Shown here: positions 1 through 64,000 of the stretch, piece after piece
Position numbering within the stretch: position 1 is the first letter of the stretch
Layout of the letters: every line of letters begins with the position of its first letter
NCBI GenBank assembly: GCA_012965045.1
Contig: DTSZ01000001.1
Coordinates: 684,024 to 748,023 of the forward strand
Origin: Candidatus Saccharimonadota bacterium
GTDB lineage: Bacteria; Patescibacteriota; Saccharimonadia; Saccharimonadales; DTSZ01
Direction of reading: 5' to 3'
DNA: 64,000 nucleotides
The notes under the pieces: generated by a model
What the model was told of the DNA's origin: nothing
The model's database searches: none
The model's input: the letters and a program-made list of their open reading frames with translations, nothing else
Made by a program: the position numbers and the translations under genes

Positions 1-72
1 CTGCTCGGCTACGTTAGTAGCCTGCTCATTCGTTTGAGGTGGTGTTGCTGTAGGTTTCACTTTTTCTGGCAT
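1..72 (-). CDS. 5' end of an ORF running off the window (MPEKVKPTATPPQTNEQATNVAEQ...)
   Basis: ATG at 72-70 on the minus strand, one nt after the stop of the upstream gene (TAA-T-ATG). Open to position 1. Only 24 codons are visible and no family is recognisable. Confidence 0.25.
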   Translation of the reverse strand, partial: MPEKVKPTATPPQTNEQATNVAEQ

Positions 73-73
73 A

Positions 74-712
74 TTAATTGTCTCTTTCCGCGTTTGCTTG
101 GCTAGCTAAATCATTTTTTATTTGCTCTAGTAGTGGTCGGAGCTGATTAGTAACGTTTTCGCTGATTGCTTCAGCATCGGCTTTAGCTTGATCAAGCGAT
201 TGTTTAGCTTGATCAATGGCTTGCCGCAGCTGACTGTCACCAGAACAGGCTGTATTTGCAGCATTTTGTACGTTGGCGACATAGGTTTGATAGCTAGATT
301 TGAAATCGCTAACCAGTGAGCTTACGTCTACAATTGCTAAGCGTAAGTTTTCTGTTGCTATGTTGTTATTTTCGAGTCGGAGGGCAAGCGTATTTAATTT
401 ATTAACAATGTTCTGATATTTATCTTCCCTGTTGTCAGCCCGAACTTCTATTCTCTCTAAATGAGCTTCTAGCCGTTGTTTTACTGCCTCACAACGAGTT
501 TGCAATCGCTCTTCTACGGCTGCTGCACGCTCTTGTTGGTTTACTTCTAATTGGTTTATTTCGTCAGACTCCTGCGCCTGAACCGTGTTGGTGTTTTGCA
601 GTGTACTTGTTTCGTTCTGTGTTTGAGCAGTAGCCGGTCCAACAAACAAAATGGTCGCTACTAAACTTGTCCCCAAACCGAGTGCTGCCATAGATACTAA
701 TGTGTGTTTCAT
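74..712 (-). CDS. secreted coiled-coil-like hypothetical protein
   Basis: 212-aa ORF. Signal-peptide-like N-terminus (MKHTLVSMAALGLGTSLVATILFVGPATAQ), then Q/E/A/N-rich heptad-like sequence. No family recognised. Confidence 0.6.
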   Translation of the reverse strand: MKHTLVSMAALGLGTSLVATILFVGPATAQTQNETSTLQNTNTVQAQESDEINQLEVNQQERAAAVEERLQTRCEAVKQRLEAHLERIEVRADNREDKYQNIVNKLNTLALRLENNNIATENLRLAIVDVSSLVSDFKSSYQTYVANVQNAANTACSGDSQLRQAIDQAKQSLDQAKADAEAISENVTNQLRPLLEQIKNDLASQANAERDN

Positions 713-732
713 ATAATTTAAACTATAGCATT

Positions 733-1527
733 TTATGCACTATATCGCTGGCCTGATTTTTGGATCAGTTGGTCTTTTTGAAGATCGACGAGCACTTGGT
801 CAATTCGATCGTCATTAACGCGTTGCTTGAGCTGTTGGTAGGTCATTGACGAAGTTATTAATTGCTTGAGAACTCTAGACCGTACTTGCCTAAGCGAGCC
901 TTCAAATTGAGATTGTTTTGCATAGTGCTTACTGTTTCTACTTGGGTTCGGATGCAGTTTTTTTAAAAAAGCACCATAATCCATTAGCGCCCAATAAAAC
1001 TGGCGAGGATTTTTTTCATCAAGAGTAGCTTTTATGTGCGGCATGAGGTGTGCGTCAGATATATTAGTCTGTCCAGAAAAAAAATGATGCAAATAGACAG
1101 TACGGATGTTGGTTTCTATGTATACCACCGGGGCATTAAAAACATATGCACACATTGCCCCGGCCGTATTTTTACCAACGCCTGGCAACTGCGTAAGCTT
1201 CTTTTGGTCGTTTGGTATTTGATAGTTCCATTCATGCACAATATGTTGAGCTGCTTGATGTAAATAGCGAGCCCGACGGTTATAACCTAGCCCTTGCCAT
1301 GCCCGTAATACGTTGGCTTGCGGCGCTTCGGCAAGCGTTTTAAAGTCCGGAAAGAGTGTCGTAAATTCTATAAATTTTGGAATCACGCGCGGCACCTGAG
1401 TTTGTTGTAGCATTAGCTCACTGACTGTGATAGCATACATACTTGTGTCAGACCGCCACGGCATGTCATTTCTGCCGTGCTCCTCGTAAAAGCTCCACAA
1501 AGTTTTGAGAAAGAGATTGTAATCCAT
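733..1527 (-). CDS. mutY: MutY-like HhH-GPD DNA glycosylase (A/G-specific adenine glycosylase family), short form without the Fe-S cysteines
   Basis: VSELMLQQTQV and LPGVGKNTAGAM helix-hairpin-helix motifs are typical of MutY/EndoIII. Start placed at ATG 1527 (MDYNLF..., aligns with MutY N-termini); GTG 1554 is also possible. No 4-Cys cluster loop and no NUDIX-like C-terminal domain are visible. Confidence 0.75.
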   Translation of the reverse strand: MDYNLFLKTLWSFYEEHGRNDMPWRSDTSMYAITVSELMLQQTQVPRVIPKFIEFTTLFPDFKTLAEAPQANVLRAWQGLGYNRRARYLHQAAQHIVHEWNYQIPNDQKKLTQLPGVGKNTAGAMCAYVFNAPVVYIETNIRTVYLHHFFSGQTNISDAHLMPHIKATLDEKNPRQFYWALMDYGAFLKKLHPNPSRNSKHYAKQSQFEGSLRQVRSRVLKQLITSSMTYQQLKQRVNDDRIDQVLVDLQKDQLIQKSGQRYSA

Positions 1528-1595
1528 ATCAGGTTTACAGTATATCGGTCGCACTTTTTTTATCTAAACGAAAATAACTTAGGAGAATAAAATCA

Positions 1596-1787
1596 ATGAG
1601 TAAACAAGGCGTAAATAAGCGTAATGTCCGCAAACTAGGAACTATAGGCAACGCTAGTCAGCCTTCTTTTTATGTAACATTACCAATTGATTTTATCCGA
1701 GCATTAGGATGGAATTCTTCACAAGAAGTTAAAATTAGAAAACACGGCAACAAACTTATAATCGAAGACCCTAACAAAAAAGCTTAG
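1596..1787 (+). CDS. small AbrB/SpoVT-type DNA-binding protein (antitoxin-like)
   Basis: 63 aa, with an AGGAG Shine-Dalgarno about 10 nt upstream. VTLPIDFIRALGW...KIRKHGNKLIIE resembles the swapped-hairpin SpoVT/AbrB fold. No partner toxin is adjacent. Confidence 0.45.
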   Translation: MSKQGVNKRNVRKLGTIGNASQPSFYVTLPIDFIRALGWNSSQEVKIRKHGNKLIIEDPNKKA

Positions 1788-2359
1788 TTTCTGTCTATAA
1801 ACATACCTTCAAGAATATGAGCGTCCGGAGCTGGGTCACCATCATCCGGTTCTATTGTTAGAACGTACTGAGTAAAGTCAGTTAAATCTTCGTCAGACAT
1901 AAAGTAGTTCAACCACACATCATCTGTTTGCTCGAGTTCACCAGTGCTAATAAATTTAAATGGTTCTTTGCGCACAATCCAGCCTTCGTAAAACTCGCCA
2001 TTTGTTGGTTCAGGCAAGCCTGACATTTCAACATTAAGTAAATATTTTCCGTCTTCAAAAGTAGCCAAAGCGGTGCCGCTAGCTTCGCCATTCGTATCCA
2101 CACTCCGCGCAGCACCCTCGGTTACATCGACTAAGCCTGCTTGAAACTGATACTCGGCGTTTGCAAATAATGACTGTTCGACTGCTAACTGACTGGCTTC
2201 GTCAGGTGCGCCTTGCATTAAGTCGCTTAATGATTCATCTTGGCTTGTTTGATCAGTTTGACTTGCTGTCTCAGTTGTATCATCACCACCGAGCACTGCC
2301 CAGCCAACTAAAGCCACTACAGCTAGTGCAATAGCCGCACTTACTATTTTCTTATTCAT
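1784..2359 (-). CDS. membrane-anchored extracytoplasmic protein, anti-sigma-K (RskA) C-terminal-domain-like
   Basis: Start moved to ATG 2359 (MNKKIVSAAIALAVVALVGWAVLGG is a TM anchor). The C-terminal FYEGWIVRK...YVLTIEPDDGDPAPDAHILEG resembles the RskA-type extracellular domain. Confidence 0.45.
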   Translation of the reverse strand: MNKKIVSAAIALAVVALVGWAVLGGDDTTETASQTDQTSQDESLSDLMQGAPDEASQLAVEQSLFANAEYQFQAGLVDVTEGAARSVDTNGEASGTALATFEDGKYLLNVEMSGLPEPTNGEFYEGWIVRKEPFKFISTGELEQTDDVWLNYFMSDEDLTDFTQYVLTIEPDDGDPAPDAHILEGMFIDRN

Positions 2360-2384
2360 AATTCTCGCTCCATTAGTGCTTACA

Positions 2385-2927
2385 TTAAAACATAAGTTCA
2401 ATAACTTGTGCGTTTTCTTGCCGAGGCAAATCAAACCAGCCTTCAATTTTGTTTTTGTCTTTTTCAAGAGCCCGTAACATTTTGCCAAAGCCGTTATGAC
2501 TTACTGCAATGACTTCCGGTAGCTGCAGATCTTCAAGATATTTAATAAACGCGAGGCAGCGGTTTTTTAAATCTTCTGCTGGCTCAAAATCAGCTTCAAT
2601 ACTGCGCGGATCGTTGTCCAGTATCTGTAAGTATCGTTGTTTATCAGTTAGTTCCCACTTGCCTAAATACCGTTCAATACATAAGTCGCTCGTAATTATA
2701 GAGCTAGGATTTTGTTGAGTGTAGGGTGCGATTATTGTGGCGGTTTCAAGTGCCCGACTTAGCGCACTGCTAACGATTTGCACGCCACTTAGTTGCGCGG
2801 CGATCCTCTCACCGGTTGCATGAGCCTGGGCTTTGCCTGTATCGCTCAACGGCGAGTCATGTTGTCCAGCAACCACTAAATCGCGGTTGGCTATGCTTTC
2901 GCCATGGCGTATCAGGTATATTTTCAT
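2385..2927 (-). CDS. histidine phosphatase family protein (phosphoglycerate mutase-like)
   Basis: N-terminal catalytic motif LIRHGES; 180 aa is typical of the family. Confidence 0.8.
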   Translation of the reverse strand: MKIYLIRHGESIANRDLVVAGQHDSPLSDTGKAQAHATGERIAAQLSGVQIVSSALSRALETATIIAPYTQQNPSSIITSDLCIERYLGKWELTDKQRYLQILDNDPRSIEADFEPAEDLKNRCLAFIKYLEDLQLPEVIAVSHNGFGKMLRALEKDKNKIEGWFDLPRQENAQVIELMF

Positions 2928-2949
2928 CGACTACTCATTGTTACTACAA

Positions 2950-3699
2950 TCATGACTTGCTTTCTTTATTCTGCCAATCAACCGCACTCAAGAACGGTTC
3001 AAATAGATCTTCTTCTGGTGATAGCATGCATTCTTTAAGTTCAGCGTGGGTTGGATCTTGATCAGTGAATTCTACAAAATTAGCATCTTCGATGATAGCC
3101 AGCGGTGTTTGTTCCGAGCCTTCACCCATCACTACTACTCCCGCTGCCGCTAAGCCGCCGGCAATGCTAGAATGACTAACCTGCATTTTTTTGCCAAAAA
3201 TGTCGGGTGTGCCGACGTAATTTTTTAAGGCTTTAAATCCGCTAAATGCTAAATATATGCCTGTTGTACCCCGTCGTAGTGGCGTACAACTACTGTCAAC
3301 AATAAGCACTCCACAATTGTTAACGGCATAGTGATCTTGAAGAAAACTACGGAGACGATTTGCAGTAGCTTGAACCTGTTTTGGCCACAATACATATACG
3401 CCATCGGCATTAGACTCATCAATCCCCGCCGAAGCAATGAGAGTGTTATTTTTTATTGTAAACCGGTGACCATATTTACTGCTTTCACGCGGTAAGTATT
3501 TGTCGGCTTCGAGTCTAACTAATTCTTCTTTATCAATTTGGTCATATTCGACAATGTCAGAATCGCAAAGCGAAACTATCTTAGAAGTAACTACTAACAC
3601 TGAATTTTCGCCCAATTGAGGTACTGCTGCAGCTACCACGTCTTCTAGGTTCTGTTGGCCAGCTTGCAACCGATCTGTTTTTACTGCGGTTATTTTCAC
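2950..3699 (-). CDS. CofE-like F420-0:gamma-glutamyl ligase family protein
   Basis: VLVVTSKIVS, AGIDESNADG and VLIVDSSCTPLRRG motifs are characteristic of the CofE/FbiB N-terminal family. Confidence 0.7.
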   Translation of the reverse strand: MKITAVKTDRLQAGQQNLEDVVAAAVPQLGENSVLVVTSKIVSLCDSDIVEYDQIDKEELVRLEADKYLPRESSKYGHRFTIKNNTLIASAGIDESNADGVYVLWPKQVQATANRLRSFLQDHYAVNNCGVLIVDSSCTPLRRGTTGIYLAFSGFKALKNYVGTPDIFGKKMQVSHSSIAGGLAAAGVVVMGEGSEQTPLAIIEDANFVEFTDQDPTHAELKECMLSPEEDLFEPFLSAVDWQNKESKS

Positions 3700-3745
3700 T
3701 CGCTACCTTACCGTTAATTTTCTACTGATTGGACTGAACAGCCCA

Positions 3746-5050
3746 TTACGGCGTAAGTCGATTGATGTCGCGCGGGAATAAGGTGGCTTCTTTAACGTTC
3801 TCAAGGCCTAAAATTAACTGTACAAATCTATCAATACCAAAGCCAAATCCGCCGTGCGGCGGTAAGCCATACTTAAAGGCTTGCAGGTAATACTTAAAGC
3901 CTGGATCTTCTGGATCAACGCCAGACTCTTTCATTTGTCCTACCAATACGTCGTAGCGATGCTCTCGTTGTGGCACAGTAGCGATTTCTACGCCCCTAAA
4001 CAATAGGTCGCCAGATCGCGCAGTACCGTCGTCGTTACGCATATGATAAAACTTTGACTTGCTGACCGGCAGATTAGTGGCAAACACCGCTTCACAGCCA
4101 TGTTGCTTCTTGGCATACTCACAAATCCAACGCTCTTCGGCTGGGGTTAAGTCGACTTCCTTACTGACATCAATGCCGGTCTCTTTCTGATACAGTTCAT
4201 GAATTTCTTGCATAGTAAAACGCGGGAAGCTATCGGTTAGAACCAATTCAGGTGCTCGTAAAGACTTTAGTTGATCGGCATTTTCGCTGTACAGCTTCCG
4301 CAATACATCACCAACAAATTTTTCTGTAAGCTTAAAAACATCGTCATGATCTTTGACAAAGCCCCATTCCATATCAAGCATCATTAACTCTGACATATGT
4401 CGACTTGTAGCGCTTGGTTCAGCTCGGTAGGCAGAGCCAATCTCGAACACTCGTTCAAATACGCCAACCATCATCTGTTTATACAACTGTGGGCTCTGTG
4501 CTAGCGTTGCCTCTTTCCCAAAGTAATCAAGTTTAAATACAGTCGCGCCACCTTCGGCATCTCCAGCAATCAATTTTGGAGTTTGAATTTCAGTAAATCC
4601 ATTGCTGCGGCACCATTCCCGAATAAGCTGCAGCACATCAGCACGGATTTTAAAAACAGTTTGCTCTAATGTGTTGCGCAAACCTATTGCCCGATATTCA
4701 AATAGTGTGTCGAGGTTGTCGGGTTTGTGACTAAGCGGTTTATCGATTTCAATCGGCGGTTCATCCTCAACTGCAACCATAACTTCTAAAGTTGGGTTGT
4801 GAATTTCTGCCCCATTCGGAGCACGCTCATCTGCCTCACATAAACCTTCAACTTTTAGAATTGAGCCTATTTGCATACCGCGCAACTTCTCCATTTCTTG
4901 CTCACTCTTTACTAAAACTTGAGCAACGCCACCACGGTCGCGAATTAATAAAAAGTTCAATCCGCCGAGTTTTCGTTTTTTATGCAACCAGCCGTGCAAG
5001 CTTACCTTTTTATCAACATGTTCTTTTAATTCGTTAGTAATTACTCTCAT
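3746..5050 (-). CDS. aspS: aspartate--tRNA ligase, short archaeal-type class IIb (AsnRS not excluded)
   Basis: OB-fold N-terminus and class II motif 3 (GGFGFGIDRFV...FPRD), about 434 aa. Start set at ATG 5050, preceded by AGAGGAAAT; the track start at 5101 is probably an upstream extension. Confidence 0.8.
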   Translation of the reverse strand: MRVITNELKEHVDKKVSLHGWLHKKRKLGGLNFLLIRDRGGVAQVLVKSEQEMEKLRGMQIGSILKVEGLCEADERAPNGAEIHNPTLEVMVAVEDEPPIEIDKPLSHKPDNLDTLFEYRAIGLRNTLEQTVFKIRADVLQLIREWCRSNGFTEIQTPKLIAGDAEGGATVFKLDYFGKEATLAQSPQLYKQMMVGVFERVFEIGSAYRAEPSATSRHMSELMMLDMEWGFVKDHDDVFKLTEKFVGDVLRKLYSENADQLKSLRAPELVLTDSFPRFTMQEIHELYQKETGIDVSKEVDLTPAEERWICEYAKKQHGCEAVFATNLPVSKSKFYHMRNDDGTARSGDLLFRGVEIATVPQREHRYDVLVGQMKESGVDPEDPGFKYYLQAFKYGLPPHGGFGFGIDRFVQLILGLENVKEATLFPRDINRLTP

Positions 5051-5092
5051 TATTTCCTCTGTATGCTCAATATTACGTTTCGTATTAATAAA

Positions 5093-5128
5093 TAGCTGCA
5101 AAACCCCCAGGCGGGAACGTTGCAGCTA
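5093..5128 (-). terminator. hairpin between the small membrane gene and aspS (possible terminator or leader structure)
   Basis: Perfect 9-bp stem TAGCTGCAA/TTGCAGCTA (5093-5101 / 5120-5128) with an 18-nt G/C-rich loop. On the minus strand it is followed by TTTATTAAT. Confidence 0.3.
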
Positions 5129-5201
5129 CATATTTGAATTACGATTAAATCTCATTGCAAACCAGTATGAAGCTTCTTGAGGTGAAAGGCAAAGTTAATA
5201 C

Positions 5202-5474
5202 TTACAGCACCATGCCCTTTACTGCTACGTAAAACAGACAGACGCACAAAGGCACATACTTATACCTACTGTTCACCTTGCCTTTTGTCAGTAAAATACT
5301 CGTTACGATGCTCACAAGTAACAACCAAGGTCCAAGCAATAAGGAATAGGCAGCTAAATATCCAGCGTTGTCTGAGTCCTTGAGTTGACTAAAAACCAAA
5401 GACAAAATTATGCAGCCAGCCCACAAATAAAACAGATTCAACAGAACATATTTAATTGTTTTCCTAACTGCCAC
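5202..5474 (-). CDS. small integral membrane protein
   Basis: 90 aa with three hydrophobic segments. Abuts the stop of the upstream SPFH gene (5475), so it is probably co-transcribed. Confidence 0.5.
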   Translation of the reverse strand: MAVRKTIKYVLLNLFYLWAGCIILSLVFSQLKDSDNAGYLAAYSLLLGPWLLLVSIVTSILLTKGKVNSRYKYVPLCVCLFYVAVKGMVL

Positions 5475-6257
5475 TTAGTTCCCAAGCGGTATATTAAAGA
5501 CCGTTCCATTACCCAAATATGTTGGTAGTTGACCGTTCCATTTTTCTATGGCTTGTTTTTGTAAGAATAGTGGACTAAGGGTTTGGGCTTGCGCCTGTTG
5601 AGCTTCAGCATCGGTACGAGCGGCTTCCAGATTAAATTTTGCTCGTTGTGCATTTTGTTCTGCAATCTGTTTATCTTCAATGGCCTGAGTAAATGCCGGA
5701 GAAAAAGTAAAGTCGACGATCGATATATCATCAACAACTATGCCAAAGACATCGAGTCGATCCTTAAGGAGTTCAAACGTCTCAGCCTTAACCTGTGCGC
5801 GTTGTGTAATAAGCTCTTGAGCAGAAAATTTGGCACTCGCAGCTTTAAATACTTCTTGTAAGGCGGGCTCAATAAGCTTGTCTTGGTAATTCACGCCTAT
5901 GGTTTGATGAATCTCTTTAATTTTGTCAGCTTGCAAACGATAGTTAAGCGTTAGTGTTGTGGATACATCTTGTAAGTCTTTTGAAGCACTCGCTGCATCT
6001 TCGGTTTGTTTTTGTATTTTAATATCGTAAATACTAGCTTGTTCAATCCCGAATGGTAAAACCAAATGTATTCCTTCGCCCAACTCGCGGCCTGTTACTT
6101 TGCCAAATCTTGTGACCACTCCGACCTCACCGGTGCCAACCACGCGGACTGATGTGAGTAAAATCAGGATAAATCCTGCAATCAATACTCCTGCAATCCC
6201 AATTTTTTGCACCATTTTAAACTGCGCTAAATTAGGCTTTGTTACCCTTCGCACCAT
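5475..6257 (-). CDS. SPFH/band 7 (prohibitin/HflC-like) membrane protein
   Basis: N-terminal TM anchor, then VVTRFGKV...GIHLVLPF and a coiled-coil A/Q-rich tail typical of the SPFH domain. Confidence 0.85.
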   Translation of the reverse strand: MVRRVTKPNLAQFKMVQKIGIAGVLIAGFILILLTSVRVVGTGEVGVVTRFGKVTGRELGEGIHLVLPFGIEQASIYDIKIQKQTEDAASASKDLQDVSTTLTLNYRLQADKIKEIHQTIGVNYQDKLIEPALQEVFKAASAKFSAQELITQRAQVKAETFELLKDRLDVFGIVVDDISIVDFTFSPAFTQAIEDKQIAEQNAQRAKFNLEAARTDAEAQQAQAQTLSPLFLQKQAIEKWNGQLPTYLGNGTVFNIPLGN

Positions 6258-6297
6258 AATAAACTCCTACTCAATTTCATTTATAGTATAGAGCAAC

Positions 6298-7305
6298 TTA
6301 CTTTAATGTTTCAGTTTTAACAGATGAATTCTTTTTGGCAACTTCACGAATATCTTCGTAGCGATCGAATTCGTCAACAATTTTTTGGCCTAAAACTTGC
6401 TCGATTATATCTTCGATACTTATTACACCAACCGTTTCGCTAAACTCGTTCACCACAATGAATAAGTGATGTTGGGTTTTATAAAATGCGTTTAACACGT
6501 GCGCTAATTTATCTTTTTCGTTCACGTATATAACGGTATCGGTCATTACATCGGCTACTTTTTTTGGTTCTTTTTGGGCAACTAAGTCACGAAGGTACAG
6601 CGTGCCAATAATATGGTCTAAATCGTCATTAAAAACTGGGAACCGAGAATGGCCTGATTCGTGTAATTCATTCATTAGTTTGATAGTTGTTTTTTCTTTC
6701 GAACCAACAGCTATAACCATGCTGCGCGGCGTCATTACATCTTCAATTTTTTTATCACCAAAGCTTAGAGCACTATCCACAATCTTTAGTTCGTCCTCGG
6801 CAATGTCGCTTTCGTCGCTTATGCTGTGTTCTTCTAAAATACGAACTAACTCGTCTTTGCTGTAAAACGTTGGTAGCTCTTCACCTAGCGTGCGGTCGAG
6901 CAGTGCTCCAAGCGGTCGGGCAATTGGTGAGAAAAACCACAGTAATCGTTCCATAAATGGTGCAATCTTTGACCCAAAACTAAGTCCATAGCGCCCGAGT
7001 ACTGCCTGTGGAACAATTTCTCCAAAAATTACAATTAGCGTCGTCGATAAAAGCACAGCCATCACCCCATTGGTTATGCTGTCTAAAATTACCGTCAATA
7101 TCGAGTTAACTAATACGTTACCTAGGATAAGTGTAACTAGTAGTTCGCTGCCCCGAGCGCGAATTGGATAAACCAGTGTTGCCTGTTGGTCGCCAAGGTC
7201 GCTTTTTCGTTTTAGTTCGTGAACATCAAGCGACAACAAGCCAAGAGTCAAGCCAGAAAATCCGGCTGAACAAGCCAATAGAAAAACTATAAGAACTATT
7301 TCCAT
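6298..7305 (-). CDS. CNNM/DUF21 transmembrane domain plus CBS-pair protein (hemolysin/CorC-like ion transport protein)
   Basis: N-terminal DUF21-type 4-TM region followed by a tandem CBS region (VEDVMTPR...). No CorC_HlyC C-terminal domain is evident. Confidence 0.8.
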   Translation of the reverse strand: MEIVLIVFLLACSAGFSGLTLGLLSLDVHELKRKSDLGDQQATLVYPIRARGSELLVTLILGNVLVNSILTVILDSITNGVMAVLLSTTLIVIFGEIVPQAVLGRYGLSFGSKIAPFMERLLWFFSPIARPLGALLDRTLGEELPTFYSKDELVRILEEHSISDESDIAEDELKIVDSALSFGDKKIEDVMTPRSMVIAVGSKEKTTIKLMNELHESGHSRFPVFNDDLDHIIGTLYLRDLVAQKEPKKVADVMTDTVIYVNEKDKLAHVLNAFYKTQHHLFIVVNEFSETVGVISIEDIIEQVLGQKIVDEFDRYEDIREVAKKNSSVKTETLK

Positions 7306-7317
7306 ATACGTTGAATT

Positions 7318-7367
7318 GAGTATAGCTTGGAAAAGCCAACAAAACCATAGGCTAAAGTGCTATACTC
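7318..7367. promoter_or_regulatory. mirrored divergent -10 boxes inside a 9-bp inverted repeat
   Basis: GAGTATAGC (7318-7326) and GCTATACTC (7359-7367) are perfect reverse complements. Each strand reads TATACT, 13 nt upstream of the CNNM ATG (7305) and 30 nt upstream of the dsbA-like ATG (7397). Confidence 0.35.
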
Positions 7368-7396
7368 GTACTGTTTAATAACGAGGTTTGGTGTAT

Positions 7397-8134
7397 ATGA
7401 AGGACAATCTATTTGGAATTATTATTGGTGTAGTAGTGGTGGCAATATTAGGGGTAGCAATCGTGGCAGGCGGCGACGACTCCAACAACATCTCTCCCGA
7501 CGGTGATGGTCAAGACATTTTAGAAATATCTGAACTCGATTACGTAAAAGGGTCAGAAAACAGCGAACTAGCGCAAGAACCAAAGGTAACAGTCTTTGAA
7601 TATGGTGACTTCCAATGTCCATTTTGCGGCATTGTGTACCCAATTATCAGTGAAGTTACTGCCGAATACGCAGACAATCCAGACGTTGCTTTCGTTTACA
7701 GGCACTTTCCTTTACCGAGCCATCAAAGTGCTATGGTAGCCCATAGAGCTGCCGAAGCAGCGGGTAGACAAGGTAAGTTTTACGAAATGCACGATATTCT
7801 GTTCGAGAACCAAACACTGTGGGCAGGAGAACCGACTTCACCAATTCCTCCAGACCAGTCTGACGACATAATCCGCGAATTAGCAGAAGAGCTTGGTTTG
7901 AATCTAGAACAATATGATGCTGACTTTGCGGATTCAAGTACTCTCACGACTATTAACCAACAGCAAAAAACCGGTGAAGAAATTGGCGTTAATTCAACCC
8001 CAACCTTCTTCATCAACCAAACTCAATTAGAGCAAGTACCGCGCACAGCTGACGAACTACGCGCAGCAATTGAAGCCGAACTAGAAAAAGTAAACTCCGC
8101 TGAAAGCAGCGGAGAAACCGAAGACCTACAGTAA
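7397..8134 (+). CDS. DsbA-family thiol:disulfide oxidoreductase, membrane-anchored
   Basis: CPFC active site in a thioredoxin-fold context (EYGDFQCPFCG) with an N-terminal TM anchor. ATG 7397 is preceded by GAGG; the track start at TTG 7388 is possible. Confidence 0.8.
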   Translation: MKDNLFGIIIGVVVVAILGVAIVAGGDDSNNISPDGDGQDILEISELDYVKGSENSELAQEPKVTVFEYGDFQCPFCGIVYPIISEVTAEYADNPDVAFVYRHFPLPSHQSAMVAHRAAEAAGRQGKFYEMHDILFENQTLWAGEPTSPIPPDQSDDIIRELAEELGLNLEQYDADFADSSTLTTINQQQKTGEEIGVNSTPTFFINQTQLEQVPRTADELRAAIEAELEKVNSAESSGETEDLQ

Positions 8135-8387
8135 CCAAATACGGTTACTGTTAGTACAGAAGTGGCAGTTTATCTAAATGAACTGGCACTTGCTGTGCTA
8201 CGGGCTTTTGCATTTTTATTTTAATGGACATGCGGGACCTCACCATTTTTGTTTAATTAAGAAAACAAGTAAAACCAATTTGGTTCACTAACGTTCCTCA
8301 CACTTTTTTAATTTTGTTTGAATATTTTTTTATTGCTCAAAAACTTATTTAATACTACTCTTTTGCTTCAGTAAGCACAAGCTTTTT

Positions 8388-9314
8388 TTATAGCCACTTA
8401 TTTTTTCTAAATATCAATATCAAAATAGACGACACAATTATTGTCGAGCTAATAACAATTACGAAAGCGCCTGGTTCGTTTTGAAACGGCAAATCAACGT
8501 TCATGCCATACAACGAGGCGATAATTGTCGGCACAGTTAATACTACAGTTAGCGACGTCAACAAACGAATAACTTGGTTTAGGTTGTTGGTAGAAATCGT
8601 CGAGTAAGCCTCGCGGATCGAAACTATTGTTTTAATATTCGATTTAGCAGACTCAATTGATTGTTCGTTGCTAAGCAACAGGTCCTCGATAAGTTCAATG
8701 TCTTCTTCGAATAATTTAATGTGACGGCCAGTCATTAAACGTTTAAGCAGCGTGTTGGTAGGTACTAGCGCCGACATAAAATCATTTAGTTCATCCTCTA
8801 TAGTCACAAAGCCAATGAAGTCTTTATTGGACACCTGTTCCACTCGTAGACGGTTTCGTACACTAATGATTTGTTTAGAAATTGCTGTTAAGTGACGTTC
8901 GTAATCGTCGACAATATGATCGATGATGTTTAGCAGGAGTTTTACTCGCTGAGTCGTATTTGCCTCTGTTGAATTCATGATTTTTTCTAATCGCGGGATT
9001 GGTCTCAGGCTTATTGTCATTATGTAGCTACCCGATATAGCAATCAGTATTGGAACTGTAACAACTTGCAGATTAGTGTCTGTCAACGGAAAGCGAGTAA
9101 ACACATAATGAATATTATCTTCAGTCTCAAAGCGTGGAACCTCATCAATATCTAATGCATCTTCAAGCATGCCTTCGTCGATTTTAAACGTGTCAGTTAG
9201 TATCTGTTGCTCTGCATCTGTCGGGTCTTCAACATAAATCCAAGAGCCCGCTTTGTGTGAATCAAGCTGCTTAAATTTTTTGCTTTTTATGGTTTTGTGC
9301 CAGTACTGAATCAT
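8388..9314 (-). CDS. corA: CorA-family magnesium/cobalt transporter
   Basis: YGMN signature (SLYGMNVDLPF) before the last TM helix; 308 aa. Confidence 0.85.
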   Translation of the reverse strand: MIQYWHKTIKSKKFKQLDSHKAGSWIYVEDPTDAEQQILTDTFKIDEGMLEDALDIDEVPRFETEDNIHYVFTRFPLTDTNLQVVTVPILIAISGSYIMTISLRPIPRLEKIMNSTEANTTQRVKLLLNIIDHIVDDYERHLTAISKQIISVRNRLRVEQVSNKDFIGFVTIEDELNDFMSALVPTNTLLKRLMTGRHIKLFEEDIELIEDLLLSNEQSIESAKSNIKTIVSIREAYSTISTNNLNQVIRLLTSLTVVLTVPTIIASLYGMNVDLPFQNEPGAFVIVISSTIIVSSILILIFRKNKWL

Positions 9315-9359
9315 CGTAGTTTAATCATACACGATTAAAAATGCCTTATACTAAGCAGT

Positions 9360-9884
9360 ATGAAAATACTTAAAAGAAAAGTTCGCCTGCCCTACGAGCA
9401 AGAATATTTTAAATCGATAATTAGTGGTAGCAGCGCTGGTATATCGACGACGACAGCGATAATTATTGGCTTAACTGTATCCGAAACTAAGATTGCAGCC
9501 ATCACCACAAGTGCAATTGTTATTATTTTTATTCAAGCTTTCAATGCTGCGGCTAGTCGGTTTGCAGATTTGCGCACCGCCCAAGAAATCGACGGCGAAA
9601 AAGTTTTAAAAACTAAGTTCCCGCTTACTGTTGCGTCCATTCAGTTCGCTTCGCACACCTTTTCCGGCCTCATAGCGCTGACACCGATAATTTTGTACGG
9701 CACTGAAAGCGGCGTGCTGGTTACTGTAGCGGTGAACACCTTTGCGCTGTTTTTACTTGCTGTGTATAAAGTCAGGGTCTTAAAAGTTAACGCCTTGTCG
9801 GACATTGCCGAATTTGTGCTTACTGGGCTGCTTGTGATGTTGGTTGGCCTGGGAGCTGGTTTACTGCTTGAACTTAGTGCCTAG
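9360..9884 (+). CDS. polytopic membrane protein, possibly VIT1/CCC1 family
   Basis: 174 aa with 4-5 TM segments. Topology and the loop SRFADLRTAQEIDGEK are loosely VIT-like. TATACT-N7-ATG promoter-like context. Confidence 0.4.
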   Translation: MKILKRKVRLPYEQEYFKSIISGSSAGISTTTAIIIGLTVSETKIAAITTSAIVIIFIQAFNAAASRFADLRTAQEIDGEKVLKTKFPLTVASIQFASHTFSGLIALTPIILYGTESGVLVTVAVNTFALFLLAVYKVRVLKVNALSDIAEFVLTGLLVMLVGLGAGLLLELSA

Positions 9885-10437
9885 AATAAACAGCCTGATC
9901 AGTGACAACAAAATCTAGCTGGACGTCATGATCTTCAGTAGGAATAACTTCAACTTTATCTTCATCAAAGGCAATACCAATTTTTATAGCATCGGGATAG
10001 TGCTTTAGGAATCGATCATAATAACCGCCGCCGTAGCCAAGGCGATTCAGTTGTTTGTCAAAAACAAGTAGTGGAACTAATATGATATCGATTTTTTTAG
10101 GGGTCATAACATCATCGCAGTCTGGTTCTGGTATGCCGCGCATATTTGGAGCAAAATGAGTGTCTTTTTCAACCTTAACAATTTCCATGTCTCGGCCAAT
10201 CAAACGGGGAACATAGGTTGTAGCTGTTGGTCGTCGCCACAACATACTAAAAATAGGTGTGGTTTGCGGCTCATTCATCATGTCATTGCTGACGTAGCTG
10301 TGAATGGACTTAGCTTTTGGCCACTCAGTTATAGTCTTGAGATTTTTAGCAATGTTTTTAGACTTTTCTTCAACCTCTTTGGCGGTAAGGTTCATGCGCA
10401 CAGCTTTAGCGCTTCGTCGTAAGTCTTGTTTATCCAT
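9874..10437 (-). CDS. 5-formyltetrahydrofolate cyclo-ligase
   Basis: Family-typical N-terminus (KQDLRRSAKAVR) and the LGYGGGYYDRFL motif. Confidence 0.85.
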   Translation of the reverse strand: MDKQDLRRSAKAVRMNLTAKEVEEKSKNIAKNLKTITEWPKAKSIHSYVSNDMMNEPQTTPIFSMLWRRPTATTYVPRLIGRDMEIVKVEKDTHFAPNMRGIPEPDCDDVMTPKKIDIILVPLLVFDKQLNRLGYGGGYYDRFLKHYPDAIKIGIAFDEDKVEVIPTEDHDVQLDFVVTDQAVYSRH

Positions 10438-10458
10438 TACTTAAAAGCTTATGTTTTT

Positions 10459-11889
10459 TTATGCTGCTAAGGCAAGTGATTTATCAGAGTTCGTTGGACA
10501 ATTTGGATTTCGGCAATAATTATCAACTTCACCTGTCTCATTATCAATCACACTTACGTAGCCTTTTTCTGGACACTTTTTACATGCACTTCCTTCAAAG
10601 CTAACGGCAGTTTTATTGCCAGAAACTTCTATCCCCAGCCCCGATAAGATCGCCAATTCTTTAGACGAGGCTGGTCGTACGCCACACTCCATTCCGCATA
10701 CTGCCGTTCGTTCAATTGCTGTTTTAAATAGACTGCTATCAAGGGTTGTTGCTTCAATGGTTTTACCTTGTTTTATTAAGGCTTGTAGCGCAACGTAGTC
10801 TTCACCAATCTCTTTACCGTATGCTCTAACGCCAATTTGTGGCTGTTCTTTAGAGATTGTATGAATATGCGTAGCAAGGTTCAGTTGAAAAGCTTTTTCT
10901 TTTTTTCCTAGTGACATTTCAAGCTGGGAAAGTTTAATGATCTCCCCTGCAACTTTATTTCGAAGTCTTGAGATCTTTTTTCGATATTCACTAAAACTAT
11001 CGAAATAGTCTCTGTAATCTTCGGTCCTCCACGCTGTTAGTGTTTTTTGACCCAAGGCAACATCCGGCCCAATACAAGCATCAAGTATAGAAAGAACTTC
11101 TAATAACGATTCGCTGCCGCCAGCTTTACGAGTGATCGCAGTTTGCAGTGCTTGGAGCGGAGTTGCGGTCGGCAAGGTATAGTCCGCGCCGGCCTCTTTT
11201 AGAAAGTCGGCGGTTTTATAATCGTCGAGTAAGCGGCCATCGAAGGAGACTGACTGAGTGAAAACATATACTTTTCCTTCAGACTCTTCAAAGCGCCACC
11301 GGCGCACCATGCCTTTTTTTATTTCGTGAACAAAATCGGCATCCTCTGTTTCCCCGCAGCGAGACAAAAAAAACAGCTCATGGTTCTTGTAAGTGCCGTC
11401 TGCCAAGACACTAAGGACTGTCTCGACTTCAGCATCTTCTGCCGCGCTCCGCTCATTGATCTCAGCGATTTTTGAACGACCGAGGCCCTTCTTACTCTGC
11501 TGTCGCAGGGATCGATCGTCCATGATAATGTCGCGAGCAACAGGGTCATAAGCCCCTTGAACTTCGGCGTATTCTTCTGGCGCCATACGGGTAGCTGCTT
11601 CTTGCAGCGCAAATTCTGCATTATTTTTAACAGCTGCAAAACGCCGCGGTTTATCAGCGCCAGTTGCGCGAATATATTCATCGCCGTAACTTGTAAAGTC
11701 CCAGCCAAGAATTGATTCTTCGTCTACGTTTCTTGAATCAAAACCAGTAATTTCTAGTGGAGCTGTTTCTAGACTGGTTGTATGTTCAGAAATTTTAAAA
11801 CCCTCGCTTTTATTTTTGAAGCAAGGGTTACATACCACCGTAACAACGGTTTTATTTCGCCTTGCTCGAGACATTATCATCAAAAACAC
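10459..11889 (-). CDS. hypothetical protein with C-terminal Cys-rich zinc-ribbon-like tail
   Basis: 476-aa ORF with no family recognised. C-terminus CKKCPEKGYVSVIDNETGEVDNYCRNPNCP (CxxC...CxxxxC). Confidence 0.6.
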   Translation of the reverse strand: MFLMIMSRARRNKTVVTVVCNPCFKNKSEGFKISEHTTSLETAPLEITGFDSRNVDEESILGWDFTSYGDEYIRATGADKPRRFAAVKNNAEFALQEAATRMAPEEYAEVQGAYDPVARDIIMDDRSLRQQSKKGLGRSKIAEINERSAAEDAEVETVLSVLADGTYKNHELFFLSRCGETEDADFVHEIKKGMVRRWRFEESEGKVYVFTQSVSFDGRLLDDYKTADFLKEAGADYTLPTATPLQALQTAITRKAGGSESLLEVLSILDACIGPDVALGQKTLTAWRTEDYRDYFDSFSEYRKKISRLRNKVAGEIIKLSQLEMSLGKKEKAFQLNLATHIHTISKEQPQIGVRAYGKEIGEDYVALQALIKQGKTIEATTLDSSLFKTAIERTAVCGMECGVRPASSKELAILSGLGIEVSGNKTAVSFEGSACKKCPEKGYVSVIDNETGEVDNYCRNPNCPTNSDKSLALAA

Positions 11890-12102
11890 ATTCTATCTGG
11901 CTCAGTTTGTTCTTTCCCCTTGTAACTCAGAAAAAGAGCAGCCCGAGTGGCGAATTCAATTCGCACCCGGCACAACGATAAAAACCGTAGTTTTTTCTCG
12001 TTAACCTTACAGTTGCGGCACAGCTCCGGTATCCCACCGGTATTTCGAACTGTGTTTTTGTTTAATTGTTAACACTTTTATCCTAATACCCCTACATATA
12101 GT

Positions 12103-12783
12103 GTGTCAACGATTTTATTTACCACAATTTGTGTACGCGATGTATTTATCCAACAATACGATATAATTAGTTTCGTGAAGCAAAATACAGCCCTCACTAC
12201 CACACTCATAACGGTTTTTAGTTTATGGTTTATTTTTGGAATTATTAGGTTCATTACTTTGCCGGCTAACGACATTCACTACCATGCAGATTTCGCTGTT
12301 TTTGTTGATGGTGAGCAACTTATGTTTGAAAATCCTCTCTACTACGAAGAAGTTGGCAGCGGATGCACATTAAGCGAAGACTCTAAGCCAGCGGAACGAG
12401 CTCATCTTCATGATCAAGTACCCTCAATTATTCATGTCCACGACCGTAACGTTACGTGGGGCCATTTCTTCAATAACATCGACTACTCAATCGGTGAGTT
12501 TCATCTTGAAACATGGGAAAACGCCTATACAGAAACAGGTGACCAACAAGTCCGCTATATTCTTAATGGCAACGAAGTTCAAGACATAAAAAACCGAGTG
12601 ATTGAAAGCCAAGATCGCCTATTAGTCGACCTCAGCAGCGCCAGCGACCAAGAATTACTGGAACGTTTCGAAACAGTATCAACAGAAGCAGAAACCTATA
12701 ATTCTCAACCGGACCCTAGCGCCTGCAGTGGCTCAAATCGCTCTACCAGCGACACACTAAAAGAAGCATTCTTTTTCTTATAA
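12103..12783 (+). CDS. membrane-anchored extracytoplasmic hypothetical protein (His-rich)
   Basis: 226-aa ORF with a GTG start. One TM (LITVFSLWFIFGIIRFITL), then HYHADF...HLHD...IIHVHD motifs. The start is uncertain. Confidence 0.5.
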   Translation: MSTILFTTICVRDVFIQQYDIISFVKQNTALTTTLITVFSLWFIFGIIRFITLPANDIHYHADFAVFVDGEQLMFENPLYYEEVGSGCTLSEDSKPAERAHLHDQVPSIIHVHDRNVTWGHFFNNIDYSIGEFHLETWENAYTETGDQQVRYILNGNEVQDIKNRVIESQDRLLVDLSSASDQELLERFETVSTEAETYNSQPDPSACSGSNRSTSDTLKEAFFFL

Positions 12784-12793
12784 AAATTCGGTC

Positions 12794-13390
12794 TTAAGTT
12801 TTTAAAACCTCTTCCGGTGGGACTATCGGCGAGTATATGCGCGCACCTTGTTTCATTGCGGCATTAACTAACGAGCCCGCTGCGGAATTAAAATCATCAT
12901 CTGAACTTTCGGAGTGCATAAACTCAGTAAATCTTTCAATTGCTTCGGCGAAGGCCTGGGTTTTTTCGGTGTTTACAACATTTTCGTAATTTGAGGTGCT
13001 ACGGTACTTGTTTGGCACTTCGATATCAAGAAAATTCAGTCCTTTTGTAAATGCATAATAACCCCTAAAAGTCGTGCCCTTAATGCCTAGCTCAACCCTT
13101 AATTGCATTTGTGTTACAGGTTCGCCGGTATCAATCGACATCGTGCCTCTTAATTTTTCTTCAAACTTTATCCAAGCCTTTTTTGTAATAGCCCAATCAG
13201 GATTCTGTCCGTCGTAGAACAAAAATCCTTTTACCGCGTCTTCCTCAGCTCCATGAGCTTGGAGATGAAATGGCAAAGAACCCGCTAGCTCTGTAATACA
13301 ATCATTAATACGAGCTGCATTTTCATATGAAGGTAATTGATCGCCAGGATCTGATACGTTAGGTGGGAATTCCATTACTATATTATACAA
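12794..13390 (-). CDS. hypothetical protein
   Basis: 198-aa ORF in tandem with 13411-14232. No family recognised. Confidence 0.55.
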   Translation of the reverse strand: MYNIVMEFPPNVSDPGDQLPSYENAARINDCITELAGSLPFHLQAHGAEEDAVKGFLFYDGQNPDWAITKKAWIKFEEKLRGTMSIDTGEPVTQMQLRVELGIKGTTFRGYYAFTKGLNFLDIEVPNKYRSTSNYENVVNTEKTQAFAEAIERFTEFMHSESSDDDFNSAAGSLVNAAMKQGARIYSPIVPPEEVLKT

Positions 13391-13410
13391 TATAGTTGTG
13401 TATTTCTCAA

Positions 13411-14232
13411 CTACAATCTGAGTTGTTGCCGACTATGCTCACTGTCGTGTTTTTGCCTTGTAAGCAAGCGCAGTATTTGGCTGCGTGTAGCTGCCGGACC
13501 TCTGCCAAAGTTAACTACTTTGATGTCACTTATTGGTTCTGTATTCTCGCCCTCTAAGGTCTGGGCTGGGTACAAGGCTTGAATGGCGTCAAAGCCGATA
13601 CCGATCGACTTCACTACCTGTGGTTGGTCGAGATCTACGATACCTATCGGGCAAAATGCAGTTGTTCGCCGAGGGTGAAGTAAAAAATATAGCTTACAAA
13701 CCGACCGCAAAATCTTGGTCTGACTAAAGTTCAGCTCAATGTCTTTTTGTGGTGAAAATAAATACAGCACTGGTTGACTAACAGACGACCGCTGCAGCTC
13801 TTTAAAAAATTCCTCAAAAAACTCAATACCACTCGGGTCAAACAAAACATGTTTGTCGCTCGCCACTCCAACTAATCCAGCAAAGCGTTTACGCAGTAAG
13901 TCGACTTTGTTTTTAAATAGCATTGGCTCGCTATCGTTTACAAACAGCGCCGTAGACTGAGCAATTTCCGTGGACGAGACAAGTCTAATTTGTTCATAGT
14001 CGTCCTTGGCAAAATCCAGCGTGTCGGTAATAAATGCCCTAAAATCCTCCTGCGACTGATCACCTAACAAATAACGCGCACCGCCAATATCTACAACAAC
14101 AGCCTTGCCAGCCTCAATATCTTTAAGCGCTTTTTTCCGAGCAGACTTCGCCGACATCAAACCATAGCGTGGATGAAATAAATGCAGAAGTCTGACCCGC
14201 AGTTTATAGATGTTATTTTTCACTACTCGCAT
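13411..14232 (-). CDS. hypothetical protein
   Basis: 273-aa ORF. It contains VVVDIGGARYL, vaguely like an actin-fold phosphate-1 motif, but this is not sufficient for a call. Confidence 0.55.
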   Translation of the reverse strand: MRVVKNNIYKLRVRLLHLFHPRYGLMSAKSARKKALKDIEAGKAVVVDIGGARYLLGDQSQEDFRAFITDTLDFAKDDYEQIRLVSSTEIAQSTALFVNDSEPMLFKNKVDLLRKRFAGLVGVASDKHVLFDPSGIEFFEEFFKELQRSSVSQPVLYLFSPQKDIELNFSQTKILRSVCKLYFLLHPRRTTAFCPIGIVDLDQPQVVKSIGIGFDAIQALYPAQTLEGENTEPISDIKVVNFGRGPAATRSQILRLLTRQKHDSEHSRQQLRL

Positions 14233-14280
14233 TGCTTTAGTATAAATACTACAGCTGATTTATCGAGCTTAAGCGTTTAA

Positions 14281-15894
14281 TTACTGCTGTTGAAAAAGCT
14301 GAACATCATCGGGTTGACCAAGCACATAAGCCCACGCCGGACCTACTTCGTTGTCATAGTTATGCCCAAAGCCTGAAGGCATATTTATGGAACGAGTTAA
14401 CTCAAACCCGACTTGCCCAAACGTAATAAATGGTCGCCACCGCATATGCTCGTAGACTCCTTGAGCGTTTTCGTCCTCTAGCCAGTCTGGTTTGTCATAC
14501 AGCAACCTCGGGGTCACCCACACTACTGGGTCAGTTGGGTTGTATAAAAAGGCAAACTTCTCTTCTCCCCACTGGTCATAGTCCGATCCAAAATGGTCAA
14601 CATCACTGGCAAATCGAACCACTTCACCGTTTTGATACACAGGCTCCAAAATATCGCCGGCTGCTTGTGGCAACAGATGTTTCCATAAGCCGCTCGCCGA
14701 AGGCGATCCAACCCACAACGCACCATCAATGCTGCTGCTAAATTCGCTTGGTTCAAAACTTGGCAAGCTCCCTTGTGAACCAAGTGAGCCTAAACTTTCT
14801 CCGTATAAAAACAGTTGTGGTGGCTGCGCCATTGATTGGCGTTTTTGTTGAATTGCTTCAAGAGTTAGGGCGGTTGTGTGTTTGGCAATGTCCGCATCAT
14901 CTACATACTGGACAAAAGACGACACCAAGCCGTACTGAACGGCTACCGACGCAACGTCACCATCTAAAATCACCTCTGCTGCCGCAACCGCACTGGGGTT
15001 AACATAGCCACTGCCTGACGGTGTATACAGTACAATCGTAGACCGCTCAAATGCCCCAGTCCGTTCCATTTCTTGCATGAGTAGCTCTACCTGACCGTCA
15101 ATCGTGTCGGCGTTCAGCTTGCCAACATACAGACGAATCGGCTCTATCGCCGGCTGACCGGTACGCTCCGATATTGCCTCGGCCGTTAATACCTCGCCCA
15201 CAAAGTCTCTGCCTGGACTACTTAGCAGCAGCCAGTCAACAGCAGAGTTTTCTGAACCGCTTACTAAGTCCGACTCACTCAGCGTAACATTTAAATCAAG
15301 CGCAATAGTATTACTGCGCAAAATACTGCGTGTTGCAATAAAGACACAGGCCATAAATACTGCAAAACCAAATAGAATACTGCCAACCGCCAGAACCTTG
15401 CTAAGCCATCGCAAGCGACGAGCGTACACTCTTACAAGCATTCGATACAATCGTTTAATACAGCTAACTATCATGCTAATAACAACTATTGAAACAATGC
15501 TAAGAATCAATACAACTGCCACGTTAGGGGTAGTTGTTTCTAGTCCCATTGCGTGACGCTGCTGTGTCTGCCAATTCATCCGTTGAACGGTTACAGTCAC
15601 GGCATAGATCAACAACAAGGCCACATAGGCTATGTATGTTCTGCGGGTAAAAGCAGGCGCCGTATACTTTGCATGCCGCCGCCAAGCTGCCCCCAGCCGC
15701 TCACCTATCACATAAAAAATCATTATAGTCAGGGCGCTCAGTAGCACTTGGTTAAGCGTATTACGGGGGATTAAAGACGGAGCCAACGATTCACCGTAAA
15801 AGTAGACAGCAAATACCGTTCCCAGTACTGAATAATGCGGTTTAGGATTTTTAACGAATAAATTTTGTTTAAAGGTGTGCCAGAACTTTCTCAT
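14281..15894 (-). CDS. membrane-bound alpha/beta hydrolase (Abhydrolase_9-like)
   Basis: N-terminal multi-TM region plus a C-terminal hydrolase domain with the nucleophile elbow GESLGS. The architecture matches the membrane alpha/beta-hydrolase family seen in Actinobacteria. Confidence 0.7.
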   Translation of the reverse strand: MRKFWHTFKQNLFVKNPKPHYSVLGTVFAVYFYGESLAPSLIPRNTLNQVLLSALTIMIFYVIGERLGAAWRRHAKYTAPAFTRRTYIAYVALLLIYAVTVTVQRMNWQTQQRHAMGLETTTPNVAVVLILSIVSIVVISMIVSCIKRLYRMLVRVYARRLRWLSKVLAVGSILFGFAVFMACVFIATRSILRSNTIALDLNVTLSESDLVSGSENSAVDWLLLSSPGRDFVGEVLTAEAISERTGQPAIEPIRLYVGKLNADTIDGQVELLMQEMERTGAFERSTIVLYTPSGSGYVNPSAVAAAEVILDGDVASVAVQYGLVSSFVQYVDDADIAKHTTALTLEAIQQKRQSMAQPPQLFLYGESLGSLGSQGSLPSFEPSEFSSSIDGALWVGSPSASGLWKHLLPQAAGDILEPVYQNGEVVRFASDVDHFGSDYDQWGEEKFAFLYNPTDPVVWVTPRLLYDKPDWLEDENAQGVYEHMRWRPFITFGQVGFELTRSINMPSGFGHNYDNEVGPAWAYVLGQPDDVQLFQQQ

Positions 15895-15910
15895 CTAGCA
15901 CTATTCTACT

Positions 15911-16423
15911 CTATTGAACGACGAGTGTGCCCACCATTCCTTGCTCGCGGTGATTGCCGATACTGCAGTAGTACTCATATTCACCCTCGGCATCGGCTGG
16001 TACTGTAAACGTTACGCTAGTTGTCTCGCCAGTATTAATAGTTTCACTCTGTACACCAAACTCATCGATCACAAAGTCATGAGTTCCACCGGAGTTGATC
16101 AGGTTTACTGTAACCGTGTCACCTGGGCTGGCCGTAATTAAATCAGTCGAAAATTCAAAATTACTCATGTCCACGTCAACGGTTTCGCCGGGACCGGTTA
16201 AATCACCGGGGGTGTCAGACTGCTGGGCTTCTGGCGAACCGCTCAGGGCTGTGCCAGAGGCAGAATCACTGGAATTTACTGGTAGCTCATCTTGGCTTGC
16301 CGTCTCTGTGGTTGTTTCATTTGACTCATTGTTATTTGCATCACCATCGTTCAATAACAAAAAGCCAATCAACCCAAACCCGATAATAAGCACACTTACA
16401 CCTGCAATAATATTTTTATTCAT
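15911..16423 (-). CDS. cupredoxin (plastocyanin/halocyanin-like type 1 blue copper protein), membrane-anchored
   Basis: Copper ligands His (GGTHDF) and C-x5-H-x4-M (YYCSIGNHREQGM). Start set at ATG 16423 with a perfect GAGGAGG SD 6 nt upstream. Confidence 0.8.
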   Translation of the reverse strand: MNKNIIAGVSVLIIGFGLIGFLLLNDGDANNNESNETTTETASQDELPVNSSDSASGTALSGSPEAQQSDTPGDLTGPGETVDVDMSNFEFSTDLITASPGDTVTVNLINSGGTHDFVIDEFGVQSETINTGETTSVTFTVPADAEGEYEYYCSIGNHREQGMVGTLVVQ

Positions 16424-16510
16424 TAACGCCTCCTCTTTTATTTCCAAAGCTTAGTATAGCAACTGTAAGTTTTTTGTCTTAGCTGATGTAAGTAGTCTAC
16501 AATTACATTC

Positions 16511-17032
16511 ATGGATCATCACTCTCACCACACTCCACCGGCATCTACAACTACTGAATACATCAAATTTGGCGCCATTGTAGCGGTAATTTTAATTGCG
16601 TCCTACGCACTGTATAGCCAATCTGCCACTCAAACCTTTCAAGAGTACTTACGGTGGTTTATGGGAGTATTTATGCTGACCTTTGCTGGCTTTAAGTTAG
16701 CTGGCTACAAAATGTTTGTGATGATGTTTCCTGGTTATGATCTTATCGCTCAAAAATCTAAAACCTACACTTATGCATATCCGTTTATACAACTTGGGTT
16801 AGCAATTTTATTCTTAGCAGGCGCTATTGGCATAATTCGAGAGGCGCTAACACTACTTATTGGCACTGTCGCCGCTGCAGGTGTATATAAACAGGTGTTT
16901 GTTAAAAAACAAACCATTCAATGTGCGTGTTTGGGGAACATCATTAAATTACCACTTTCGACTGTAAGCTTTTTTGAAGACTTTGTAATGGCGGTAATGG
17001 CAGCGATCATGTTGGCGCTACGGCTGATTTAA
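16511..17032 (+). CDS. 4-TM membrane protein, MauE/DoxX-like
   Basis: 173 aa, four TM helices, CACLG motif reminiscent of MauE-family proteins. TACAAT-N7-ATG promoter-like context. Confidence 0.45.
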   Translation: MDHHSHHTPPASTTTEYIKFGAIVAVILIASYALYSQSATQTFQEYLRWFMGVFMLTFAGFKLAGYKMFVMMFPGYDLIAQKSKTYTYAYPFIQLGLAILFLAGAIGIIREALTLLIGTVAAAGVYKQVFVKKQTIQCACLGNIIKLPLSTVSFFEDFVMAVMAAIMLALRLI

Positions 17033-17198
17033 CTACGTCAGGTGTTTGTTGGTAAGATTAATATCTATATAAAAATATTCACTTCTTTTATTTGGCATGC
17101 CCTTTAGTATATACCGACTACGTCGAGTTCTAGGTGGCAGTTAACACTTATTTAATGCCCTCGTCCGTACAATTCATAACTACACTAATCAGGGGAAA

Positions 17199-17450
17199 AT
17201 GTTTATGTCACTAACAGACAAAATTAAAAGCGCTATTCCAGGCACAATTGACGATAAAATTATTGATCAAGTCGTAGAATCTACTCAATCAGTCCGTGAT
17301 GGTGCTACAAACACTGGCTTAAAAGGAGCTAACATGGTTGACGAGGCTATGAACAAACTAACAGATGCAATACCCGGCACGCTCGACGACAAGGCCTATA
17401 ATAAAGTTAAAGATTTACTTGGTGGCGACAAAACTGGCGACGAAAACTAG
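17199..17450 (+). CDS. small hydrophilic protein with two IPGT(I/L)DDK repeats
   Basis: 83 aa. Internal repeat (SAIPGTIDDKIIDQV / DAIPGTLDDKAYNKV). CsbD/stress-protein-like composition; the family is uncertain. Confidence 0.5.
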   Translation: MFMSLTDKIKSAIPGTIDDKIIDQVVESTQSVRDGATNTGLKGANMVDEAMNKLTDAIPGTLDDKAYNKVKDLLGGDKTGDEN

Positions 17451-17461
17451 TTAGGAGATAC

Positions 17462-18232
17462 TTAACTCGGTATTAAAGTATTCGCAAAAATTTGAATTGC
17501 TAGAGCGGCTTTTGCGGTAAAGCTCAAAATAATATAGGCTTTTTCGCCGCGCAGATAATTCTTCCACTTGCCGCGGGCCTGATACTGCTTAAATTGCACG
17601 TAGGCGAACGAGTTAAATAGCAAGAATATTGAAATAATTATGCCGTACACAAATGCCGGCGGAGACGCATCTGTCGGGTTGCCAGGTGCAATTACAGCAA
17701 TCAATATGACAAGCCACGGAATAATTCCAGCTATACTCCCAAACACAAACGGCAACCAGTTGCCGTTACCTGGTTTTTCATACTTCTCTTGCAGCCAGCC
17801 AAATAAAATCATTGCTACATTCACCCCGGCGATGGCTATCAGTGCCGCGTAGCTACTAATACCTGTAATAAGTGCTATTAAAATAATCATGAGTGTTGAG
17901 CTGAATGAATATTCTACCCACCGAAAAACATTAATATTATTTTTTAGTCCTGCAATGTAACTACTAAAAAACTTATTCGATGCTACTAAAAAGTGGAACA
18001 ATGCCGACAAGCCCAAAAACAAGGCAACAGCTGGTCCAATTTGCAGATTAAACAGGGTGACAGGATCAGTAAAGCTTGACCCCGGCGGCCCAGCTAAGTA
18101 GGTGGCAGTAACAGGTAGCGAAAATGAGTTTGAGGCGACTAAAACAAGAACAGCTAAGGTGCTATGAAGCAACCCAGCAAATATGTTCAATCTGCGTAAA
18201 TTCTGCTTATCTGCTTTTCTAAGCCCCGCCAT
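17462..18232 (-). CDS. heliorhodopsin
   Basis: 256 aa, seven TM helices, long blocks matching heliorhodopsin 48C12 as I recall it (FRWVEYS, ILFGWLQEKY, GKW-NYLRGE-AYI). Counter-ion Glu at residue 107 and Schiff-base Lys at residue 241 (SFTAKAALAIQIF). Confidence 0.9.
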   Translation of the reverse strand: MAGLRKADKQNLRRLNIFAGLLHSTLAVLVLVASNSFSLPVTATYLAGPPGSSFTDPVTLFNLQIGPAVALFLGLSALFHFLVASNKFFSSYIAGLKNNINVFRWVEYSFSSTLMIILIALITGISSYAALIAIAGVNVAMILFGWLQEKYEKPGNGNWLPFVFGSIAGIIPWLVILIAVIAPGNPTDASPPAFVYGIIISIFLLFNSFAYVQFKQYQARGKWKNYLRGEKAYIILSFTAKAALAIQIFANTLIPS

Positions 18233-18321
18233 AACAGTATATTACCATCAAATATGAAAGAAATAGCAACTACTAGGCAGCCTTCAGTTGGGCTACCTGA
18301 TTACAGTTAGTTTCACTTTGT

Positions 18322-18726
18322 TTAGTACTCTTTTTCGTTTAAAACCACTAGTTTAGCTATGCCCCAAGCAATGAGACCATAAACCGCTATTGCTACTAAA
18401 ATACTTGGCTCAAACACTGCCTGGTTACTACCAGCTTCGGATTGGGTGACTCCAAATATGCTATCAAACGGCGCGCTCAAGACGCCACTAGTGGAATATA
18501 TAAACTCAACGAAGGCATTGCCGCTATTTGCTCCAAAAAGCTTCAACACCATTCGCAGACCAAGAAGTACCGCAATAAGCCCGTAGATATACCAAATAAC
18601 ATTAACGACCCTTGCCTTAGACCCAATTTCAGTTTCTACTGAACGAATTCTCTCTTCTACAACCGAGCCACTGCTATCAACACCCGTTCTCGCTTCTTTG
18701 ATTTCTTTTGTGCGGTAGTCTGCCAT
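18322..18726 (-). CDS. membrane protein (YggT-like segment?)
   Basis: 134 aa: hydrophilic N-terminus and two TM helices. 1-nt overlap with the upstream gene. Confidence 0.5.
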   Translation of the reverse strand: MADYRTKEIKEARTGVDSSGSVVEERIRSVETEIGSKARVVNVIWYIYGLIAVLLGLRMVLKLFGANSGNAFVEFIYSTSGVLSAPFDSIFGVTQSEAGSNQAVFEPSILVAIAVYGLIAWGIAKLVVLNEKEY

Positions 18727-18974
18727 TATTTTCGTACCGCTTTTAGTATCCCAATAAATATCACCGACCCAGTTACAGCTACAAACAAGCTATATAAATC
18801 AAAACCGTCAGCGTCATCCCCGCCAATAGCACTCACTAAAAAACCACCAATCATAGCACCGACAATACCAACCACAATATTAGCAAGAGCTCCTTGTTGC
18901 GCGTCGGTGTTCATTATCTTAGATGCTATCCAACCAGCCAAAGCCCCAAACAATATCCAAGCCAAGAATCTCAT
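18726..18974 (-). CDS. GlsB/YeaQ/YmgE family (transglycosylase-associated) stress membrane protein
   Basis: 82 aa. GALAGWIASKI...IVVGIVGAMIGGF glycine-zipper TM pattern typical of the family. Confidence 0.8.
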   Translation of the reverse strand: MRFLAWILFGALAGWIASKIMNTDAQQGALANIVVGIVGAMIGGFLVSAIGGDDADGFDLYSLFVAVTGSVIFIGILKAVRK

Positions 18975-19262
18975 TACGGCCTCCGTTATTTAATATTTAT
19001 ATTGTCGGACCTAGCAGCGCAGCAAACCGTATAGAGGTATATAGTTTTCTCACATATTTGTGGATAACAAATTTTTAAGTTAATAATTAGAAATTCAACA
19101 AAAAACCAGTTTCTTAAAACTAAAGCTAGTAGTCTGATTTGACATAGCTCTTAGAAAAGTTAAGGTTGTTGGCATCGTGCTGGCAAAACTATGCTTTGTA
19201 ATCAAAATTTGATGCTTGCTGAACCCTTCATTTATTAAAAAATGATCTCGGGCCAAACTCGG

Positions 19263-19297
19263 TCACATTCTGCCTCACATTCTGCCTCACATTCTGC
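19263..19297. repeat. 12-nt tandem repeat (tcacattctgcc) x 2.9
   Basis: Read directly: tcacattctgcc tcacattctgcc tcacattctgc, inside a 545-bp non-coding gap. Confidence 0.9.
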
Positions 19298-19488
19298 AAG
19301 CCCAGAAAAACTAGATCGAAATCAAAGTTTTCGTCTGTTTATTCTCTTGCAAACTGTCAATGGCGGTTCTCACCCCGTAATTTCGTTCAATCCAACAAGT
19401 TCGATGTAGAAAGTTTCCTTGCAACATACTCCCAGCATGCTTCACCGCCAACACCGGTTCAAGTTTGCACTCCAAGAGTGCTAAAACT

Positions 19489-19517
19489 AAAATAACGCCC
19501 AAAATGGACGTTATTTT
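19489..19517 (-). terminator. putative intrinsic terminator downstream of tRNA-Asn
   Basis: 9-bp stem AAAATAACG/CGTTATTTT with an 11-nt loop, starting 4 nt after the tRNA 3' end. On the minus strand the 3' arm ends in TTTT, followed by AGTTTT. The AT-rich stem makes it weak. Confidence 0.35.
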
Positions 19518-19521
19518 AGTT

Positions 19522-19596
19522 TGGCTCCCGGGGCCGGACTTGAACCGGCAACCTTGAAGTTAACAGCTTCCTGCTCCACCATTGAGCTACCCGGGA
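19522..19596 (-). tRNA. tRNA-Asn (anticodon GTT), CCA encoded
   Basis: Manual fold: acceptor TCCCGGG/CCCGGGA, D arm GCTC-AATGGTG-GAGC, anticodon loop CTGTTAA, T arm GCCGG-TTCAAGT-CCGGC, discriminator G, CCA. 75 nt. Confidence 0.9.
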
Positions 19597-19747
19597 TTTA
19601 TGCTTGCGCTAATGAGGCAAACCTACGGTTTTTCTCATCGGGCTTTAAAAAACGCAATTTTTATCTGCATGAATGCAGACCAGCCCTGCTCTTTTCCCTA
19701 AGGAAAGACTAACGGCTAGTATAACGACTAGTCACCCCTTGAAGCAA

Positions 19748-20620
19748 CTATAAACGTGTCTGCAAATACTTTCGCAAGTCATGGCCAAAATCTGGGTTGT
19801 CGAGACCGAGGTCGATTATGGCTTTAAGATAACTAAGTTTGTTACCAGAATCGTGATAAATTCCGTCAATAACCTTGCCGTACACCTTGGACTTTTGAGC
19901 GAGTTCGTTAATTGCGTCGGCTAGAACTATCTCGCCACCATGGCCAACTTTTTCTTGTTCTAAAATTGGTAATAAGTCTGGAGTAAGTAAATAGCCAGCA
20001 ACAGAACCAAAATGCGACGGAGCTTTGTCTGGACCGGGTTTTTCTACCAAACTTTTAATCTGATAAAAGTCGTCAGATAACTCTTGCCCTAGTTCTGCTA
20101 CACCGTATTTTGAAGTGTCTTCCATGGCGATTTCGATCAACGAAATTACCGACCCGCCAGTTGCGCCGTAAGCGTCAAGCAGCTGCTGCGCTCGGCTAAC
20201 ATTAGTCGTCTTAAAAAAGTCATCTGGAAACAATACAAAAAAAGGTTCATCGCCAATTAAATGAGCAGCGTTCAATACTGGCCGCGCGTTTCCTTTTGGC
20301 TCACCCTTTTGCCGAACATAAATAAAGTTAGCCAAATCACCAATTCGTTTAATTTCATCTGCAAATTCTTGCTTACCTTTTTCAATCAGCGCCTGTTCTA
20401 GCTCAACCGACCTATCAAAATGGTCTTCAATTGCTCGTTTTTGTGCACCGGTAACAATAATGATATCCGTTACGCCAACTGCCACTAACTCTTCAACCAC
20501 AATTTGAATAACTGGTTTATCAATAATTGGCAGCATCTCTTTTGGCATGGCTTTTGTTTGCGGCAAAAACCGCGTGCCTAAGCCAGCTGCCGGGATAACT
20601 GCTTTAGTTACTTTCTGCAT
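19748..20620 (-). CDS. galU: UTP--glucose-1-phosphate uridylyltransferase
   Basis: N-terminal AVIPAAGLGTRFLPQTKAMPKEMLPIIDKPVIQ is the GalU signature; 290 aa. Confidence 0.9.
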   Translation of the reverse strand: MQKVTKAVIPAAGLGTRFLPQTKAMPKEMLPIIDKPVIQIVVEELVAVGVTDIIIVTGAQKRAIEDHFDRSVELEQALIEKGKQEFADEIKRIGDLANFIYVRQKGEPKGNARPVLNAAHLIGDEPFFVLFPDDFFKTTNVSRAQQLLDAYGATGGSVISLIEIAMEDTSKYGVAELGQELSDDFYQIKSLVEKPGPDKAPSHFGSVAGYLLTPDLLPILEQEKVGHGGEIVLADAINELAQKSKVYGKVIDGIYHDSGNKLSYLKAIIDLGLDNPDFGHDLRKYLQTRL

Positions 20621-21059
20621 TATTTACTCCGTTTTGAATGGCTCGTAATCTGCCCGCATACACAGTAAATGGACCCTGCAGGCCTAAAATCTTCAATGCT
20701 CCGACAAGTACATACAATTCGTCCAATTTGGTTTGCTCTTGCACCTCGCCAGATTCATAAATACTAAATTGACGCTCGACTTCACCAACCAGCCATTTTT
20801 CTTCAGCTTCTGTGGCGGGTCGGCGAGTTTTTAAATGGTCAAAACTGCGCCCAACCACCTCAATAGTGCGGGCTTCATTTTCTTTTTTTCGAATTAACCC
20901 AGCAATGTAGAGGTTATCGATGTGTTTAGCTACAGTGGCAACAGAATTGTAATTAAGTCCGTCTTTTATTTCGCGGTAACTGGGGCTATAGCCATGTTCG
21001 TCCAAAAAATTAATTATAAAATCTAAGACCTGTTTCTGCTTTTTTGTAATCTTGGTCAT
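20604..21059 (-). CDS. LexA-type winged-helix DNA-binding protein lacking the S24 peptidase domain
   Basis: The N-terminal 70 aa (LTKKQKQVLDFI...GYSPSYREI...NSVATVAKHIDNL...GLIRK) match the LexA DNA-binding domain. The C-terminal 80 aa have no Ser/Lys protease motifs. TATACT-N7-ATG upstream. Confidence 0.65.
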   Translation of the reverse strand: MTKITKKQKQVLDFIINFLDEHGYSPSYREIKDGLNYNSVATVAKHIDNLYIAGLIRKKENEARTIEVVGRSFDHLKTRRPATEAEEKWLVGEVERQFSIYESGEVQEQTKLDELYVLVGALKILGLQGPFTVYAGRLRAIQNGVNNAESN

Positions 21060-21168
21060 GCTTAATAGTATACGGCAAAAGCACGGTAGAAATTAAGCCG
21101 CAAACTCTCAGCTTCAAGACAATCACAAAGCCTATGTCTTTTTCATCCAACAAGTCACCATCACAAAA

Positions 21169-21210
21169 AAATTATTTTAAATCTATTTTTTAACTATTTT
21201 AAAATAATTT
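21169..21210. repeat. AT-only palindromic element, copy A
   Basis: 13-bp perfect inverted repeat AAATTATTTTAAA (21169-21181) / TTTAAAATAATTT (21198-21210). A 25-nt block, aaaaaattattttaaatctattttt, is identical to 41468-41492. Confidence 0.85.
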
Positions 21211-21306
21211 TGCAGCAATGGTGTAGCGACATTAATATTCAATGCTTTATTATAGCGCCACTCCCCAGTTGCCCGTAGTTATCTTACCAGCCCTAAAACT
21301 ACCAAA

Positions 21307-21353
21307 TTCTATCTTCTATCTTCTATCTTCTATCTTCTATCTTCTATCTTCTA
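21307..21353. repeat. heptanucleotide microsatellite (tatcttc) x 6 plus partial units
   Basis: Read directly. Six perfect units at 21310-21351. The manC-like stop codon (TAG, 21353-21351 on minus) lies in the last unit. Confidence 0.95.
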
Positions 21354-22370
21354 AGCAGATTGTATTTTTTTGGCAGCTTGCTTTACTTTTTGGGAATGAC
21401 TTTTATGGCACACCAAGAGTCCGTCTGGAGTATCAATAACTGCAATGTCATCAAGACCAATTATCGCTACTGGTTTGTCGTGACTCACAATCATGCAATT
21501 TCGGGAGTCAATTATTTCGGCGTTTCCGCGGACGGCGTTTTCGAATTCATCACTTTTTGGCATGGCTTCATGCAAGTCCTTATAAGAACCAATATCCATC
21601 CAGTCAAAAGTGCCCGGCACCACTACGTTTTTACTTTTTTCAATCAAAGCTGGTTCGATTGGCTGATTTTCAAGGCTTAAATAGTAGTCTTTTTGTTCAT
21701 CGCCCTCCAGCTTAGCAAGATCGGTCAGTGCCTTGGCTAAATCACTAGAGTGTTTTTCGAGTTCTCGTTTGAAAATTCTTATTGGAGCCGCAAACAAACC
21801 AAGATTCCACAAATATTTGCCACTTTCAAAGTATTCTTCTGCAGTTTTTACATCTGGTTTTTCTTTAAACATATCAACTTCAAAAGCTCCGTCTAAGCGC
21901 TTACCAACTTTAATGTAGCCAAAGCCGGTTGCTGCGTAGTCTGGAACAATTCCAATCAAAGCGATCGCGTCATATTCGATCGAACATTTAGCAGCAAACT
22001 GAACCGCTTCTGCAAAACCCTCTTTATTTTGAATGTGATGATCGGCATGAATAAAGCCAATAGGTGTGTTTTGGTCATGATTTTTAGAAATTTCAGCTAG
22101 CGCTAATGTAATACACGACGCCGTTCCGCGTCGACCGGCTTCGATAATTATCCGCGACGGATCAAGATCTGGTAATTGTTGCTGTACGAGCAGCGAATGG
22201 GTTCCATCAGTGACTACATACACTTCGTCCGAACATAATTTTGCGCGCGCATACGAGTCCTGCAAAAGCGACTCTTCGCCCGATAGTGACATAAGGTGTT
22301 TTGGCTTTTTAGATGTGGAGAGTGGCCAAAGCCGAGTGCCCTGCCCTCCAGCGACAATTACTGTAATCAT
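21351..22370 (-). CDS. mannose-1-phosphate guanylyltransferase-like nucleotidyltransferase
   Basis: VIVAGGQGTRLWPLS N-terminal NTP-transferase motif. Start moved to ATG 22370, which forms an ATGA overlap with the upstream gene's stop. 339 aa. Confidence 0.8.
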   Translation of the reverse strand: MITVIVAGGQGTRLWPLSTSKKPKHLMSLSGEESLLQDSYARAKLCSDEVYVVTDGTHSLLVQQQLPDLDPSRIIIEAGRRGTASCITLALAEISKNHDQNTPIGFIHADHHIQNKEGFAEAVQFAAKCSIEYDAIALIGIVPDYAATGFGYIKVGKRLDGAFEVDMFKEKPDVKTAEEYFESGKYLWNLGLFAAPIRIFKRELEKHSSDLAKALTDLAKLEGDEQKDYYLSLENQPIEPALIEKSKNVVVPGTFDWMDIGSYKDLHEAMPKSDEFENAVRGNAEIIDSRNCMIVSHDKPVAIIGLDDIAVIDTPDGLLVCHKSHSQKVKQAAKKIQSA

Positions 22371-23635
22371 GAGCTTGATGGTAACAAGTTTGCTTGGCTC
22401 TTGGCAATTGCAAGTGCGCATAATCCCCACCAGGCGTACGAAACGAGGTCGTCCACCCACACGTGGCTAAGCAACGCAACAAAGCTCAAACCAACACCAG
22501 CAGCAAATAGCTGATAGTTATTCGCTGCCACTGAACGCAGAGCAACAACTACCACAGCTACAAACAGCAGAAAGCCGGCAACGCCAAGTTCTTTAGTTAT
22601 TTGAATGTAGTAGTTGTCAGAAACCGATGGCTCGTCATAAAAACTAGCTGGTCCTGCCGATCCTAAACCGTACCCAAGTGGTTGATATTTAATTTCTTGT
22701 ACTGATTCGTTTAATTTTTGTAGCCGAATTTGGTTGGAATCGATTTCTTGACTATCGTTCTCGTCATGAAAAATAATCCGCTGCACAGTCTGCGACTGCC
22801 CACTTGCCATTAATAGTCCCACGCTCAACACTGCACCTACCGCCAAAGCAATAAACAACTGCTTTTTACTCAGTAGCTTAAGCGCCAGTAGCCCACACGC
22901 TAGCGCCAGTCCAAGTGCAGCGCTGCGTGAATATGTAAAATACATACTAATAAGCCCCGCAATTAGTATCCACATCTTCTTTTTAGTAAAAGAATCTTTG
23001 GCGAAATAGTTCGCTATCGTCAGGGTAAGAAAAATAACTAAAAAGGCGCCAAGTTCATTCGGGCCTCTTGTAGTGGCACTATAGCGTGGCAAGCTCGGGT
23101 CATTATCCACGGTTTGATAGCTCAAGCCAGAGCTATATTCATAGCCTAAAAAGCTAAAAAAGTCGGGCGGCAACACTACCACCTGCACTAAAGTGAAAAT
23201 AATCAGCCCCACGCCAATGTTTTGGAAAACATTTCTGAATTTTTTTCGCAGGTCTGGGTCGATATATAAAACTACTAATTGCAGTAGCCAAAACCACACC
23301 AAAAAGCGGGTATTAAACAGTAAACCAGCTGAGCGTGCGGCCATTGTACTGTCACTTAAAAATAAAAAATAAAAGATGTTTAAACCAACAAAACCAATAG
23401 ACAATAAGTTGACTGGAAGTTTTAGTAGTTCCTGTAGTCGTCTTGAGTGATTCTTATAAGCAGCTACAAGGACACCTACAAACAACGCGTAAACAAAAAC
23501 GTCTTTAGTGGCCCGAATTATCTCTTTGCCGCCAATCTGAGTGTCAATAAACTGCGAAACTGGAGCAATTACTGCAGTGGCCACCAATACAGCAAGTATC
23601 GTTTGGGTGCTAAATCGAGCAAATATATTCTTCAT
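22367..23635 (-). CDS. O-antigen ligase/polymerase family (Wzy_C) polytopic membrane protein
   Basis: About 11 TM helices and a periplasmic-loop motif region (FTYSRSAALGLALACGLL) typical of the O-antigen ligase/polymerase family. Confidence 0.75.
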   Translation of the reverse strand: MKNIFARFSTQTILAVLVATAVIAPVSQFIDTQIGGKEIIRATKDVFVYALFVGVLVAAYKNHSRRLQELLKLPVNLLSIGFVGLNIFYFLFLSDSTMAARSAGLLFNTRFLVWFWLLQLVVLYIDPDLRKKFRNVFQNIGVGLIIFTLVQVVVLPPDFFSFLGYEYSSGLSYQTVDNDPSLPRYSATTRGPNELGAFLVIFLTLTIANYFAKDSFTKKKMWILIAGLISMYFTYSRSAALGLALACGLLALKLLSKKQLFIALAVGAVLSVGLLMASGQSQTVQRIIFHDENDSQEIDSNQIRLQKLNESVQEIKYQPLGYGLGSAGPASFYDEPSVSDNYYIQITKELGVAGFLLFVAVVVVALRSVAANNYQLFAAGVGLSFVALLSHVWVDDLVSYAWWGLCALAIAKSQANLLPSSS

Positions 23636-23715
23636 TTACTTTTAGTTTACCGCAGTAAAGCTTCAAAAAATTGGCAATTATGTCATATTCTTCGCCGTCT
23701 TGATAGAATTACAGC

Positions 23716-25155
23716 ATGACAAACTCTAAAACCCGCTACGCACTTTTACTTATACTGTCGGATTTTTTAACTATCATTGCTGCTTTTGTGGTGGCTTATA
23801 TTGCCCGGGTGAGTTTGGATTCTCGTCCATTAGTAGAACAAATTACCTCTGTTGAGTACTTGCGTATCTTTTTATTACTTCTGCCATTTTGGGTGTTAAT
23901 TTTTGCCAGCCTCGGCTTGTATAACTCAAAAATTTACAGTAATCGCTTCAGCGAAGCTTGGCGTTTGCTGCTGGGTTCATTCTTGGGAATTTTATTTATT
24001 ATTGGTTACGATTTTGTATCTGACACGCCAATCTTCCCAGCTCGGCTAGTTGCCGTATATGGATTCGTGCTCGGTGCTGGGTTGCTTGTACTCGAGCGCC
24101 AAATTGTCTGGCAAATAAAAAAATGGGGTTACCGGCACGGCCGTGGACTGGACCGAGTGATGTTAATCGGTAATGCTCCAGCCACCAAAGACCTCGCCAA
24201 ATTGCTTGGCCATGCAGAAACATCTGGAGTTGATATAAAAGCCATCGTTGGTCAAAAAACTAATGTACCGCAGGGTTATAGTGGCCGGCACTTCTCTTCA
24301 CTCACCGACGCGCTGGAAGCCATTGAAACACTTAATATTACTACTGTTATCCAAACTCAGTTGTATGAGTCTGAGCATAAAAATCACGCCATACAACAAG
24401 CAGCGCTAAATAACCACGTCGAGTACAAACTTATGTTAGCCGAAGCTGACTTTTATAGTGGCGCTGTTGATGTTGAGCTTTTTCATTACTTTCCGGTCAT
24501 TGCCGTACATCCAACGCCGCTGTTGGGCTGGGGGCGGATCGTAAAGCGCGGGTTTGATACCGCTCTGGCTATTGTGCTTATTGTGCTTACGGCGCCGATA
24601 ATGCTTGCAACTGCTCTAGCCTTGGCAGTGTTCGACAATGGCCCGATCATTTTCAAGCAAAAACGGGTTACCCGCGGAGGGCGTGAATACAACGTCTATA
24701 AGTTTCGTAGTTTTTTGGCTAAATATAACGGCCGCGACAACAAAGAAACGTTCGAGGAACTTGGGCGCATGGATCTGTACGAAGAATTCGTCAAAAACCG
24801 CGGCCAGCTACCTAACGACCCGCGAGTCGGCAGCATTGGCCGCTTTATTCGCGGATGGAGCATCGATGAGCTTCCTCAGCTATTCAACGTTATAAAGGGC
24901 GACATTAGTTTGGTGGGTCCACGTACAATCAGCCGAGCAGACGCAGAGCAGTCTTTCCGTGACAAAACACCACTAATTTTAAGTGTTAAAACCGGCATTA
25001 CTGGCTTAGCACAAGTCTCTGGCCGCACCTTTATTCCAGTGGAAGAACGGGTAAAGCTTGATTTGTTCTACGTACAAAACTGGAGCTTATGGCTGGATAT
25101 TAAGATTTTATTTAAAACAATATGGGTCGTTCTCAAGCGGGAAGATGCTGTCTGA
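23716..25155 (+). CDS. polyprenyl-phosphate glycosyl-1-phosphate transferase (WbaP/EpsE-like priming sugar transferase)
   Basis: N-terminal TM bundle plus a C-terminal bacterial sugar transferase domain (PIIFKQKRVTRGG..., DELPQLFNVIKGDISLVGPR). TGATAGAAT-N6-ATG promoter-like context. Confidence 0.85.
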   Translation: MTNSKTRYALLLILSDFLTIIAAFVVAYIARVSLDSRPLVEQITSVEYLRIFLLLLPFWVLIFASLGLYNSKIYSNRFSEAWRLLLGSFLGILFIIGYDFVSDTPIFPARLVAVYGFVLGAGLLVLERQIVWQIKKWGYRHGRGLDRVMLIGNAPATKDLAKLLGHAETSGVDIKAIVGQKTNVPQGYSGRHFSSLTDALEAIETLNITTVIQTQLYESEHKNHAIQQAALNNHVEYKLMLAEADFYSGAVDVELFHYFPVIAVHPTPLLGWGRIVKRGFDTALAIVLIVLTAPIMLATALALAVFDNGPIIFKQKRVTRGGREYNVYKFRSFLAKYNGRDNKETFEELGRMDLYEEFVKNRGQLPNDPRVGSIGRFIRGWSIDELPQLFNVIKGDISLVGPRTISRADAEQSFRDKTPLILSVKTGITGLAQVSGRTFIPVEERVKLDLFYVQNWSLWLDIKILFKTIWVVLKREDAV

Positions 25156-25198
25156 CATCAATGGATGGAAGAAAGAATAAGGAAGAAAGAATATAGAT

Positions 25199-25558
25199 TT
25201 GGCAGATATAAAGAACTTTGAAGACCTGAATATATGGCAAAACGCCCAAGATTTAGCAGTTTCAGTTTATAAAGTTACACAAACGTTTCCATCATCAGAA
25301 ATCTACGGAATAACTAATCAGATTCGTCGTAGTTCCGCTTCAATTTCTGCCAACATAGCCGAGGGTTTTGGCCGAAAAACAAACAAAGATAAGTTGCATT
25401 TTTATGTCGTTGCCTATGGATCGCTCCTGGAGACCAAGAATTTTGTGTACTTAGCGAAAAAACTCAACTTCATAAACGAAGAGTCAGTTACAGATCTTCT
25501 TGATACTATATTAGTGTTGCAGAAACAAATGAATGTATTTATGAGACCACTAAAATGA
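25199..25558 (+). CDS. four-helix-bundle protein (23S rRNA intervening-sequence protein / Avd-like family)
   Basis: FEDLNIWQNAQDLAVSVYKVTQTFP...IRRSSASISANIAEGFGR is the family signature. 119 aa, TTG start. Confidence 0.85.
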   Translation: MADIKNFEDLNIWQNAQDLAVSVYKVTQTFPSSEIYGITNQIRRSSASISANIAEGFGRKTNKDKLHFYVVAYGSLLETKNFVYLAKKLNFINEESVTDLLDTILVLQKQMNVFMRPLK

Positions 25559-25682
25559 CCTTATCTAGCTTTTTTTATGACGCATCGTTTCCCCTCTATC
25601 TGCTATCGTTTAGATTCCAGCTATCCGACACTCCATCTTCCATCTGCCATCTTTCATCTATCCTCTTTCATGAGGTTGACTC

Positions 25683-26771
25683 ATGAAAGTAGCGATCGTC
25701 CAAGACTGGATAAGTTCTTCTGCGAGTGGTGCCGAGCGAGTGGTGTTGGAGTTGCATAAAATATTTCCCGACGCACCAATCTACACCTCTACCTACGACC
25801 ACAAACCAGGCAGTAAATTTGAAACTGCCGATGTCCGCACCACATTCCTGCAAAGCATTCCTGGGGCAAAGTCTAAACATCAATTGTTTCCGTTGTTGCG
25901 CCGCCGAGCTTTTGGAGGTCTAGATTTAACCGACTACGATGTAGTTATTTCTTCCTCAGGTGCAGAGGCTAAAGCTGTAAAAACTCGACCAGACGCACTC
26001 CACATTTGCTATTGTCACGCTCCAACTCACTATTACTGGTCTCGCTACGAGGAATATTTAAAGCGTCGGGCTATTGGCTTTATTGATCCCTTTGCAAAAG
26101 CCTACTTACGTACAACAATTAAAGGCAGTCGCCGTTGGGATTACCTTGCCGCCCAAAACCCCGACATTATGTTGGCGAATTCTACGCACATTGCCAGAGA
26201 AATAAAAAAGTACTACGACCGTCCGTCCGAAGTAGTGTTTCCGCCCATAGACATCGAACGATTTAATTTAAGCACTGCCAAGCGCAGTGGCTTTGTAGTT
26301 GTGGGGCGACAGGTTCATTACAAACGCTTTGATCTGGCTATTACGGCTGCTAACAAAACTAACAAAAGCTTGTTAGTTGTTGGGCGTGGACCGATGCACC
26401 AACAACTCCGTGCAATCGCTGGGCCAACAGTAAAATTTATTACGGACGCGTCTGACGACGAGGTTGTCGACCGTATGAGCGGCGCCGAAGCCTTGCTGTT
26501 TCCAGGGCTTGATGACTTTGGCATCGTCCCTGTAGAGGCCATGGCTACCGGCACACCAGTTATTGCCTACAAAGGTGGTGGTGCGCTGGACTACATCAAC
26601 GCCATAACTGGAAAGTTCTTTGACAAGCAAACACCAGACTCCTTAGCAGCTGTTATGCGTAATTTTGACACAAAAAACTACAAACCTGCCGACATTCGTA
26701 AACAGTCTCGTAAATTCTCATCTGAACTGTTCCAGTCTCGCATTCTCGACATCGTCAAAAAACACCAATAA
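25683..26771 (+). CDS. GT4-family (GT-B) glycosyltransferase
   Basis: MKVAIVQDW N-terminus and C-terminal E-x7-E-type region (FPGLDDFGIVPVEAMATGTPVIA). Confidence 0.8.
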   Translation: MKVAIVQDWISSSASGAERVVLELHKIFPDAPIYTSTYDHKPGSKFETADVRTTFLQSIPGAKSKHQLFPLLRRRAFGGLDLTDYDVVISSSGAEAKAVKTRPDALHICYCHAPTHYYWSRYEEYLKRRAIGFIDPFAKAYLRTTIKGSRRWDYLAAQNPDIMLANSTHIAREIKKYYDRPSEVVFPPIDIERFNLSTAKRSGFVVVGRQVHYKRFDLAITAANKTNKSLLVVGRGPMHQQLRAIAGPTVKFITDASDDEVVDRMSGAEALLFPGLDDFGIVPVEAMATGTPVIAYKGGGALDYINAITGKFFDKQTPDSLAAVMRNFDTKNYKPADIRKQSRKFSSELFQSRILDIVKKHQ

Positions 26772-26821
26772 ATTTACCTTCTTCCTTCTTCCATCTATCT
26801 ATCTTCTGCCTATCCATCTAT

Positions 26822-27016
26822 CTATCTACTCTTTATCTTCTCCCACGCTAATTCGTGAAAGTAATATAAAATCATTTTGGCAAAAAACTCTATTCCACCA
26901 ACCGTTAAGCCGGTACTAAGTTCGCCAGTTACAATCCAAGCAATAGTAAAAGTCGTTAAGCTGGCTACTATTCGCCAGCTTATTGTTTTTTCTACGATTA
27001 TTTTTTGACTGATCAT
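26822..27016 (-). CDS. DUF2061 small membrane protein
   Basis: 64 aa. TISWRIVASLTTF...GGIEFFAKMILYYFHE matches the DUF2061 pattern. Confidence 0.65.
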   Translation of the reverse strand: MISQKIIVEKTISWRIVASLTTFTIAWIVTGELSTGLTVGGIEFFAKMILYYFHELAWEKIKSR

Positions 27017-27123
27017 TCTATCCTTTTTGTGTAATTAAATCTGGAAATTGTATTGAAATTATGCTTAAATTAAAGCACGAAATCAAAAATAAAAAATATT
27101 ATCTTAAGCGGACTAATCTACTA

Positions 27124-27669
27124 ATGAAAACTAAACTAATTTTGACCAGTGCAATTTTGGCTGTTTTACTCACCACCACATACCTCTACTATTCTGCGCG
27201 AACTGATAATAAAAACGAATCTGAGGTTACTCAAACTGATCAAACCATCGATTACTCTCCGGCAACCGACGAAGACCAAGAGCAAGCAGACCGACTTAAG
27301 CAAGAGTTGATCGAAAATTCAGATTCAGAATCGAATACAGATGAAAAAACTAACCAAACTACTAACGAACCGTCAGAAGCAAAGGACGATATTAACGTAG
27401 TACTTACGTTCATAGAAGACCGAGGAAACAAAATCGTTGCCTCGGCATTTGCCCAGACAACAAAAAATGGCCAGTGTATTTTAGAAATAAGCAACGCATC
27501 ACAAACCAGCCAATACACCGCCGACCCAATATTCAACGTTAATAAATATGACTGTCGTTTTGATTTTGAACAGCCGCAAATAAGTAACGGAATCTATAGC
27601 GCAGAGATTACTTACAAAACAAACACTTCAGAAAGCAGATCTAATTCACTCGAGTTCGAGGTTCAGTAA
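27124..27669 (+). CDS. membrane-anchored or secreted hypothetical protein
   Basis: Start moved to MKTKLILTSAILAVLL (signal/anchor). Acidic linker, then a ~90-aa Cys-containing domain. TAATG overlap with the next gene. Confidence 0.55.
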   Translation: MKTKLILTSAILAVLLTTTYLYYSARTDNKNESEVTQTDQTIDYSPATDEDQEQADRLKQELIENSDSESNTDEKTNQTTNEPSEAKDDINVVLTFIEDRGNKIVASAFAQTTKNGQCILEISNASQTSQYTADPIFNVNKYDCRFDFEQPQISNGIYSAEITYKTNTSESRSNSLEFEVQ

Positions 27670-29837
27670 TGTTTAAACCGATACTCTACACACTAGTCAT
27701 AACATTAACTTCGCTTGTATTTTACGGGCAAGTAAATGCTGTAGACCCCAGTGACTTTGAGGCAGGGCGCATAATTGACGACGCAGTTTTTACCGACAAA
27801 ACCGCCATGAACGTAAATGAAATCCAAGCTTTCTTAGACGCAAAAATGCCAAATTGTGATGTTAACGGAACTGGAACATCACCTTGGTATGCACCCGATT
27901 ATGATGGCGACGGAAAACAAGAACGCTGGGAATATGGTCAGTATAAAGGCAACCCTACACCGTTCACCTGCCTAAAAGATTATGTCGAAAATCCAACGAC
28001 ACAAGTAAATAATTACGGTGGCGGTTCAGTTTCTGGCGGCAAAACAGCTGCAGAGATTATTTGGCAAGCTGCACAAGACCATGACATAAATCCACAGGTG
28101 CTACTAGTAACCTTGCAAAAAGAAAGTTCCTTGGTCACAGATGCATGGCCGTTTGAGCGCCAGTTCGACCGTGCCATGGGGTACGCGTGTCCGGACTCTG
28201 GCCCTAATAACTCCGCTAACTGCGACGAGAGCCACTATGGCTTTGCGAATCAAATAAATAAAGCTGCTTGGCAATTTAGACGCTACCTAACCTACCCGGA
28301 CAATTACAATTTTGCAGTTGGTAATCGCTACATCCAGTACAACCCTAGCGCGTCCTGTGGCGGCTCGACTGTAAACATTCAAACAGCAGTCACAGCGGCT
28401 CTATATAATTACACTCCTTACCAGCCAAACCAAGCAGCCTTAAACAACTACCCTGGGACCGCTTCGTGTGGAGCCTATGGGAACAGAAATTTTTGGTTTA
28501 CTTTCAATGAGTGGTTTGGCGGAACTAGACTTGATGACTATTCACTGACTGAAGTAAACATTACTCCGACCGTAGATATAGTTGAGGGAGGAGAAAGGGC
28601 TTTTGCAGTCAGGCTTAAAAATACAGGTGCATTCACTTTACACGAAGCTGGAACTAATGGCAGCGACGAGGTAAGGATTGTCACTAGCCCACTTGGGAGG
28701 AATAGTACTGTCTCAGGTAGCTATGAGTCAAAAACAAAGGCAACTTCAGTATTGCATTCAGTTTATGAGAGTGACGGGGTTACACTCTCTGAAGATCAAA
28801 ACACTATTGAAACAAACGAAATAGGGCGATTTGTAGTTAGAATATCAATACCCGAGGACTTTGAACCTGGTGCTTTCACAGAAATCTTAGCCGCTAGACT
28901 CGATAACCGCATGAATATATCGGATCCATTTGAATTTAATATTAACATTCTAGAAAAAAAATATTCCGCGTCCTTCGGTGGTAGTAGTTTAAATCTGTCC
29001 GGCAAACCCGGCGAAACAGTCGCTGCTGCAGTACGATATAAAAACACTGGAAATACTACATGGTATGACTTCACATCACGTCCAGACAGCTCAACTCGTC
29101 CGTTTGTTTTAGCAACTGCTAAACCAACAAATAGGATAAGCCCCTTCAATGACAGCTTTGATGGCAGAGCAAGACCCTCATTAACTATTGACCAGGTATT
29201 TGAAGCAGACGGAATTACGCTGTCGCCAACTCAAAACGTAGTGAAGCCTGGTCAAATTGCAAGATTTAGATTCATCTTGAATATTCCCGAAAACATAAAA
29301 CCTGGCATTTACGATGAGTGGGTTAAGCCATTATTTGAAGGAGCTAAATTTGAATTTAGTACCCCCAGCAACAGAATACGTATAAATGTACAAGAAAGCA
29401 CCTACGCATATATCGAAGTTGCGCACACTCCTAGCGTAGAGTTAACGTCCGGCGAAACAGTCGCTGCTGCAGTACGATATAAAAACACTGGAAATACTAC
29501 ATGGTATGACTTCACATCACGTCCAGACAGCTCAACTCGTCCGTTTGTTTTAGCAACTGCTAAACCAACAAATAGGATAAGCCCCTTCAATGACAGCTTT
29601 GATGGCAGAGCAAGACCCTCATTAACTATTGACCAGGTATTTGAAGCAGACGGAATTACGCTGTCGCCAACTCAAAACGTAGTGAAGCCTGGTCAAATTG
29701 CAAGATTTAGATTTTTAATCACAGCACCTTCTGATATTAATCAAGGCACTTATTTTGAGTATTTTAGGCCACTTTTCGAGGGCGCAAATTTTGCTTACCC
29801 ATACACCGATTTTAATCTCCGAATCAACATAGAGTAA
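27669..29837 (+). CDS. secreted multidomain protein: N-terminal possible cell-wall glycosidase-like domain plus three ~147-aa Ig-like (NBR1-like?) modules
   Basis: Signal peptide. N-domain with LLVTLQKESSLV and conserved Cys. Three tandem modules, each containing xxKNTG...; modules 2 and 3 share an identical 88-aa core. Confidence 0.75.
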   Translation: MFKPILYTLVITLTSLVFYGQVNAVDPSDFEAGRIIDDAVFTDKTAMNVNEIQAFLDAKMPNCDVNGTGTSPWYAPDYDGDGKQERWEYGQYKGNPTPFTCLKDYVENPTTQVNNYGGGSVSGGKTAAEIIWQAAQDHDINPQVLLVTLQKESSLVTDAWPFERQFDRAMGYACPDSGPNNSANCDESHYGFANQINKAAWQFRRYLTYPDNYNFAVGNRYIQYNPSASCGGSTVNIQTAVTAALYNYTPYQPNQAALNNYPGTASCGAYGNRNFWFTFNEWFGGTRLDDYSLTEVNITPTVDIVEGGERAFAVRLKNTGAFTLHEAGTNGSDEVRIVTSPLGRNSTVSGSYESKTKATSVLHSVYESDGVTLSEDQNTIETNEIGRFVVRISIPEDFEPGAFTEILAARLDNRMNISDPFEFNINILEKKYSASFGGSSLNLSGKPGETVAAAVRYKNTGNTTWYDFTSRPDSSTRPFVLATAKPTNRISPFNDSFDGRARPSLTIDQVFEADGITLSPTQNVVKPGQIARFRFILNIPENIKPGIYDEWVKPLFEGAKFEFSTPSNRIRINVQESTYAYIEVAHTPSVELTSGETVAAAVRYKNTGNTTWYDFTSRPDSSTRPFVLATAKPTNRISPFNDSFDGRARPSLTIDQVFEADGITLSPTQNVVKPGQIARFRFLITAPSDINQGTYFEYFRPLFEGANFAYPYTDFNLRINIE
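29008..29713 (+). repeat. perfect 265-bp direct duplication (29008-29272 and 29449-29713), in frame inside the 722-aa gene
   Basis: Base-by-base reading shows the two copies are identical. The offset is 441 bp, which is 147 codons. Confidence 0.95.
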
Positions 29838-30181
29838 AAATAACTAGTTCTTATTAATACTTATTTATGTGGAGTCGTGCTGTCATTAACTCCTTTAGCG
29901 GCTTTAAGATAAAAGCGGAAGCTTAAATACATAACTGTTCGCTCGAATTTTGATGTCACTACCGTCAAAGAGTTCGCTATTCATAATTAACTTCTGGAAT
30001 CCAACATCATCGGTAAAATAGTCTTGGGTTAAGTAAAACCAAAATTGCCACATGAACATTATTACTACATTTAGCAGGAAGAAGCCCTTCACAGAAGAGA
30101 GTTACATAATCTTAATGGAGATACTTTGACTGCATCTGTTAACGCTACTGATCGGTTTTCTTCTGACCTCATTTTCATGAA

Positions 30182-31240
30182 TCATTTATTTGCACCTCTT
30201 AGTGCAGCCTTCAACAGATCTACGTTTTTCTCCGCAAGAATCTGCAGCTCTTTTACTTTGGATGTTTCAGCAGCCTCTAGTCTGACAGCAGGATCAGAAA
30301 AAAGACTCAATTTTCTTTTTAAATCGTCTAACTGATTTAAGTCTACGTATTGTTTTTTAAGAACTTTATCGTCTGCCATGCAAAGTCTATATTGTTTACC
30401 ACCTTTTGAACCTATGGGTAAAATAGGTTTCTTTGCAAGAATTGCTAAGATAATTGAATGAAAACGCACACCTATTACATAATCAACTTGTTTATACGCC
30501 CACCACAGTTTTGAAATATCTTTCGGGCTCTTATAGTTAATGACTGTAATTTTATGTTTTGATTTGAGTCTGTCGATATATCCTTTGTCGTCTCCCGAAT
30601 GCTGCAAGAACCAGAAATCGTATTTATCGTTGTTTCTATTAATGAAATCATCAATAATTTTTTCGAAATTGCTTATAAACTTTTTAAAACTTTCGCCTTT
30701 TACTTTTTTTAAGTCAACTAATGAAAGTCCGATGATAGGTTTTCTCTTGCGATAAAGGTATTTTCTTGGGCTACTCCATTTTGGAAGCCAGTTATCTGCT
30801 AAAAAAGCAATATCTTGCGTTGTAACGGCGTTATTGATGCCTATTTCATTCAATAGCGCTTTATCTGATTCACTTCTAACACTAAGTACATCCAGCTTGG
30901 ACAGATATTTCTTATATTGCTCTCTGCCATAGTCAGAAGCTATGCCCTGCACCCCCATTGAAATCGCTGCCTTTATTGTACGAGGTTCAGCAAATTTAAA
31001 ATAATCCATATAGTTTTTTACATTTGCTTTATCGGTATCATAAATTAAACCTCCGCCCCCTAGAACAACAACAGTCTTATCCTTTAATAAATTTTGAGCT
31101 ATAGGAGGGCTAGTAATTTCAATTTTTCCGATGGTTGTTGCAGCTTTAGAAATTGCATACTTAGTAGAAAGAGCGCATATGTCATCTCCCGCATTGCCGT
31201 ATTTGTACGCAGAAACTACGAGAACGTTGATTTTTTTCAA
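30182..31240 (-). CDS. polysaccharide pyruvyl transferase family protein
   Basis: N-terminal YGNAGDD motif and C-terminal VIGVRFHSIILAILAKKP, typical of CsaB/WcaK-type pyruvyl transferases. AT-rich codon usage. Confidence 0.8.
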   Translation of the reverse strand: MKKINVLVVSAYKYGNAGDDICALSTKYAISKAATTIGKIEITSPPIAQNLLKDKTVVVLGGGGLIYDTDKANVKNYMDYFKFAEPRTIKAAISMGVQGIASDYGREQYKKYLSKLDVLSVRSESDKALLNEIGINNAVTTQDIAFLADNWLPKWSSPRKYLYRKRKPIIGLSLVDLKKVKGESFKKFISNFEKIIDDFINRNNDKYDFWFLQHSGDDKGYIDRLKSKHKITVINYKSPKDISKLWWAYKQVDYVIGVRFHSIILAILAKKPILPIGSKGGKQYRLCMADDKVLKKQYVDLNQLDDLKRKLSLFSDPAVRLEAAETSKVKELQILAEKNVDLLKAALRGANK

Positions 31241-31277
31241 AATTAATTACCTTCCTATTATTCTGAGGGTTGCTACA

Positions 31278-32606
31278 ATGTATTGTATGAAAATATTATT
31301 TATATCACCAGACATTGAAGAAAAACCCAGAGGTATAAACTTTATACTTAAGCATTTGCTAGATTCTGCTAGTAGTAATGGAGATGAAGTCGGAATATTA
31401 ATTGGTCTTCCTGCCACCAATGTGTTTTCTGAATCTAAAATACTGCAAGACAAAATTCTTCATTTACACTTACAGCATTACCTTAAGGAAGGAAGAGGAA
31501 GTTTTCGATACTTTATAAAAGGCGGGTATCGAAAAAGAAATTTACTTAAATCTATTATAGCTGGACAAATTTTTAAGCCACTTCATTTTAAAATTAAACA
31601 AGAATATTTGTCGAGCGAACAGTCAATTGCCCATAAACTATCCTACGTAGTTCAGTCACCATATGTTTACCAATTCTTAACTCGAAATATCCCGTTAATA
31701 CCAAAAATTCAAATACGTAGATTGGTTAAAAAATTCAATATAGACTTAGTTGTTGTAGCAAGTCCTTCTATTATCGGTAAAAAGGATGTGAAAGGAGCTA
31801 AACTAGTTCATTTTATCCACGACTCCATGCCGTTTGAGCTACTTGAGACACCCCCAGATAACAACACCCCTACACGGTATGCAGAGCAGTTTTATAATGC
31901 TGTTACCGAATCAGACTTAATACTAGCGAATTCAGAAGATACTAAAAGTAAGGTGTTAGAAATAAAGAAAAATGCTCAAGTCAACGTCTTATACGGAGCA
32001 GCATCCAATTCAAATGATAAAACCAAAGAAACAAGCATTCTGGAAACATTGAATTTAAAACCGCAAGAGTATCATATATTCATATCTACTATAGAGAAGC
32101 GAAAAAATATATCTACACTATTGGATAGCTACGCGCTGGGTGGAGATAGGATAACAAAGAAGTTAGTATTAGTAGGTGGTGCTGGATATGGGATAGAGGA
32201 AATATATGAAAAATACAACTCTCTAACTTCATATGTTCAAGAGAAAATTATATTCACTGGCTACGTTAGTGAAGGTGATAAGTACACGCTATTATCGAAT
32301 TCATACTCTTTTATTTTTCCTTCACTGTATGAAGGTTTCGGTCTCCCGATAATTGAAGCCCAGCAAAACGGTGTGCCTGTCATAACAAGCAAAAAGGGCG
32401 CTTTAAAAGAAGCAGCAGGGGACGCTGCATTATTTATCGATGAACCGCGGGATGCAAATGAGATTTTAAGCAAAATCTGTACAATCGAATCAGATAGCAA
32501 TTTAAGAACAAATCTAATTGATAGAGGCACTAGAAATGCAAGAAAATTCACGATAAATAAATTCCAGGAACGACTCGAGCGGGCTTTAAATAATTTAAGA
32601 CAATAA
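31278..32606 (+). CDS. GT4-family glycosyltransferase
   Basis: FPSLYEGFGLPIIEAQQNGVPVITS motif. Start moved to ATG 31278 (GAGGG 9 nt upstream); the track start would overlap the divergent gene. Confidence 0.8.
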   Translation: MYCMKILFISPDIEEKPRGINFILKHLLDSASSNGDEVGILIGLPATNVFSESKILQDKILHLHLQHYLKEGRGSFRYFIKGGYRKRNLLKSIIAGQIFKPLHFKIKQEYLSSEQSIAHKLSYVVQSPYVYQFLTRNIPLIPKIQIRRLVKKFNIDLVVVASPSIIGKKDVKGAKLVHFIHDSMPFELLETPPDNNTPTRYAEQFYNAVTESDLILANSEDTKSKVLEIKKNAQVNVLYGAASNSNDKTKETSILETLNLKPQEYHIFISTIEKRKNISTLLDSYALGGDRITKKLVLVGGAGYGIEEIYEKYNSLTSYVQEKIIFTGYVSEGDKYTLLSNSYSFIFPSLYEGFGLPIIEAQQNGVPVITSKKGALKEAAGDAALFIDEPRDANEILSKICTIESDSNLRTNLIDRGTRNARKFTINKFQERLERALNNLRQ

Positions 32607-32622
32607 AAGGAATATGCTTTAA

Positions 32623-33570
32623 ATGACAAAAGGCAATATGAGCAACATTGATTACATGAAAAAACTAACTAAATCGTTAGTTAACTCGAACAATTCAAAT
32701 GAGAAGATTGAAGAAAAGCTAAACGAAGTACTTTTTTATTTAGATAGGGTCAAAAACTCAACCTCTCATTATATTGGTAATAATCAGTCGGTCGCTCAAT
32801 TATATACGGGTCAAAAGATAGTAGTTGATACAAGAGATATTTCAACATCACCTTCACTCATGTTTGAAGGTGTTTGGGAGCCCGAGATAACTAAAGTTTG
32901 GCGGACTTTCGTAAAAAAAGATTCTGTTGTAATTGATGTAGGCGCAAATTTTGGGTATTTTGGAATTATAGCGGGTGCCGATCTTGATAATAATACTGAC
33001 AATAATCTCCATTTTATAGAAGCAAATCCTAGTCTTACTCCTCTTATATATAAATCACTGTCTATTAATGGGCTGCTAAAAAATTCTAAAATTTGTCAAA
33101 AAGCAGTATCGTTTAAATCTAATAAGAAGGTTGATCTTCATATTTTGAGAGATATATGGGGGAGCTCAAGCTTAAACCCAGCAGACAAGTTAAAAACTTA
33201 TACAAAGGTAGACTTTGAAGTTGAAGATATCGTTAAGGTTAAAACTATAACGATAGATGACTACTGTAAAACTAATAGCTTAACAAGGGTCAACCTAGTA
33301 AAGCTTGATGTGGAAGGCCATGAAGTTGAAGCATACAAAGGCATGAAAAACACTATAAAAAACAACCCGCAACTAACAGTATTTTTAGAGTTTACGATAA
33401 ATGCATACAGCGATTCGGAGGCTTTCTTTAAAGATATAGCGCGAGATTTTGATAAGGTTTACGCGATAAAACATATTTCTGGAGAACTTATAGAGCTCAG
33501 GAAATATGAAGATCTTAAAAGTAGCGCTGGGAATGAGGATTGGGCTATGCTGGTGGCTGTAAATGGTTAA
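32623..33570 (+). CDS. FkbM-family SAM-dependent methyltransferase
   Basis: VIDVGANFGYFG SAM-binding motif and LVKLDVEGHE, both typical of the FkbM family. Confidence 0.8.
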   Translation: MTKGNMSNIDYMKKLTKSLVNSNNSNEKIEEKLNEVLFYLDRVKNSTSHYIGNNQSVAQLYTGQKIVVDTRDISTSPSLMFEGVWEPEITKVWRTFVKKDSVVIDVGANFGYFGIIAGADLDNNTDNNLHFIEANPSLTPLIYKSLSINGLLKNSKICQKAVSFKSNKKVDLHILRDIWGSSSLNPADKLKTYTKVDFEVEDIVKVKTITIDDYCKTNSLTRVNLVKLDVEGHEVEAYKGMKNTIKNNPQLTVFLEFTINAYSDSEAFFKDIARDFDKVYAIKHISGELIELRKYEDLKSSAGNEDWAMLVAVNG

Positions 33571-34402
33571 CAGCAATAACTTAAAAATTACTCACGTTTC
33601 TTCGAATGATTCTCCTAAAATAAAGAAAGAGATAACTGAAAATAAGGAACTTATATATTTTTTTACATGGCGTCAGTTTAAGATACGGTATAAGCAGACT
33701 CACCTCGGAGTGGTTTGGGCGGTAATACAACCTTTGATCTACATGATAATTCTTAGCGTAATAATAATTCGCGGATTCAGTGTTGATTTCGGTCATCCAG
33801 GCACTAGCCCCGCTCTGTCCGTATTCGCGAGCTTGATCATTTGGTCATATTTTGAAAAAAATATCAGCTCTGCAACTACTAGTTTGGTCTCAAATGCAAG
33901 CTTACTAAGAAAAATTTACATACCCCGCTTCATACCCGTTCTCTCCATGGTGTTAGTTGGATTAATAGACTTCTTGTTTCCTTTTAGCTTTTTTTTAATT
34001 TTGAATCTATTACTTGATAATAACTTTAATCCATTGGGTCTTCTTATTATGTTTCCGCTCTTGTTCCTGATGGCTACATTGCTTTTTGGAGCTGGTCTTT
34101 TTATGGGTACCTTAAACTTAAAATATAGAGATGCTCAGTTGGTAATGCCATTTATAATAAGAGTTTTGTTCTTCACTACCCCTATTTTTTATCCTATAAG
34201 CTTTTTACCAGAAAAACTCCAACTTCTCGCACAACTAAACCCCCTTACGCCTTTAATCACGGCTTTCAGAGATGGTTTCTATAGTCCAGCCTCTATTGAT
34301 ATACGCTTTTTGGCTCTTAGTGGCGTAACTAGCATTCTAGTAGTGGTATTTTCAATTCTATTTTATAAGAAAAAAATTAACAGTTATGTGGATGCATTAT
34401 GA
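33563..34402 (+). CDS. wzm: ABC-2 type polysaccharide/teichoic-acid export permease (Wzm/TagG-like)
   Basis: FFTWRQFKIRYKQTHLGVVWAVIQPL signature and 6 TM helices. 8-nt overlap with the upstream gene and 4-nt overlap with the downstream ATPase. Confidence 0.85.
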   Translation: MVNSNNLKITHVSSNDSPKIKKEITENKELIYFFTWRQFKIRYKQTHLGVVWAVIQPLIYMIILSVIIIRGFSVDFGHPGTSPALSVFASLIIWSYFEKNISSATTSLVSNASLLRKIYIPRFIPVLSMVLVGLIDFLFPFSFFLILNLLLDNNFNPLGLLIMFPLLFLMATLLFGAGLFMGTLNLKYRDAQLVMPFIIRVLFFTTPIFYPISFLPEKLQLLAQLNPLTPLITAFRDGFYSPASIDIRFLALSGVTSILVVVFSILFYKKKINSYVDAL

Positions 34403-35589
34403 GGAAAGAAGTAGCAGTCAGTATAAGCAATATATCAAAGTCCTTTGTTAATAAAGGGTCATCGAACGACGAAGATATCTTCTGGGCGCTCGACGACATC
34501 TCCTTTGATGTGTATAAAGGTGAAACTCTAGGCATTATAGGGCCTAATGGTGCAGGTAAATCCACCCTCTTGAAAATCCTCTCTAAAGTAATTTCCCCTA
34601 CTACTGGAACGGCATCATTAAGAGGTCGAGTTTCTAGTCTTTTAGAGGTAGGAACTGGTTTTCATCCCGAGCTAACAGGGTTCGAAAATATATATTTTAA
34701 TGGTTCGTTATTAGGAATGTCTCGTAAAGAGATAGAAGCAAATATCGATGATATTATAAGTTTTGCAGATATAGGGGACTACATCCATGAACCAATTAAG
34801 CATTATTCGTCAGGAATGCGAGTTAGGCTTGGTTTCTCGATTGCCTCCCAATTAGACCCAGAAATCTTAATAATTGACGAGGCATTATCTGTTGGGGACA
34901 GAGATTTTCAAAAAAAATCAATTAAAAAAATGAATGATACTGCTAACTCGGGTAAAACAGTGATATTTGTCTCTCACTCCATTAACTCCATTAAATCTAT
35001 ATGCGATAGGGCAGCGTACTTAAATAAGGGTAGACTAATAAAAATCGGTGAAACCAATACTGTTATAGATGAATATGTTGGACAAATTAGTAAAAACTTT
35101 ACAACCAGATGGACCAAGCCTAAAGGCAAAGATATTTATATCGATTCACTTCCAATTATCCCAACGGAGATTTCGTTGACTGCAAAGAAAAAGGAGGTAG
35201 TTAAAGCCAGTATTTCACATTCCGATCAAATTTATGTCAAAATGAAGGTAGATGTACGAGAGAACAGCAAAAACCTTTCTGTAGGCTTCAGCCTATTCGA
35301 TGATTTCAACAATCGGCTTTTTAGGAGCTCTCCAATGGACACTTTCGAAACGCTAGATATAGGAAAACATGAACTCACTGCGAGTGTTCCTTTAAATATA
35401 CTTAAGCCCGGTACTTACTACATAGCATTTGATTTAGACAAGAGAGGCACCGGATGGGTTGGCGACCCACGTCATCACGACATAAAAATAAAATTTAGAC
35501 TAGTGGAGGACGAGCAAAGTCCAAACCTATGGAAACTCGAACGCGAAGGACTCTTAAAACCTTCAGGGATCATATGGGAAATCAATTAA
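34399..35589 (+). CDS. wzt: polysaccharide export ABC transporter ATP-binding protein with C-terminal glycan-binding-type domain (Wzt/TagH-like)
   Basis: Walker A GPNGAGKST, signature YSSGM, Walker B ILIIDE, plus a ~150-aa beta-rich C-terminal extension as in Wzt. Confidence 0.85.
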   Translation: MRKEVAVSISNISKSFVNKGSSNDEDIFWALDDISFDVYKGETLGIIGPNGAGKSTLLKILSKVISPTTGTASLRGRVSSLLEVGTGFHPELTGFENIYFNGSLLGMSRKEIEANIDDIISFADIGDYIHEPIKHYSSGMRVRLGFSIASQLDPEILIIDEALSVGDRDFQKKSIKKMNDTANSGKTVIFVSHSINSIKSICDRAAYLNKGRLIKIGETNTVIDEYVGQISKNFTTRWTKPKGKDIYIDSLPIIPTEISLTAKKKEVVKASISHSDQIYVKMKVDVRENSKNLSVGFSLFDDFNNRLFRSSPMDTFETLDIGKHELTASVPLNILKPGTYYIAFDLDKRGTGWVGDPRHHDIKIKFRLVEDEQSPNLWKLEREGLLKPSGIIWEIN

Positions 35590-35602
35590 GACACTCCTAG
35601 AC

Positions 35603-36718
35603 ATGACGAAGTCAATTAGAGTAGACGCTACACCCTTTGTACGCCCATATACAGATGGCGTGGGTAGATATTCCATTGAATTACTTAAATCTTTATCGCA
35701 GCTAAAAGACTTTAATTATATCTTTGTGGGCTTCCTCGATGATGATTTTAGTCAAATTAAAACTTTTTTTCCGAACAGCAAAATCGTACGGCTACCGTTC
35801 CTCCGAAGAATTTGGACGCTAATATACAAAACCTTCCCAAAATTTATAAGCGCTTATGAGACAAAACAACCTTTTCTATACACTAATTTTGCTCAATTCC
35901 CTTACTTCAGTGAAAATGGATACGTTGTAATTCATGATCTTGCCTATATAGATAGACCCCGAGAAGTTTCTGAAAAGAATCGTCTCTATTTATCGAAAGT
36001 TGTGCCCTTAAGTACTTATAAGGCAAAAAAGGTCATCTGTGTCTCTGAATATACAAAGAGTAGAGTAATTGAAGTACTTAGTGTAGATAAGAACAAAGTT
36101 GAAGTTGTTGAAAATGCAGTAAACAGAGATTTTTTTCAGAATAAAACGAAGATTTTAAAATGGAAATCCGAGACATTACCACAAGACTATATTTTAGTGC
36201 TTGGGACAATTGAGCCACGAAAAAACTTGCTCAATATATTAATTGCATTCGATAAGTTGCCACACAAACTAACCAGCAAACACCCTTTGCTAATTGTGGG
36301 TAAGTTAGGGTGGAATAATTCAGAAATTATTAATAAAATCGATGAACTCAGAAGCAATAACAAGCCAGTATTGTGCACCGGTTATATGCCCGACCATCTT
36401 CTTCCTTCTATTTACAGTAATGCAAAATTACTTCTTTTTCCGAGTCTTTACGAGGGTTTTGGCTTGCCGGTAATTGAAGCGCAACTTTCAAAAACGCCAG
36501 TTATTACGAGTAATATTGAGCCAATGAAAAGCCTAGCTACCAAAAAAGCTTCAATTCTAGTTGACCCTTTCAAGACTGAAGAAATCACAAAAGCAATCGA
36601 ACTAATCCTTAATAACAAGGAATTGAGGGAAGAACTAATCAGTAGCGGCTGGGAAAATGCTAAAAAATATTCTTGGAAAGAATCTGCAAGAAAACTCAGC
36701 AACCTGCTAAGCCCTTAA
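35603..36718 (+). CDS. GT4-family glycosyltransferase
   Basis: FPSLYEGFGLPVIEAQLSKTPVITS motif; 371 aa. Confidence 0.8.
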   Translation: MTKSIRVDATPFVRPYTDGVGRYSIELLKSLSQLKDFNYIFVGFLDDDFSQIKTFFPNSKIVRLPFLRRIWTLIYKTFPKFISAYETKQPFLYTNFAQFPYFSENGYVVIHDLAYIDRPREVSEKNRLYLSKVVPLSTYKAKKVICVSEYTKSRVIEVLSVDKNKVEVVENAVNRDFFQNKTKILKWKSETLPQDYILVLGTIEPRKNLLNILIAFDKLPHKLTSKHPLLIVGKLGWNNSEIINKIDELRSNNKPVLCTGYMPDHLLPSIYSNAKLLLFPSLYEGFGLPVIEAQLSKTPVITSNIEPMKSLATKKASILVDPFKTEEITKAIELILNNKELREELISSGWENAKKYSWKESARKLSNLLSP

Positions 36719-36900
36719 TGAATTGAGATGATAGCTTTGAGTCATAGTCTCAATTCGCTCTAATGCTCTTGGCTTCTTGCTCAGTGCCAGAAGTATTGCT
36801 ACGCAACTCGTCTGCTGAGACTCCTTTCACGGCAGCAAGTGCATTTCTGCAAATTGTTAATTACATAACATAGCGGTGTGGCTTTAGCCGCCCTTCGCTT

Positions 36901-37143
36901 CTACTCGACTGGCTGAATAGAATCCTGCAGCGCCAAACGTGCTGGGCCCATCTTATGAAAAGTATCTGGATCAACCCCATGACTCTTTGCTAGAGCTTCA
37001 CGATATTGCGTGAGGCTCTTCCCAAATCCTTCTAATAGCGATGCGTGATCTTCTGGAGAAAGCACATCAAAATCTAAGCCCTTATTATTTACAAAATCAG
37101 CAAATGACCCTGGGTTTAAGTCTTCTATTTGTAATTCTTCCAT
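36901..37143 (-). CDS. small acidic hypothetical protein
   Basis: 80-aa ORF with an AAGAGGAG SD 6-7 nt upstream of the ATG. No family recognised. Confidence 0.55.
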   Translation of the reverse strand: MEELQIEDLNPGSFADFVNNKGLDFDVLSPEDHASLLEGFGKSLTQYREALAKSHGVDPDTFHKMGPARLALQDSIQPVE

Positions 37144-37244
37144 GCTTATCTCCTCTTATGACCACCCATTTAAATTTGTAAATTAATTATATTATAAAAA
37201 ATAACTAACTGTGAAATGTAAAACGAAAACTGTAAACTATAACT

Positions 37245-38330
37245 ATGTCAAAAATAGCCATCGACGCCAGAACTCTGCCTTCTACCAGTGGGCGGTATTT
37301 GCGGGGGTTGTTGAAATATTTGCAAGAGATCGACGATGTTAATGAATATTTTATTCTGCTGCGTGATGTCAATGATTGGAAGCCGTCAAAAAAGAATTTT
37401 AAAATCGTACATACACCAATTGCCGACTTTAGTTTTGCCGAGCAATTTAAACTTAAAAAAATTTTAAAGACTTTAAAGCCCGATTTAGTGCACTTTGGGA
37501 TGCCACAATACCCACTGTTTTATTTTGGCAAGCGCGTTAACACTATTCACGACTTGACCATGATCAACTTTAAGCATCGTCACTGGCACCCGGTAGTTGA
37601 CTACGTAAAACGGTGCGTTTTTAGGCTCGTGATGTTTATGGCCACTCGCGCCAATGCTGTAGTAACTCCTACCCGCTTTGTTAAAACTCAAATTGTTCGC
37701 AGCTACCGCGTTGACCCATCAAACATTACTGTCACCTATGAATCCGCCGAAAAACTAAGCGTTACCCCCAAAGAATACCGCCCCATGAAAGGCAAAAAAT
37801 TCATCTTTTACGTGGGTAACGTAACGCCGTATAAAAACATAAAACGGCTAATTCAGGCGTTTGACATTGTTAAATCTAAACACCCCGACCTGCATTTGCT
37901 GGTTGTTGGTAAAGAAAAACGGTTCCACGAGGAGCTAAAAGAGCTTGTGCGCTATGACGGCATCAAAGATGTACACTTTACCGGCTTTATCCCCGACCAG
38001 CAGCTGGCTTGGCTTTACAACAATGCTCAGGCCTATGCGTTCCCTAGTTTAAGTGAAGGTTTTGGTTTGCCTGGCCTGGAGTCTATGCATTACAACTGCC
38101 CATTGATTTCGTCTAACGCAACCTGCCTGCCAGAGGTTTACGGCGACGCTGCTCACTACTTTGACCCGAACAAGGTTGAAGACATCGCCCGTGCAATTAA
38201 AGAAGTGCTTGGTGATAAAAATCTAAAAAAGAACTTAATAGCTAACGGCAAGAAGCAAATTCAACTCTACAGTTGGAAGAAAATGGCCCAGGAAACGCTG
38301 GAAACGTACAAGCAGGTACTTGTTCGTTAG
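37245..38330 (+). CDS. GT4-family glycosyltransferase
   Basis: FPSLSEGFGLPGLESMHYNCPLISS motif; 361 aa. GC content is back at the bulk-genome level. Confidence 0.8.
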   Translation: MSKIAIDARTLPSTSGRYLRGLLKYLQEIDDVNEYFILLRDVNDWKPSKKNFKIVHTPIADFSFAEQFKLKKILKTLKPDLVHFGMPQYPLFYFGKRVNTIHDLTMINFKHRHWHPVVDYVKRCVFRLVMFMATRANAVVTPTRFVKTQIVRSYRVDPSNITVTYESAEKLSVTPKEYRPMKGKKFIFYVGNVTPYKNIKRLIQAFDIVKSKHPDLHLLVVGKEKRFHEELKELVRYDGIKDVHFTGFIPDQQLAWLYNNAQAYAFPSLSEGFGLPGLESMHYNCPLISSNATCLPEVYGDAAHYFDPNKVEDIARAIKEVLGDKNLKKNLIANGKKQIQLYSWKKMAQETLETYKQVLVR

Positions 38331-38336
38331 TAATTT

Positions 38337-38460
38337 GTATTTGGTAAGTGGTGGCTGGTAGATAGACGACAGAAGATGGAAGAAAGATGATGGACGGCAG
38401 AAGTTAGACCATGGAAGATAGAAGATAGAAGTTGGGAGATTATTTAAAAATACCAAATAC
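38337..38460. repeat. inverted-repeat-bounded purine-rich low-complexity element
   Basis: Perfect 10-bp inverted repeat GTATTTGGTA (38337-38346) / TACCAAATAC (38451-38460) enclosing ~104 nt of A/G-rich sequence. That sequence contains GATGGAAGA (38375-38383) and GGAAGATAGAAGATAGAAG. Confidence 0.85.
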
Positions 38461-38521
38461 GATATGCGATATGCGACATACGATTTATTTATATAACTAC
38501 ACATTTGATATAATATAGACA

Positions 38522-38968
38522 ATGAAAAATTTCCTCACACAAAATTTTACTGGTAAAAAAGGCTTGCTTGTAATTGGTGTGGCCTTTTTAGTTATAATTC
38601 TAGGCTTGGTTGTGTTGATGCACGTTAATCAGGCTCGGACCGAGAGTAGACTTGTGAGCGAAGTTGACGCCATCATTAAAGATGCTGGCTTAGAACCCGT
38701 TGAAAATTATTCTACTGATGGAAACTCAAGTTGCATGGATGTTTGTTTTAGTGTGAAGAAAACACTAGAGGCAGAAGATGACAGTAGTTTTGATGCAATT
38801 ATCAATCGGCTAGAACTTTCTGGCAGAGAAATTGATAGTGAAAATTCACAAAATACTAATTTCTATGGTGTTTCAGCCGATGGGTGTAATGGCAGTATAG
38901 GGGTCAAAGAAAGATACAACACATACTTAATAAGCTGTAGTCTTGATCGGGCATATTGGGGTCTGTAA
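38522..38968 (+). CDS. membrane-anchored hypothetical protein
   Basis: 148 aa with an N-terminal TM (LLVIGVAFLVIILGLVVLM). Preceded by TGATATAAT-N7-ATG. Immediately upstream of the cutinase-domain gene. Confidence 0.55.
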   Translation: MKNFLTQNFTGKKGLLVIGVAFLVIILGLVVLMHVNQARTESRLVSEVDAIIKDAGLEPVENYSTDGNSSCMDVCFSVKKTLEAEDDSSFDAIINRLELSGREIDSENSQNTNFYGVSADGCNGSIGVKERYNTYLISCSLDRAYWGL

Positions 38969-38970
38969 AA

Positions 38971-41394
38971 ATGATTTTTAAAAAAATATCGTCCACTGCA
39001 ATGCAGTTGAGTTTAATATTGCTTTTGTTAATTCCAACGACCGTCACTACTGCTGAAGGGGGTGGTTGCCGGGATTTATATGTGATCTTTGCTCGTGGTT
39101 CTGGCCAAAAACATTCATTAGAAAAAGACTACGACCCGAGGGAAAACCAAAAAGAATATGAAGATTACAAACAGACAATCAACAGTGTATTGCCGGATGG
39201 TAATCCGTATCAAATTATTGACCTTGCCTATCCAGCTGTTGAAGCGGGGATATCTTGGAATAGTGTGAACGCGGAATTTGGCGCAGTATGGTGGGGCGCA
39301 TACAGAGAAAGCCAAACCGAGGGCGTAAATAACCTAACTAGCTTACTAAATGGCTTCTCCGTAAGCTGTCCTGATAGTCGATTTATTGTGGCTGGATATT
39401 CCCAAGGAGCTCATGTAGTTGGCGATACTATTTCAAAGGTACCTCCTGCCGTAAGAGACAGAATTGTAGCCGTAAATTTTTTCGGGGATCCAAAATATAA
39501 TTCCCACGACCCCAATGTTATATACAGGGGCACCTCTATAGCGAAGCAGGGGTCGCTCGAAGCAAGAGTGCCATATGTGCCGCAAGATATTTCGTATCGA
39601 ACCACTTCCTACTGTCTTCAATTTGACCCAGTTTGTGAGAATGATTTCATGTCCGCCATCGCAGAGAAAGCTGGTATTGATAATGCGCAAGCAACCCACG
39701 GCAACTATAGCCACGGCTACACTACTCAAGCGGCCAAAGACGCAATCGCTAACTACCTTCTTTTGAAGGATGCTCCTTTGCCCGAATACGCACAGAACAT
39801 AGATTCGTCCCGCAATAGCCATATTGTTAATTTGCGCGCTCACAGCAAAGACATAATTCTAGCAATTGACTTACGGCAACACCCAAACCGGCTAAATGCC
39901 TTCAAAGACAATTCGCAGCAATGGATAGTAAATCTAACAAACAACTCTAATACTCAAGTTGGCATAGTGACATTTGGTTACAGAGATGACCCAGAAAAGA
40001 CTCAGCGTATTTTAGAGCCCACGGAAAATCAACAAGATATACTGGATGCGCTTAAATCATTGCAGCCAGAAAATTATTCGGGAAATTTTAGTGGCGGTGG
40101 CGCCTACGCTGTACGTGATGCATTAGAAAGCACAGACTGGCGCAGCTTTACAGACCAGAGAATAGTATTAATAACCGGTGGTGTGAGCATTCAATACGAA
40201 ACTTTCGGCACGAACGTTTCATCGTACGCTCAGGATTATATTGTTACTGAATTACTAAAACAAAATACCGCACACCTTGATGTAATTTACCTGGGTGGAC
40301 CTAGCCAAGTTTTTAAATACTACCAAAACCTAACTAGGCGGCTTGGTGGAGTTGCTATAACTAATAAACAGGCTAGTGATGTTAGTGGTTACGACAAGTT
40401 AGTTGATTTATATAGGTCTGAGCCTGTGGTATATGCTGGTGAAACCTATTACGGCAATCCACTTATGAGCATTACTTTTAATGCCGAGCAAACTGATCTA
40501 CGGCGCTACAAAGACGAGGACGATCTGCATTGGTTTTGGGATCTAAATAACGACAATATCATTGATGAATTTACTGAAGTACCGAGGTTGACATATTCCT
40601 ACGAGCAACCATACCAAGGATCAATCAACGTACAGGTTGCGCGCCCTGTTACCGTTGGGTATGGAAAAATATGGATCCCTATTGGAAATGCTTCACCGTG
40701 GGTTGAAGTTGGCGAACATGAGCAGAAGCCGATACCTCCACCTGCGCCATTTAATGTTGCGGTTGAGGCGGTTGATGCAACTTCTGTGGAAATAAGCTGG
40801 AGCTTTGATGCTGCTCCGGCTCCGGTTATTGCTACAACTGGAACAGGTAACGATACTCCCGCCTATGGCTTTGAGGCTTTTGTAATCCGTGATCAAGATG
40901 GCTACCCAGTGTATCTAGCCAGCCCTGAGTCGAACAGCGCGCTGTTAACGGGCCTTGAGCCGGGAATTGAATACAGCTTTACTGTCGAGTCTGCCAATGG
41001 CTCCGCACGAGCTGTTTCGTCAGCGCAGACGATAATCATCGATGACATCGATGAACAACAGGAGCCAGAAACAGACATGCCAGAAGCAAACAACAACAAC
41101 GACACTGACAATGCCATCAACACTCAAGAACCACCACGTTCGAGCACTCCGCAGCAACAAGCAGTACTAGCTACTAGTAATACTGCAGTCCAACCGATAG
41201 CCACCACTGATGACACTGCAAGCAGCATTACTCCAATGCCACACACTACTTCAGACAACTCACCAGCAGCAACCAGCACTAGTGGCGAAGTTCTGGCAGA
41301 GACAGATGTTCATGTTGCTAATTCAGTCGTGGTTGCAATTCTAGTAATCGCAACCAGCGCTGGTCTTTACAGACTAGTTATTCGAAAACCATAG
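38971..41394 (+). CDS. cell-surface multidomain protein: cutinase-type serine esterase plus possible vWA-like, PKD-like and fibronectin type III domains, low-complexity stalk and C-terminal TM anchor
   Basis: Signal peptide. Cutinase motifs CRDLYVIFARGSGQ and GYSQGAHV. WFWDLNNDN...LTYSYEQPYQGSINVQV is PKD-like. SVEISWSF...LTGLEPGIEYSFTV is FN3. T/S/P/Q-rich stalk and terminal hydrophobic helix plus RKP. Start set at ATG 38971. Confidence 0.8.
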   Translation: MIFKKISSTAMQLSLILLLLIPTTVTTAEGGGCRDLYVIFARGSGQKHSLEKDYDPRENQKEYEDYKQTINSVLPDGNPYQIIDLAYPAVEAGISWNSVNAEFGAVWWGAYRESQTEGVNNLTSLLNGFSVSCPDSRFIVAGYSQGAHVVGDTISKVPPAVRDRIVAVNFFGDPKYNSHDPNVIYRGTSIAKQGSLEARVPYVPQDISYRTTSYCLQFDPVCENDFMSAIAEKAGIDNAQATHGNYSHGYTTQAAKDAIANYLLLKDAPLPEYAQNIDSSRNSHIVNLRAHSKDIILAIDLRQHPNRLNAFKDNSQQWIVNLTNNSNTQVGIVTFGYRDDPEKTQRILEPTENQQDILDALKSLQPENYSGNFSGGGAYAVRDALESTDWRSFTDQRIVLITGGVSIQYETFGTNVSSYAQDYIVTELLKQNTAHLDVIYLGGPSQVFKYYQNLTRRLGGVAITNKQASDVSGYDKLVDLYRSEPVVYAGETYYGNPLMSITFNAEQTDLRRYKDEDDLHWFWDLNNDNIIDEFTEVPRLTYSYEQPYQGSINVQVARPVTVGYGKIWIPIGNASPWVEVGEHEQKPIPPPAPFNVAVEAVDATSVEISWSFDAAPAPVIATTGTGNDTPAYGFEAFVIRDQDGYPVYLASPESNSALLTGLEPGIEYSFTVESANGSARAVSSAQTIIIDDIDEQQEPETDMPEANNNNDTDNAINTQEPPRSSTPQQQAVLATSNTAVQPIATTDDTASSITPMPHTTSDNSPAATSTSGEVLAETDVHVANSVVVAILVIATSAGLYRLVIRKP

Positions 41395-41470
41395 CCCAAA
41401 CCCAAGCCCATACTCCACCCACTTCCACCCTACATATACTGATACTAAAAAATTCTCTCCTCGCATGAAA

Positions 41471-41534
41471 AAATTATTTTAAATCTATTTTTAACTTATT
41501 TAATAACTATTTTTTAATTATTTTAAAATAATTT
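41471..41534. repeat. AT-only palindromic element, copy B (expanded spacer)
   Basis: Same 13-bp arms as copy A (AAATTATTTTAAA 41471-41483 / TTTAAAATAATTT 41522-41534), with a 38-nt AT-only spacer versus 16 nt in copy A. Confidence 0.85.
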
Positions 41535-41787
41535 TTTATAGAGGTTGTTGTTTGATTCTAACTAGTCGGTTAATAAAGTTTTCTGAAATTACGAGGTTAT
41601 TTAGAGATATCGAGCAACAAAATTCATAAGGCTTGTAATGGTTTTTAGGGTTTATGGCATTATAAAGTTGATATGACCGAGCACGCCAACCACCTCTTGC
41701 GCAAGTTACCAAACACAAGGTACAAGTTACAAAATACAAAAACCCCCAACCTCTTCTTCCACCTATCCAGCTTCTACCTAACCAAGT

Positions 41788-42243
41788 TTAGTCTTTTCGA
41801 ATAACAATGTGGCGGTCGCGGCCTTCACCAACAGATTCGGTGTGGACACCTTCGATTTCGCCCAGGGTCTTGTGTACGATACGGCGGTCTGCAGCCGACA
41901 TTGTGTTTAAGTCCATGTCGGTTCCAGTCTTAAGAACAGCCTCTGCCCACTGCTTAGCTTGTTCGGCTAAACGATCGTTACGCTGTTTTTTGTATTCAGC
42001 GACATCGACGGTAGCACGGACTTCTTGGCCGAAGTCTTTGTTCATAATAGCGGTATTAACAAGGTGCTGAATGGAGCGTAGATTAGTTCCCCTCTCGCCT
42101 ATTAAATATCCGTTCATGTCAGAGCTTGGCACACTTAAATTAAGCACGTGACCTTCGCTGGTGACAGTTACCTCTACATTAAGATCGAAAAATGTTAAAA
42201 AATCCTCAAGATACTTTTTGGCAAACGCTTCAGCTTCGTTCAT
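41788..42243 (-). CDS. jag: Jag/KhpB-type RNA-binding protein (KH plus R3H domains)
   Basis: C-terminal R3H motif (RRIVHKTLGEIEGVHTESVGEGRDRHIVI). Classic position downstream of yidC, with a 4-nt overlap. Confidence 0.8.
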   Translation of the reverse strand: MNEAEAFAKKYLEDFLTFFDLNVEVTVTSEGHVLNLSVPSSDMNGYLIGERGTNLRSIQHLVNTAIMNKDFGQEVRATVDVAEYKKQRNDRLAEQAKQWAEAVLKTGTDMDLNTMSAADRRIVHKTLGEIEGVHTESVGEGRDRHIVIRKD

Positions 42244-43073
42244 TCTTGACTCCTTTTGAACCGCCCACCAACTTTAACTTTTGAAAGCAATGATACTTCT
42301 TCGTTTAGAGCGACTCGCTGCTGGATAGTGGCTACAAAACTACTTGTTAACCAGTAAAGTGCCAATGCCGATGGCAGATTAAGTGCAAACACGACGGTTA
42401 AAATTGGTAAGAACAATGATGCGCTGCGAGCAACAGCCGCTGTTTGCTCGGCTTGGTCGGTAGCTTTGCCGTCTTTAGCGTCTTGTAGGATTTGGCGTAG
42501 GGTTTTGGCGTCGTCGCTTTTTGGTTGCAGCCCTTTAGATTGAGCAAATTGACTAAGACCAGCTAGGACAGCCAAAACAATGTTTGGGTCACGTAAGTGG
42601 ATGCCAAAAAATGTCGGGTCAAACAGTTCTGGATTGTTAATAAGTCTTTCAACAAAACCAAGTTCGGCTACAAAGCCGTAGGCATTATTTGCGATTTGTT
42701 CGGCGAGTGCTGCTCCTTCTACATCAAGTAGCCCTCGCAACATAACAAATAGTGTAATTAAAATAGGTAGCTGAATAATAAGGGTGCCGAGCGATGCCAG
42801 TGGATTAATTTCGCGCTCTTTATAAAGCTCCATAAGCATAGCGGCTTCTTTTTGTTTGTCGCCTTTTGACTTCTTTTTAATTTTAGCAATCTCAGGCTGC
42901 AGCTCTTTCATAGCTTTTTGCTGATGAAGTTGCTTTTTAAGCAACGGCCATAGCAATACACGAATCAGCAATGTGAAGATAACAATTGACCATCCAAAGT
43001 TATTTCCTGGAAGCAATGCGTATATTACAAACAGCGCGTTAAATAATGGCAACAACAGGATTGTTCTAAACAT
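42240..43073 (-). CDS. yidC: membrane protein insertase YidC (short, Gram-positive-type)
   Basis: 277 aa, 5 TM. WPLLKKQLHQQKAMKELQPEI and the C-terminal basic tail are typical. Synteny with rnpA and rpmH. Confidence 0.85.
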   Translation of the reverse strand: MFRTILLLPLFNALFVIYALLPGNNFGWSIVIFTLLIRVLLWPLLKKQLHQQKAMKELQPEIAKIKKKSKGDKQKEAAMLMELYKEREINPLASLGTLIIQLPILITLFVMLRGLLDVEGAALAEQIANNAYGFVAELGFVERLINNPELFDPTFFGIHLRDPNIVLAVLAGLSQFAQSKGLQPKSDDAKTLRQILQDAKDGKATDQAEQTAAVARSASLFLPILTVVFALNLPSALALYWLTSSFVATIQQRVALNEEVSLLSKVKVGGRFKRSQE

Positions 43074-43134
43074 AATCGTCTACCTAACTTCTCTAGTTCT
43101 ACTCGTAGTAGATTAGCATAGACTGCTTACATTG

Positions 43135-43482
43135 TCAGGGGTATAGCTTGGCCCGTTGCAGTAGTTTTTTAACTTCGGTTTCGACTTGATCGAACGGGCA
43201 AACAGCAATGTCTTTATCAAACACAGAAATAACCACATCGTAGGGCTGGCTAATCAGTTGTGGTAGCTCAGATTCGATCACGGCAAACAGTCGTCGACGG
43301 ATACGGTTTCGAACAACCGCCTTTTTACTCACTTTTTTACTAACCAGTACAGAAAAACGTGAATGTGGTGTGCGGCTTTTTAACACACTGGCCGCCATTC
43401 TGCGTCCACGTATCTTTTGGCCGTGTTTTAACGCCGGCCGAACAGAACCGAGGCCGCTGAAACGATTTCGTCGATTCAGCAT
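43135..43482 (-). CDS. rnpA: ribonuclease P protein component
   Basis: RNR motif region (KKAVVRNRIRRRLF); 115 aa; downstream of rpmH. Confidence 0.85.
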   Translation of the reverse strand: MLNRRNRFSGLGSVRPALKHGQKIRGRRMAASVLKSRTPHSRFSVLVSKKVSKKAVVRNRIRRRLFAVIESELPQLISQPYDVVISVFDKDIAVCPFDQVETEVKKLLQRAKLYP

Positions 43483-43633
43483 GGCTTAACGACAAAATCG
43501 TTAGAAGATGGGAGATGGAAGATAGTAGATGGGATTAGTTTCATATAAATAAAAGTATAGAGCAAAAAGACTACACAACGAGATGCTTGTTATAAAAACA
43601 CTCTTGCGTTGTACCTTTTACTTTCACCCTTAC

Positions 43634-43771
43634 TTAGTGAGTAAGTCGCTTGCGGCCTTTGTCTCGTCGTTTCTTAAGAACAGCTTTGCCGCCCTTTGTT
43701 TTCATACGTGCAAAAAAACCGTGGACTCGCTTACGGTGACGGACTTTTGGTTGGTAGGTTCTTTTTGGCAT
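43634..43771 (-). CDS. rpmH: 50S ribosomal protein L34
   Basis: Not in the ORF track because it is under 60 aa. My translation: [45 protein letters not shown], the L34 signature. Confidence 0.9.
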
Positions 43772-44051
43772 AACTTATACCTTACTTAATGTGGTGCACT
43801 TGATGCAACCTTAATATCGTATAAAAAATATTGTACTATGTTTTCCACATTTACCCAAGTAGTTTCCACAATTCTAACTGGGGTGGCTTTAAATTGTGTA
43901 AAACTCGACCCCAAGATTATACAAAATGTCTACGGGAATTGTATTGTCAATTTGACATTGTGGATAAGTCTAATAAAAACCTATACTCTCTTATACAAAT
44001 CTGTCTGAGTGGTGGTCAGCGAAAATAACTTAAACACGGAGGTAGTTTGCG
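43772..44051. promoter_or_regulatory. candidate oriC / dnaA promoter region with DnaA boxes
   Basis: Boxes TTTTCCACA (43841-43849) and GTTTCCACA (43862-43870), plus a perfect consensus TGTGGATAA (43959-43967, the reverse complement of TTATCCACA). Located between divergent rpmH and dnaA. Confidence 0.55.
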
Positions 44052-45419
44052 TTGAGTAATGTGCGTTTATGGCAATCTGTTCTGGGAGAGGTAGAGTTGT
44101 CTATTTCGCGCGCAAGTTATAGGACGTGGTTTCAAAACACTCACCTGCTTGAAAGCGGTGAAGATAAAATTATTGTCGGCGTACCAAATGTTTTTACTAA
44201 AAAACAAATGGAAGATAAATACTCGCCAATGCTAAGTGAGATATTTAAAAAGAATAATGTTGAATCGAAAGAGATTGTTTTCAAAATTAGCGACAAGCCA
44301 ACGGTGTCAGCTGAGGAAATTGAACTAACTCCTGAACAAATTCAAAGCCACAGCACTCCAAAACAACAGCGATCAACCACAAAAACACGCAGCAGCACTG
44401 TTGTTACTGCACCTATTAATGGGCGTTATACCTTTGACAGCTTTATTATTGGCTCGAGCAACGAACTGGCGCATGCCGCCTGTAATGCCGTAGCCAGTAA
44501 CCCTGGTGTTAAATACAATCCCTTGTTTTTGTATGGTGGGCCGGGTCTTGGTAAAACCCACTTAATTCAAGCTGTTGGCAACCACATAAAAGCCAATGAA
44601 CCAGATAAAACCGTTATTTATGTAACCTGTGAGCAGTTTGTAAAAGACTTTTTAGATTATATTCGTTACAAGAAAAAAGGTTTTAGTGAAAAGTACCGTA
44701 ATGCTGATGTGTTGATTATTGATGACATTCAGTTTATTGCCGGTAAAGAACGCACAGAAGAAGAATTTTTCCATACCTTTAATGCCCTGCATCAACAGAA
44801 CAAACAAATAATTCTTACTAGCGACCAGCCACCAAAATCGATACCAATTTTAGAAGAGCGTCTACGAAGCCGTTTCGAAATGGGAATGAGTGTAGACATT
44901 CAACCGCCAGATTTTGAAACCCGCTGTGCAATATTGTCGGCTAAAGCTGGTGAGTCTGGTTTTGAGCTTGATGTCGAAACATTAGAGTTTATGGCCACGC
45001 ATGCCCAAAACAATATTCGTGAGCTTGAAGGCTCGCTTAACCAAGTTATTGCATTTTGTGAGCTTAAAAATAGCCAGCCGACCCTTGATGTCGTGAAGAG
45101 TCTAATGAGCACTCAACGGCGCCAACCTAAACGTCTCACCACCAAACAGGTTGTAGAACGTACTGCTAAACATTTTCATATAGGTATCGATGAGCTAACA
45201 GGGCCAAAACGCGATAAGGACATTGTTGTACCCCGGCAAATTGCTATGTATTTACTGCGAAGTGAACTGCACATGAGTTTCCCTAAGGTTGCAGCGGCAT
45301 TAGGACGAAAAGACCACACCACAGCCATACATTCGGTAGAAAAAATCGAACGAAATATTAGTTTAGACGAGAATATTAAAGACGCTGTTAACGATATTCG
45401 AGGTCGTTTGTATGCTTAA
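44052..45419 (+). CDS. dnaA: chromosomal replication initiator protein DnaA
   Basis: TTG start with GGAGG 9 nt upstream. AAA+ Walker A GGPGLGKTHL, box VII, and C-terminal HTH with the signature DHTTAIHS. Confidence 0.95.
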   Translation: MSNVRLWQSVLGEVELSISRASYRTWFQNTHLLESGEDKIIVGVPNVFTKKQMEDKYSPMLSEIFKKNNVESKEIVFKISDKPTVSAEEIELTPEQIQSHSTPKQQRSTTKTRSSTVVTAPINGRYTFDSFIIGSSNELAHAACNAVASNPGVKYNPLFLYGGPGLGKTHLIQAVGNHIKANEPDKTVIYVTCEQFVKDFLDYIRYKKKGFSEKYRNADVLIIDDIQFIAGKERTEEEFFHTFNALHQQNKQIILTSDQPPKSIPILEERLRSRFEMGMSVDIQPPDFETRCAILSAKAGESGFELDVETLEFMATHAQNNIRELEGSLNQVIAFCELKNSQPTLDVVKSLMSTQRRQPKRLTTKQVVERTAKHFHIGIDELTGPKRDKDIVVPRQIAMYLLRSELHMSFPKVAAALGRKDHTTAIHSVEKIERNISLDENIKDAVNDIRGRLYA

Positions 45420-45734
45420 GGCTTGTGGAAACAACATAGTAAAGCTGTGTGTATTGGTTGTGAACAGCCTTGTTGATAAACTCCGATCTTTCCCCACTCG
45501 ACGTATTTTGGTTGATTCATCCACGGTTTATACAAATGTTACACACCAACTTACACACCACTTATCTACACACATTTTATATAAAAGTAATCTGTTTACT
45601 TTTGTTATACACACCTTCCACACCACCTATAACTTCTACATACTACCTTTAATAAATAATAATGTTGTTAATAAAAGAGCAGACAGTTTAGTAAATATTT
45701 TTAATACTGGGTGGAACACAGGGAGAATCGTTTC

Positions 45735-46835
45735 ATGAAGGTAGAAGTTACCCAAGCAAATTTAAATAAAGCACTATCGATAGTCGGCCGTGTTGCTGGT
45801 GGTAGGACTTCTCTTCCAATCTTATCGAATGTACTGTTGTCGGTTGAAGATAATCAGCTTAAATTAGCTGCCACAAACTTAGAAGTAGCAATTACGCAGC
45901 ATATTGGCGCAAAAGTAAGTGAACCTGGCTCTATTACGGTTCCAGCTCGGTTAATGTCAGATTTTATCAACAGCCTACCAGACAGCAATATTCAACTAAG
46001 CGTAGAAGAAAACAAACTTAGCATTAAGGCCAAGGGTTACTCATCAACAATTAACGGTGTTTCGTCAGAAGAGTTCCCTTCTATTCCAATAGTTTCTGCA
46101 AAAAACCCACTTGTTATAACTGGTAAAAACCTCAAAGGCGTTATTGCTCAGACCATTGTTGCTGCATCAAGCGACGAGGCCCGACCAGTTCTAACTGGTG
46201 TATTTACCTATGTTCATGAAGGCTCACTACTGGCTGTTGCCACGGACAGTTACCGATTAGCTGAGAAAGTGATTCAAGTAAAAACCAATCTTAACGAACT
46301 GTCGGTAATCGTGCCGGCCAAAACCTTTGCAGAAATTCAACGAATTGTGTCCGACGAGGACTCAGTACAACTGCATTTTGACGATGTGCAAATGTTGGTA
46401 GAAGTTGGTGATGTGCAGATTGTTTCTAAATTAATTGACGGTAAATTCCCGGCGTATAAACAACTTATTCCAGAAAAAAGCGATGTGAGTTTTAAGATCG
46501 AACGTAAGGAACTATTAAATGCAACCAAGGTAGCAGCGCTGTTTGCCCGCGAAAGCGCCGGTAGTATTACGTTAGAAGTTTCTGAGGATGACAATTCAGT
46601 TAGTATTGCCTCGGTTGCTAGTCAAGTTGGCAATAATAACTCCACCCTATCAACCACCGTTAAAGGCTCTGGTAGTGTAACTTTAAATTCACGGTATTTG
46701 ATCGACGCCCTTAACGCCATTAACGACCAAGAACTTACATTTCGATTTAGTGGAAGCACAAACCCCTGCATTTTAGAGCCAACCGGTGAAGAAAAACAAA
46801 ACTATCTTCATGTCGTGATGCCTTTGCGTAGCTAG
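45735..46835 (+). CDS. dnaN: DNA polymerase III beta sliding clamp
   Basis: MKVEVTQANLNKAL...TNLEVAI pattern; 366 aa. Start at ATG 45735, preceded by GGGAGAA. Synteny with dnaA. Confidence 0.95.
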   Translation: MKVEVTQANLNKALSIVGRVAGGRTSLPILSNVLLSVEDNQLKLAATNLEVAITQHIGAKVSEPGSITVPARLMSDFINSLPDSNIQLSVEENKLSIKAKGYSSTINGVSSEEFPSIPIVSAKNPLVITGKNLKGVIAQTIVAASSDEARPVLTGVFTYVHEGSLLAVATDSYRLAEKVIQVKTNLNELSVIVPAKTFAEIQRIVSDEDSVQLHFDDVQMLVEVGDVQIVSKLIDGKFPAYKQLIPEKSDVSFKIERKELLNATKVAALFARESAGSITLEVSEDDNSVSIASVASQVGNNNSTLSTTVKGSGSVTLNSRYLIDALNAINDQELTFRFSGSTNPCILEPTGEEKQNYLHVVMPLRS

Positions 46836-46875
46836 TTGAAGGTATGTAAGGTTCGTAAAGTGATAAGGTTGGGTT

Positions 46876-46923
46876 ATGGCAAAAATTAATAGCTTTGAAG
46901 AAATTGAAGCAAGGACTTTATGA
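46876..46923 (+). pseudogene. possible 15-codon remnant of a four-helix-bundle (IVS-protein-like) gene
   Basis: ATG GCA AAA ATT AAT AGC TTT GAA GAA ATT GAA GCA AGG ACT TTA TGA gives MAKINSFEEIEARTL*. Compare the intact copy, MADIKNFEDLNIWQ. It is preceded by the G/T/A-only tract 46838-46875. Confidence 0.3.
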
Positions 46924-46954
46924 ACTTTTTAAACTTTAGAAACCTGTAATCTTA

Positions 46955-47971
46955 ATGATTAAATCAATAAGATTACAAAACTTTCGATGTTTTAATGACA
47001 AATCCTTTGACCTTGATCCAGGCGTAAATTTAATTGTTGGTAAAAATGGAATTGGTAAAACCACTGTTATTGAAGCAATTTACTGCGTATTAAACGGGGG
47101 TTCGTGGCGCGGTAAAGACGATAACCTTATTCAACACACAAAAGACTGGGCTCGAGTAGATCTTTTGCTTCGAGATAAATCAAAACTATCACTTACTCTC
47201 GACAATCGAACTGGACGACTTGTAAAAAAACAACTCATAAATAACGAACCAAAAAAAACCATGTCCTTAAAAACAGTCTTATTCGAACCAGAATTTATTC
47301 TTACATTCACTTCTCAACCAGATAAACGGCGTAACTGGCTTGATGATCTGATTGAGCGTACACATCCTAACTTTAAACAGATTAGAAACAATTACAAACG
47401 GGCGTTATCACAGCGTAACCGACTACTGAAACAACCGACATTTAGCAGTGATTCGATCTTTGTCTGGAATTTAAAATTAAGTGAATACGGAGCTCAGATT
47501 GCCCAGTATCGAGCGAGTATTATCGAGGATATCCAGGGCACTCTTAGCAGCGCTTATAACTCCGTTAGTGGCGGCACAGACACAGTAACAGCTTTATATC
47601 AAAACCAGTTTCCTGTTGAATCGTATTCTACTGCTCACCTACAAAAACTCGAAGATGCTATCGAAAAAGACAAAATTGTTGGCTTTACGACTAGCGGGCC
47701 TCATCGAGAAGACATTGTGTTCAAACTTAACAACGAACTAGTACTACAAACTGCTTCCCGGGGCGAAGTTCGCTCACTTGCCATGGCGCTTAAAAAAATT
47801 GAACTACAGTTATTAAAAGACGAGACAGTTATTGAATTATTTGACGATGCGTTTAGCGAGCTCGACTCTGTCAGGTCATCGCGCTTATTACAAAATGAAC
47901 AGAATCAAACTATTGTTACAAGTGCTGAAACTAGAAAAATTGGCCACTCTATAAAATTGGTAGCCACGTGA
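46955..47971 (+). CDS. recF: DNA replication and repair protein RecF
   Basis: MIKSIRLQNFRCF...GKNGIGKTTVIEAI Walker A; SMC-like signature region; synteny dnaA-dnaN-recF. Confidence 0.9.
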   Translation: MIKSIRLQNFRCFNDKSFDLDPGVNLIVGKNGIGKTTVIEAIYCVLNGGSWRGKDDNLIQHTKDWARVDLLLRDKSKLSLTLDNRTGRLVKKQLINNEPKKTMSLKTVLFEPEFILTFTSQPDKRRNWLDDLIERTHPNFKQIRNNYKRALSQRNRLLKQPTFSSDSIFVWNLKLSEYGAQIAQYRASIIEDIQGTLSSAYNSVSGGTDTVTALYQNQFPVESYSTAHLQKLEDAIEKDKIVGFTTSGPHREDIVFKLNNELVLQTASRGEVRSLAMALKKIELQLLKDETVIELFDDAFSELDSVRSSRLLQNEQNQTIVTSAETRKIGHSIKLVAT

Positions 47972-49232
47972 CATTATATTCGTAAATAGAAGCACCCCGT
48001 TGCTCGAAATAGGCCTCCACGGCGTTGATAGCCTCGGTTCTTTGTGAAGAGGAAATCGCAACTTCGAATCGATCACCGTTTTTATAATATGCTACATAAT
48101 ATAGAGGTAGTTGGTATTGCGTAGTCGACTCTTCAAACAGAGGCGCCTGTGAAGTTGACGTTAGTATAGTTTGCGATACTTCAGGCGTAAATGTTATGAA
48201 TGAACCTTGTACATATAATGTATGAGTGTTTAGTGTTGATTCAATAAGTTCAAGATTTAAGATTTTTTCTTCGGGAATCCCCTCAAGATGATAAGTCAGC
48301 GAATCATCATCGGCTGGCATATGTCGCAATGTGCGTTTTTCAGAGTTTAATATATGCAAATCACCATCAGACAAGACATAGTTTCCTGGAAAAACATCAC
48401 TTATTACTTCTGTGGTTCCATTTTCATCAAAAATAAATAGTTTTTCTGGATTGAGCTCTTCGAATCCAACATCTTGCGATAAGACTATGAAGTCGCTCCT
48501 ATACCTTTCTACCTTCTGCTGTACGCTACCTTCGCTGTTTAAGTCGAGCTGCTTAAAGCCACTTTCATCGTACGAATATAATTTCCTTGAAACAGCAGAA
48601 TCCAAGGTAAAAAAGCGGGCATCAGACTCAAAGAAAACTGGTTGATACGGCGTATCGATTGTAAATAATTGTTGTTCAGACTTTGCATTAACCGACCGAC
48701 TAAATACTGCATATTCTTCACCATGAAGCTCGGAGACAACAGTTTTAGTATAAATGAATGCCTGTAAGTCATCTGACCAAACAGGCTTACCCATAGAGTC
48801 ATTAATACTTAGATTTGATACAGGCGACATATTAGCACCTGATCCATCAACTATGTACCACAGTGGTTGACCCGTATCATCTTCACCAACAATAAAATTC
48901 GTATTGTAATAATTCGGCGAAGATAATTTAACAGCAATTTGATTATCACCCCAAACCATATCAACGGGCTTTGACCAGAATAAATTATTTGAAATTTTTG
49001 TTATATCACCATTAGCATTGAGGCTGTAAAATGCCCCAGCAGCATAAAACTTAATTTCACCATCTTTGGTGGATTTAAAGTCCGCCTCAGCGAATATTTG
49101 GCTATGAAGATATAGAGGTGTGGTCGAATTCCGAACACTAACTATTAAAAAAACTATCGCCACTATTAGCAATAGTGCGACAGAGCCCCAAATGATACCT
49201 CGTTTATTTTTAGAGAATAATTTATTCACCAC
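47949..49232 (-). CDS. membrane-anchored extracytoplasmic protein, last gene of the T4SS-like operon
   Basis: 427 aa. N-terminal TM (IIWGSVALLLIVAIVFLIV), then a beta-rich domain. 11-nt overlap with the upstream gene. No family recognised; a VirB8-analogue role is speculation only. Confidence 0.6.
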   Translation of the reverse strand: MVNKLFSKNKRGIIWGSVALLLIVAIVFLIVSVRNSTTPLYLHSQIFAEADFKSTKDGEIKFYAAGAFYSLNANGDITKISNNLFWSKPVDMVWGDNQIAVKLSSPNYYNTNFIVGEDDTGQPLWYIVDGSGANMSPVSNLSINDSMGKPVWSDDLQAFIYTKTVVSELHGEEYAVFSRSVNAKSEQQLFTIDTPYQPVFFESDARFFTLDSAVSRKLYSYDESGFKQLDLNSEGSVQQKVERYRSDFIVLSQDVGFEELNPEKLFIFDENGTTEVISDVFPGNYVLSDGDLHILNSEKRTLRHMPADDDSLTYHLEGIPEEKILNLELIESTLNTHTLYVQGSFITFTPEVSQTILTSTSQAPLFEESTTQYQLPLYYVAYYKNGDRFEVAISSSQRTEAINAVEAYFEQRGASIYEYNVTWLPIL

Positions 49233-50592
49233 TTCTCCTTTGTGCTTCTTCTAATACTGCTTGTAGATATGTCTCACCAGGGTCTGCTTTGCCGACGGGA
49301 CTTGGGCAGTGAAGAGGATCTGTTTGGTAATGGCCCACCACGCCGATCAAGGCTTCAGGTTCGTTTACTAGTGGAATATCAAAGCGTCTACTCAGATCAA
49401 CCACTGTATTTACAACCGAATCGAATTGTTCGGGGCTATTTAACAACTTCTCTTCATGTTTGCTGACGTCATTAGGAAATCCGTTTATACTCTCGATTTC
49501 TATGCCAATTGTTCTAGAGTTAACGCCACATGCGTGTGCAGTAAGTGTGTTTAAAGGCTCAACAAGCTTGTACATACCCCCTTCTTCGTCTGCATATAGC
49601 TGAACAGAACAACAGTTACCTGGCCGCCCCTCTATGCCCTGAACAAAGTCCGCAACGCTATTATGATTTCCGGCTGTCCAGTGTAAAACTATTGCTGTAG
49701 GATCTATTTCTGACCCCGAGAAAGATATAAAATCAATATAATTGGCTGTGCTTGATGAACAAGATCCAGAAGCGCCAGACAAGTCAACGTATTCAGTAGG
49801 CCCTAGCGGTGCATCCTGGTCGGCCCATGCATAATGCAGTATATCTCCGCTGTCTGGTGTTTTTATTGCAGCTTCAAGTTCTAAAAATGCCTCTGGCGAT
49901 AAACCAGAAACTCGACCGGTATATTCTGGCGGAGTGCCATCTATAAAACCACGCCAATAATCAGGAGGGTTACTTCCACCTTGGTCATTTGTTCCCGTCC
50001 ATGGGGCTGGCCCGGATTCAATAACTGCAGTAACAACGCTTTTATTAGTCCGAGGATTACTCACAAGAACTCTAGGGTGATTCTGGTAAAACGCAATATC
50101 TTCCTCTGGCCTGTCTACGCTCTGACTTTGGCCGCTCCAGGCCCAGTCGACGTATCTCCAGCGCATATTTATATACCATTGTTCTTCTTCGGGGACATTT
50201 GTGGGCAGAGCTCCAGCTCCACCACCACCGCTCCCACCGGTGCCGGCAAAACCATTTTGAGCTTCGAGCGGCACATTGGTGAGCTCATAGTGTCTCGATA
50301 TGCTTCCACCATCGCCTTCAGGTCCACCTACTGGAAGATGTTGCTCCAGGCCAGTTCCACCACTGGTCGCCGGAAGTATGTGACCATCCAGCTCATCGCC
50401 AAGCCCGCCACCCGAAGAGCATGCTGCTGGACCGCTTTGCGTATCAATATATGGGGCGCCAACATCAAGTGCTCTTTTTTGTGCCTCTGACAAAGCAGCA
50501 GCTTTCGGTGAGTAGCCGTTGCTAAATAAGAAATTGAAGTTCAAGACAAAAACTAATAGTAAGATACTAATATTTTTAAAAACAATTTTCAT
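49222..50592 (-). CDS. secreted peptidoglycan hydrolase: RlpA/DPBB-like N-domain plus N-acetylmuramoyl-L-alanine amidase (Amidase_2/PGRP) C-domain
   Basis: Signal peptide. VLVSNPRTNKSVVTAVIESGPAPWTG resembles double-psi beta-barrel lytic domains. C-terminal IVLHWTAG...HACGVNSRTIGIEIES...VVGHYQTDP...CPSP is the Amidase_2 pattern. ATGA overlap with the upstream gene. Confidence 0.75.
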   Translation of the reverse strand: MKIVFKNISILLLVFVLNFNFLFSNGYSPKAAALSEAQKRALDVGAPYIDTQSGPAACSSGGGLGDELDGHILPATSGGTGLEQHLPVGGPEGDGGSISRHYELTNVPLEAQNGFAGTGGSGGGGAGALPTNVPEEEQWYINMRWRYVDWAWSGQSQSVDRPEEDIAFYQNHPRVLVSNPRTNKSVVTAVIESGPAPWTGTNDQGGSNPPDYWRGFIDGTPPEYTGRVSGLSPEAFLELEAAIKTPDSGDILHYAWADQDAPLGPTEYVDLSGASGSCSSSTANYIDFISFSGSEIDPTAIVLHWTAGNHNSVADFVQGIEGRPGNCCSVQLYADEEGGMYKLVEPLNTLTAHACGVNSRTIGIEIESINGFPNDVSKHEEKLLNSPEQFDSVVNTVVDLSRRFDIPLVNEPEALIGVVGHYQTDPLHCPSPVGKADPGETYLQAVLEEAQRRSGE

Positions 50593-53500
50593 GGTGTGTG
50601 CTCCGGCCCATCTGGGATGTTTAGGTCCACATGAAAGTGATCTCTGTGATTTGCGATGCAGTATGAATTGATCGGTGTGCCTTTCTCTTCTGCGTAATTT
50701 AAAATCGCTCTCGTTGTTCCATCCTGCCCGTCAATATGGCTTGAGGTAATAGGCACACCACTTGGCTTCGCTGTGGTCCCTCTGTCGCACCACCAAATAT
50801 TATCAATTAAGCCGGTGTCTACAAATAGCTTGCCTAAATCTATTGTAGCTTGAGCGCTGAAGGAGGAGCTGTCATATGAAGCAGCCCATGGTGAGCCTTG
50901 AGCCAGTACATCAACAGCATGGCCCGTGTTGTGGGTGTTGTGCCCGGCTGCGTTCAAGTCACCTATATATAACTGAGAATTCGGGTAAGCCTCGTGGTAG
51001 GCCAGCCCGACGCTGTAAAGAACACAAATCAGCTCATATTGTCCGTATCTGCGGCTTTCATTTGAGTAGATAAAGTATTCATCATTTGGAGGTTCAGGCA
51101 TTTTATAGTAGGTGAACCCACTCACTACACGAGTTTCTAATGAATCTTGGCTCGGACAGGTTAACCCCTCTAAGCCAACACCAGACCCAGCACTAGCTCC
51201 TGGGTTACTGCCGCTTGGAAGACCAATATCTTCACATGCGTTGTCGTCGGCGCTGGAAAGACAGGACATTTCTTGAAGAGCTCCCATATCGCGCAAGTAA
51301 ATACGAAGATTTTGGTGAAAGCGTTCACCAGGTAATTTATAACAATGGTCTTCTGGTGGGAATTTTTCTTTGTCTTGTCGGGGGTTATGCCACGGGTCCG
51401 AATAATCTCTGTAAAAAACACCAACACAAACGCCATCAGACTTAGTGTTAGTCAGTTCTCGTGACATTTCGTGCAGTATTCGGATAATCTCACAAATGTC
51501 TGAGGTGCGTGAGTTAATCTGACACATATTTATTTCTCTGCCATTAACTATTTTGCTATCCGCACCGATCTCTGCGGATGTCCACCCAGCATCTCGTGCT
51601 ACTTGGCGTTTTTCTGCCTCTAAACTAGTGCGTTCATCGTTTTGCTTTTCTAATACATAGTTAGTCGTACCCTGGCAAAAATCAGCCTTTCTTTCATCTT
51701 CTGGGTGGCGCGCACCAACCGCAGAACTTGGTCTTACTGAGCCATCTTCTTCAATAATCATGCCGTAGCATTGTTCTGCAAATTCACTAGAATACTCGCG
51801 GTATTTATTATGGTCATCAAAAGTGTCTACTAAACTAGGGAAACAGCTTGGATTGTCTCTGAAGATATAATTGTCGTAAATGCAGGGGTCGTTATTAACT
51901 TCTTCAGATTGAGAATGTTCGATCTCTTCATCTGTCCATGCTACCCGGTACAAGCCATTATATTGTTGAGCGACGCTGGTTATGCCAGTTGTACCAGCAT
52001 AGGCGGCACCAGAAAACGGCTTAATGATTTGGTCGGGCATAATTGCGGCAATGGCCCGGCCGCCATATTGAACAGGGTTTTCGCTGTAGTTGTTTCGAAT
52101 AAGCAGCTGAGCGACTAATGATCGAGGTTCTTTTATGTCAAAAATTCGAGCAAAAAATGGTTTTTGGGCGTACTCATTTCGCTGCTCCTCAAGCGCGCGT
52201 CCGTTAATTTTGGCCTCATCAGCTTCGCTAATTTTAAGCGCGCCCTTTGAGTAGGCATCTTCGTTGTTTGATAAAAGTTTTCCTACATCAGCCACATCCC
52301 AATACCCTGGTCCAGCAATATCAAATGGAATCGGTTGGCCAATGTAGCCCCTGACTGCCATATCGATAATATTAGACAACAGCGGACCGGCTGCTGTTTC
52401 GATCAATGCCGAAATTACTCCACCATCAACGATATCAATAAAAAATCCAGCTGGACCATTTACAAAATCGCAGGTTGTTTGAAGCCCAGGTATATTGCTA
52501 ATAAAGTTAGATATCGGGTCTGATGTAGCGTCGAGTCGCGGCACGGTGTCTTCGGCTTGCTGTATACCACCCTCTTCACCTAATTTGTCTTTTAGTTTTG
52601 CAGATGCTGTCCAGTTGACTTCTTTTTCTGGAATAGTAATGGTCTTTCCGTCCTCATCTTTTACGGTGTAGGACTCTTCTTTTAGGTTAAATTGCTCAGC
52701 GTCTATCGCCGCCTCTTGGAGGTCGATTCCGGGGTCACTGGCTTTAAACTGCGAGCCAAGCGACTCGCCCTTTGCTGCCATTCGCATTGATTGCAGCCAC
52801 ACTAAGTTAAAATGCGCTGAGTCAATTTGCGAACTTATGCCTTGGGCTAAGCAAAGTCCTCCTATTATTCCAACGCCCCCAGCCGCTAAAGCCGTCCGCC
52901 CAGAGCTTACTTTTTCTGACCCTATGCCATCCCCGCTATTAGCATTTTGACTGCCGGCTTCTATTTCTGGATTCAATTCACGAATGGTGCCATCACTGTC
53001 AGTGTATGTTGAAGTCAAACCAACCCTCGCATCAACACCGTCTGTGATAGCACTTTGTCGGCTTTCTCTGACTTTTTGGCGGAATTCTTCAAAGGAAAAT
53101 TTATCGTCTAGACTAGAGCGAACATCTCCCAGCCAACGGTAATTAACTCCAGCACGTATGCGCAAACGCCGCTTACCCAGCACGCCTGCATTTTTTATAT
53201 CTTGATTGACTACCCGAGTAGCGACGTCTATCGCTTTTCTACCATCTCTGGTTTGGAGGTCGGTCAACTCAAGTCTGCCAGTCTCAGTATTTAATGTAAG
53301 TCTGTCGCCAAATTCTTCACGGAATTCATTCACTGTTCGTGTATCGCTTGGATCTATACTGATAGCACCAAGACGATTATTTGCTCCTCTGCTGTAATCT
53401 AGTTCAATACCACGCGCCCCCATAATATCTGTAATTGCGTCGGCTTGTTTATTCCCTAAAATACTCAGTCGTCGATTTTCTGGATTATTTGGATTGCGCA

Positions 53501-54134
53501 AAAATCGATACATACGGGTAGCAGCTGAAACATCTTGATCTTCAACAAAGGGTGCGTGAAATTGGTCAAGTAGTTCTGCGAAGTGAACGAATTGTAGGGG
53601 TCCTTGAAGTATTGAGCCTAGTCCAAAAAGCCCACCAGCGATTAAAATTCCAACTAATCCGTGGCGACGTCTGTATAAAAAACCACGGGTTTCAGTTTTT
53701 GCATTTTTTAGCAGCTTGTTTTCTCGAACCAAACCGCCGCTGGTTTGAACAGACTGATCTTTAGGTTTTTTGTCGTTATTATTTAGGTGTTCGTATTGCG
53801 AAGCCGTATACGGTCCACTCGAGCCGTTGCCAGAAGCTCCATTGGTGTTTTTCTTCTCCATAGGACTTTGAGTCCCAGGCTGTTGGTTGAATGGACTAGG
53901 ACGAATTCCACTGAAGTTTTCATCATTTTTTGTTTGTTCATTTGGCGAGCTCTGATTGGCAAAATCCTCTATTTCTTGCAGCTTATTTTCACCTCCAGAA
54001 TTTGCGTAGTTCTCAATATGCCCTATGCCTTTGTCGAGGGGGTTTTGTGCTGATGGCTGATTAAATATATCCTCAAGTCCATTTGCCGAAAGATCTTTGC
54101 GTTTCTTCGGATCTTTGAGGTTACCGCCAGCCAC
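50589..54134 (-). CDS. giant (1181 aa) membrane-anchored protein with C-terminal LAS-type metallopeptidase (MepA/M15-like) domain
   Basis: GTG start overlapping the virB4 stop (TAGTG). Low-complexity N-terminus and a TM (LVGILIAGGLFGLGSIL). C-terminal metal ligands H-x-x-G-H-A-V-D (HNTGHAVDV) and HRDHFHVDL, as in LAS-fold cell-wall endopeptidases. Confidence 0.7.
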   Translation of the reverse strand: MAGGNLKDPKKRKDLSANGLEDIFNQPSAQNPLDKGIGHIENYANSGGENKLQEIEDFANQSSPNEQTKNDENFSGIRPSPFNQQPGTQSPMEKKNTNGASGNGSSGPYTASQYEHLNNNDKKPKDQSVQTSGGLVRENKLLKNAKTETRGFLYRRRHGLVGILIAGGLFGLGSILQGPLQFVHFAELLDQFHAPFVEDQDVSAATRMYRFLRNPNNPENRRLSILGNKQADAITDIMGARGIELDYSRGANNRLGAISIDPSDTRTVNEFREEFGDRLTLNTETGRLELTDLQTRDGRKAIDVATRVVNQDIKNAGVLGKRRLRIRAGVNYRWLGDVRSSLDDKFSFEEFRQKVRESRQSAITDGVDARVGLTSTYTDSDGTIRELNPEIEAGSQNANSGDGIGSEKVSSGRTALAAGGVGIIGGLCLAQGISSQIDSAHFNLVWLQSMRMAAKGESLGSQFKASDPGIDLQEAAIDAEQFNLKEESYTVKDEDGKTITIPEKEVNWTASAKLKDKLGEEGGIQQAEDTVPRLDATSDPISNFISNIPGLQTTCDFVNGPAGFFIDIVDGGVISALIETAAGPLLSNIIDMAVRGYIGQPIPFDIAGPGYWDVADVGKLLSNNEDAYSKGALKISEADEAKINGRALEEQRNEYAQKPFFARIFDIKEPRSLVAQLLIRNNYSENPVQYGGRAIAAIMPDQIIKPFSGAAYAGTTGITSVAQQYNGLYRVAWTDEEIEHSQSEEVNNDPCIYDNYIFRDNPSCFPSLVDTFDDHNKYREYSSEFAEQCYGMIIEEDGSVRPSSAVGARHPEDERKADFCQGTTNYVLEKQNDERTSLEAEKRQVARDAGWTSAEIGADSKIVNGREINMCQINSRTSDICEIIRILHEMSRELTNTKSDGVCVGVFYRDYSDPWHNPRQDKEKFPPEDHCYKLPGERFHQNLRIYLRDMGALQEMSCLSSADDNACEDIGLPSGSNPGASAGSGVGLEGLTCPSQDSLETRVVSGFTYYKMPEPPNDEYFIYSNESRRYGQYELICVLYSVGLAYHEAYPNSQLYIGDLNAAGHNTHNTGHAVDVLAQGSPWAASYDSSSFSAQATIDLGKLFVDTGLIDNIWWCDRGTTAKPSGVPITSSHIDGQDGTTRAILNYAEEKGTPINSYCIANHRDHFHVDLNIPDGPEHTP

Positions 54135-56107
54135 TAGAAGACTCCTGGGTTAGCGCCTCCACCAGGCGTATCGGTTGGTTTGTTTGCTTGTTCTTGCTGG
54201 ATGCCAGACGGAGCGAGCGGGGTTTGGGGAACTTCTGGAGCCTTTGGTTGTGTAGCTTGCTGCTGTCGGCGCAGTTCGGCACCTTCGGCAAGTTCTTGAG
54301 CTTGCTTCATCTGCTTAATCTGTTCAGGATTGGTGCTAATAAGTTCAGTCTCTGTTGGGCTGGCGTCAATTTTAATGTGAATGTGGTTTTGGCCGGCAAA
54401 AAACAAGCCTTGTCCAACCGGGAAGTTGGTTAGGCGCTTAGTTTCCTCAGAGGTGAGCTTAAAGGTGTTGCTGACAATTTCTACGGCTGATGGAGCTTGT
54501 TTAAGAAGGATTTGCATCGACGAGTTGCTAACCACTGCCCGACCCATTTTGTTACTCAAAAAGTCTTCGACATCTTGGCTGATAGTAGTGAGGCCAAGGT
54601 AATATTTACGGGCTCGTTTTGCCAAGCTAAATAAGAAGTTGGCGCTGTCTTTATATTTCATTAACTGCCAAGCTTCATCAACAATTAACATGCGCTTTCG
54701 CTGGTCAGAGCGGACTTTGTTCCATATATAACTCAACACAATATACATGGCGACTGGCCGCAGCTCGTCTTCGAGGTCACGGATATTGAACACCACAAAT
54801 TTATTGTTGATATCGACATTGGATTGCTGGCTAAAAATACCAGCAAAGGTGCCTGTTGTGTATTTACGTAGTAATTGGGCTAGTTGAGGACCAGTACCGC
54901 CGGTATTGAGCAGTGTGTTGTAGAGGTCAATTATGGTTGGCGGTGTCGAATTATGAGTAAGCGGGTCGTTGGTGATTCCAGCCTTGTGGTAGGTCTCAAT
55001 CAAGGCTTGGTCTAGATCGGCTTCTGCTGCGGCACCAATGTTGCCACCCATCATCAGCCGCAGTAGGCCATGCAATGTCACCAGGTTTGAACGCAGGGCA
55101 TTGTCGGCTTCTTCAGAGTCGACAACTTGCGGCAAATCAAACGGATTAATGTGAGTTTTCGAATTAAGGCTGAGTCGAACGTAGCTGCCGCCAACTGCTT
55201 CGGCTAATTTGTGATATTCGTTTTCGGGGTCAATAATTATTATTTCGGTACCAAGCATTAGGTTGCGTAGGGCCTCGAGCTTAACAGTAAACGACTTACC
55301 TGCACCGGACTTTGCAAATACCACCATGTTAGCGTTTTCTAGGCTAAAGCGATCAAAAATAACCAGGCCGTTATTGTGCATATTGATACCGTATAAAATG
55401 CCATTTTCTTGAGACAGGTCGGCTGATGTAAATGGGAAACTGGTAGAAATTGCTCCAGTATTCATGTTCCGACGGACCGATAATTGGTCTAGGCCTTGTG
55501 GGATCGTAGAGTTAAAGGCTTGCTCTTGCTGAACGGTAGCAGGTTTTGAGTACACTAGCTGCTGGCCAAGCACGCTTTCTACCTTATGCTGAACGTAGTT
55601 AAGCTCATCTAGGCTGTCGGCGTAGATCGTAAAGTACAGACTAAATCTAAAAAATCGCTCTTCACCTACTTGAAGTTTGTCTCGCAGTTCCTCGGCGTCG
55701 GTAATAGACGCTTGCAGGCCTGGGTCACGAACTTTGCCTTTTTCGGCATTAATCATAAGACTGGCTTCGAGTTGACCAACTTTTTTGCGAAGGTTTTCTA
55801 ATACCACTTGACTGTCGACTGGGTTAATATACATCGACAAATCCATTACTTCGTCCATGTTGATAATGGGCGAAAGCCAGCCGGTGTAGATCTGCCGAGG
55901 ATAGCCGTAGACATAAAAACTTCTTGCGTAACGGGTGCCTATTCGAAAGTAAGTTGATTCGTATTCAAGACTACTTGGAGCAATAAAGTCTCGAAGCGCC
56001 GACACGCCTTGCTGGAAACTAGCCTGCACCTCTTGTTGCTCGCGTAGCTGTTGCTGTTGAGCCAGCGTCATTGGGTCTTGTTGGTTTTTTTTGCCGAATA
56101 ATGCCAT
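54134..56107 (-). CDS. virB4: VirB4/TraE-type type IV secretion ATPase
   Basis: Walker A FAKSGAGKSF, Walker B MLIVDEAWQL, and the N-terminal YPRQIYTGWL region typical of Gram-positive VirB4 (PrgJ/TcpF-like). Confidence 0.9.
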   Translation of the reverse strand: MALFGKKNQQDPMTLAQQQQLREQQEVQASFQQGVSALRDFIAPSSLEYESTYFRIGTRYARSFYVYGYPRQIYTGWLSPIINMDEVMDLSMYINPVDSQVVLENLRKKVGQLEASLMINAEKGKVRDPGLQASITDAEELRDKLQVGEERFFRFSLYFTIYADSLDELNYVQHKVESVLGQQLVYSKPATVQQEQAFNSTIPQGLDQLSVRRNMNTGAISTSFPFTSADLSQENGILYGINMHNNGLVIFDRFSLENANMVVFAKSGAGKSFTVKLEALRNLMLGTEIIIIDPENEYHKLAEAVGGSYVRLSLNSKTHINPFDLPQVVDSEEADNALRSNLVTLHGLLRLMMGGNIGAAAEADLDQALIETYHKAGITNDPLTHNSTPPTIIDLYNTLLNTGGTGPQLAQLLRKYTTGTFAGIFSQQSNVDINNKFVVFNIRDLEDELRPVAMYIVLSYIWNKVRSDQRKRMLIVDEAWQLMKYKDSANFLFSLAKRARKYYLGLTTISQDVEDFLSNKMGRAVVSNSSMQILLKQAPSAVEIVSNTFKLTSEETKRLTNFPVGQGLFFAGQNHIHIKIDASPTETELISTNPEQIKQMKQAQELAEGAELRRQQQATQPKAPEVPQTPLAPSGIQQEQANKPTDTPGGGANPGVF

Positions 56108-57039
56108 TAGAACAGATTCTCCTTTAAGTCAGGTCGTGGTGCATCGCCTTCGCCGCGGGTAATGTATGGCTGTTCAACGCCGCTCGAACTACTGAGTGGT
56201 TGGGTTGTAGCTGTGTCGGGGTTGTAGACATCGTAGTAGAGCTCAATAAGCTCCTGAGTGTTGAGTGGTATTGCCTGTACGCCCATTTGATTCATTGACT
56301 CAAGCACAGCTTGGACGCGGTTTTTTAGCTCGGTTTTAGCTTTAATTAAATCCTCTTCGTTAATGGTGATAGTTGGAGTTTTACGGTTAAAGACAGCTGT
56401 AAACTTGCCAGCTTTGTTAGTTATATTTTGATGAGCAGTTGGCTCAAACGGAACAATCACAAAAAATTGCTTATCCATAATATTAGCTGTTTGCGAAAGG
56501 TATTCGATGTAGGCTAAGTAGTCTTCCATAAGTAGGCCAAGCAAAATATTGTCTTGGTTTTCGCGCAGCGTATTGAGTTTGTTTAGGTAATTTCTCAAAT
56601 CAACTTTGCGTGAGCGCATAGTAATTTGAACTTGAAAATACAATGAATTTAAAAAACCTTGGTAGGCCGATTCCACGCCGCCTCGTTCTTGCGGACTCAT
56701 AAGGTCAAAGTTAATGCTTTGAGCTAATACAACCGCTCGGTAGCTTCCATCTTTCATAATGACAATACCATCGCGAATTTCAGCAATTTGCAGACTGTTT
56801 TGGGTGCTGTTTGGATTGGTTGGCTTAGGTTGTTCGTGGGTTGTTTGTGGCTGCTGATTTTGAGGAGCTGGTTGCTGCTGGATTTGAGGCTGCTGAAATG
56901 CCTGCTGCGGCTGAGGGATTGGTTGTTGCTGGCCTAGGTTTTGCGCAGGGACTGGTTGTGGTTGAGTAACAGGATTATTTTCCGGTGTAAAAACCGGCTG
57001 CGCTGGTTGTGCTGCCTGTTGATTTTCTTGAGGATTCAT
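56107..57039 (-). CDS. Q/P-rich protein with C-terminal domain resembling the extreme N-terminal module of Gram-positive VirB4 proteins
   Basis: The first ~85 aa are Q/P low complexity. They are followed by IAEIRDGIVIMKDGSYRAVVLAQSINFDLMSPQE...FLNSLYFQVQI. TAATG overlap with the virB4 start. Confidence 0.55.
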   Translation of the reverse strand: MNPQENQQAAQPAQPVFTPENNPVTQPQPVPAQNLGQQQPIPQPQQAFQQPQIQQQPAPQNQQPQTTHEQPKPTNPNSTQNSLQIAEIRDGIVIMKDGSYRAVVLAQSINFDLMSPQERGGVESAYQGFLNSLYFQVQITMRSRKVDLRNYLNKLNTLRENQDNILLGLLMEDYLAYIEYLSQTANIMDKQFFVIVPFEPTAHQNITNKAGKFTAVFNRKTPTITINEEDLIKAKTELKNRVQAVLESMNQMGVQAIPLNTQELIELYYDVYNPDTATTQPLSSSSGVEQPYITRGEGDAPRPDLKENLF

Positions 57040-57126
57040 TTGCGTAAAAAACCGCCCACCTGTTTAGAAACTGTTCTCTTCCCTTACCTCTGTATTGTAA
57101 GGCAAAAGCTATGCTTATTCCAGTGG

Positions 57127-58014
57127 TTAGTGCTGTATATTTAGCTCGTTGGAGTCAGTGCTGTGCTCGATTTCCATTTCTTGAGCTCGAGCGGCAATGG
57201 AACTGACAGATAGTTCTTGATTTTGCTCCAGCTCTTTTATTCGCTGCTGTAGTGCTTTGTCGTCTTGGGTCGGCTGGACTGGTTCGACCTGCTCACTAGT
57301 TGTTTGATATGGGTTTACATAGTTCTGACTGCCTAAAGTCGAAGAGCCTTGATCAGCAACCGCACTGGCCTGATTGCGTAAGCGTTCGATTAATTCGTCT
57401 CGAGCGGTTTGTTCGCTTTGAGTTGTTTGTTGGTTAAACGCCTGGGCTACTGGGTTGGTGGCGTCGTCATAGATGTCGTCATTTGTAACGTCTTCCGGCG
57501 CCTGATCATAGACTGTTGTGACTTCACTCGGTTTTATTAGACGATCGTCGTCGGCTAAACCTGCACCCAGTGGCTCTTGCAGGTCGGCTCGTTTAGTTGC
57601 CCAACCACGAGTGTCGACAATTTGGGCTAATTGTTTTAGTTGGCTACGAACTTGGTCTTGGCTGCGGCCATCGCCCAAGTGAGTTTCGATCTTTTTTGGA
57701 ACTTTAATGGTTACTTGCTCGACTATGCCGTCGCGCGACCACAGTCGTTTACGCGGCCTAAACCAAAAATTTAAATAGGCAATCACCTTGTTTTCTACTG
57801 GTTGATCTTTTGGTCGGTATACCCCAATCAAACCACAAACAAAAATTACTGGAAACAACGGTATGGCTGCAAAAAAGCTGACAGTGGCTACTAACTGAAA
57901 CGCCACGAATATAGCAATTATAGTTACGATCAAAAAAACAAATTGCTTAAACGTAAACGGCCCAAGTAGCTTGTCCTCTGCCTCAACATCCTGTGGAACT
58001 TTGTAGTAGCCCAT
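57127..58014 (-). CDS. PrgI-family (VirB3-like) T4SS membrane protein with long C-terminal extension
   Basis: MGYYKVPQDVEAEDKLLGPFTFKQFVFLIV plus two TM helices matches the PrgI family N-terminus. There is an additional ~190-aa hydrophilic tail. Confidence 0.7.
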   Translation of the reverse strand: MGYYKVPQDVEAEDKLLGPFTFKQFVFLIVTIIAIFVAFQLVATVSFFAAIPLFPVIFVCGLIGVYRPKDQPVENKVIAYLNFWFRPRKRLWSRDGIVEQVTIKVPKKIETHLGDGRSQDQVRSQLKQLAQIVDTRGWATKRADLQEPLGAGLADDDRLIKPSEVTTVYDQAPEDVTNDDIYDDATNPVAQAFNQQTTQSEQTARDELIERLRNQASAVADQGSSTLGSQNYVNPYQTTSEQVEPVQPTQDDKALQQRIKELEQNQELSVSSIAARAQEMEIEHSTDSNELNIQH

Positions 58015-58032
58015 GTTTTTAGTTTAGCAAAA

Positions 58033-60756
58033 CTATTTCTTATTTCCTTTTTCAGCTTCTTCTACTAATCGTCTGACTCTTTCAGGTGTTAACTTCTCTG
58101 CCGTTAGTGTGCTTGAATTTCCATTAGGAACAAATATTTTACTTGGTTCTGCTTTCGTCTCTTCGCTTGGCGGCGGTGCCGGATGCGGTGAAGGTGGAGG
58201 GGTTGGAGGTGGGGTCTGCGGAACAGCGGGAGGGCTGGGACCTGTTTTTAGAGTCGATGCAAGCCCGTAAGCCCTTTCTCGTGCGGAATTAATAGGATGG
58301 TCTGCCTGATCATTAGGGCCGGAGTTGAGCACACTATGTGCAAGCTCTCGCACATCAGCGTTTGGTGAATTTAGACCGTAACCGAGTTGCGTTGTAGCCC
58401 TGGCAACTTTTTCATCATCTCCAGAAAGCAAGTCGTTGAGTATCAATTGTTTCGTCTCTGGAAGATTAGCAGTAGATTGGTGCATTGCAGCAAACTGTTC
58501 TCCTCTAAGGCTGTGAATCTGTTTAGCCAATTCATTGTTGTTGACTTTATATGTTCCGTCTTGTTGTTTTTCCATTGCGGCAACATGGTACTGGCCAGTT
58601 TGCATTGCTTGGCTTTTGAGACGGTTAACATGCGCTTCTCGCTGATCTTTTTTAAGTCCCTTTAGAGATCCAGCAGATTGAAGCACTTTTTCATCGAGCC
58701 AACCATTTTGAGCTGCGGCAAATTGTGCCGCCTGAATCGATCGGGTAGATGTAGCGTGATCACCAACACCTCTAGCTGTATCAATTAATTCGTCTTTACT
58801 TAAATTACTGAGAGTTTTGGTTTCTTCGGCAATGCCAGCCGCGTCGATGTTGCGTCGTTGGTACTTACTGTTACCTATTTGTGCAGCTCTGCGCGCAAAA
58901 CGGTTATTGCCAGTTTTGTTCACACCAAGTGCTGTTTCGTTTCGATATCTTTCGCGTTTCTTCTTCGCAAAACCACCACCGATGCCGGCTCCACGCTTAC
59001 TTAAGCCACTTGCGAAGTTGCCAGCCATACCCATAGCTTGACCGGCGAACTTAAAGGTAAATGGAATCATAAAATACGGCGCAATCACAGCTATCAAGCC
59101 AATTAATTGGAATATTGCAGAGGCCGTGCTTTCGGATTGACCGAAATTGGCAATGAGGTGAGTAAATTCGTTACCGATTGCAGCAAATGTTTCGATAGGA
59201 TTAATAGTAGAACCGAGCGTGCGTGCGCCTGCCCCTAAGATGCCGCCCATAAAATCACCAACGGTTATTAGCCCGACTATTAAGGGGTACATAAACCCAA
59301 GCTTTAAGAATGTACTAAACCACTGCTGGGCGTAGCGCTGCGTGTTTGGAAGAATCCAGGCCACCATAGCAATTGGTGAAATAAGAACTAAGAACACCAA
59401 CAGAACTTGTCTGAGCCCAAGCGTAAACAATACCCCTAAAAGACCGAGCAGCGCAGCGCTCAAAATAGGCAAAGCAAAGAATAATATGACACCAGCTACA
59501 GCACCAACCGCAATAACTACGGTTCCTGCGTTAGCCCAAAAGCCAGAGACTGACAAATCAAGGCTGAATGACCGGCCACCATCCATTGGTGACAAAATAA
59601 GACCACGCACACCAGCACCAAGTACGTTCATAAGATCTGAAAATATAACACATAAGAAATAACTGAGCTGAACCAATATTATAGCTACAACAAGCCGAGG
59701 CAGCATTTTTTTAACTGTGTAGGCGTCGAGGTTTATCGATAAAGACTGTGCAAAAATAACTACAAATAGCGCAATGACAAACAATATGTTGGCGATGTTT
59801 CTAAACCGTGACCAGCTGTCTCGTATTAACGTAGCGCTGCCATCGTCTTGATTAAGAGTGACTACACTGGATTCAGATTCATCTCCTGTAGAGGCGTTAA
59901 AGCGTACCGTTTCGGCATTCAGTGCGTTAAATTGCAGCATCGGTGCAATGAAGTTATTGAATAAACCTGAAAGACCTTCGTTTAAAAAGTTAAAAATTGG
60001 ACACAATACCCAGGCCAAGACACCACCTTCCGATTCGCAGACGAGGAGATCAGCGTTTTCTGCGTCCAATTCTTCTTGATCATCTTCAATTGCATTCACA
60101 CAATTGGCTACACGCTGGATCTTTACTTCTCTAGTATTGTTGTTGTCTAGGGCGGCAAGTAAACAATTTTCAAGCTGCTCCGATAGTGAGCTAACCTCGA
60201 TTCCGGAATCTTCTATACAAAATTCAATATCAGAATTAGATATGTAACAGTCTACAAAAGCAAGCGCGGCGGTTGCGTCTTCTGCTGGAGTCTCGTCATC
60301 CGTAGGACCGGATTCCAGAAATTCTATTAGTACATTGCTTGAGGTAACATTTTCAAGAACCACTTCACCTATCTCTGGCGTTGCCGCTCCTATAGCTATA
60401 TCTGGTTCCGCCACATTCATATAAAATGAGTAGCCAAGCCCGGCATTAGTAAATGCGTAAATACCATCAGTAGAGGTAGTTTCTGATAAAGTCGCGTCCA
60501 GGCAGAACAGCCTCTCATCTGGCAGATCACCGCCATGCAGCCGTATTGCTACTATCTGATCATTATGCCCAAATAGGGGCTCGAAATCAGTATTTATATA
60601 TGACCCACATTCACCATCTAGTGGAGCAATAATATATTCTGCATTCGCAGATTCTAATATGTCGGTTATAGCACTTACTTCTTTGCTAAACAGGGGTGCG
60701 GAAAATAATAAAAGAAAACTCACGATAAAGACAGTAATTTTTATTTTTCCACTCAT
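58033..60756 (-). CDS. VirB6/TrbL-like polytopic T4SS channel protein, paralogue B (907 aa)
   Basis: Signal peptide, ~300-aa acidic ectodomain, at least 7 TM helices including LISPIAMVAWILPNTQRYAQQWF (TrbL/VirB6-like), and a long cytoplasmic tail ending in a proline-rich PPPTPPPSPHPAPPP segment. Confidence 0.65.
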   Translation of the reverse strand: MSGKIKITVFIVSFLLLFSAPLFSKEVSAITDILESANAEYIIAPLDGECGSYINTDFEPLFGHNDQIVAIRLHGGDLPDERLFCLDATLSETTSTDGIYAFTNAGLGYSFYMNVAEPDIAIGAATPEIGEVVLENVTSSNVLIEFLESGPTDDETPAEDATAALAFVDCYISNSDIEFCIEDSGIEVSSLSEQLENCLLAALDNNNTREVKIQRVANCVNAIEDDQEELDAENADLLVCESEGGVLAWVLCPIFNFLNEGLSGLFNNFIAPMLQFNALNAETVRFNASTGDESESSVVTLNQDDGSATLIRDSWSRFRNIANILFVIALFVVIFAQSLSINLDAYTVKKMLPRLVVAIILVQLSYFLCVIFSDLMNVLGAGVRGLILSPMDGGRSFSLDLSVSGFWANAGTVVIAVGAVAGVILFFALPILSAALLGLLGVLFTLGLRQVLLVFLVLISPIAMVAWILPNTQRYAQQWFSTFLKLGFMYPLIVGLITVGDFMGGILGAGARTLGSTINPIETFAAIGNEFTHLIANFGQSESTASAIFQLIGLIAVIAPYFMIPFTFKFAGQAMGMAGNFASGLSKRGAGIGGGFAKKKRERYRNETALGVNKTGNNRFARRAAQIGNSKYQRRNIDAAGIAEETKTLSNLSKDELIDTARGVGDHATSTRSIQAAQFAAAQNGWLDEKVLQSAGSLKGLKKDQREAHVNRLKSQAMQTGQYHVAAMEKQQDGTYKVNNNELAKQIHSLRGEQFAAMHQSTANLPETKQLILNDLLSGDDEKVARATTQLGYGLNSPNADVRELAHSVLNSGPNDQADHPINSARERAYGLASTLKTGPSPPAVPQTPPPTPPPSPHPAPPPSEETKAEPSKIFVPNGNSSTLTAEKLTPERVRRLVEEAEKGNKK

Positions 60757-60958
60757 TTACTCTTGATAATATCAAATCAAAACGTAAGCGTATAGAGCAC
60801 GAGTTGAGGTCAACTCAACTAATTTACAATATTCATTTTCCATATCACAACCTAAAGGGTTCCAAGAATTAGAATAAATTGCCGAACATCCACAATGTAT
60901 ATAATCCATGCTGTTAGTTACGAACTAAAAACTGCAAACTGCGAAATACGATCTAGCC

Positions 60959-63850
60959 CTAAAAATTAAACTCGTTAATTTCGTCAGTAAATTGTACGCC
61001 ACGCGACTGCATATAGTTGTAGGCGTAATTAGCTTGTTTAACAAATTCTTCCATATGACGTATGCCTTGACCAGACTGACCATAGCCTCCGACTCGAGCA
61101 CCGTCCTTGTCGTCGTCACCACCCATTTGTTGCATGCGCGCAATCAATTCAGCTCGTTTGGTTGGGTCATTTAAGGCCACGTTCATGGTGTCGGCCTTAC
61201 GCTTAAGGGTGTCGATAGCATTAATATTTCGTTGATTATTTGGCTGACGGATCATTTCGTTTAGGAACGCGTCATCGCCCAACCACCTAGAAACATATCG
61301 CCACGAACTGCCGGCCTCGCGCTCAGTTCCCGCATTACCAAAGTCTTCTAGGCTGGATTGACGAGCTCTAAAAATGGCTTCGCGTTCTTTAGTGTCAGAG
61401 ATTTGATTAAGGTCTTTAGCGAACCATTTACCACCCAAGTCGGCAGAATCAGAATGGTCATAATCTAGTAGAACGTCAGGACTGGCAAAACCAAAGAATG
61501 GTCGGTGCCCTTGGCTTTTTACGCGGGCATGGTAGGCTTGCCACAATAGCTCTGCAGTACCCCTGTCGATCTCGCCGTCTTTGTACATTCTGCCAATTCC
61601 GTAGGTGTAGTTAATACCGCGGTCCAGCAAGAATCCTGTGTCCTGCAGGGCTGCGTCCAAAGTGGAATACAGCATAGGTGTACTTTTGGTAATATTTTTA
61701 ATCTCATGCTCAAATGGTTTAGCCGATTTAATGTGGTCATTTTTCCAGTTGGCGTAGCTAGCCAAGCTCTTAAATGGTTTGTCACCCCAGTACAGGCGAC
61801 GTAGGTTCATTGGGTGAGTTGCGCTAACTACGCCCTGCATACGTTGCGTACCAGCGTTAAACACGTGCGCCGACTTCCAGCTTGGTCGTAGGAATCGTCG
61901 ACTTATTGGTAGTGCTCTACCAGCTTTGTCGTAGACCTGCATTTGTCGCTCGGCTTTGCTGTAGTTAATATTACTCTTCCAGCTAAGTGGGTTGTTGGCG
62001 TCGCCTTGAGCAGCAGATCTGGATCGGGCTGTAAGATTAGTGATCGAGTTAGTGAAGCCTTTAAACAGTCGGCCAGCAAACGAAAACAAGATTGGTATTG
62101 CGAAAAGCACAATCAGCCCAATTGCTGAACCGATCAACATATTTACTTCACTTTGGCCGGTTCCAAGTGCTAAATAGCTAAGGAGCGACCCCGCCCCAAA
62201 GACCATAGCAATGAGCGGATAAATTACAATTAGTTTACCGAGGTTGTCGAACCATTCTCTCATCCATTTTTCTGTAGCCGGGAATAAGCCAAGAATGAAG
62301 GCAATTGGCGCTAAAACGATTAATACCACAATAATTAACTGACGCAGTACAAGCGCCAAGAAAACACCCAAGATACTTATTAATAATCCGAATATAAAGA
62401 ACACCACCACTCCCGGGACAAACCAGGTGTAGAAGAAAGCGCCCATGATTGCCAAAATTACTCCCAAGCCTGCACCAACGGTTTTATCAACACTGTTAAG
62501 GCTTAGAAAGTCTGCGCTGGACGGTAGGGCGTTAGCTACGCTGCCGCTGCCATAAACTGGGATATCTTGCAGCGCTCCGTTACGCACACTGTTAAAAATA
62601 GTGGCAATACCTTCTGCGGCTACATTCCCCATATCAACCATAATTGCTGCGATAAAATAACTAACCTGAATCATGATTGTTATGACGACCAGTCGCGGAA
62701 CAGTTCTTTGAATACTATAGGTACCGCTTTGACTGACAACCATTAGATAAATAAGCCCAATGAATGCCACGGCTAGCAGCACGTTGGCAATGTTTCTGAA
62801 TTGTTTCCAGGCATTGTAGATATACACACTGTTATTGCCGGTCGCTGGTGCAGTTAATAGTGAGTCTGTGTCGAGTATATCCAGAACTACATCTTGGATA
62901 GGCTCCACCACTTTGTCGATTGTAAAGTTAACAATTGGACACAAAATCCAACTCAAAATACCCACCTCTTGAATACAACGATCATCAAATGTGTCACTGA
63001 CTTCGCTGCTGAACTGAGCGTCGATAACAAAAAAGCTAATGTAGTCATACAGGCGCTGAGTATTTGAATTGAAAGAGGTAAATTCGGCTAAGTCTGCCCC
63101 TTGATCCAACGGCTGGCTGTGTGGCCGTTCGTCAGGTAGTTTAATGAACGACACAAAATTCCCGTTGCGGTGAATAAATAGCCTGTCATTGTCACAAACT
63201 GAATTGTTAGGAAAAATCCCTGCTTGATTACTTTCTGGCGACACAACAGGACAGTCACCGTTAGTTACAAGCTGGAAGTTTCTGCCTTGGGAGTCGACAA
63301 CAGTTGTGTAGTCGTCATTGGTGTAGCGGTAGGGCGGGCTGTACGGAGCATAATTTTCACGTTCTACCAGTGCAGAATCCGCATTTGCCCCGCCAATAAC
63401 TACAGCATTAACGCGTTCTACAATTTCTCCAGATTCGCTCGCAAAAAAGCTGGCAATCGGAAAGCCTTGGTTTGCTTTTAAGCCACGCAGGCTTGCTAAT
63501 TGACCATCAACATACAGCACGCTTCCAGCGCTAGAACTACCGTTGATCCAAAAAAATGAGGCCGGTATATCACCTGGACATGCAAATTCTGTGTTGCCGT
63601 CCCCTTCTAAATCAGTCACATATCGATCTGCAGCGCTTATCCCGCCATCGCCCAGACAGACAAAGTTATTACCACTACTTGTATAGATGTTGCCTTGGCT
63701 ATCGACAATATTTCTGTAGGGGTCCCCAGATGCCTCTTGGTACCTGTAAACTCCTTGGCCGCTCCCATCAAACCGGGCAGCATCAACAGGCGTAGCTAAA
63801 AATAGCTGCGCTATGAATGTCGCCAGCAGGATTGATAGAAGTTTATGCAT
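60959..63850 (-). CDS. VirB6/TrbL-like polytopic T4SS channel protein, paralogue A (963 aa)
   Basis: Same architecture as 58033-60756. Shared motifs include ILCPI-NF, (R/Q)FRNIAN, PRLVV-I---Q-SYF and L-PIAF/M. SD GGGAG upstream. Confidence 0.65.
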   Translation of the reverse strand: MHKLLSILLATFIAQLFLATPVDAARFDGSGQGVYRYQEASGDPYRNIVDSQGNIYTSSGNNFVCLGDGGISAADRYVTDLEGDGNTEFACPGDIPASFFWINGSSSAGSVLYVDGQLASLRGLKANQGFPIASFFASESGEIVERVNAVVIGGANADSALVERENYAPYSPPYRYTNDDYTTVVDSQGRNFQLVTNGDCPVVSPESNQAGIFPNNSVCDNDRLFIHRNGNFVSFIKLPDERPHSQPLDQGADLAEFTSFNSNTQRLYDYISFFVIDAQFSSEVSDTFDDRCIQEVGILSWILCPIVNFTIDKVVEPIQDVVLDILDTDSLLTAPATGNNSVYIYNAWKQFRNIANVLLAVAFIGLIYLMVVSQSGTYSIQRTVPRLVVITIMIQVSYFIAAIMVDMGNVAAEGIATIFNSVRNGALQDIPVYGSGSVANALPSSADFLSLNSVDKTVGAGLGVILAIMGAFFYTWFVPGVVVFFIFGLLISILGVFLALVLRQLIIVVLIVLAPIAFILGLFPATEKWMREWFDNLGKLIVIYPLIAMVFGAGSLLSYLALGTGQSEVNMLIGSAIGLIVLFAIPILFSFAGRLFKGFTNSITNLTARSRSAAQGDANNPLSWKSNINYSKAERQMQVYDKAGRALPISRRFLRPSWKSAHVFNAGTQRMQGVVSATHPMNLRRLYWGDKPFKSLASYANWKNDHIKSAKPFEHEIKNITKSTPMLYSTLDAALQDTGFLLDRGINYTYGIGRMYKDGEIDRGTAELLWQAYHARVKSQGHRPFFGFASPDVLLDYDHSDSADLGGKWFAKDLNQISDTKEREAIFRARQSSLEDFGNAGTEREAGSSWRYVSRWLGDDAFLNEMIRQPNNQRNINAIDTLKRKADTMNVALNDPTKRAELIARMQQMGGDDDKDGARVGGYGQSGQGIRHMEEFVKQANYAYNYMQSRGVQFTDEINEFNF

Positions 63851-63857
63851 TATTTAT

Positions 63858-64000
63858 TTAACTCCCACCTGCTCCGGCAGCTTCTTCAAGGGCCTGGCCT
63901 TGTTGGTTTTGTTCAGATAAGTCTTGGAAATCTTCTGGACTGACCGCAGAATCGCCTGCGTCAAAATCTTCTCCTAGTTCTTCTTCTAGTTCTTCAGTAT
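63858..64000 (-). CDS. 3' end of an ORF entering from beyond the window (acidic C-terminus ...EELEEELGEDFDAGDSAVSPEDFQDLSEQNQQGQALEEAAGAGGS)
   Basis: Open frame from the window edge to TAA at 63860-63858, 7 nt upstream of the next gene's ATG. Probably part of the same operon. Confidence 0.4.
   Translation of the reverse strand, partial: TEELEEELGEDFDAGDSAVSPEDFQDLSEQNQQGQALEEAAGAGGS

Follow-up and report, generated by a model that had tools for sequence, protein, structure and literature searches.

The physiological role of heliorhodopsins (HeRs) is only partly understood, and a HeR gene in a genome of ~0.93 Mb, where the search for a partner narrows to fewer than 1000 proteins, raises the question of whether its product works as a photoreceptor and what it might act on. 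Such a gene had been pointed out by a sequence-only reading of the 64,000-nucleotide stretch of DNA analysed here (the window), which described a heliorhodopsin with its Schiff-base lysine and counter-ion intact in a reduced genome. The exact protein is encoded on a 929,678-bp scaffold annotated as Candidatus Saccharibacteria bacterium, so the description of the genome as reduced holds. This is scaffold_1 of ENA ERZ23486381; the associated protein records are HIA92182.1 and HIO87873.1, with locus tag EYO12_03655. Saccharibacteria have a single membrane. HeRs are restricted to monoderms (PMC8612252; bioRxiv 10.1101/2025.11.27.691015).

The open reading frame runs on the minus strand from ATG to TAA and encodes 256 aa. 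In the HMM search it matched Pfam PF18761 with 291 bits (cut-off 26.7; profile positions 1–242 of 242), and the NCBIfam HeR equivalog NF038020 with 296.7 bits (cut-off 100; positions 1–244 of 244). Another 7-TM family had been set beforehand as the outcome that would speak against the claim; the HMM searches assigned Heliorhodopsin alone, and PF01036 (Bac_rhodopsin) gave no match at E ≤ 0.01. When the protein was compared with the PDB using phmmer, residues 10–256 aligned without a gap to residues 10–256 of 48C12 (E ~1e-93; 148/247 identical residues, 60%), the HeR of an actinobacterial fosmid from Lake Kinneret (PDB 6su3, 6su4, 6uh3, 9ljj). Because this alignment is gapless, the residue numbering of 48C12 carries over one to one, and Glu107 in FRWVEYS and Lys241 in SFTAKAALAIQIF were both found at the residues that had been named.

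The AF2 model (pLDDT 85, pTM 0.82) has seven long helices and two strands at 38–43 and 58–64, corresponding to the long beta-hairpin that serves as a HeR criterion in the first extracellular loop. The top Foldseek matches were all HeRs, led by 6su3_A (TM 0.94, rmsd 1.9 Å), which together with the gapless alignment supports Glu107 and Lys241 as homologous positions. TaHeR, from the Thermoplasmatales archaeon SG8-52-1 (PDB 6is6, 7u55, 7clj), shares the HeR fold (TM 0.82–0.86, 42% identity), although it is archaeal, much more distant and has Tyr at the position of F162. Type-1 rhodopsins reached a TM of only 0.55–0.66 with 11–15% identity. Position 237 is Ser in the query and Asp in type-1 rhodopsins (DxxxK motif), which places the query outside the type-1 definition, and its charge distribution is opposite to that of type-1 rhodopsins, whose N-terminus is outside. 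With loop boundaries set by the 48C12 alignment, 16 K and R residues were counted in the N-terminus and the B–C, D–E and F–G loops, against 0 in the A–B, C–D and E–F loops and the C-terminus. By the positive-inside rule, this distribution predicts the inverted HeR topology, with the N-terminus cytoplasmic and the C-terminus outside. Judged by profile scores and predicted fold, the product is a true, intact and full-length heliorhodopsin.

The query is identical to 48C12 at H23, S76, H80, N101, W105, E107, Y108, N138, E149, S237 and K241. S237 and K241, which make up the SxxxK motif applied as a HeR criterion in PMC9166423, are invariant among 120 family members, as are E107 and the His23/His80 pair in the family alignment. 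All 84 invariant columns of the 120-member alignment are kept in the query. At near-invariant columns it deviates at 7 of 156, compared with a family median of 2, which makes it the fourth most deviant of the 120; the seven changes are conservative throughout (F>L, Q>L, S>A/N/T, I>V). The SFTAK form of the lysine motif is shared with 42 of the 120 relatives, SFVAK being present in 69. The lateral fenestration, defined by aromatic residues at 162/206, small residues at 166/210 and G169 (bioRxiv 10.1101/2025.11.27.691015), reads FSGFNA, a form found in 18 of 120 relatives, with FCGFNA in 100. On this motif the fenestration, which is the retinal entry and the proposed carotenoid-binding site, is intact. 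Relative to 48C12, F162, G169, F206, N207 and A210 are identical, whereas C166 is replaced by Ser, SLVAK by SFTAK, and several residues on the helix surfaces are substituted. Against six relatives, pN was 0.15–0.26 and pS 0.81–0.88 (saturated), which points to purifying selection; the estimate spans the entire divergence and not the terminal branch, and with pS above 0.8 a statement on dN/dS is qualitative only. Since all assemblies are identical, within-population polymorphism provides no estimate of selection.

Table 1 Features of the HeR locus, in positions of the window
Feature	Position	Strand	Basis or remark
HeR coding sequence	17462..18232	-	ORF, PF18761, NF038020, 48C12 PDB match, AF2 and Foldseek
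Codon AAA, Lys241, retinal Schiff-base lysine, helix G, motif S237-F-T-A-K241	17510..17512	-	48C12 alignment
Codon GAA, Glu107, single Schiff-base counter-ion, helix C, FRWVEYS	17912..17914	-	48C12 alignment
Codon CAC, His80, His23/His80 proton-accepting cluster	17993..17995	-	alignment
Codon CAT, His23, His23/His80 proton-accepting cluster of 48C12	18164..18166	-	alignment
Lateral fenestration residues F162, S166, G169, F206, N207, A210	17603..17749	-	motif in codons
Extended -10 element TGgTAATAT	18239..18247	-	read from sequence; ends 6 nt before ATG
Weak -35-like hexamer TTGCTA	18264..18269	-	read from sequence; 19 nt upstream of -10 hexamer
Transgly_assoc / GlsB-YmgE-like protein, 82 aa	18726-18974	-	
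83-aa acidic protein, internal AIPGT(I/L)DDK repeat	17199-17450	+	
MauE	16511-17032	+	
Cupredoxin	15911-16447	-	
Abhydrolase_9 protein	14281-15894		
tRNA-Asn	19522-19596		

Upstream of the gene, an extended -10 element lies so close to the ATG, with no Shine-Dalgarno sequence in between, that a promoter of its own and a leaderless mRNA are suggested. The pattern TGnTAnnAT is likewise located 6–8 nt before the HeR ATG at six other Saccharibacteria loci (L007, L011 and L087–L090). In the window, start codons are commonly preceded at close range by elements resembling a -10 box, and a strict two-hexamer consensus scan listed neither this element nor the -35-like hexamer, whose significance is doubtful given the suboptimal 19-nt spacer. 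The gene is separated from its upstream neighbor by an 89-bp gap, and the downstream gene is convergent. From this arrangement, the HeR gene looks leaderless and monocistronic. An operon with the upstream genes for the Transgly_assoc protein and a 134-aa protein is unlikely, considering the gap and the conservation of the extended -10 element at other Saccharibacteria HeR genes. A terminator-like hairpin at 17748–17767 was set aside, as it lies inside the coding sequence and such hairpins occur at about chance frequency (4 found, 2.9 expected).

The identities of the neighboring genes are as the sequence-only reading had described them; they are conserved beside HeR in no other genome examined and so say nothing about function. 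Searched by tblastn, nine neighbor proteins had no match at 80 HeR loci of GTDB species representatives, even at E = 0.1, and the contexts of the four closest Saccharibacteria HeR loci (L087–L090) are unrelated to that of the query. Across these 84 loci the neighbors recurred in no case; synteny thus points to no signalling partner, and the neighbors were rejected as functional partners. Cho et al. 2024 grouped HeR neighbors into glutamine synthetase (GS), NAD+ synthetase, photolyase, MerR, TerC, ABC transporter, SDR, alpha/beta hydrolase, DUF2177 and DUF2238 (PMC11109279), and none of these ten families is present within the HeR transcription unit. The Abhydrolase_9 protein is the sole listed partner type nearby, with two opposite-strand genes and the cupredoxin gene intervening before HeR. 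GS, photolyase and an MDR-type ABC transporter were all absent within 84 kb. The GC content at the HeR region is unremarkable. A genomic island beside the tRNA-Asn gene was dismissed because 7000–19700 contains no att-like copy of the 3' end of the tRNA. The idea that the 547 bp separating the tRNA-Asn and Transgly_assoc genes encode an ncRNA was also dismissed, as Rfam gave nothing credible there.

The survey for a retinal pathway covered 84 kb of the ~930-kb genome. Within the window, no ORF of at least 110 aa matched crt, blh or a type-1 rhodopsin, in agreement with the earlier remark that crt and blh are missing there, and the same three were absent among the called genes 10 kb beyond each window end. 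Saccharibacteria with rhodopsins are without blh (PMC9296517). In the account that PMC9296517 gives of Shihoya 2019, HeR rapidly takes up external retinal via an opening in the apoprotein, and lateral-opening uptake in hosts without a retinal pathway is the scavenging model adopted here. The suggestion that the chromophore may be scavenged fits these observations: no blh or crt in 84 kb, an intact fenestration motif, and the published evidence for retinal scavenging by Saccharibacteria (PMC9296517). The type-1 rhodopsins of this phylum (SacRs, DTS motif; Jaffe et al. 2022) similarly depend on external retinal and have a similar modelled lateral hole (PMC9296517). They differ in that their N-terminus is out and they are outward proton pumps, and the query has S237 at the site of their second Asp counter-ion; no SacR gene was present in the 84 kb surveyed.

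Every copy of the HeR was recovered from deep-sea metagenomes of the Lau Basin, of either hydrothermal plume or background water, and the copies are identical in DNA sequence. More than 100 database relatives were found at 70–79% identity and none above 79% elsewhere; the 90% cluster of the query has a single member, and the best match in a GTDB scan was 75%. The query clusters with Saccharibacteria and actinobacterial HeRs (the 48C12-like bacterial group), and its branch is long compared with others in the Saccharibacteria clade. 48C12 differs in provenance, stemming from an actinobacterium of a sunlit lake, and the query from a Saccharibacteria episymbiont recovered from deep-sea samples. 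As the plume and background samples are sunless, it is not obvious that the protein senses light in situ. 48C12 absorbs maximally at about 550 nm, and a maximum shifted to 470–490 nm would suit the light of the deep sea.

Taking these results together, we consider it probable that the gene encodes a functional, non-pumping HeR photoreceptor of an episymbiotic Saccharibacteria cell, acting by a mechanism whose steps are drawn from characterised relatives, chiefly 48C12 (60% identity). The cell would not produce all-trans retinal but would acquire it, by way of the fenestration, from its host or environment; bound to K241, the retinal would form a protonated Schiff base. On absorption of green light the all-trans form would isomerise to 13-cis, and the Schiff-base proton would move to an internal cluster of E107, H23, H80 and water without release to the bulk, in line with the HeR proton staying out of the bulk (PMC9726877). 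A long-lived photo-intermediate may then drive a conformational change of the cytoplasmic loops, which are rich in K and R (16 inside, 0 outside) and would bind and modulate a partner protein. HeRs regulate glutamine synthetase via positively charged residues of the intracellular loops (PMC9529153), and a photolyase (PMC9769723) and an ABC transporter (PMC11109279) are also regulated by HeR. These pairs, AbHeR–glutamine synthetase, TfHeR–photolyase and OcHeR–OmrDE, belong to the same family and serve as the mechanistic template; the query resembles AbHeR in its K/R-rich cytoplasmic loops, which AbHeR uses for partner binding (PMC9529153). In all three the partner gene lies within the same operon, whereas the query HeR looks monocistronic. 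Because of this, and because the neighborhood is not conserved, the partner would be encoded elsewhere in the ~0.93-Mb genome.

A different use of the fenestration would make the protein a two-antenna light harvester, in which a bound exogenous xanthophyll feeds the retinal and light capture is the main role. The proposed carotenoid-binding motif is complete in the query (aromatic 162/206, small 166/210, G169, N207; FSGFNA), it occurs in 91.3% of HeRs, and exogenous pigments could reach the protein across the single Saccharibacteria membrane (bioRxiv 10.1101/2025.11.27.691015). The proposal comes, however, from one preprint based on docking and sequence motifs, in which no HeR–carotenoid binding is demonstrated, and it leaves unstated what a non-pumping HeR would do with the captured energy. 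The opening is, moreover, already accounted for as the retinal entry route in what PMC9296517 reports from Shihoya 2019. We therefore give this role a modest chance at best, and it would supplement the photoreceptor mechanism without excluding it. Transport of protons in the light is far less credible, indeed the least likely of the readings considered. V2HeR3 shows that the HeR scaffold is capable of it (PMC9448325), and a proton-motive device would be useful to CPR bacteria, which are without most of the respiratory chain (PMC9166423). Against this, the closest characterised relative is 48C12, HeRs of its type keep the proton from the bulk (PMC9726877), and the internal acceptors H23, H80 and E107 are all conserved in the query. 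Saccharibacteria that pump with light employ a separate type-1 DTS rhodopsin (PMC9296517), and although V2HeR3 is a member of the HeR family, it and the other transporting viral HeRs belong to a subfamily without the fenestration motif, which the query has. By this motif criterion (bioRxiv 10.1101/2025.11.27.691015), the query would fall outside viral HeR subfamily 2 (V2HeR3-like).

The dark provenance bears on two further readings. The gene could be an idle leftover of permanent darkness or lack of retinal, its product an apoprotein or unexpressed and not yet decayed; the plume and background seawater origin of every recovered copy points this way, as does the confinement of HeR to members from sunlit habitats in other lineages (PMC9585477; PMC10205998), and only three of the 120 family members deviate more than the query at near-invariant columns. 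Yet the frame is intact, each of the 84 invariant residues is kept, the seven deviations are all conservative and the promoter element is intact, and a useless gene would be expected to be lost quickly from a streamlined 0.93-Mb genome, so we judge decay in progress improbable. About equally disfavored is a light-independent role, either small-anion binding in the cytoplasmic cavity or that of a dark scaffold or regulator, with retinal only structural. AbHeR associates with glutamine synthetase even without illumination (PMC9529153), and the cytoplasmic cavity of 48C12 accommodates acetate and perhaps anions resembling carbonate (PMC10434121; PMC9529153). The aphotic source habitat, like the homologue (74% identity) of Ca. 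Saccharimonas aalborgensis from activated sludge, suggests that HeR is retained where light is scarce. A purely dark function would not, however, require K241, E107, S237 and the aromatic residues of the retinal pocket, all of which are invariant, and HeRs are not known to act in the absence of light; we regard this reading as very improbable.

HeRs in Saccharibacteria are already documented, with 80 occurrences catalogued in Saccharimonadia (Chiriac 2022, PMC9166423), and no paper on this Lau Basin Saccharibacterium was found in the literature. The instance adds little to the published facts on Saccharimonadia, namely the presence of HeR, the lack of a retinal pathway and a probable supply from the actinobacterial host; its only unusual aspect is the provenance from a dark deep-sea plume. 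That this Saccharibacterium is a true resident of dark plume or bathypelagic water, with an intact HeR under selection, seems to us unlikely. If so, its HeR would sense non-solar light (bioluminescence, vent glow) or have a light-independent function, and the partner could be found in an organism of only ~900 genes. As HeR tracks sunlit niches in other lineages, finding one intact in a genuine inhabitant of the deep sea would inform the question of whether HeRs depend on sunlight. The published Saccharimonadia set, which includes Ca. Saccharimonas aalborgensis (P0028), is mostly from freshwater, engineered and other habitats, in contrast to the deep-sea plume of the query. It belongs to the same phylum and protein family, to a clade without a reported retinal pathway (PMC9296517), and has the leaderless extended -10 arrangement in common with the query.

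Heliorhodopsin PF18761 was the sole Pfam match of the 256-aa query, covering the whole profile at 291 bits (cut-off 26.7 bits), and the NCBIfam equivalog NF038020 "heliorhodopsin HeR" scored 296.7 bits (cut-off 100); neither search assigned the protein to another seven-transmembrane family. The top PDB sequence matches were three depositions of heliorhodopsin (HeR) 48C12 (E ~1e-93), followed by a Thermoplasmatales HeR (E ~1e-53) and the 317-aa HeR 9vfc. The alignment with 48C12 is gapless over residues 10–256 of both proteins (148/247 identities, 60%), so 48C12 numbering carries over directly, and Glu107 (within FRWVEYS) and Lys241 (within SFTAKAALAIQIF) occupy homologous positions. An AlphaFold2 model (mean pLDDT 85, pTM 0.82), computed from a family alignment of the query and 119 database relatives (69–78% identical), shows seven long helices, and its first extracellular loop forms a two-stranded sheet. 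In a Foldseek search of the PDB, this model matched 6su3 (48C12) at TM 0.94 and rmsd 1.9 A and the Thermoplasmatales protein TaHeR at TM 0.82–0.86, while type-1 rhodopsins reached just TM 0.55–0.66 with 11–15% identity. The sequence-only reading, which had described a HeR with Glu107 and Lys241, is thus confirmed in its observation, the ORF coordinates being exact and the residues and neighbouring genes accurately given, and supported in its interpretation.

Residues identical in the query and 48C12 are H23, S76, H80, N101, R104, W105, E107, Y108, S112, N138, M141, W146, E149, P172, W173, F203, F206, Q213, Y226, S237, and K241. All 84 invariant columns of the 120-sequence alignment are retained, and the query departs from consensus at 7 of the 156 columns with at least 90% conservation (family median 2), each time conservatively (S11N, F22L, Q121L, S140A, I163V, S185N, and S187T). 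Its helix-G motif, SFTAK, occurs in 42/120 sequences and SFVAK in 69/120; SLVAK, SLIAK, and SFVAK were reported as common motifs of CPR HeRs by Chiriac et al. (PMC9166423). When the loops are delimited by the 48C12 alignment, 16 Lys and Arg residues fall in loops B-C, D-E, and F-G together with the N-terminus, and none in the remaining three loops and C-terminus. This charge bias is the positive-inside signature of an inverted topology with the N-terminus inside, the defining orientation of HeRs.

HeRs are established in Saccharimonadia, where a screen of 1,326 CPR genomes found 80 (Chiriac et al., PMC9166423), and NCBI already names close relatives of the query "heliorhodopsin HeR". The query is merely under-annotated publicly as "hypothetical protein"; it is a find of an ordinary sort, to which the source habitat adds modest interest. 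Compared with six Saccharibacteria HeR genes, the proportion of synonymous differences is 0.81–0.88 (saturated) and that of non-synonymous differences 0.15–0.26, which indicates strong purifying selection over the whole divergence rather than the terminal branch. In a midpoint-rooted neighbour-joining tree of 54 sequences, built without bootstrap or outgroup, the query sits on a fairly long branch within a coherent Saccharibacteria-type clade, itself placed among actinobacterial HeRs including 48C12. This placement would be compatible with HeR gene exchange, in either direction, between Saccharibacteria and their usual host phylum. A further HeR locus at 59% identity (L068, JBEIHR010000026.1) groups with Nanopelagicales sequences in the tree and is binned to a MAG of the diderm Rubricoccaceae; unless a binning error, it would contradict the monoderm restriction of HeRs.

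The same-strand gene upstream stops 89 bp short of the HeR start, and the downstream gene is convergent, with stop codons 11 bp apart. The closing sequence of the 89-bp spacer, TGgTAATAT-ACTGTT-ATG, places an extended -10 element 6 nt before the ATG. The spacer contains no Shine-Dalgarno sequence; a stricter two-hexamer promoter scan did not list this -10 site. TGnTAnnAT also stands 6–8 nt before the HeR ATG at six other Saccharibacteria loci (L007, L011, L087, L088, L089, and L090). We infer that the HeR gene forms a transcription unit by itself, with its own promoter and a leaderless mRNA, and that the arrangement is widespread in such genomes and not peculiar to HeR. In many window genes a -10-like hexamer, often TGnTAnnAT, ends 5–9 nt before the start codon, examples being those at 38522, 23716, 57127, 15911, 13411, 20604, and 9360. 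An SD-like motif precedes just 15 of 55 window genes, and the pattern suggests that leaderless transcripts may be common in this genome and its relatives.

Features of the window, with window coordinates
Feature	Position	Strand	Remarks
CofE-like gamma-glutamyl ligase	2950-3699	-	TIGR04132 + F420_ligase PF01996
5-FTHF cyclo-ligase	9874-10437		
Abhydrolase_9 gene	14281-15894		
Cupredoxin	15911-16447	-	
MauE-family protein	16511-17032	+	
Acidic 83-aa protein	17199-17450	+	internal AIPGT(I/L)DDK repeat
HeR ORF	17462-18232	-	ATG start, TAA stop, 256 codons
134-aa membrane protein	18322-18726	-	
Transgly_assoc (GlsB/YmgE-type) membrane protein	18726-18974	-	82 aa
Multidomain protein, 812 aa	38956-41394	+	cutinase + VWA + fibronectin-III/purple-acid-phosphatase-N domains
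jag/KhpB	41788-42243	-	
yidC	42240-43073	-	
rnpA	43135-43482	-	
dnaA	44052-45419	+	
dnaN	45711-46835	+	
recF-like gene	46955-47971	+	
TraG/VirB4-like ATPase	54134-56107	-	type IV secretion cluster
TraC-like protein	56107-57039	-	type IV secretion cluster
PrgI-family protein	57127-58014	-	type IV secretion cluster

The neighbouring genes are as originally described (small stress or membrane proteins, a MauE-like protein, and a cupredoxin), but they carry no evidential weight, being unconserved at the other HeR loci examined. Nine HeR-flanking proteins, searched by tblastn against 80 HeR loci from a pattern scan of GTDB species representatives (~5 Saccharibacteria/Saccharimonadales, the remainder mostly Actinomycetota), had no homologue within 10 kb of HeR even at E = 0.1. 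The four closest relatives on long contigs have four unrelated contexts: an MMPL transporter, an AAA_33 protein, and an alcohol dehydrogenase (P0006); a PAS-GAF histidine kinase with three response regulators (P0009); AAA_33, HAD, and RRM proteins (P0028, Ca. Saccharimonas aalborgensis); and hydrogenase maturation genes with an SDR (P0003). Synteny therefore points to no partner. Cho et al. 2024 (PMC11109279) described ten recurrent partner classes; none is co-transcribed with the window HeR, and two opposite-strand genes and the cupredoxin gene stand between it and the Abhydrolase_9 gene. At L088, a close Saccharibacteria relative (GCA_014377345.1, 5261-9896), genes for an 869-aa PAS-GAF histidine kinase, a hybrid kinase, and three response regulators lie downstream of HeR in the same orientation. 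This agrees with the coupling to kinases suggested by Bulzu et al. 2021, whereas the window HeR adjoins no histidine kinase. The spacer between tRNA-Asn and the Transgly_assoc gene (18975-19521, - strand) is 547 bp of non-coding DNA, long for a streamlined genome. A terminator-like hairpin immediately follows the tRNA, and positions 19274-19297 hold a short tandem repeat (GCAGAATGTGAG twice plus a partial third copy); Rfam gave no family in the spacer.

The absence of crt and blh from the window, noted from the sequence, held: neither carotenoid/retinal biosynthesis families nor Bac_rhodopsin matched any window ORF of at least 110 aa or any called gene 10 kb past either window end (84 of ~930 kb). 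Jaffe et al. detected no blh in Saccharibacteria that carry rhodopsins, proposed that retinal comes from co-occurring Actinobacteria, and noted that an opening in the HeR apoprotein allows quick uptake of external all-trans retinal (PMC9296517). The opening of 48C12 comprises F162, C166, G169, F206, and A210, with N207 alongside (bioRxiv 10.1101/2025.11.27.691015). The query has the same residues except for Ser at 166 in place of Cys, a variant common to 18/120 relatives. The suggestion that retinal may be scavenged from outside the cell is therefore supported, not proven, by the intactness of this opening and by analogy with those Saccharibacteria.

What is shown for this protein and its gene is the family and fold, the signature of topology, the residues for photochemistry, the motif of the fenestration, and a promoter of its own; the remaining steps would follow characterised HeRs. 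The apoprotein would insert N-terminus-in, all-trans retinal would enter from outside through the fenestration, and a protonated Schiff base would form at K241, balanced by E107. Upon illumination, retinal would isomerise and the proton would pass to an internal E107/His/water cluster, with none released to the bulk, as reported for the HeR Schiff-base proton (PMC9726877). A long-lived intermediate would then alter the cytoplasmic face, whose K/R-rich loops may bind a partner with light-modulated activity, with the partner-regulating AbHeR, TfHeR, and OcHeR as templates (PMC9529153, PMC9769723, PMC11109279). Suggested roles of CPR HeRs are protection from light-induced oxidative stress and histidine-kinase signalling (PMC9166423, PMC8612252). 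Less likely readings of the window protein are a carotenoid-binding antenna, a transporter of protons, an idle relic, or a protein that works in the dark.

The unusual point of this HeR is its source habitat. Deposited records of the identical protein (HIA92182.1, HIO87873.1) bear the title [quoted passage not shown], and its gene lies on scaffold_1 (929,678 bp) of ENA assembly ERZ23486381. The six exact-protein occurrences listed all belong to one data set, with JGI 3300001522 "Mariner", SRR1217452, SRR1217567, and two "ANAN14-1" assemblies as sources. The Mariner field lies at a depth of roughly 1.9 km. The SRR entries are labelled PRJNA234377, hydrothermal vent metagenome; Zhou et al. 2020 drew on reads of this project, and their Lau Basin samples, from a 2009 cruise, are deep-sea hydrothermal plume and background seawater (PMC7367891), also termed deep-ocean hydrothermal ecosystems (PMC8190135). 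A literature search found no publication on this Lau Basin genome.

If a deep-sea plume organism does carry an intact HeR, this would oppose the sunlit-habitat pattern. CPR rhodopsin potential was limited to organisms from sunlit environments (Jaffe et al., PMC9296517), Thermoprofundales have HeR in a surface-associated subgroup only (PMC9585477), and in marine Acidimicrobiales proton-pump rhodopsins are limited to photic-zone genera, while HeR is sporadic and occurs in two other genera, in 4% of their genomes (PMC10205998). A widespread laboratory contaminant is argued against by the single-member 90%-identity cluster of the query and its nearest relative at 79% identity, which do not establish life at depth. 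Six assemblies of the locus match window 7462-28253 over 1.9–20.8 kb, four without differences, one with 1 mismatch and 1 gap (L002), and one with 1 mismatch (L005); long contigs come from one sample, other samples giving only 2–6 kb pieces. These matches indicate a clonal population, which may be abundant in just one library. With such an occurrence, the cells may be sinking, advected, or introduced.

The window as a whole is consistent with a small CPR genome, in line with the reduced genome of the sequence-only reading. It includes the replication-origin genes (rnpA-yidC-jag / dnaA-dnaN-recF) and a type IV secretion cluster of monoderm type, and many of its genes match no family. At the origin (41788-47971), ~26 kb from HeR to dnaA, jag/KhpB, yidC, and rnpA diverge from dnaA, dnaN, and the recF-like gene. 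The large secretion cluster (50589-63850, - strand) continues into the flank (L092, 1-10000) and includes two TrbL_3-like proteins (907 and 963 aa) and a 1181-aa ORF without family match, with six tandem T4SS_pilin genes directly past the window end. A cell-surface glycan cluster (21351-38330) encodes two NTP transferases, Wzy_C, Bac_transf, several GT4 glycosyltransferases, a pyruvyl transferase, an FkbM methyltransferase, and an ABC-2/Wzt exporter; its stretch at 30000-36000 has a GC of 0.35, against ~0.42 elsewhere, and may have been horizontally acquired. The 812-aa multidomain protein may be a host-surface-acting enzyme of the episymbiont. The CofE-like ligase, unexpected in a genome so reduced, scored 268 bits against TIGR04132 "putative folate metabolism gamma-glutamate ligase", under the 350-bit cut-off, and a 5-FTHF cyclo-ligase gene lies not far off.

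Follow-up and report, generated by a model that had tools for sequence, protein, structure and literature searches.

Loosely complementary heptamer arrays flank a PF05635 four-helix-bundle gene in a Saccharibacterial glycan operon, and matched arms recur around its relatives

Introduction

ORF-containing intervening sequences (IVSs) are found in the 23S rRNA of Coxiella and also of Leptospira, and it was in excised elements of this kind that the PF05635 protein family was first recognized. The Coxiella element carries AGAAGA and three GACAGAT heptamers before the start of the S23p gene, is closed by a 28-bp terminal stem, and varies among strains in heptamer copy number; RNase III cuts it at the first repeat (PMC4990558). 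A second group of described systems consists of over-represented intergenic heptamer arrays: GGGAATC in Xanthomonas, GGGGAYT and the STRR sequences in Nostoc/Calothrix, and TAACTGA in Beggiatoaceae, cyanobacteria and Bacteroidetes (PMC4692102, PMC4679880). These arrays are mostly intergenic and often end 1 nt before a start codon; convergent inverted pairs are frequent for the Xanthomonas unit (70 cases) (PMC4692102, PMC4679880). In an isolate genome, one array, (GGGAATC)4, stands 6 nt past bccP and overlaps the XCC0516 start codon (PMC4692102, supplement). The product of XCC0516 (2GSC) is reported to be a pentamer, as cited in PMC4990558. The terms “S23,” “four helix” and “intervening” are absent from the main texts of PMC4692102 and PMC4679880.

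Three separate puzzles, each decades old, meet here: the purpose of the ORFs in 23S IVSs, the over-representation of heptamers, and the role of the abundant four-helix-bundle (4HB) proteins outside diversity-generating retroelements (DGRs). We analyze a 4HB gene in a 64,000-nucleotide stretch of Candidatus Saccharimonadota contig DTSZ01000001.1 (hereafter the window), which an earlier sequence-only reading had described as an IVS-like cassette.

Results

The gene and its operon

The features of the locus are collected in Table 1. The 4HB protein matches PF05635 with an E-value of 1e-35 (122.3 bits; Pfam cut-off 33.8) and TIGR02436 with 115 bits (cut-off 24). By sequence similarity its nearest solved structure is 2GSC (XCC0516; E 8e-17), and 29 columns are invariant among 34 homologs. 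The gene has a GC content of 36%, compared with 46-47% in the adjoining genes. Both the family assignment of this 119-residue protein and its placement between two glycan genes, as given in the sequence-only reading, proved right.

A promoter-like site precedes the sugar transferase gene (23680-23709), and a terminator-like site (26957-26982) lies 3' of the distal array. Between 25155 and 25683 we found no consensus promoter or terminator, so co-transcription is plausible.

Table 1. Coordinates of the features in the window
Feature	Position	Strand	Remarks
Solo array, perfect (GAAGATA)n	21297..21353	-	Begins at stop codon of ManC-like gene
Priming sugar transferase (Bac_transf + CoA_binding_3)	23716..25155	+	Pfam E 2.5e-56; operon gene upstream of 4HB
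5' arm	25161..25197	+	C-free, 86% purine; GGAAGAAAGAATA twice; homologous to ortholog 5' arms
4HB gene (119 aa; PF05635 / TIGR02436)	25199..25558	+	TTG start; profile matches, 2GSC similarity
43-codon bridging ORF	25555..25686	+	Contains 3' arm
3' arm	25590..25672	+	G-poor, 75% pyrimidine, 7 G; pairs in MFE, centroid and ensemble structures
3' arm core	25632-25671	+	Heptamer array TCCATCT x5.7 (TRF), complementary to 5' arm
Perfect 10-bp hairpin, CTTTCATGAG / CTCATGAAAG, 5-nt loop	25665..25689	+	GT4 start codon (25683) in 3' half
GT4 glycosyltransferase	25683..26771	+	Pfam; operon gene downstream of 4HB, chained translationally to it
Distal pyrimidine-type array, GAAGATR family	26775..26850	+	Directly after GT4 stop; alternative 5'-arm partner
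Solo purine-type array, about 10 heptamers	38360..38431	+	Between glycosyltransferase-like gene and ORF 38522..38968
Solo array AGATGGG x4.1	43506..43534	+	Pyrimidine-type on minus-strand transcript; between putative rpmH and rnpA

The arms and the bridging segment

The upstream tract had been called A/G-only, which is wrong: it lacks C but its base counts are A21 G11 T5. It stops 1 nt short of the TTG codon that starts the 4HB gene and thus extends over that gene's ribosome-binding region. The corresponding arms of orthologs read AATGGAAGATGGCTATTAGAAT immediately followed by ATG. The downstream tract, described as C/T/A-rich, is three-quarters pyrimidine and includes seven G residues. The 9-mer GATGGAAGA (25164-25172) and its exact complement TCTTCCATC (25636-25644) are both present as reported. 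For the surrounding bases, said to be loosely complementary, the best extended inverted repeat between the arms spans 26 nt at 73%, but the duplex is energetically at the level of shuffled sequences (see below).

The segment between the 4HB and GT4 genes is itself an open frame. It starts at the ATG within the ATGA of 25555-25558, overlapping the 4HB stop codon, and ends with a TGA that overlaps the GT4 start in a second ATGA (25683-25686). The nearest relative (L093) is arranged in the same way, its 36-codon ORF extending from an ATGA to a TTGA. The hairpin at the GT4 start has a folding energy of -16.3 kcal/mol (z = -6.6). When sequences are folded one by one, a hairpin appears at the equivalent place in most orthologs with differing stem sequences, reaching z < -2 in 16 of 35; RNAalifold returned no structure for it from an alignment in which two rows are mis-registered and the stems are not column-aligned. 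Between 24900 and 27100 there is no Rfam match at E <= 1.

Pairing of the arms in the window

The energy of the arm duplex is -23.5 kcal/mol, and dinucleotide shuffles give -23.2 +/- 2.9 kcal/mol; there is no excess. The shuffle test gives no signal, as purine tracts will pair with pyrimidine tracts whatever their origin, and we have superseded it with comparisons of direct with inverted repeats, of cognate with non-cognate arms, and with control genes. The local alignment score of the two arms is 18, against 16.2 +/- 2.1 for composition-matched shuffles. Folding of the whole element (541 nt) gives z = -0.86, which is uninformative as a structure test. Within the window alone, arm pairing is at the level that base composition predicts.

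The outer arm stem is nevertheless retained in the MFE and centroid structures of the window fold. In ensemble predictions for transcripts ending before 26.0 kb, 65% of the 5'-arm nucleotides pair with the 3' arm, while the helix formed by the 9-mer reaches P = 0.58-0.97. Like-repeat tracts at 38.3 kb, 21.3 kb and 26.8 kb are better partners for the 5' arm than the proposed 3' arm, and in a transcript covering 24700-27000 the distal tract (26775-26850) outcompetes the 3' arm for it (P = 0.60). We found no RNase III signature motif within the 64 kb.

Solo arrays of the same unit family

The arm sequence is not private to the cassette. Arrays of the GAAGATR heptamer occur at four further sites in the window that have no 4HB gene, giving six arrays of one unit family in 64 kb, two of which are the 4HB arms. 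TRF reports arrays at 21307-21353, 25632-25671, 38360-38431 and 43506-43534; a motif scan adds 25160-25197 and 26775-26850. Their 7-nt tandem units, with at least three copies and dispersed over intergenic sites, are STRR-like. The array at 43506-43534 lies about 20 nt upstream of the start of rnpA (rpmH and rnpA are named from sequence and gene order). No 4HB remnants were found beside the solo arrays; one weak match (46431-46739, E 0.012) falls inside another gene.

The array at 21.3 kb has 6.7 copies in the window and 3.7 in two other metagenomic assemblies (L004/L005). This 21-nt indel, exactly three units, is the sole difference in 20 kb apart from three N positions. Whole-unit copy-number polymorphism is thus seen at the 21.3-kb array, while both arms are invariant across five independent assemblies.

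These observations raise the possibility that the two arms are heptamer microsatellites generated by slippage, that their opposite orientation is due to chance, and that any role they have is independent of pairing. They would then be comparable to cyanobacterial STRR, Xanthomonas GGGAATC and Beggiatoa TAACTGA arrays, and might serve as ribosome-binding enhancers, spacers or coding filler. The solo arrays, the three-unit difference and the shuffle-level pairing in the window all fit this explanation, as do the arrays that lie in frame within the GT4 coding sequence of orthologs and the published heptamer arrays that stand directly before start codons with no partner (PMC4679880).

Recurrence of matched arms among homologous loci

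From a scan of genome contigs we kept the 80 best loci (best identity 61%), which do not include the source genome of the window. The comparison covered 76 loci with a homologous gene, drawn from Patescibacteria, Bacteroidota, Acidobacteriota, Planctomycetota, Omnitrophota and Proteobacteria. Loci from cyanobacteria and Riemerella plasmids were read apart from these 76 and agree with them. The arrays that flank 4HB genes are built of 6-8-nt tandem units with a median of 4.6 copies (IQR 4.1-5.4) and a median length of 32 nt, and 66 of 98 arrays have 7-nt units. The upstream array ends 0-8 nt before the start codon, and the downstream array begins about 3-15 nt past the stop codon.

Recurrence of arm-flanked 4HB genes had been named beforehand as a test of the sequence-only reading, and the result supports it. 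Significant reverse-complement arms (z > 3) are present in 55 of 76 loci (Patescibacteria 32/43, FCB-group 13/19, other 10/14), with about one quarter of the loci lacking them, and tandem arrays are 24-fold enriched at the ends of 4HB genes. This concentration speaks against the microsatellite explanation. Nor is the orientation of the arrays random: the median alignment score is 26 for inverted and 15 for direct comparisons, with inverted exceeding direct in 64 of 76 loci, and the arms share a median of four reverse-complement 7-mers, compared with one in control genes (p = 1e-15). Each 5' arm is specific to its own 3' arm, as cognate pairs score 26.3 and non-cognate pairs 14.0 (the highest of 5000 permutations reached 16.5). 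Even paralogs in the same genome carry different repeat units, each privately matched. Finally, polarity is fixed: of 54 loci, 52 have more G than C in the 5' arm (p = 2e-13), which argues for a strand-specific, hence RNA-level, role. Among arm mismatches there is no excess of sense-strand G.U wobbles (37 sense-compatible versus 76 antisense-compatible), a comparison that is confounded by the A-enrichment of the 5' arm and cannot decide the RNA strand. In view of these results, chance microsatellites are an unlikely explanation of the arms.

The arm-flanked layout is thus a real feature of the 4HB family, since it recurs around relatives in many phyla even though pairing is weak in the window. 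It is apparently undescribed: within the literature covered, which is incomplete, we found nothing that links PF05635 or the S23 protein to flanking repeat arrays outside rRNA.

The arrays might instead be RNA or DNA binding sites of the 4HB protein, which would regulate its own gene from both sides and have the solo arrays as further targets. The closest solved homolog forms a homopentameric ring, and the narrow range of array sizes has its median near the five subunits of the XCC0516 pentamer (2GSC). Moreover, the unit found in the window recurs at other operon junctions of the same genome, and one relative (L080) has an ORF-less array pair of the same unit in the same operon. However, because paralog units differ within one genome, each protein would need its own specificity. 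A repeated binding site in single-stranded RNA needs no complementarity between arms, a fixed G-rich/C-rich polarity is unexpected for binding to double-stranded DNA, and in the literature that we found no nucleic-acid binding is documented for non-DGR members. We therefore consider this explanation doubtful.

Conserved position and translation of the 3' arm

The order of sugar transferase, 4HB gene and GT4 gene is kept in 35 Saccharibacteria-type loci, with the flanking proteins only 40-47% identical; the sugar transferase ortholog stops 12-79 nt short of the 4HB gene. The arms in the window are homologous to those of the orthologs. Of the 35 loci, 34 have an in-frame start codon at the 4HB stop, compared with 1/35 and 0/35 for the other two frames. 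The 3' arm is read in frame as the N-terminus of GT4 in 34 of the 35 orthologs. The window has the bridging ORF instead.

The cassette had been suggested to be self-contained and possibly mobile. This suggestion fails, since the same slot is occupied in 35 genomes with flanks so diverged; the cassette is not recently mobile. One might still picture a mobile or invertible DNA cassette whose arms are terminal inverted repeats and whose transposase or recombinase acts in trans. Inverted flanking repeats are indeed present, the GC content of the 4HB gene is about 10 points under that of its neighbors, and relatives occur within unrelated operons, such as ATP synthase (L080) and cas6-cas4 (Anabaena, L092), which implies that insertion occurs on long time scales. 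But besides the conserved slot and the homologous arms, the orientation is always the same, a second copy or a remnant is absent from the window, the genes within +/-10 kb include neither transposase nor recombinase, and no target-site duplication (direct repeat) is found at the arm ends. The five independent assemblies are identical save for one microsatellite elsewhere. By the usual marks of transposons and MITEs, the single copy in the window, the conserved synteny and the missing target-site duplication make this reading very improbable. That the gene encodes the Avd accessory protein of a DGR can be practically dismissed: PF05635 includes Avd, and some homologs have a faint bAvd (PF22296) match, but Pfam finds no reverse transcriptase (RVT) gene within +/-10 kb and the neighborhood is a conserved glycan operon.

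Discussion

We judge it somewhat probable that the locus is a local, partly decayed copy of a widespread repeat-armed PF05635 element, most likely one that acts as an RNA stem controlling translation or processing. Such an element consists of a PF05635 gene with a short tandem array of 6-8-nt units on either side. The array before the gene is rich in G and purines and abuts the start codon; the one after it is the reverse complement and begins a few nucleotides past the stop. Its anatomy is that of an ORF-bearing 23S rRNA IVS, yet fixed within a protein-coding operon. In Saccharibacteria the element appears to have been inherited vertically between the priming sugar transferase and GT4 and to have been wired into translation. 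The 5' arm lies over the 4HB ribosome-binding site, the 4HB stop overlaps the next start codon, and the 3' arm is read as the GT4 N-terminus in most species or, here, as part of the 43-codon bridging ORF. The GT4 start is then held in the hairpin.

The layout of the element, its recurrence, the covariation and polarity of its arms, the conserved synteny and the translation of the 3' arm are established by the comparison; that the stem forms in vivo, and what it does there, we infer. In the operon mRNA the arms most likely pair into an imperfect stem of about 30 bp with the 4HB ORF looped out. This would mask the region where 4HB translation initiates as well as the first part of the cistron that follows, making GT4 output dependent on ribosomes that open the stem. 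The analogy with rRNA IVSs suggests that RNase III probably acts on the stem as well. In the orthologs such a cut would remove the GT4 start codon, and processing would then inactivate GT4 rather than mature it.

The comparative result links the three puzzles, in that the gene and its co-varying repeat arms travel as a unit across phyla. The operon junctions that host this unit include those of glycan, ATP synthase, acetyl-CoA carboxylase and CRISPR-Cas operons. For Saccharibacteria it points to an unrecognized control point on a conserved envelope-glycan operon. More tentatively, and as a possibility that we would not yet call probable, PF05635 genes with privately matched, fast-evolving arms might form a single class of operon-embedded RNA elements spanning phyla. 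The rRNA IVSs would then be no more than those members of the class that came to lie in rRNA, ORF-less stems and solo arrays would make up a substantial part of the STRR, GGGAATC and TAACTGA arrays, and the Saccharibacterial copy would be a domesticated translational gate on an envelope glycosyltransferase.

Comparison with known systems

The likeness to IVSs proposed in the sequence-only reading is supported for Coxiella, where the repeat tract that abuts the S23p start makes up one arm of the RNase III stem (PMC4990558). The two elements share the protein family, an AG-rich tract with heptamers before the start codon (GACAGAT there, GGCAGAT/GGAAGAT-type here), and heptamer copy numbers that vary among strains, here at the 21.3-kb array. 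Complementary terminal arms enclose the ORF in Coxiella and in 55 of 76 homologous loci; those of the window are predicted to pair, at shuffle level. A 23S IVS sits in helix 9, 25 or 45 of the rRNA and is transcribed within the pre-rRNA, but the window element lies between two protein genes of an operon. Translation runs through its 3' arm, which is chained to the following gene. Its protein shows good conservation; the Coxiella ORF, by contrast, is reported to be decaying and untranslated. RNase III cutting is seen for the Coxiella IVS and is proposed for the window element by analogy.

With the published heptamer arrays, those of the window share tandem 7-nt units and a mostly intergenic location. 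They differ in that the unit flanking 4HB genes varies from gene to gene, the two arms of each gene being matched. Avd belongs to the same Pfam superfamily, has the four-helix-bundle fold and is reported to be pentameric, but the window gene sits in a glycan operon with no RT gene within 10 kb. The predicted stem over a ribosome-binding site also resembles the long-range translational-coupling or occlusion stems and RNase III sites of polycistronic mRNAs, and the ATGA stop/start overlaps and the hairpin over the next start codon are likewise familiar from translational-coupling systems. In contrast to those stems, however, the arms here are rapidly evolving tandem repeats, and the segment that would be looped out is a whole conserved gene.

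Genomic setting of the four-helix-bundle gene

The four-helix-bundle (4HB) gene lies between genes for a priming sugar transferase (Bac_transf) and a GT4 glycosyltransferase (see table). Wzy-like, ManC-like and LexA-DNA-binding-domain genes lie 5' of this trio, and more glycan genes lie 3'. The window is an identical segment within a 929,678-bp hydrothermal-vent metagenome scaffold (ENA ERZ23486381). The best homologs are from Saccharibacteria/Saccharimonadales, and the closest solved structure to the 4HB protein is XCC0516 from Xanthomonas campestris (2GSC, E 8e-17). The gene has a GC content of 36% (GC3 35%), against 46-47% in both flanking genes and 42% in the window. We find no promoter-like or terminator-like consensus in 25155-25683; a promoter-like site lies 5' of the sugar transferase gene, and a terminator-like site lies at 26957-26982. 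Elsewhere in the window, the glycan cluster is preceded, 7 kb upstream, by a heliorhodopsin gene (PF18761; 17462-18232, minus strand), and an ORF at 27669..29837 (722 amino acids, with no Pfam match) contains a perfect 265-bp direct repeat (29008-29272 and 29449-29713), a duplicated protein module.

Coordinates of genes, repeat arrays and other elements in the window
Feature	Position	Strand	Remarks
GAAGATR-family array	21297-21353	minus	Perfect GAAGATA x6.7; begins at stop codon of ManC-like gene
Bac_transf priming sugar transferase	23716..25155	+	Ends 43 nt 5' of 4HB gene
4HB gene	25199..25558	+	TTG start, 119 aa; PF05635 (23S_rRNA_IVP) E 1.3e-35; TIGR02436 "four helix bundle protein"
43-codon bridging ORF	25555..25686	+	ATG overlaps 4HB stop; TGA overlaps GT4 ATG
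Perfect 10-bp hairpin	25665-25689		Directly 3' of 3' arm; holds GT4 start codon; -16.3 kcal/mol, z = -6.6
GT4 glycosyltransferase	25683..26771	+	Begins 124 nt 3' of 4HB gene
GAAGATR-family array	26775-26850		Gene junction
GAAGATR-family array	38360-38431		Gene junction
CGATATG x3.6 array	38460-38484		Beside array 38360-38431
GAAGATR-family array	43506-43534		~20 nt upstream of putative rnpA, between putative rpmH and rnpA

The repeat tracts upstream and downstream of the gene (the 5' and 3' arms) both consist of degenerate GAAGATR-type heptamers in tandem; TRF calls the 3' arm as TCCATCT x5.7. The sequence-only reading described the upstream tract as A/G-only. The tract (25161-25197) is indeed free of C but is only 86% purine; pyrimidines make up 75% of the downstream one (25590-25672). 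That reading placed the 9-mer and its complement correctly. The arms are predicted to pair thermodynamically, with the outer stem retained in the centroid structure. The observation is real but statistically weak within the window: neither the arm duplex (-23.5 kcal/mol vs -23.2 +/- 2.9 for dinucleotide shuffles) nor the inverted alignment score (18 vs 16.2 +/- 2.1) exceeds chance, and the fold of the 541-nt element has z = -0.86. Three other tracts in the window, at 38.3 kb (-33.7), 21.3 kb (-31.2) and 26.7 kb (-26.0), are better partners for the 5' arm. When the transcript stops short of 26.0 kb, 65% of the bases in the 5' arm are predicted to pair into the 3' arm; in one extending to 27.0 kb, the distal tract 26775-26850 is the preferred partner.

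Four GAAGATR-family arrays in the window stand alone, with no 4HB gene or remnant beside them. The last three in the table have mixed orientation relative to transcription, and the one at 43506-43534 adjoins the putative dnaA origin region (rpmH and rnpA are named from sequence and gene order alone). The window also matches, over 20 kb, two JGI metagenome contigs of its lineage. Setting aside three N positions, the sole difference is one indel in the 21.3-kb array, where the contigs lack 21 nt, exactly three heptamers (3.7 units vs 6.7 in the window). These arrays are therefore live microsatellites.

Matched arms recur across the 4HB family

Do other 4HB genes carry such arms? A profile built from 34 homologs yielded 79 loci among the matches listed (species-representative genomes), whose flanks we then examined. 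Most have short tandem repeats just 5' of the 4HB gene, and the unit reappears as its reverse complement just 3'. The unit varies between genomes; examples include GTAGTTG/CCAACTA, GGTAGGT/CACCTAC, GGGAGTT/AACTCCC, ATACTTG/CAAGTAT, GAGGTT/AACCTC, GTAACTA/TAGTTAC and CGTGATT/AATCACG. The recurrence that the sequence-only reading called for is found: inverted arm alignments reach z > 3 in 55/76 homologous loci (median z 6.1), with significant arms in 32/43 Patescibacteria loci, 13/19 of the FCB group and 10/14 others. Inverted scores exceed direct ones in 64 of the 76 (medians 26 vs 15), and the flanks have in common a median of 4 reverse-complement 7-mers, compared with 1 for 370 control genes from the same loci (p = 1e-15). 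Tandem arrays with a period of 6-8 concentrate at 4HB gene ends: their density within 150 nt of an end is 3.6 per kb, 24 times the 0.15 per kb of the rest of these loci. Their period is 7 in 66/98 cases, with a median of 4.6 copies and a median length of 32 nt. Usually 0-8 nt separate the 5' arm from the start codon, and 3-15 nt lie between the stop and the 3' arm.

The two arms of a locus covary. The mean score of cognate arms is 26.3, compared with 14.0 for 5' arms set against the 3' arms of other genes (maximum of 5000 permutations, 16.5). Strand polarity is also fixed, with G exceeding C in the 5' arm of 52/54 loci and C exceeding G in the 3' arm of 53/54. That the arrays are microsatellites independent of any pairing is therefore unlikely, given this constant polarity and the private matching of the arms. 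We think it somewhat less likely again that they are binding sites for the pentameric 4HB protein, since paralogs in one genome bear different units: in L054, L074, L075 and L077, paralogs sharing a contig each have their own, privately matched.

Finished isolate records match the survey pattern. On plasmid pANA02 of Anabaena sp. 90 (L092, NC_019429.1 42801-46127), a type I-D CRISPR-Cas operon has a 4HB gene separating cas6 from cas4, with STRR-type arrays, (ACAGGTG)n and (CACCTGT)n, flanking it at a distance of ~100 nt; a Riemerella record has a 4HB gene between AAGGTTY and RAACCTT arrays. Plasmid matches to the family come mostly from heterocystous cyanobacteria. In a Terriglobia MAG (L080, 5883-5984), (CGTGATT)n and (TCACGAA)n arms flank a 4HB gene upstream of atpD, and an ORF-less hairpin made from these arrays, with a 36-nt loop, lies between atpD and atpC.

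Vertical inheritance in Saccharibacteria

In 35 loci the 4HB gene begins 12-79 nt past the end of a Bac_transf ortholog (40-47% identical), and in 35 loci a GT4 ortholog comes next. The window arms are recognizably homologous to those of the orthologs. The 5' arm ends in AATGGAAGATGGCTATTAGAAT before ATG in orthologs and runs from AATGGATGGAAGAAAG to AATATAGAT before TTG in the window; the 3' arm is GCCATCTTCCATTAGCCATCTTCC in orthologs and CCATCTTCCATCTGCCATCTTTC in the window. The element has been inherited vertically in Saccharibacteria, and gene order and sequence identify the window copy as an ortholog rather than a recent insertion. The proposal of a self-contained, possibly mobile cassette does not survive this conserved slot and arm homology; what endures of the "IVS-like cassette", named after 23S rRNA intervening sequences (IVSs), is its architecture and kinship. 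A cassette that moves or inverts at the DNA level is improbable, again because polarity is fixed across loci and the arms are privately matched. No transposase, recombinase or reverse transcriptase was found within 10 kb of the 4HB gene, and that the gene encodes Avd, the accessory protein of a diversity-generating retroelement, is hardly credible. Relatives do occur in unrelated operons, with ATP synthase genes (L080), accB (bccP; Xanthomonas) or cas genes (Anabaena), so insertion must occur on long time scales. Another Saccharibacteria lineage has a paralogous arrangement (L006 3001-3384; homolog P0011, 61% identical), GtrA - 4HB - LexA-DNA-binding-domain gene - BacA, beside Wzy and Bac_transf; the called 4HB gene overlaps both neighbours, leaving little room for arms.

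The 3' arm is translated

In 34/35 orthologous loci the GT4 frame extends upstream without interruption through the 3' arm and reaches a start codon close to the 4HB stop (-13..+3 from it). This start is ATG in 30 loci and overlaps the stop as ATGA in 14; the other two frames are open with such a start in 1/35 and 0/35. Thus, in most species the 3' arm encodes the first ~15 residues of GT4, which suggests that 4HB and GT4 are translationally coupled. The window has no such fusion: its spacer, made longer by an insertion, measures 124 nt, and the bridging ORF spans the gap. This layout is shared by the nearest relative (73% identical protein), in which an unrelated 36-residue peptide is encoded from ATGA to TTGA, so it is translation itself that is conserved, not the peptide.

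The hairpin at the GT4 start is kept in most orthologs with different stem sequences (AUAGCAACC/GGUUGCUAU, AUCGCC/GGCGAU, AUCACCA/UGGUGAU, CUUUCAUGAG/CUCAUGAAAG). Its 3' half is the GT4 start region, codons K-V-A-I, in the window and at orthologous positions (L010-L051). In other Saccharibacteria, arrays within GT4 enter the coding sequence as short peptide insertions. Two orthologous loci each have two in-frame heptamer arrays there (L011, 4704-4733 and 5016-5045; L022, 4710-4742 and 5024-5056), of pyrimidine-type orientation like the 3' arm; L022 also shares its 3'-arm unit.

A proposed mechanism

On balance, we lean towards a mechanism in which a stem between the arms gates 4HB and GT4 and offers an RNase III site; we infer both the formation of the stem and its role. 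In operon mRNA the arms would pair into an imperfect stem of ~30 bp with the 4HB ORF looped out, concealing the ribosome-binding region of 4HB and the opening codons of the next cistron. A ribosome loading on the 5' arm while the 3' arm has yet to be transcribed would open stem and hairpin and hand translation to GT4, as would one reading through the stop region of 4HB. Both genes would be shut once the stem had formed, and the analogy with rRNA IVSs would also make the stem a candidate RNase III site.

Comparison with known systems

Heptamer arrays are over-represented in bacterial genomes, without an accepted explanation (PMC4692102, PMC4679880). Xanthomonas GGGAATC arrays include 70 convergent inverted pairs, and Nostoc has GGGGAYT arrays (PMC4692102); in Beggiatoaceae, cyanobacteria and Bacteroidetes, TAACTGA arrays stop 1 nt short of start codons (PMC4679880). 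The terms "S23", "four helix" and "intervening" are absent from the main text of both papers. A supplement lists, for X. campestris ATCC 33913, (GGGAATC)4 at 622956-622983 (repeat #15), 6 nt past bccP (XCC0517) and overlapping the start codon of XCC0516, a gene unnamed in the main text (PMC4692102). XCC0516 is the crystallised homolog of the window 4HB protein. That 4HB genes are linked, family-wide, to covarying tandem-repeat arms outside rRNA appears undescribed in the literature searched, where PF05635 itself is mentioned in one paper, a DGR review.

In the 23S IVS of Coxiella burnetii, an AG-rich putative SD (AGAAGA) is followed by three tandem GACAGAT heptamers and a degenerate fourth, directly 5' of the S23p start codon; the origin of IVSs is described as unclear (PMC4990558). 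A 2024 survey of CPR rRNA insertions called 23S_rRNA_IVP ORFs functionally uncharacterised and found Saccharibacteria rRNA mostly without large insertions (PMC11270868). The window element shares protein family and architecture with the rRNA IVS but differs in location, one defining IVS feature. Because it lies outside rRNA we do not file it as an rRNA IVS, although by analogy it would work like one.

Follow-up and report, generated by a model that had tools for sequence, protein, structure and literature searches.

The locus at 47949-64000 of the window, by which we mean the whole 64,000-nt stretch of DNA that was analyzed, is very probably a resident chromosomal T4SS of a Saccharibacterium (class Saccharimonadia, Patescibacteria/CPR) from the Patescibacteria clade of monoderm MPF-FATA-related systems. 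Our analysis confirmed the overall observation of an earlier note, which had described a chromosomal Gram-positive-type T4SS-like operon abutting the origin region, and supports its reading as a resident, non-conjugative system linked to episymbiosis, since the relatives of VirB4, the synteny at oriC without mobility genes, and the published descriptions all agree. Nearly all Saccharibacteria, which are very small and spend their lives attached to other bacteria, carry an origin-adjacent chromosomal T4SS cluster.

The system is already known: the locus belongs to the Patescibacteria T4SS of which detailed descriptions have been in print since 2020. Its conservation across Saccharibacteria was reported by McLean 2020 (PMC7427843). 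In Candidatus Southlakia epibionticum, epibiotic growth depends on the orthologous cluster (SEML1_0006-0019); Wang 2023 (PMC10633639) found the T4SS cluster, pilins included, to be essential by Tn-seq, with no recognizable coupling protein or relaxase in it. A phylum-wide study (Quiñonero-Coronel 2025, PMC12102498) related the Patescibacteria T4SS to MPF-FATA, described TrsD, PrgI, VirB6, pilin arrays, and a location near dnaA, and found relaxases to be rare and T4CP homologues to be distant from virB4 in many Patescibacteria. A T4SS review also covers the system (PMC12857230), and a 2024 review called its role "completely unknown" (PMC11665869). To this knowledge the present locus makes two small additions, namely the swapping of catalytic domains between lineages at the second hydrolase position and the transcription of the core operon toward dnaA.

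Organization of the operon

The expectation of at least nine co-directional minus-strand genes was borne out. According to the ORF list, eight complete genes and the 3' end of a ninth lie in the window; the ninth was completed on the source contig, where the operon runs on the minus strand from ~65741, past the window edge, down to 47949. In the order of transcription, the genes are:

63858-64000, minus strand, 3' end of the first operon gene, encoding a 627-aa bitopic protein; the last 143 nt (~47 codons) lie in the window
60959-63850, minus strand, putative VirB6-like "extended" channel protein, paralogue 1, 963 aa (sub-threshold and precomputed matches, structure model)
58033-60756, minus strand, putative VirB6-like "extended" channel protein, paralogue 2, 907 aa (PF19590 TrbL_3, precomputed Pfam)
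57127-58014, minus strand, PrgI/VirB3-like membrane protein, 295 aa (PF12666 PrgI)
56107-57039, minus strand, putative TrsD-like protein, a candidate detached VirB4 N-terminal domain, 310 aa (sub-cut-off NCBIfam matches)
54134-56107, minus strand, VirB4 ATPase lacking the usual N-terminal domain, 657 aa (NF045971)
50589-54134, minus strand, membrane protein of the ~1000-aa family with a probable C-terminal LAS-type (VanY/MepA-like) zinc peptidase, 1181 aa (positional profile)
49222-50592, minus strand, secreted or anchored peptidoglycan hydrolase, 456 aa (PF01510 Amidase_2)
47949-49232, minus strand, orphan membrane-anchored ectoprotein with one TM helix, last operon gene, 427 aa (no family match)

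All four tight couplings listed in the earlier note were read directly from the sequence. The stop codon of the 310-aa gene and the virB4 start share one nucleotide at 56107 (TAATG), virB4 and the 1181-aa gene meet in TAGTG at 54134, the 1181- and 456-aa genes meet in ATGA at 50589-50592, and the 456- and 427-aa genes overlap by 11 nt at 49222-49232. The remaining intergenic gaps are 7, 202, 18, and 87 nt. The opinion that most components have no assignable family was too pessimistic, as only the 427-aa and 627-aa proteins lack an assignment; for these two it holds.

Core components

VirB4 is the signature motor of a T4SS. The 657-aa protein matched NF045971 (conju_CD1110) at 5e-119 (398.7 bits against a curated cut-off of 325), as well as PF19044 P-loop_TraG (2.6e-27), AAA_10, and DUF87 in Pfam and the VirB4 C-terminal domain of PDB entry 4ag5 (1.1e-52). 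The PrgI/VirB3-like assignment was likewise upheld above the cut-off, with residues 5-91 of the 295-aa protein matching PF12666 (E 1.7e-11, 44.9 bits against 27); the protein has an N-terminal TM hairpin and a ~200-aa acidic/Gln-rich tail, and its gene was found by tblastn in 70 of 80 related loci. The 310-aa protein, earlier described as Q/P-rich and VirB4-N-like, carries a Q/P-rich stretch of ~80 aa ahead of the VirB4 N-domain. Its matches to NF045971 VirB4 (CD1110; model positions 110-174, E 1.8e-8), NF041427 TrsD (positions 20-199 of 201, E 2.9e-6), and NF045975 (positions 99-282) fall under the curated cut-offs and are consistent with one another; precomputed Pfam gave PF26593 TraC-like. 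The adjacent VirB4 begins at NF045971 model position 168, and the TrsD-like gene was present in 78/80 loci. This weaker but consistent evidence suggests that the 310-aa protein is a TrsD-like split VirB4 N-domain.

Weaker but consistent evidence also points to a VirB6/TrbL-like character of the two large membrane proteins, as had been proposed. The 963-aa protein has a signal peptide, a beta-rich ectodomain of ~300 aa, at least five TM helices, and a helical C-terminal domain of ~350 aa. It matched PF19590 TrbL_3 in precomputed Pfam and, under the respective cut-offs, PF04610 TrbL in current Pfam (E 0.0048) and the NCBIfam model NF046089 (CD3337/EF1877 mobilome membrane protein, 2.7e-5). The best PDB matches of its low-confidence AF2 model (pLDDT 57) were to TrwI/VirB6 of R388 (probability 0.93-0.96), none of them significant (E 0.05-0.24). 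The 907-aa protein is ~20% identical to the 963-aa protein and aligns with its family; a hydropathy scan marked nine segments in it, one of them the signal peptide and two overlapping each other. It has a Pro-rich C-terminal tail and had no TrbL match in current Pfam.

The full 627-aa gene occupies 8110-9993 of the exact source contig (L081) and ends 7 nt before the start of the 963-aa gene. Its product is rich in Ala, Glu, and Lys at the N-terminus and acidic at the tail, with a single TM helix predicted at residues 540-558. It had no match in Pfam or NCBIfam and none by tblastn in the 80 related loci, and it was unmatched by a profile of the relatives' 230- to 460-aa ORFs at the corresponding upstream position.

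Genes downstream of virB4

The claim of two peptidoglycan hydrolases was sustained for the 456-aa protein and is probable for the 1181-aa protein. The latter, which has two predicted TM segments and just three database relatives, was matched near full length by a profile of 58 positional counterparts (E 1.9e-27, residues 50-1175), and on the strength of this sequence profile we place it, as a divergent representative, in the ~1000-aa family whose gene is conserved behind virB4 in Saccharimonadia. Its relatives carry PF02557 VanY (2.7e-14 and 3.1e-7), its own M74/MepA matches are sub-threshold (E 0.007-0.008), and it contains the motifs H-x6-D (HNTGHAVD) and H-x-H (HFH); the C-terminal domain is thus a probable, predicted LAS-type zinc peptidase. 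The 456-aa protein has an N-terminal hydrophobic segment and a C-terminal N-acetylmuramoyl-L-alanine amidase domain (PF01510 Amidase_2, E 1.4e-10, 42 bits against a cut-off of 26, residues 297-439). Its position and domain content suggest a VirB1-equivalent role.

Among 77 ORFs of at least 280 aa that the relatives carry from the second position onward between virB4 and recF, we found 44 Phage_lysozyme2, 11 Peptidase_C39_2, 6 M23, 6 CHAP, 4 VanY, and 3 Amidase_3 domains, together with a few SLT, glucosaminidase, and other domains. Amidase_2 at the second hydrolase position occurred in this survey in the present window alone.

The membrane-anchored ectoprotein was recovered as the 427-aa protein, with one N-terminal TM helix (residues 13-31) and an ectodomain predicted to be mostly beta. 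Neither a search of 5.8 billion clustered sequences nor an exhaustive one of 1.84 billion representatives returned anything other than the protein itself, and Pfam and NCBIfam had no match. Its single-sequence AF2 model was unusable (pLDDT 37.7), and the GC content of the gene is 0.38. At this position, the relatives encode variable small or medium membrane proteins.

Chromosomal context and conservation

The operon converges on recF beside oriC, in agreement with the earlier note:

44052-45419, plus strand, dnaA (TIGR00362, 1.3e-150)
45711-46835, plus strand, dnaN (TIGR00663, 2.3e-85)
46955-47971, plus strand, recF (TIGR00611, 1.1e-75)

All three matches exceed the NCBIfam equivalog cut-offs. 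The 3' ends of recF and the convergent 427-aa gene overlap by 23 nt, DnaA-box-like sites lie at 43841, 43959, 45471, 45562, and 45605, and rpmH and rnpA are located just upstream of dnaA-dnaN-recF. The GC content of the locus (0.447), which the earlier note likened to that of the bulk genome, is slightly higher than that of the rest of the window (0.412) and inside the window range of 0.345-0.470. Pfam searches of ORFs of at least 134 aa in 1-44000 (E <= 1e-5, or 1e-4 in one scan) gave no relaxase, VirD4-type ATPase, or integrase family match, and none of these genes was found in the 10 kb past 64000; a tRNA target or repeat border was likewise absent from the 64 kb and these 10 kb. The absence of mobility genes previously noted for the window therefore extends over 74 kb of the 929,678-bp contig.

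VirB4 had 558 confirmed relatives. Nearly all of the 80 retained were 70-77% identical; all 80 came from assemblies of uncultured organisms, mostly labelled Saccharibacteria or Saccharimonadales, and none from a cultured non-CPR organism. The layout, including the convergent recF-dnaN-dnaA, is kept in 52 of the 53 related Saccharimonadia loci with enough flank. The conserved order comprises a comF-like PRTase, hsp20, the pilin array, the 294-aa gene, VirB6, PrgI, TrsD, and VirB4, followed by ~5.5 kb of hydrolase genes and recF-dnaN-dnaA.

The statement that the locus has no pilin was correct within the window and incorrect for the locus, being an effect of the window edge: shortly beyond 64000, at ~65.9-69.5 kb in extended coordinates, come six T4SS_pilin genes (PF18895) and one pilin-like gene of 294 aa, transcribed divergently from the nine-gene operon. 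The pilins matched NF045849 (Mbov_0395 family pilin-like conjugal transfer protein), the 215-aa pilin at 1.7e-10 with 40.4 bits (cut-off 40). Next to the array, a gene for a ComFC/GntX-like phosphoribosyltransferase (DZR_2 plus Pribosyltran) is conserved.

Proposed function and alternative explanations

Going by the established roles of VirB1, VirB3, VirB4, and VirB6, the assembly of a membrane channel lined by VirB6 would be powered by hexamers of VirB4, which the separately encoded N-domain would complete and PrgI would tether. Both wall hydrolases would open the peptidoglycan of the epibiont and possibly that of the host, and Sec-exported VirB2-like pilins could, judging from pilin homology, polymerize into a pilus or conduit reaching the host bacterium. 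Most likely, the T4SS transports macromolecules, proteins or others, where epibiont and host meet, and does not conjugate DNA.

That the locus is an ordinary ICE, or a decayed transfer module, inserted by chance beside the origin is extremely unlikely. PrgI, TrsD, and VirB6 are conjugation-type components, the best VirB4 model was built on Clostridioides conjugative elements, and an ancient origin from monoderm conjugative elements has been inferred across the phylum (PMC12102498). However, the fixed position in 52/53 relatives with VirB4 70-77% identical indicates vertical inheritance rather than mobile insertion, and together with the missing mobility genes it largely refutes the ordinary-ICE reading; the GC content similar to that of the flanks also speaks against it. 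An inward machine, which would take up DNA or nucleotides in the manner of ComB or import host material instead of exporting effectors, appears unlikely, albeit with points in its favor: nucleotide synthesis is absent in these organisms, the phosphoribosyltransferase by the pilin array was noted too in PMC7427843, and a review citing H. pylori ComB proposes the T4SS as a candidate nucleotide-acquisition route (PMC11665869). Deletion of comEC in S. epibionticum abolishes competence with viability unaffected (PMC12857230), so that an essential import would need to bypass the canonical competence channel, and Pfam and NCBIfam revealed no recognizable DNA-binding or DNA-processing protein in the locus.

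We consider it very unlikely that the 1181-, 456-, and 427-aa genes are general cell-wall remodelling or surface genes that share the operon without being T4SS parts. Their divergence greatly exceeds that of the core (in tblastn at 1e-5, they were found in 2/80, 0/80, and 0/80 loci), one encodes an orphan, and the second-position catalytic domains are freely swapped between lineages. Nevertheless, the stop/start overlaps of 1, 4, and 11 nt suggest translational coupling to virB4, most of the 58 relatives examined show the same succession of ~1000 aa, ~400 aa, and a small protein, and dedicated hydrolases such as PrgK and CwlT are usual in Gram-positive T4SSs. Moreover, the peptidase and lysozyme genes that S. 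epibionticum has downstream of virB4 are essential (PMC12102498).

Comparison with known systems

By published component set, the closest known systems are the clusters of S. epibionticum ML1 and Nanosynbacter lyticus TM7x, along with the "Patescibacteria clade" T4SS of Quiñonero-Coronel 2025. They share with the present locus VirB4, a TrsD-like protein, PrgI/VirB3, VirB6, hydrolases immediately past virB4, a six-gene array of divergent VirB2-like pilins (mean pairwise identity 34% and maximum 56% here, against 25% and 54% reported), the lack of a relaxase or coupling protein, and the position beside dnaA. In contrast to these, the present lineage is environmental, with record names that point to Mariner/Lau samples; it has two VirB6 paralogues, as only some relatives do, an unrelated 627-aa first gene, Amidase_2 in place of the usual phage-tail-lysozyme hydrolase, and an orphan last gene.

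With MPF-FATA systems (pCF10 Prg/Pcf, pGO1 Trs, CTn2/CD1110-type, ICEBs1), the locus shares a CD1110-family VirB4 above the curated cut-off, PrgI, TrsD-like and VirB6-like polytopic proteins, dedicated multi-domain wall hydrolases, and the absence of an outer-membrane core complex. It differs in lacking a relaxase, a T4CP, a PrgB-type adhesin, and a recognizable VirB8-like protein (PrgL), in being fixed in the chromosome, and in having a VirB2-like pilin array, a feature reported to be missing from Gram-positive systems (PMC12857230). The ICEs of mycoplasmas are mobile elements with a transposase and a T4CP of their own. The pilins here match the NF045849 model of their Mbov_0395 pilin-like protein and VirB4 matches NF045975 (Mbov_0397 VirB4) at 1.6e-87, under the cut-off (294 vs 590 bits), so that a pilin-like gene beside virB4 is known also from another wall-poor monoderm lineage. 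Bordetella pertussis Ptl and Brucella VirB, likewise T4SSs without a coupling protein, export proteins, and McLean 2020 (PMC7427843) pointed to this parallel for the array of small proteins with Sec signals. Those two are diderm MPF-T systems with VirB7, VirB9, and VirB10, unlike the present locus, in which the small proteins are VirB2-like pilins (PF18895) rather than toxin subunits.

Gene layout and boundary with the replication genes

The co-directional minus-strand genes of the earlier note (at least nine) were recovered as eight complete open reading frames running from position 47949 to the window end (427, 456, 1181, 657, 310, 295, 907, and 963 aa, from 47949 upward) and a ninth gene, of which the 3'-terminal 143 nt fall within the window. 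Sequence past position 64000 was read from the source-contig record (L081), found through an exact match to the 963-aa protein. This record agrees with the window in the two places compared, at the beginning of the 963-aa gene and across the window's final 150 nt. On the source contig, the ninth gene encodes 627 aa and stops 7 nt ahead of the 963-aa start codon. With the pilin side included, the full locus comprises 16 genes over ~21.6 kb. The main parts of the region are as follows.

43135-47971: oriC-type neighbourhood in the classic order, jag-yidC-rnpA-rpmH / dnaA-dnaN-recF
47949 to about 65741 (extended window coordinates), minus strand: co-directional T4SS block, ~17.8 kb
L081 4316-7106: six pilin genes
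L081 2967-3641 (~70.2-70.9 kb, extended window coordinates): ComFC/GntX-like double-zinc-ribbon phosphoribosyltransferase, adjoining the pilin array and found in at least 27 related loci

All of the junctions reported earlier were found in the sequence (TAATG at 56107, TAGTG at 54134, ATGA at 50589-50592, and an 11-nt overlap at 49222-49232), and the other gaps in the operon are 7, 202, 18, and 87 nt. The 202-nt gap lies between the two VirB6 genes and has no significant fold (z = -0.2). The GC content of the locus, which the earlier note described as like the bulk genome, is 0.447 compared with 0.412 for the rest of the window, within the window's normal spread.

At the 3' end of the operon, recF (plus strand) and the last T4SS gene (minus strand) share 23 nt at their 3' ends (47949-47971), which leaves no room for a terminator between these convergent genes. 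The dnaA, dnaN, and recF genes each score above the NCBIfam equivalog cut-off; dnaA lies 2.5 kb from the operon end, with rnpA, rpmH, yidC, and jag on its opposite side. DnaA-box-like sites at 43841, 43959 (perfect), 45471, 45562, and 45605 are grouped upstream of dnaA and between dnaA and dnaN. Transcription of the core operon runs toward dnaA, as it does in 52 of 53 related loci, and would meet replication head-on were oriC located at dnaA and the DnaA boxes. This reading takes the origin solely from the position of dnaA and these sites because GC skew in the window marks no clear origin, and we give it little weight because both gene-strand bias and GC skew are weak there. The conserved orientation, on which the 2025 phylum-wide study (PMC12102498) is silent, might be functionally meaningful.

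The motor and putative channel components

The VirB4 assignment was established by the 657-aa protein's match to NF045971 (CD1110 family; 5e-119, 398.7 bits against a cut-off of 325), together with Pfam matches to P-loop_TraG, AAA_10, and DUF87 and a match to PDB entry 4ag5 at 1e-52. Its affiliation was taken from the profile score and the identity of its relatives. The PrgI/VirB3 assignment of the 295-aa protein holds as well (PF12666, 44.9 bits against a cut-off of 27). The PrgI and TrsD-like genes lie directly upstream of virB4, and the same order is found in 70-78 of 80 related loci.

The 310-aa Q/P-rich protein gave sub-threshold matches to three models: CD1110 VirB4 in its N-terminal part (positions 110-174, E 1.8e-8), a Mycoplasma VirB4 model (positions 99-282), and TrsD NF041427 (positions 20-199 of 201, E 2.9e-6). 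The match of the 657-aa VirB4 to this CD1110 model begins at model position 168, and the two genes have one nucleotide in common. Because they cover successive parts of the model, the pair appears to behave as a VirB4 split over two genes, which is the published "TrsD" situation of a split-off VirB4 N-domain (PMC12102498). The precomputed Pfam annotation of the 310-aa protein is PF26593 (TraC-like; 56107-57039). Pfam versions differ here: current Pfam-A returns neither this family nor the precomputed PF19590 (TrbL_3; 58033-63850) at E <= 0.1.

The claim of two VirB6-like proteins (963 and 907 aa) stands on the precomputed PF19590 match to both, and the supporting scores are sub-threshold: current Pfam gives TrbL for one of the two only, and NCBIfam gives the CD3337/EF1877 "mobilome membrane protein". 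Each protein has a predicted signal peptide, an ectodomain of ~300 aa, at least five transmembrane helices, and a hydrophilic C-terminal domain of ~300 aa, the layout of an "extended VirB6" (PMC12857230). The AF2 model of the 963-aa protein, built with 13 homologues, is of low confidence (pLDDT 57, pTM 0.33). Its best PDB matches in Foldseek are to R388 TrwI/VirB6 at a non-significant E of 0.05-0.24, so the VirB6 likeness of the modelled fold is only suggestive.

The pilin array beyond the window edge

The earlier statement that no pilin is present proved to be an artefact of the window edge, since a pilin array belonging to the locus sits just beyond position 64000. Upstream of the 627-aa gene and divergent from it, the source contig carries a 294-aa gene whose product has a pilin-like C-terminus; consensus scans around the divergent region found promoters no better than in shuffles and no interpretable terminators. 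The six genes that follow match PF18895 T4SS_pilin at 31.8-42 bits (cut-off 26.6), some with additional sub-threshold TrbC/VirB2 matches. An N-terminal signal-like segment is present in five of the six pilins and a two-helix hydrophobic hairpin at the end of all six; their pairwise identity is 25-56%. Past the pilins lie hsp20 and then the phosphoribosyltransferase gene; a link of this competence-type gene to the T4SS has been noted before, as GntX near the array (PMC7427843).

All three proteins tested on NCBIfam (294, 215, and 145 aa) matched the Mycoplasma-ICE "Mbov_0395 pilin-like" family. This match, which is at the cut-off, bears on the origin of the pilins, either co-opted from diderm systems or inherited with a monoderm ancestor, and argues mildly against VirB2-like pilins having to come from diderm systems.

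Conservation and the question of mobility

A VirB4 scan of the genome collection confirmed 558 relatives. The 80 that were retained come from uncultured-organism assemblies, mostly with Saccharibacteria or Saccharimonadales in the title, and almost every one shares 70-77% identity with the VirB4 described here. All proteins of the locus were compared with these 80 loci by tblastn. The recurring order is a comF-like PRTase, hsp20, the pilin array, the 294-aa gene, VirB6 (one or two copies), PrgI, TrsD, and VirB4, followed by an interval of 4.2-8.3 kb and then the convergent recF-dnaN-dnaA genes. The synteny comparison proposed in the earlier note thus bore out its reading of a resident system: the replication genes are present in 52 of the 53 loci with at least 9.5 kb of sequence downstream of virB4, from which we conclude that the locus is inherited vertically at a fixed chromosomal site and is not an ICE.

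The mobility genes reported as missing from the window were not found there. Relaxase families gave zero matches in the 64-kb window, and neither an integrase nor a VirD4/TcpA-type coupling ATPase was found in it; none of the three is recorded in the 10 kb beyond position 64000, and VirB4 is the sole P-loop T4SS ATPase in this stretch. Every ORF of at least 134 aa in positions 1-44000 was scanned against Pfam, and no transposase was found among them. Rfam searches over the whole window returned nothing besides one tRNA, which lies at 19.5 kb, 28 kb from the locus. An ICE or conjugative module was rejected on two grounds, namely the lack of mobility genes in the window and the 10 kb beyond it and the presence of the locus at the same site in related genomes.

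Genes downstream of virB4

The claim of two peptidoglycan hydrolases was upheld directly for the 456-aa protein, which has an Amidase_2 domain (42 bits against a cut-off of 26). The 1181-aa protein taken alone gave weak MepA-type matches, and its probable assignment draws on further evidence: a profile built from 58 genes that follow virB4 in relatives covers its residues 50-1175 (E 1.9e-27), counterparts in relatives carry VanY domains, and the sequence contains H-x6-D and H-x-H zinc-ligand motifs. Because the MAFFT alignment of its C-terminal peptidase region with the relatives is poor, the LAS motif call depends on the family profile and on visual inspection for the motifs. PDB sequence searches with the 1181-aa and 456-aa proteins returned nothing, and a deeper database search for homologues of the 1181-aa protein gave 3 matches.

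The 627-aa protein, encoded at the other end of the operon, has no family match. When the 456-, 427-, and 627-aa proteins were compared with their positional counterparts in 58 relatives by phmmer and profile searches, zero matches were obtained. A VirB8-like protein (PrgL/TraM, NTF2-fold) gave no match at the sequence level, the level at which the 627-aa protein, the 427-aa protein, and the first 1000 residues of the 1181-aa protein were assessed. The 427-aa protein has a predicted N-terminal transmembrane helix, and the GC content of its gene, 0.38, is below the 0.44-0.47 of the other operon genes. The protein matched only itself among 5.8 billion clustered sequences and in an exhaustive reading of 1.84 billion representatives, and its single-sequence AF2 model is unusable (pLDDT 37.7).

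In related genomes, the architecture of the interval between virB4 and recF is kept (~1000 aa, ~400 aa, and a small protein) and its sequence is not. A Pfam census of 77 ORFs of at least 280 aa at the second and later positions of this interval gave the domains listed below, with Amidase_2 present in the window's protein only.

Domains in the 77-ORF census of the post-virB4 interval
Phage_lysozyme2: 44 ORFs
Peptidase_C39_2: 11 ORFs
M23: 6 ORFs
CHAP: 6 ORFs
VanY: 4 ORFs
Amidase_3: 3 ORFs
SLT, glucosaminidase, ELLD, and others: a few ORFs

The second hydrolase position is a domain-swapping slot, filled by Amidase_2 in this lineage, and the terminal 427-aa gene is a true orphan; both are additions beyond the literature compared, as are the pilin match to a Mycoplasma-ICE family and the orientation of the core operon. 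VirB4 is 70-77% identical across the class, whereas the hydrolase domains are exchanged and the last gene is replaced outright. If the 3' proteins act on the wall or surface of the host and not on that of the epibiont, their turnover would be expected to follow the wall chemistry of the host. It is doubtful that the operon 3' end (the second hydrolase and the terminal ectoprotein) is a host-range cassette; were it so, host specificity could be predicted from its sequence. Whether this variable 3' end follows host specificity is the one angle that merits further work.

Other genes in the window

Besides housekeeping genes, positions 1-44000 carry the features listed here.

17462-18232, minus strand: full-length heliorhodopsin (PF18761, E 8e-87), adjoining cupredoxin and alpha/beta-hydrolase genes
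19748-38330: large polysaccharide-synthesis region with nucleotidyl transferases, a Wzy-like ligase, a priming sugar transferase, several GT4 glycosyltransferases, a pyruvyl transferase, an FkbM methyltransferase, and an ABC-2/Wzt exporter
38956-41394, plus strand: 812-aa protein with cutinase (1.3e-24), VWA, and fibronectin-III / purple-acid-phosphatase-N domains

In the polysaccharide region, the part at 30-37 kb (30182-36718) is markedly low in GC (0.35-0.37 compared with 0.42), which suggests a surface-glycan cassette that is horizontally acquired or fast-evolving. The 812-aa protein may be a secreted esterase or adhesin, a function that would be relevant to an epibiont living on mycolic-acid or lipid-rich hosts. 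Several sizeable ORFs in 10459-14232 and 27061-29837 have no Pfam family at E <= 1e-5, namely a 476-aa ORF, a run of 226-, 198-, and 273-aa ORFs, and an adjacent 202-aa/722-aa pair with a one-nucleotide overlap of stop and start codons. No resemblance to a T4SS ATPase or a relaxase was seen in any of them.

Proposed function and comparison with known systems

By established T4SS biology, VirB4, its detached N-domain, and PrgI would form a membrane-docked motor, and the VirB6-like proteins would make up its channel through the membrane. Peptidoglycan may be cut by the LAS peptidase and the amidase to give the apparatus passage, and the Sec-exported pilins would assemble outside the cell into a filament or conduit directed at the host. 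Conjugation is unlikely for a locus that lacks both a relaxase and a coupling protein. The favoured idea is export of proteins or a two-way exchange where epibiont and host touch, and its chief rival is uptake of DNA or nutrients. A 2024 perspective called the role of the T4SS "completely unknown" (PMC11665869), and the present locus, one more environmental example, makes the substrate question no more testable.

The interpretation of the locus as a resident host-contact T4SS is correct and matches the published Saccharibacteria system; the feature is real, was read correctly, and is already known, with all of its main points published. McLean et al. (2020; PMC7427843) described VirB4, VirB6, PrgI, and 4-6 small Sec-signal proteins in an array, conserved across Saccharibacteria. 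In S. epibionticum ML1, the only organism for which this has been shown, transposon sequencing found epibiotic growth to depend on SEML1_0006-0019, a cluster that has essential pilins, has no relaxase or coupling protein, and was noted to resemble Gram-positive conjugative systems (Wang et al., 2023; PMC10633639); in strain ML1, peptidase and lysozyme genes downstream of virB4 are essential (PMC12102498). Quiñonero-Coronel et al. (2025; PMC12102498) surveyed 2,474 Patescibacteria virB4 genes and recovered a monophyletic clade with a relationship to MPF-FATA. Among the components associated with virB4, TrsD was the most abundant, found along with PrgI/VirB3 and VirB6; VirB2 arrays comprised 2-11 genes, relaxases were rare, and proximity to dnaA/dnaN was frequent, with higher gene dosage proposed as the reason. 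A 2025 T4SS review also covers the system (PMC12857230). The locus described here shows the traits of the Saccharimonadia type of this clade in its VirB4 class, PrgI/TrsD order, VirB6, pilins, lack of a relaxase and coupling protein, and dnaA proximity. It thus belongs with a T4SS that is conserved across Saccharibacteria, is widespread in Patescibacteria (about a quarter of bacterial diversity as estimated in the papers cited), and is the first reported to be essential for growth of its bearer.
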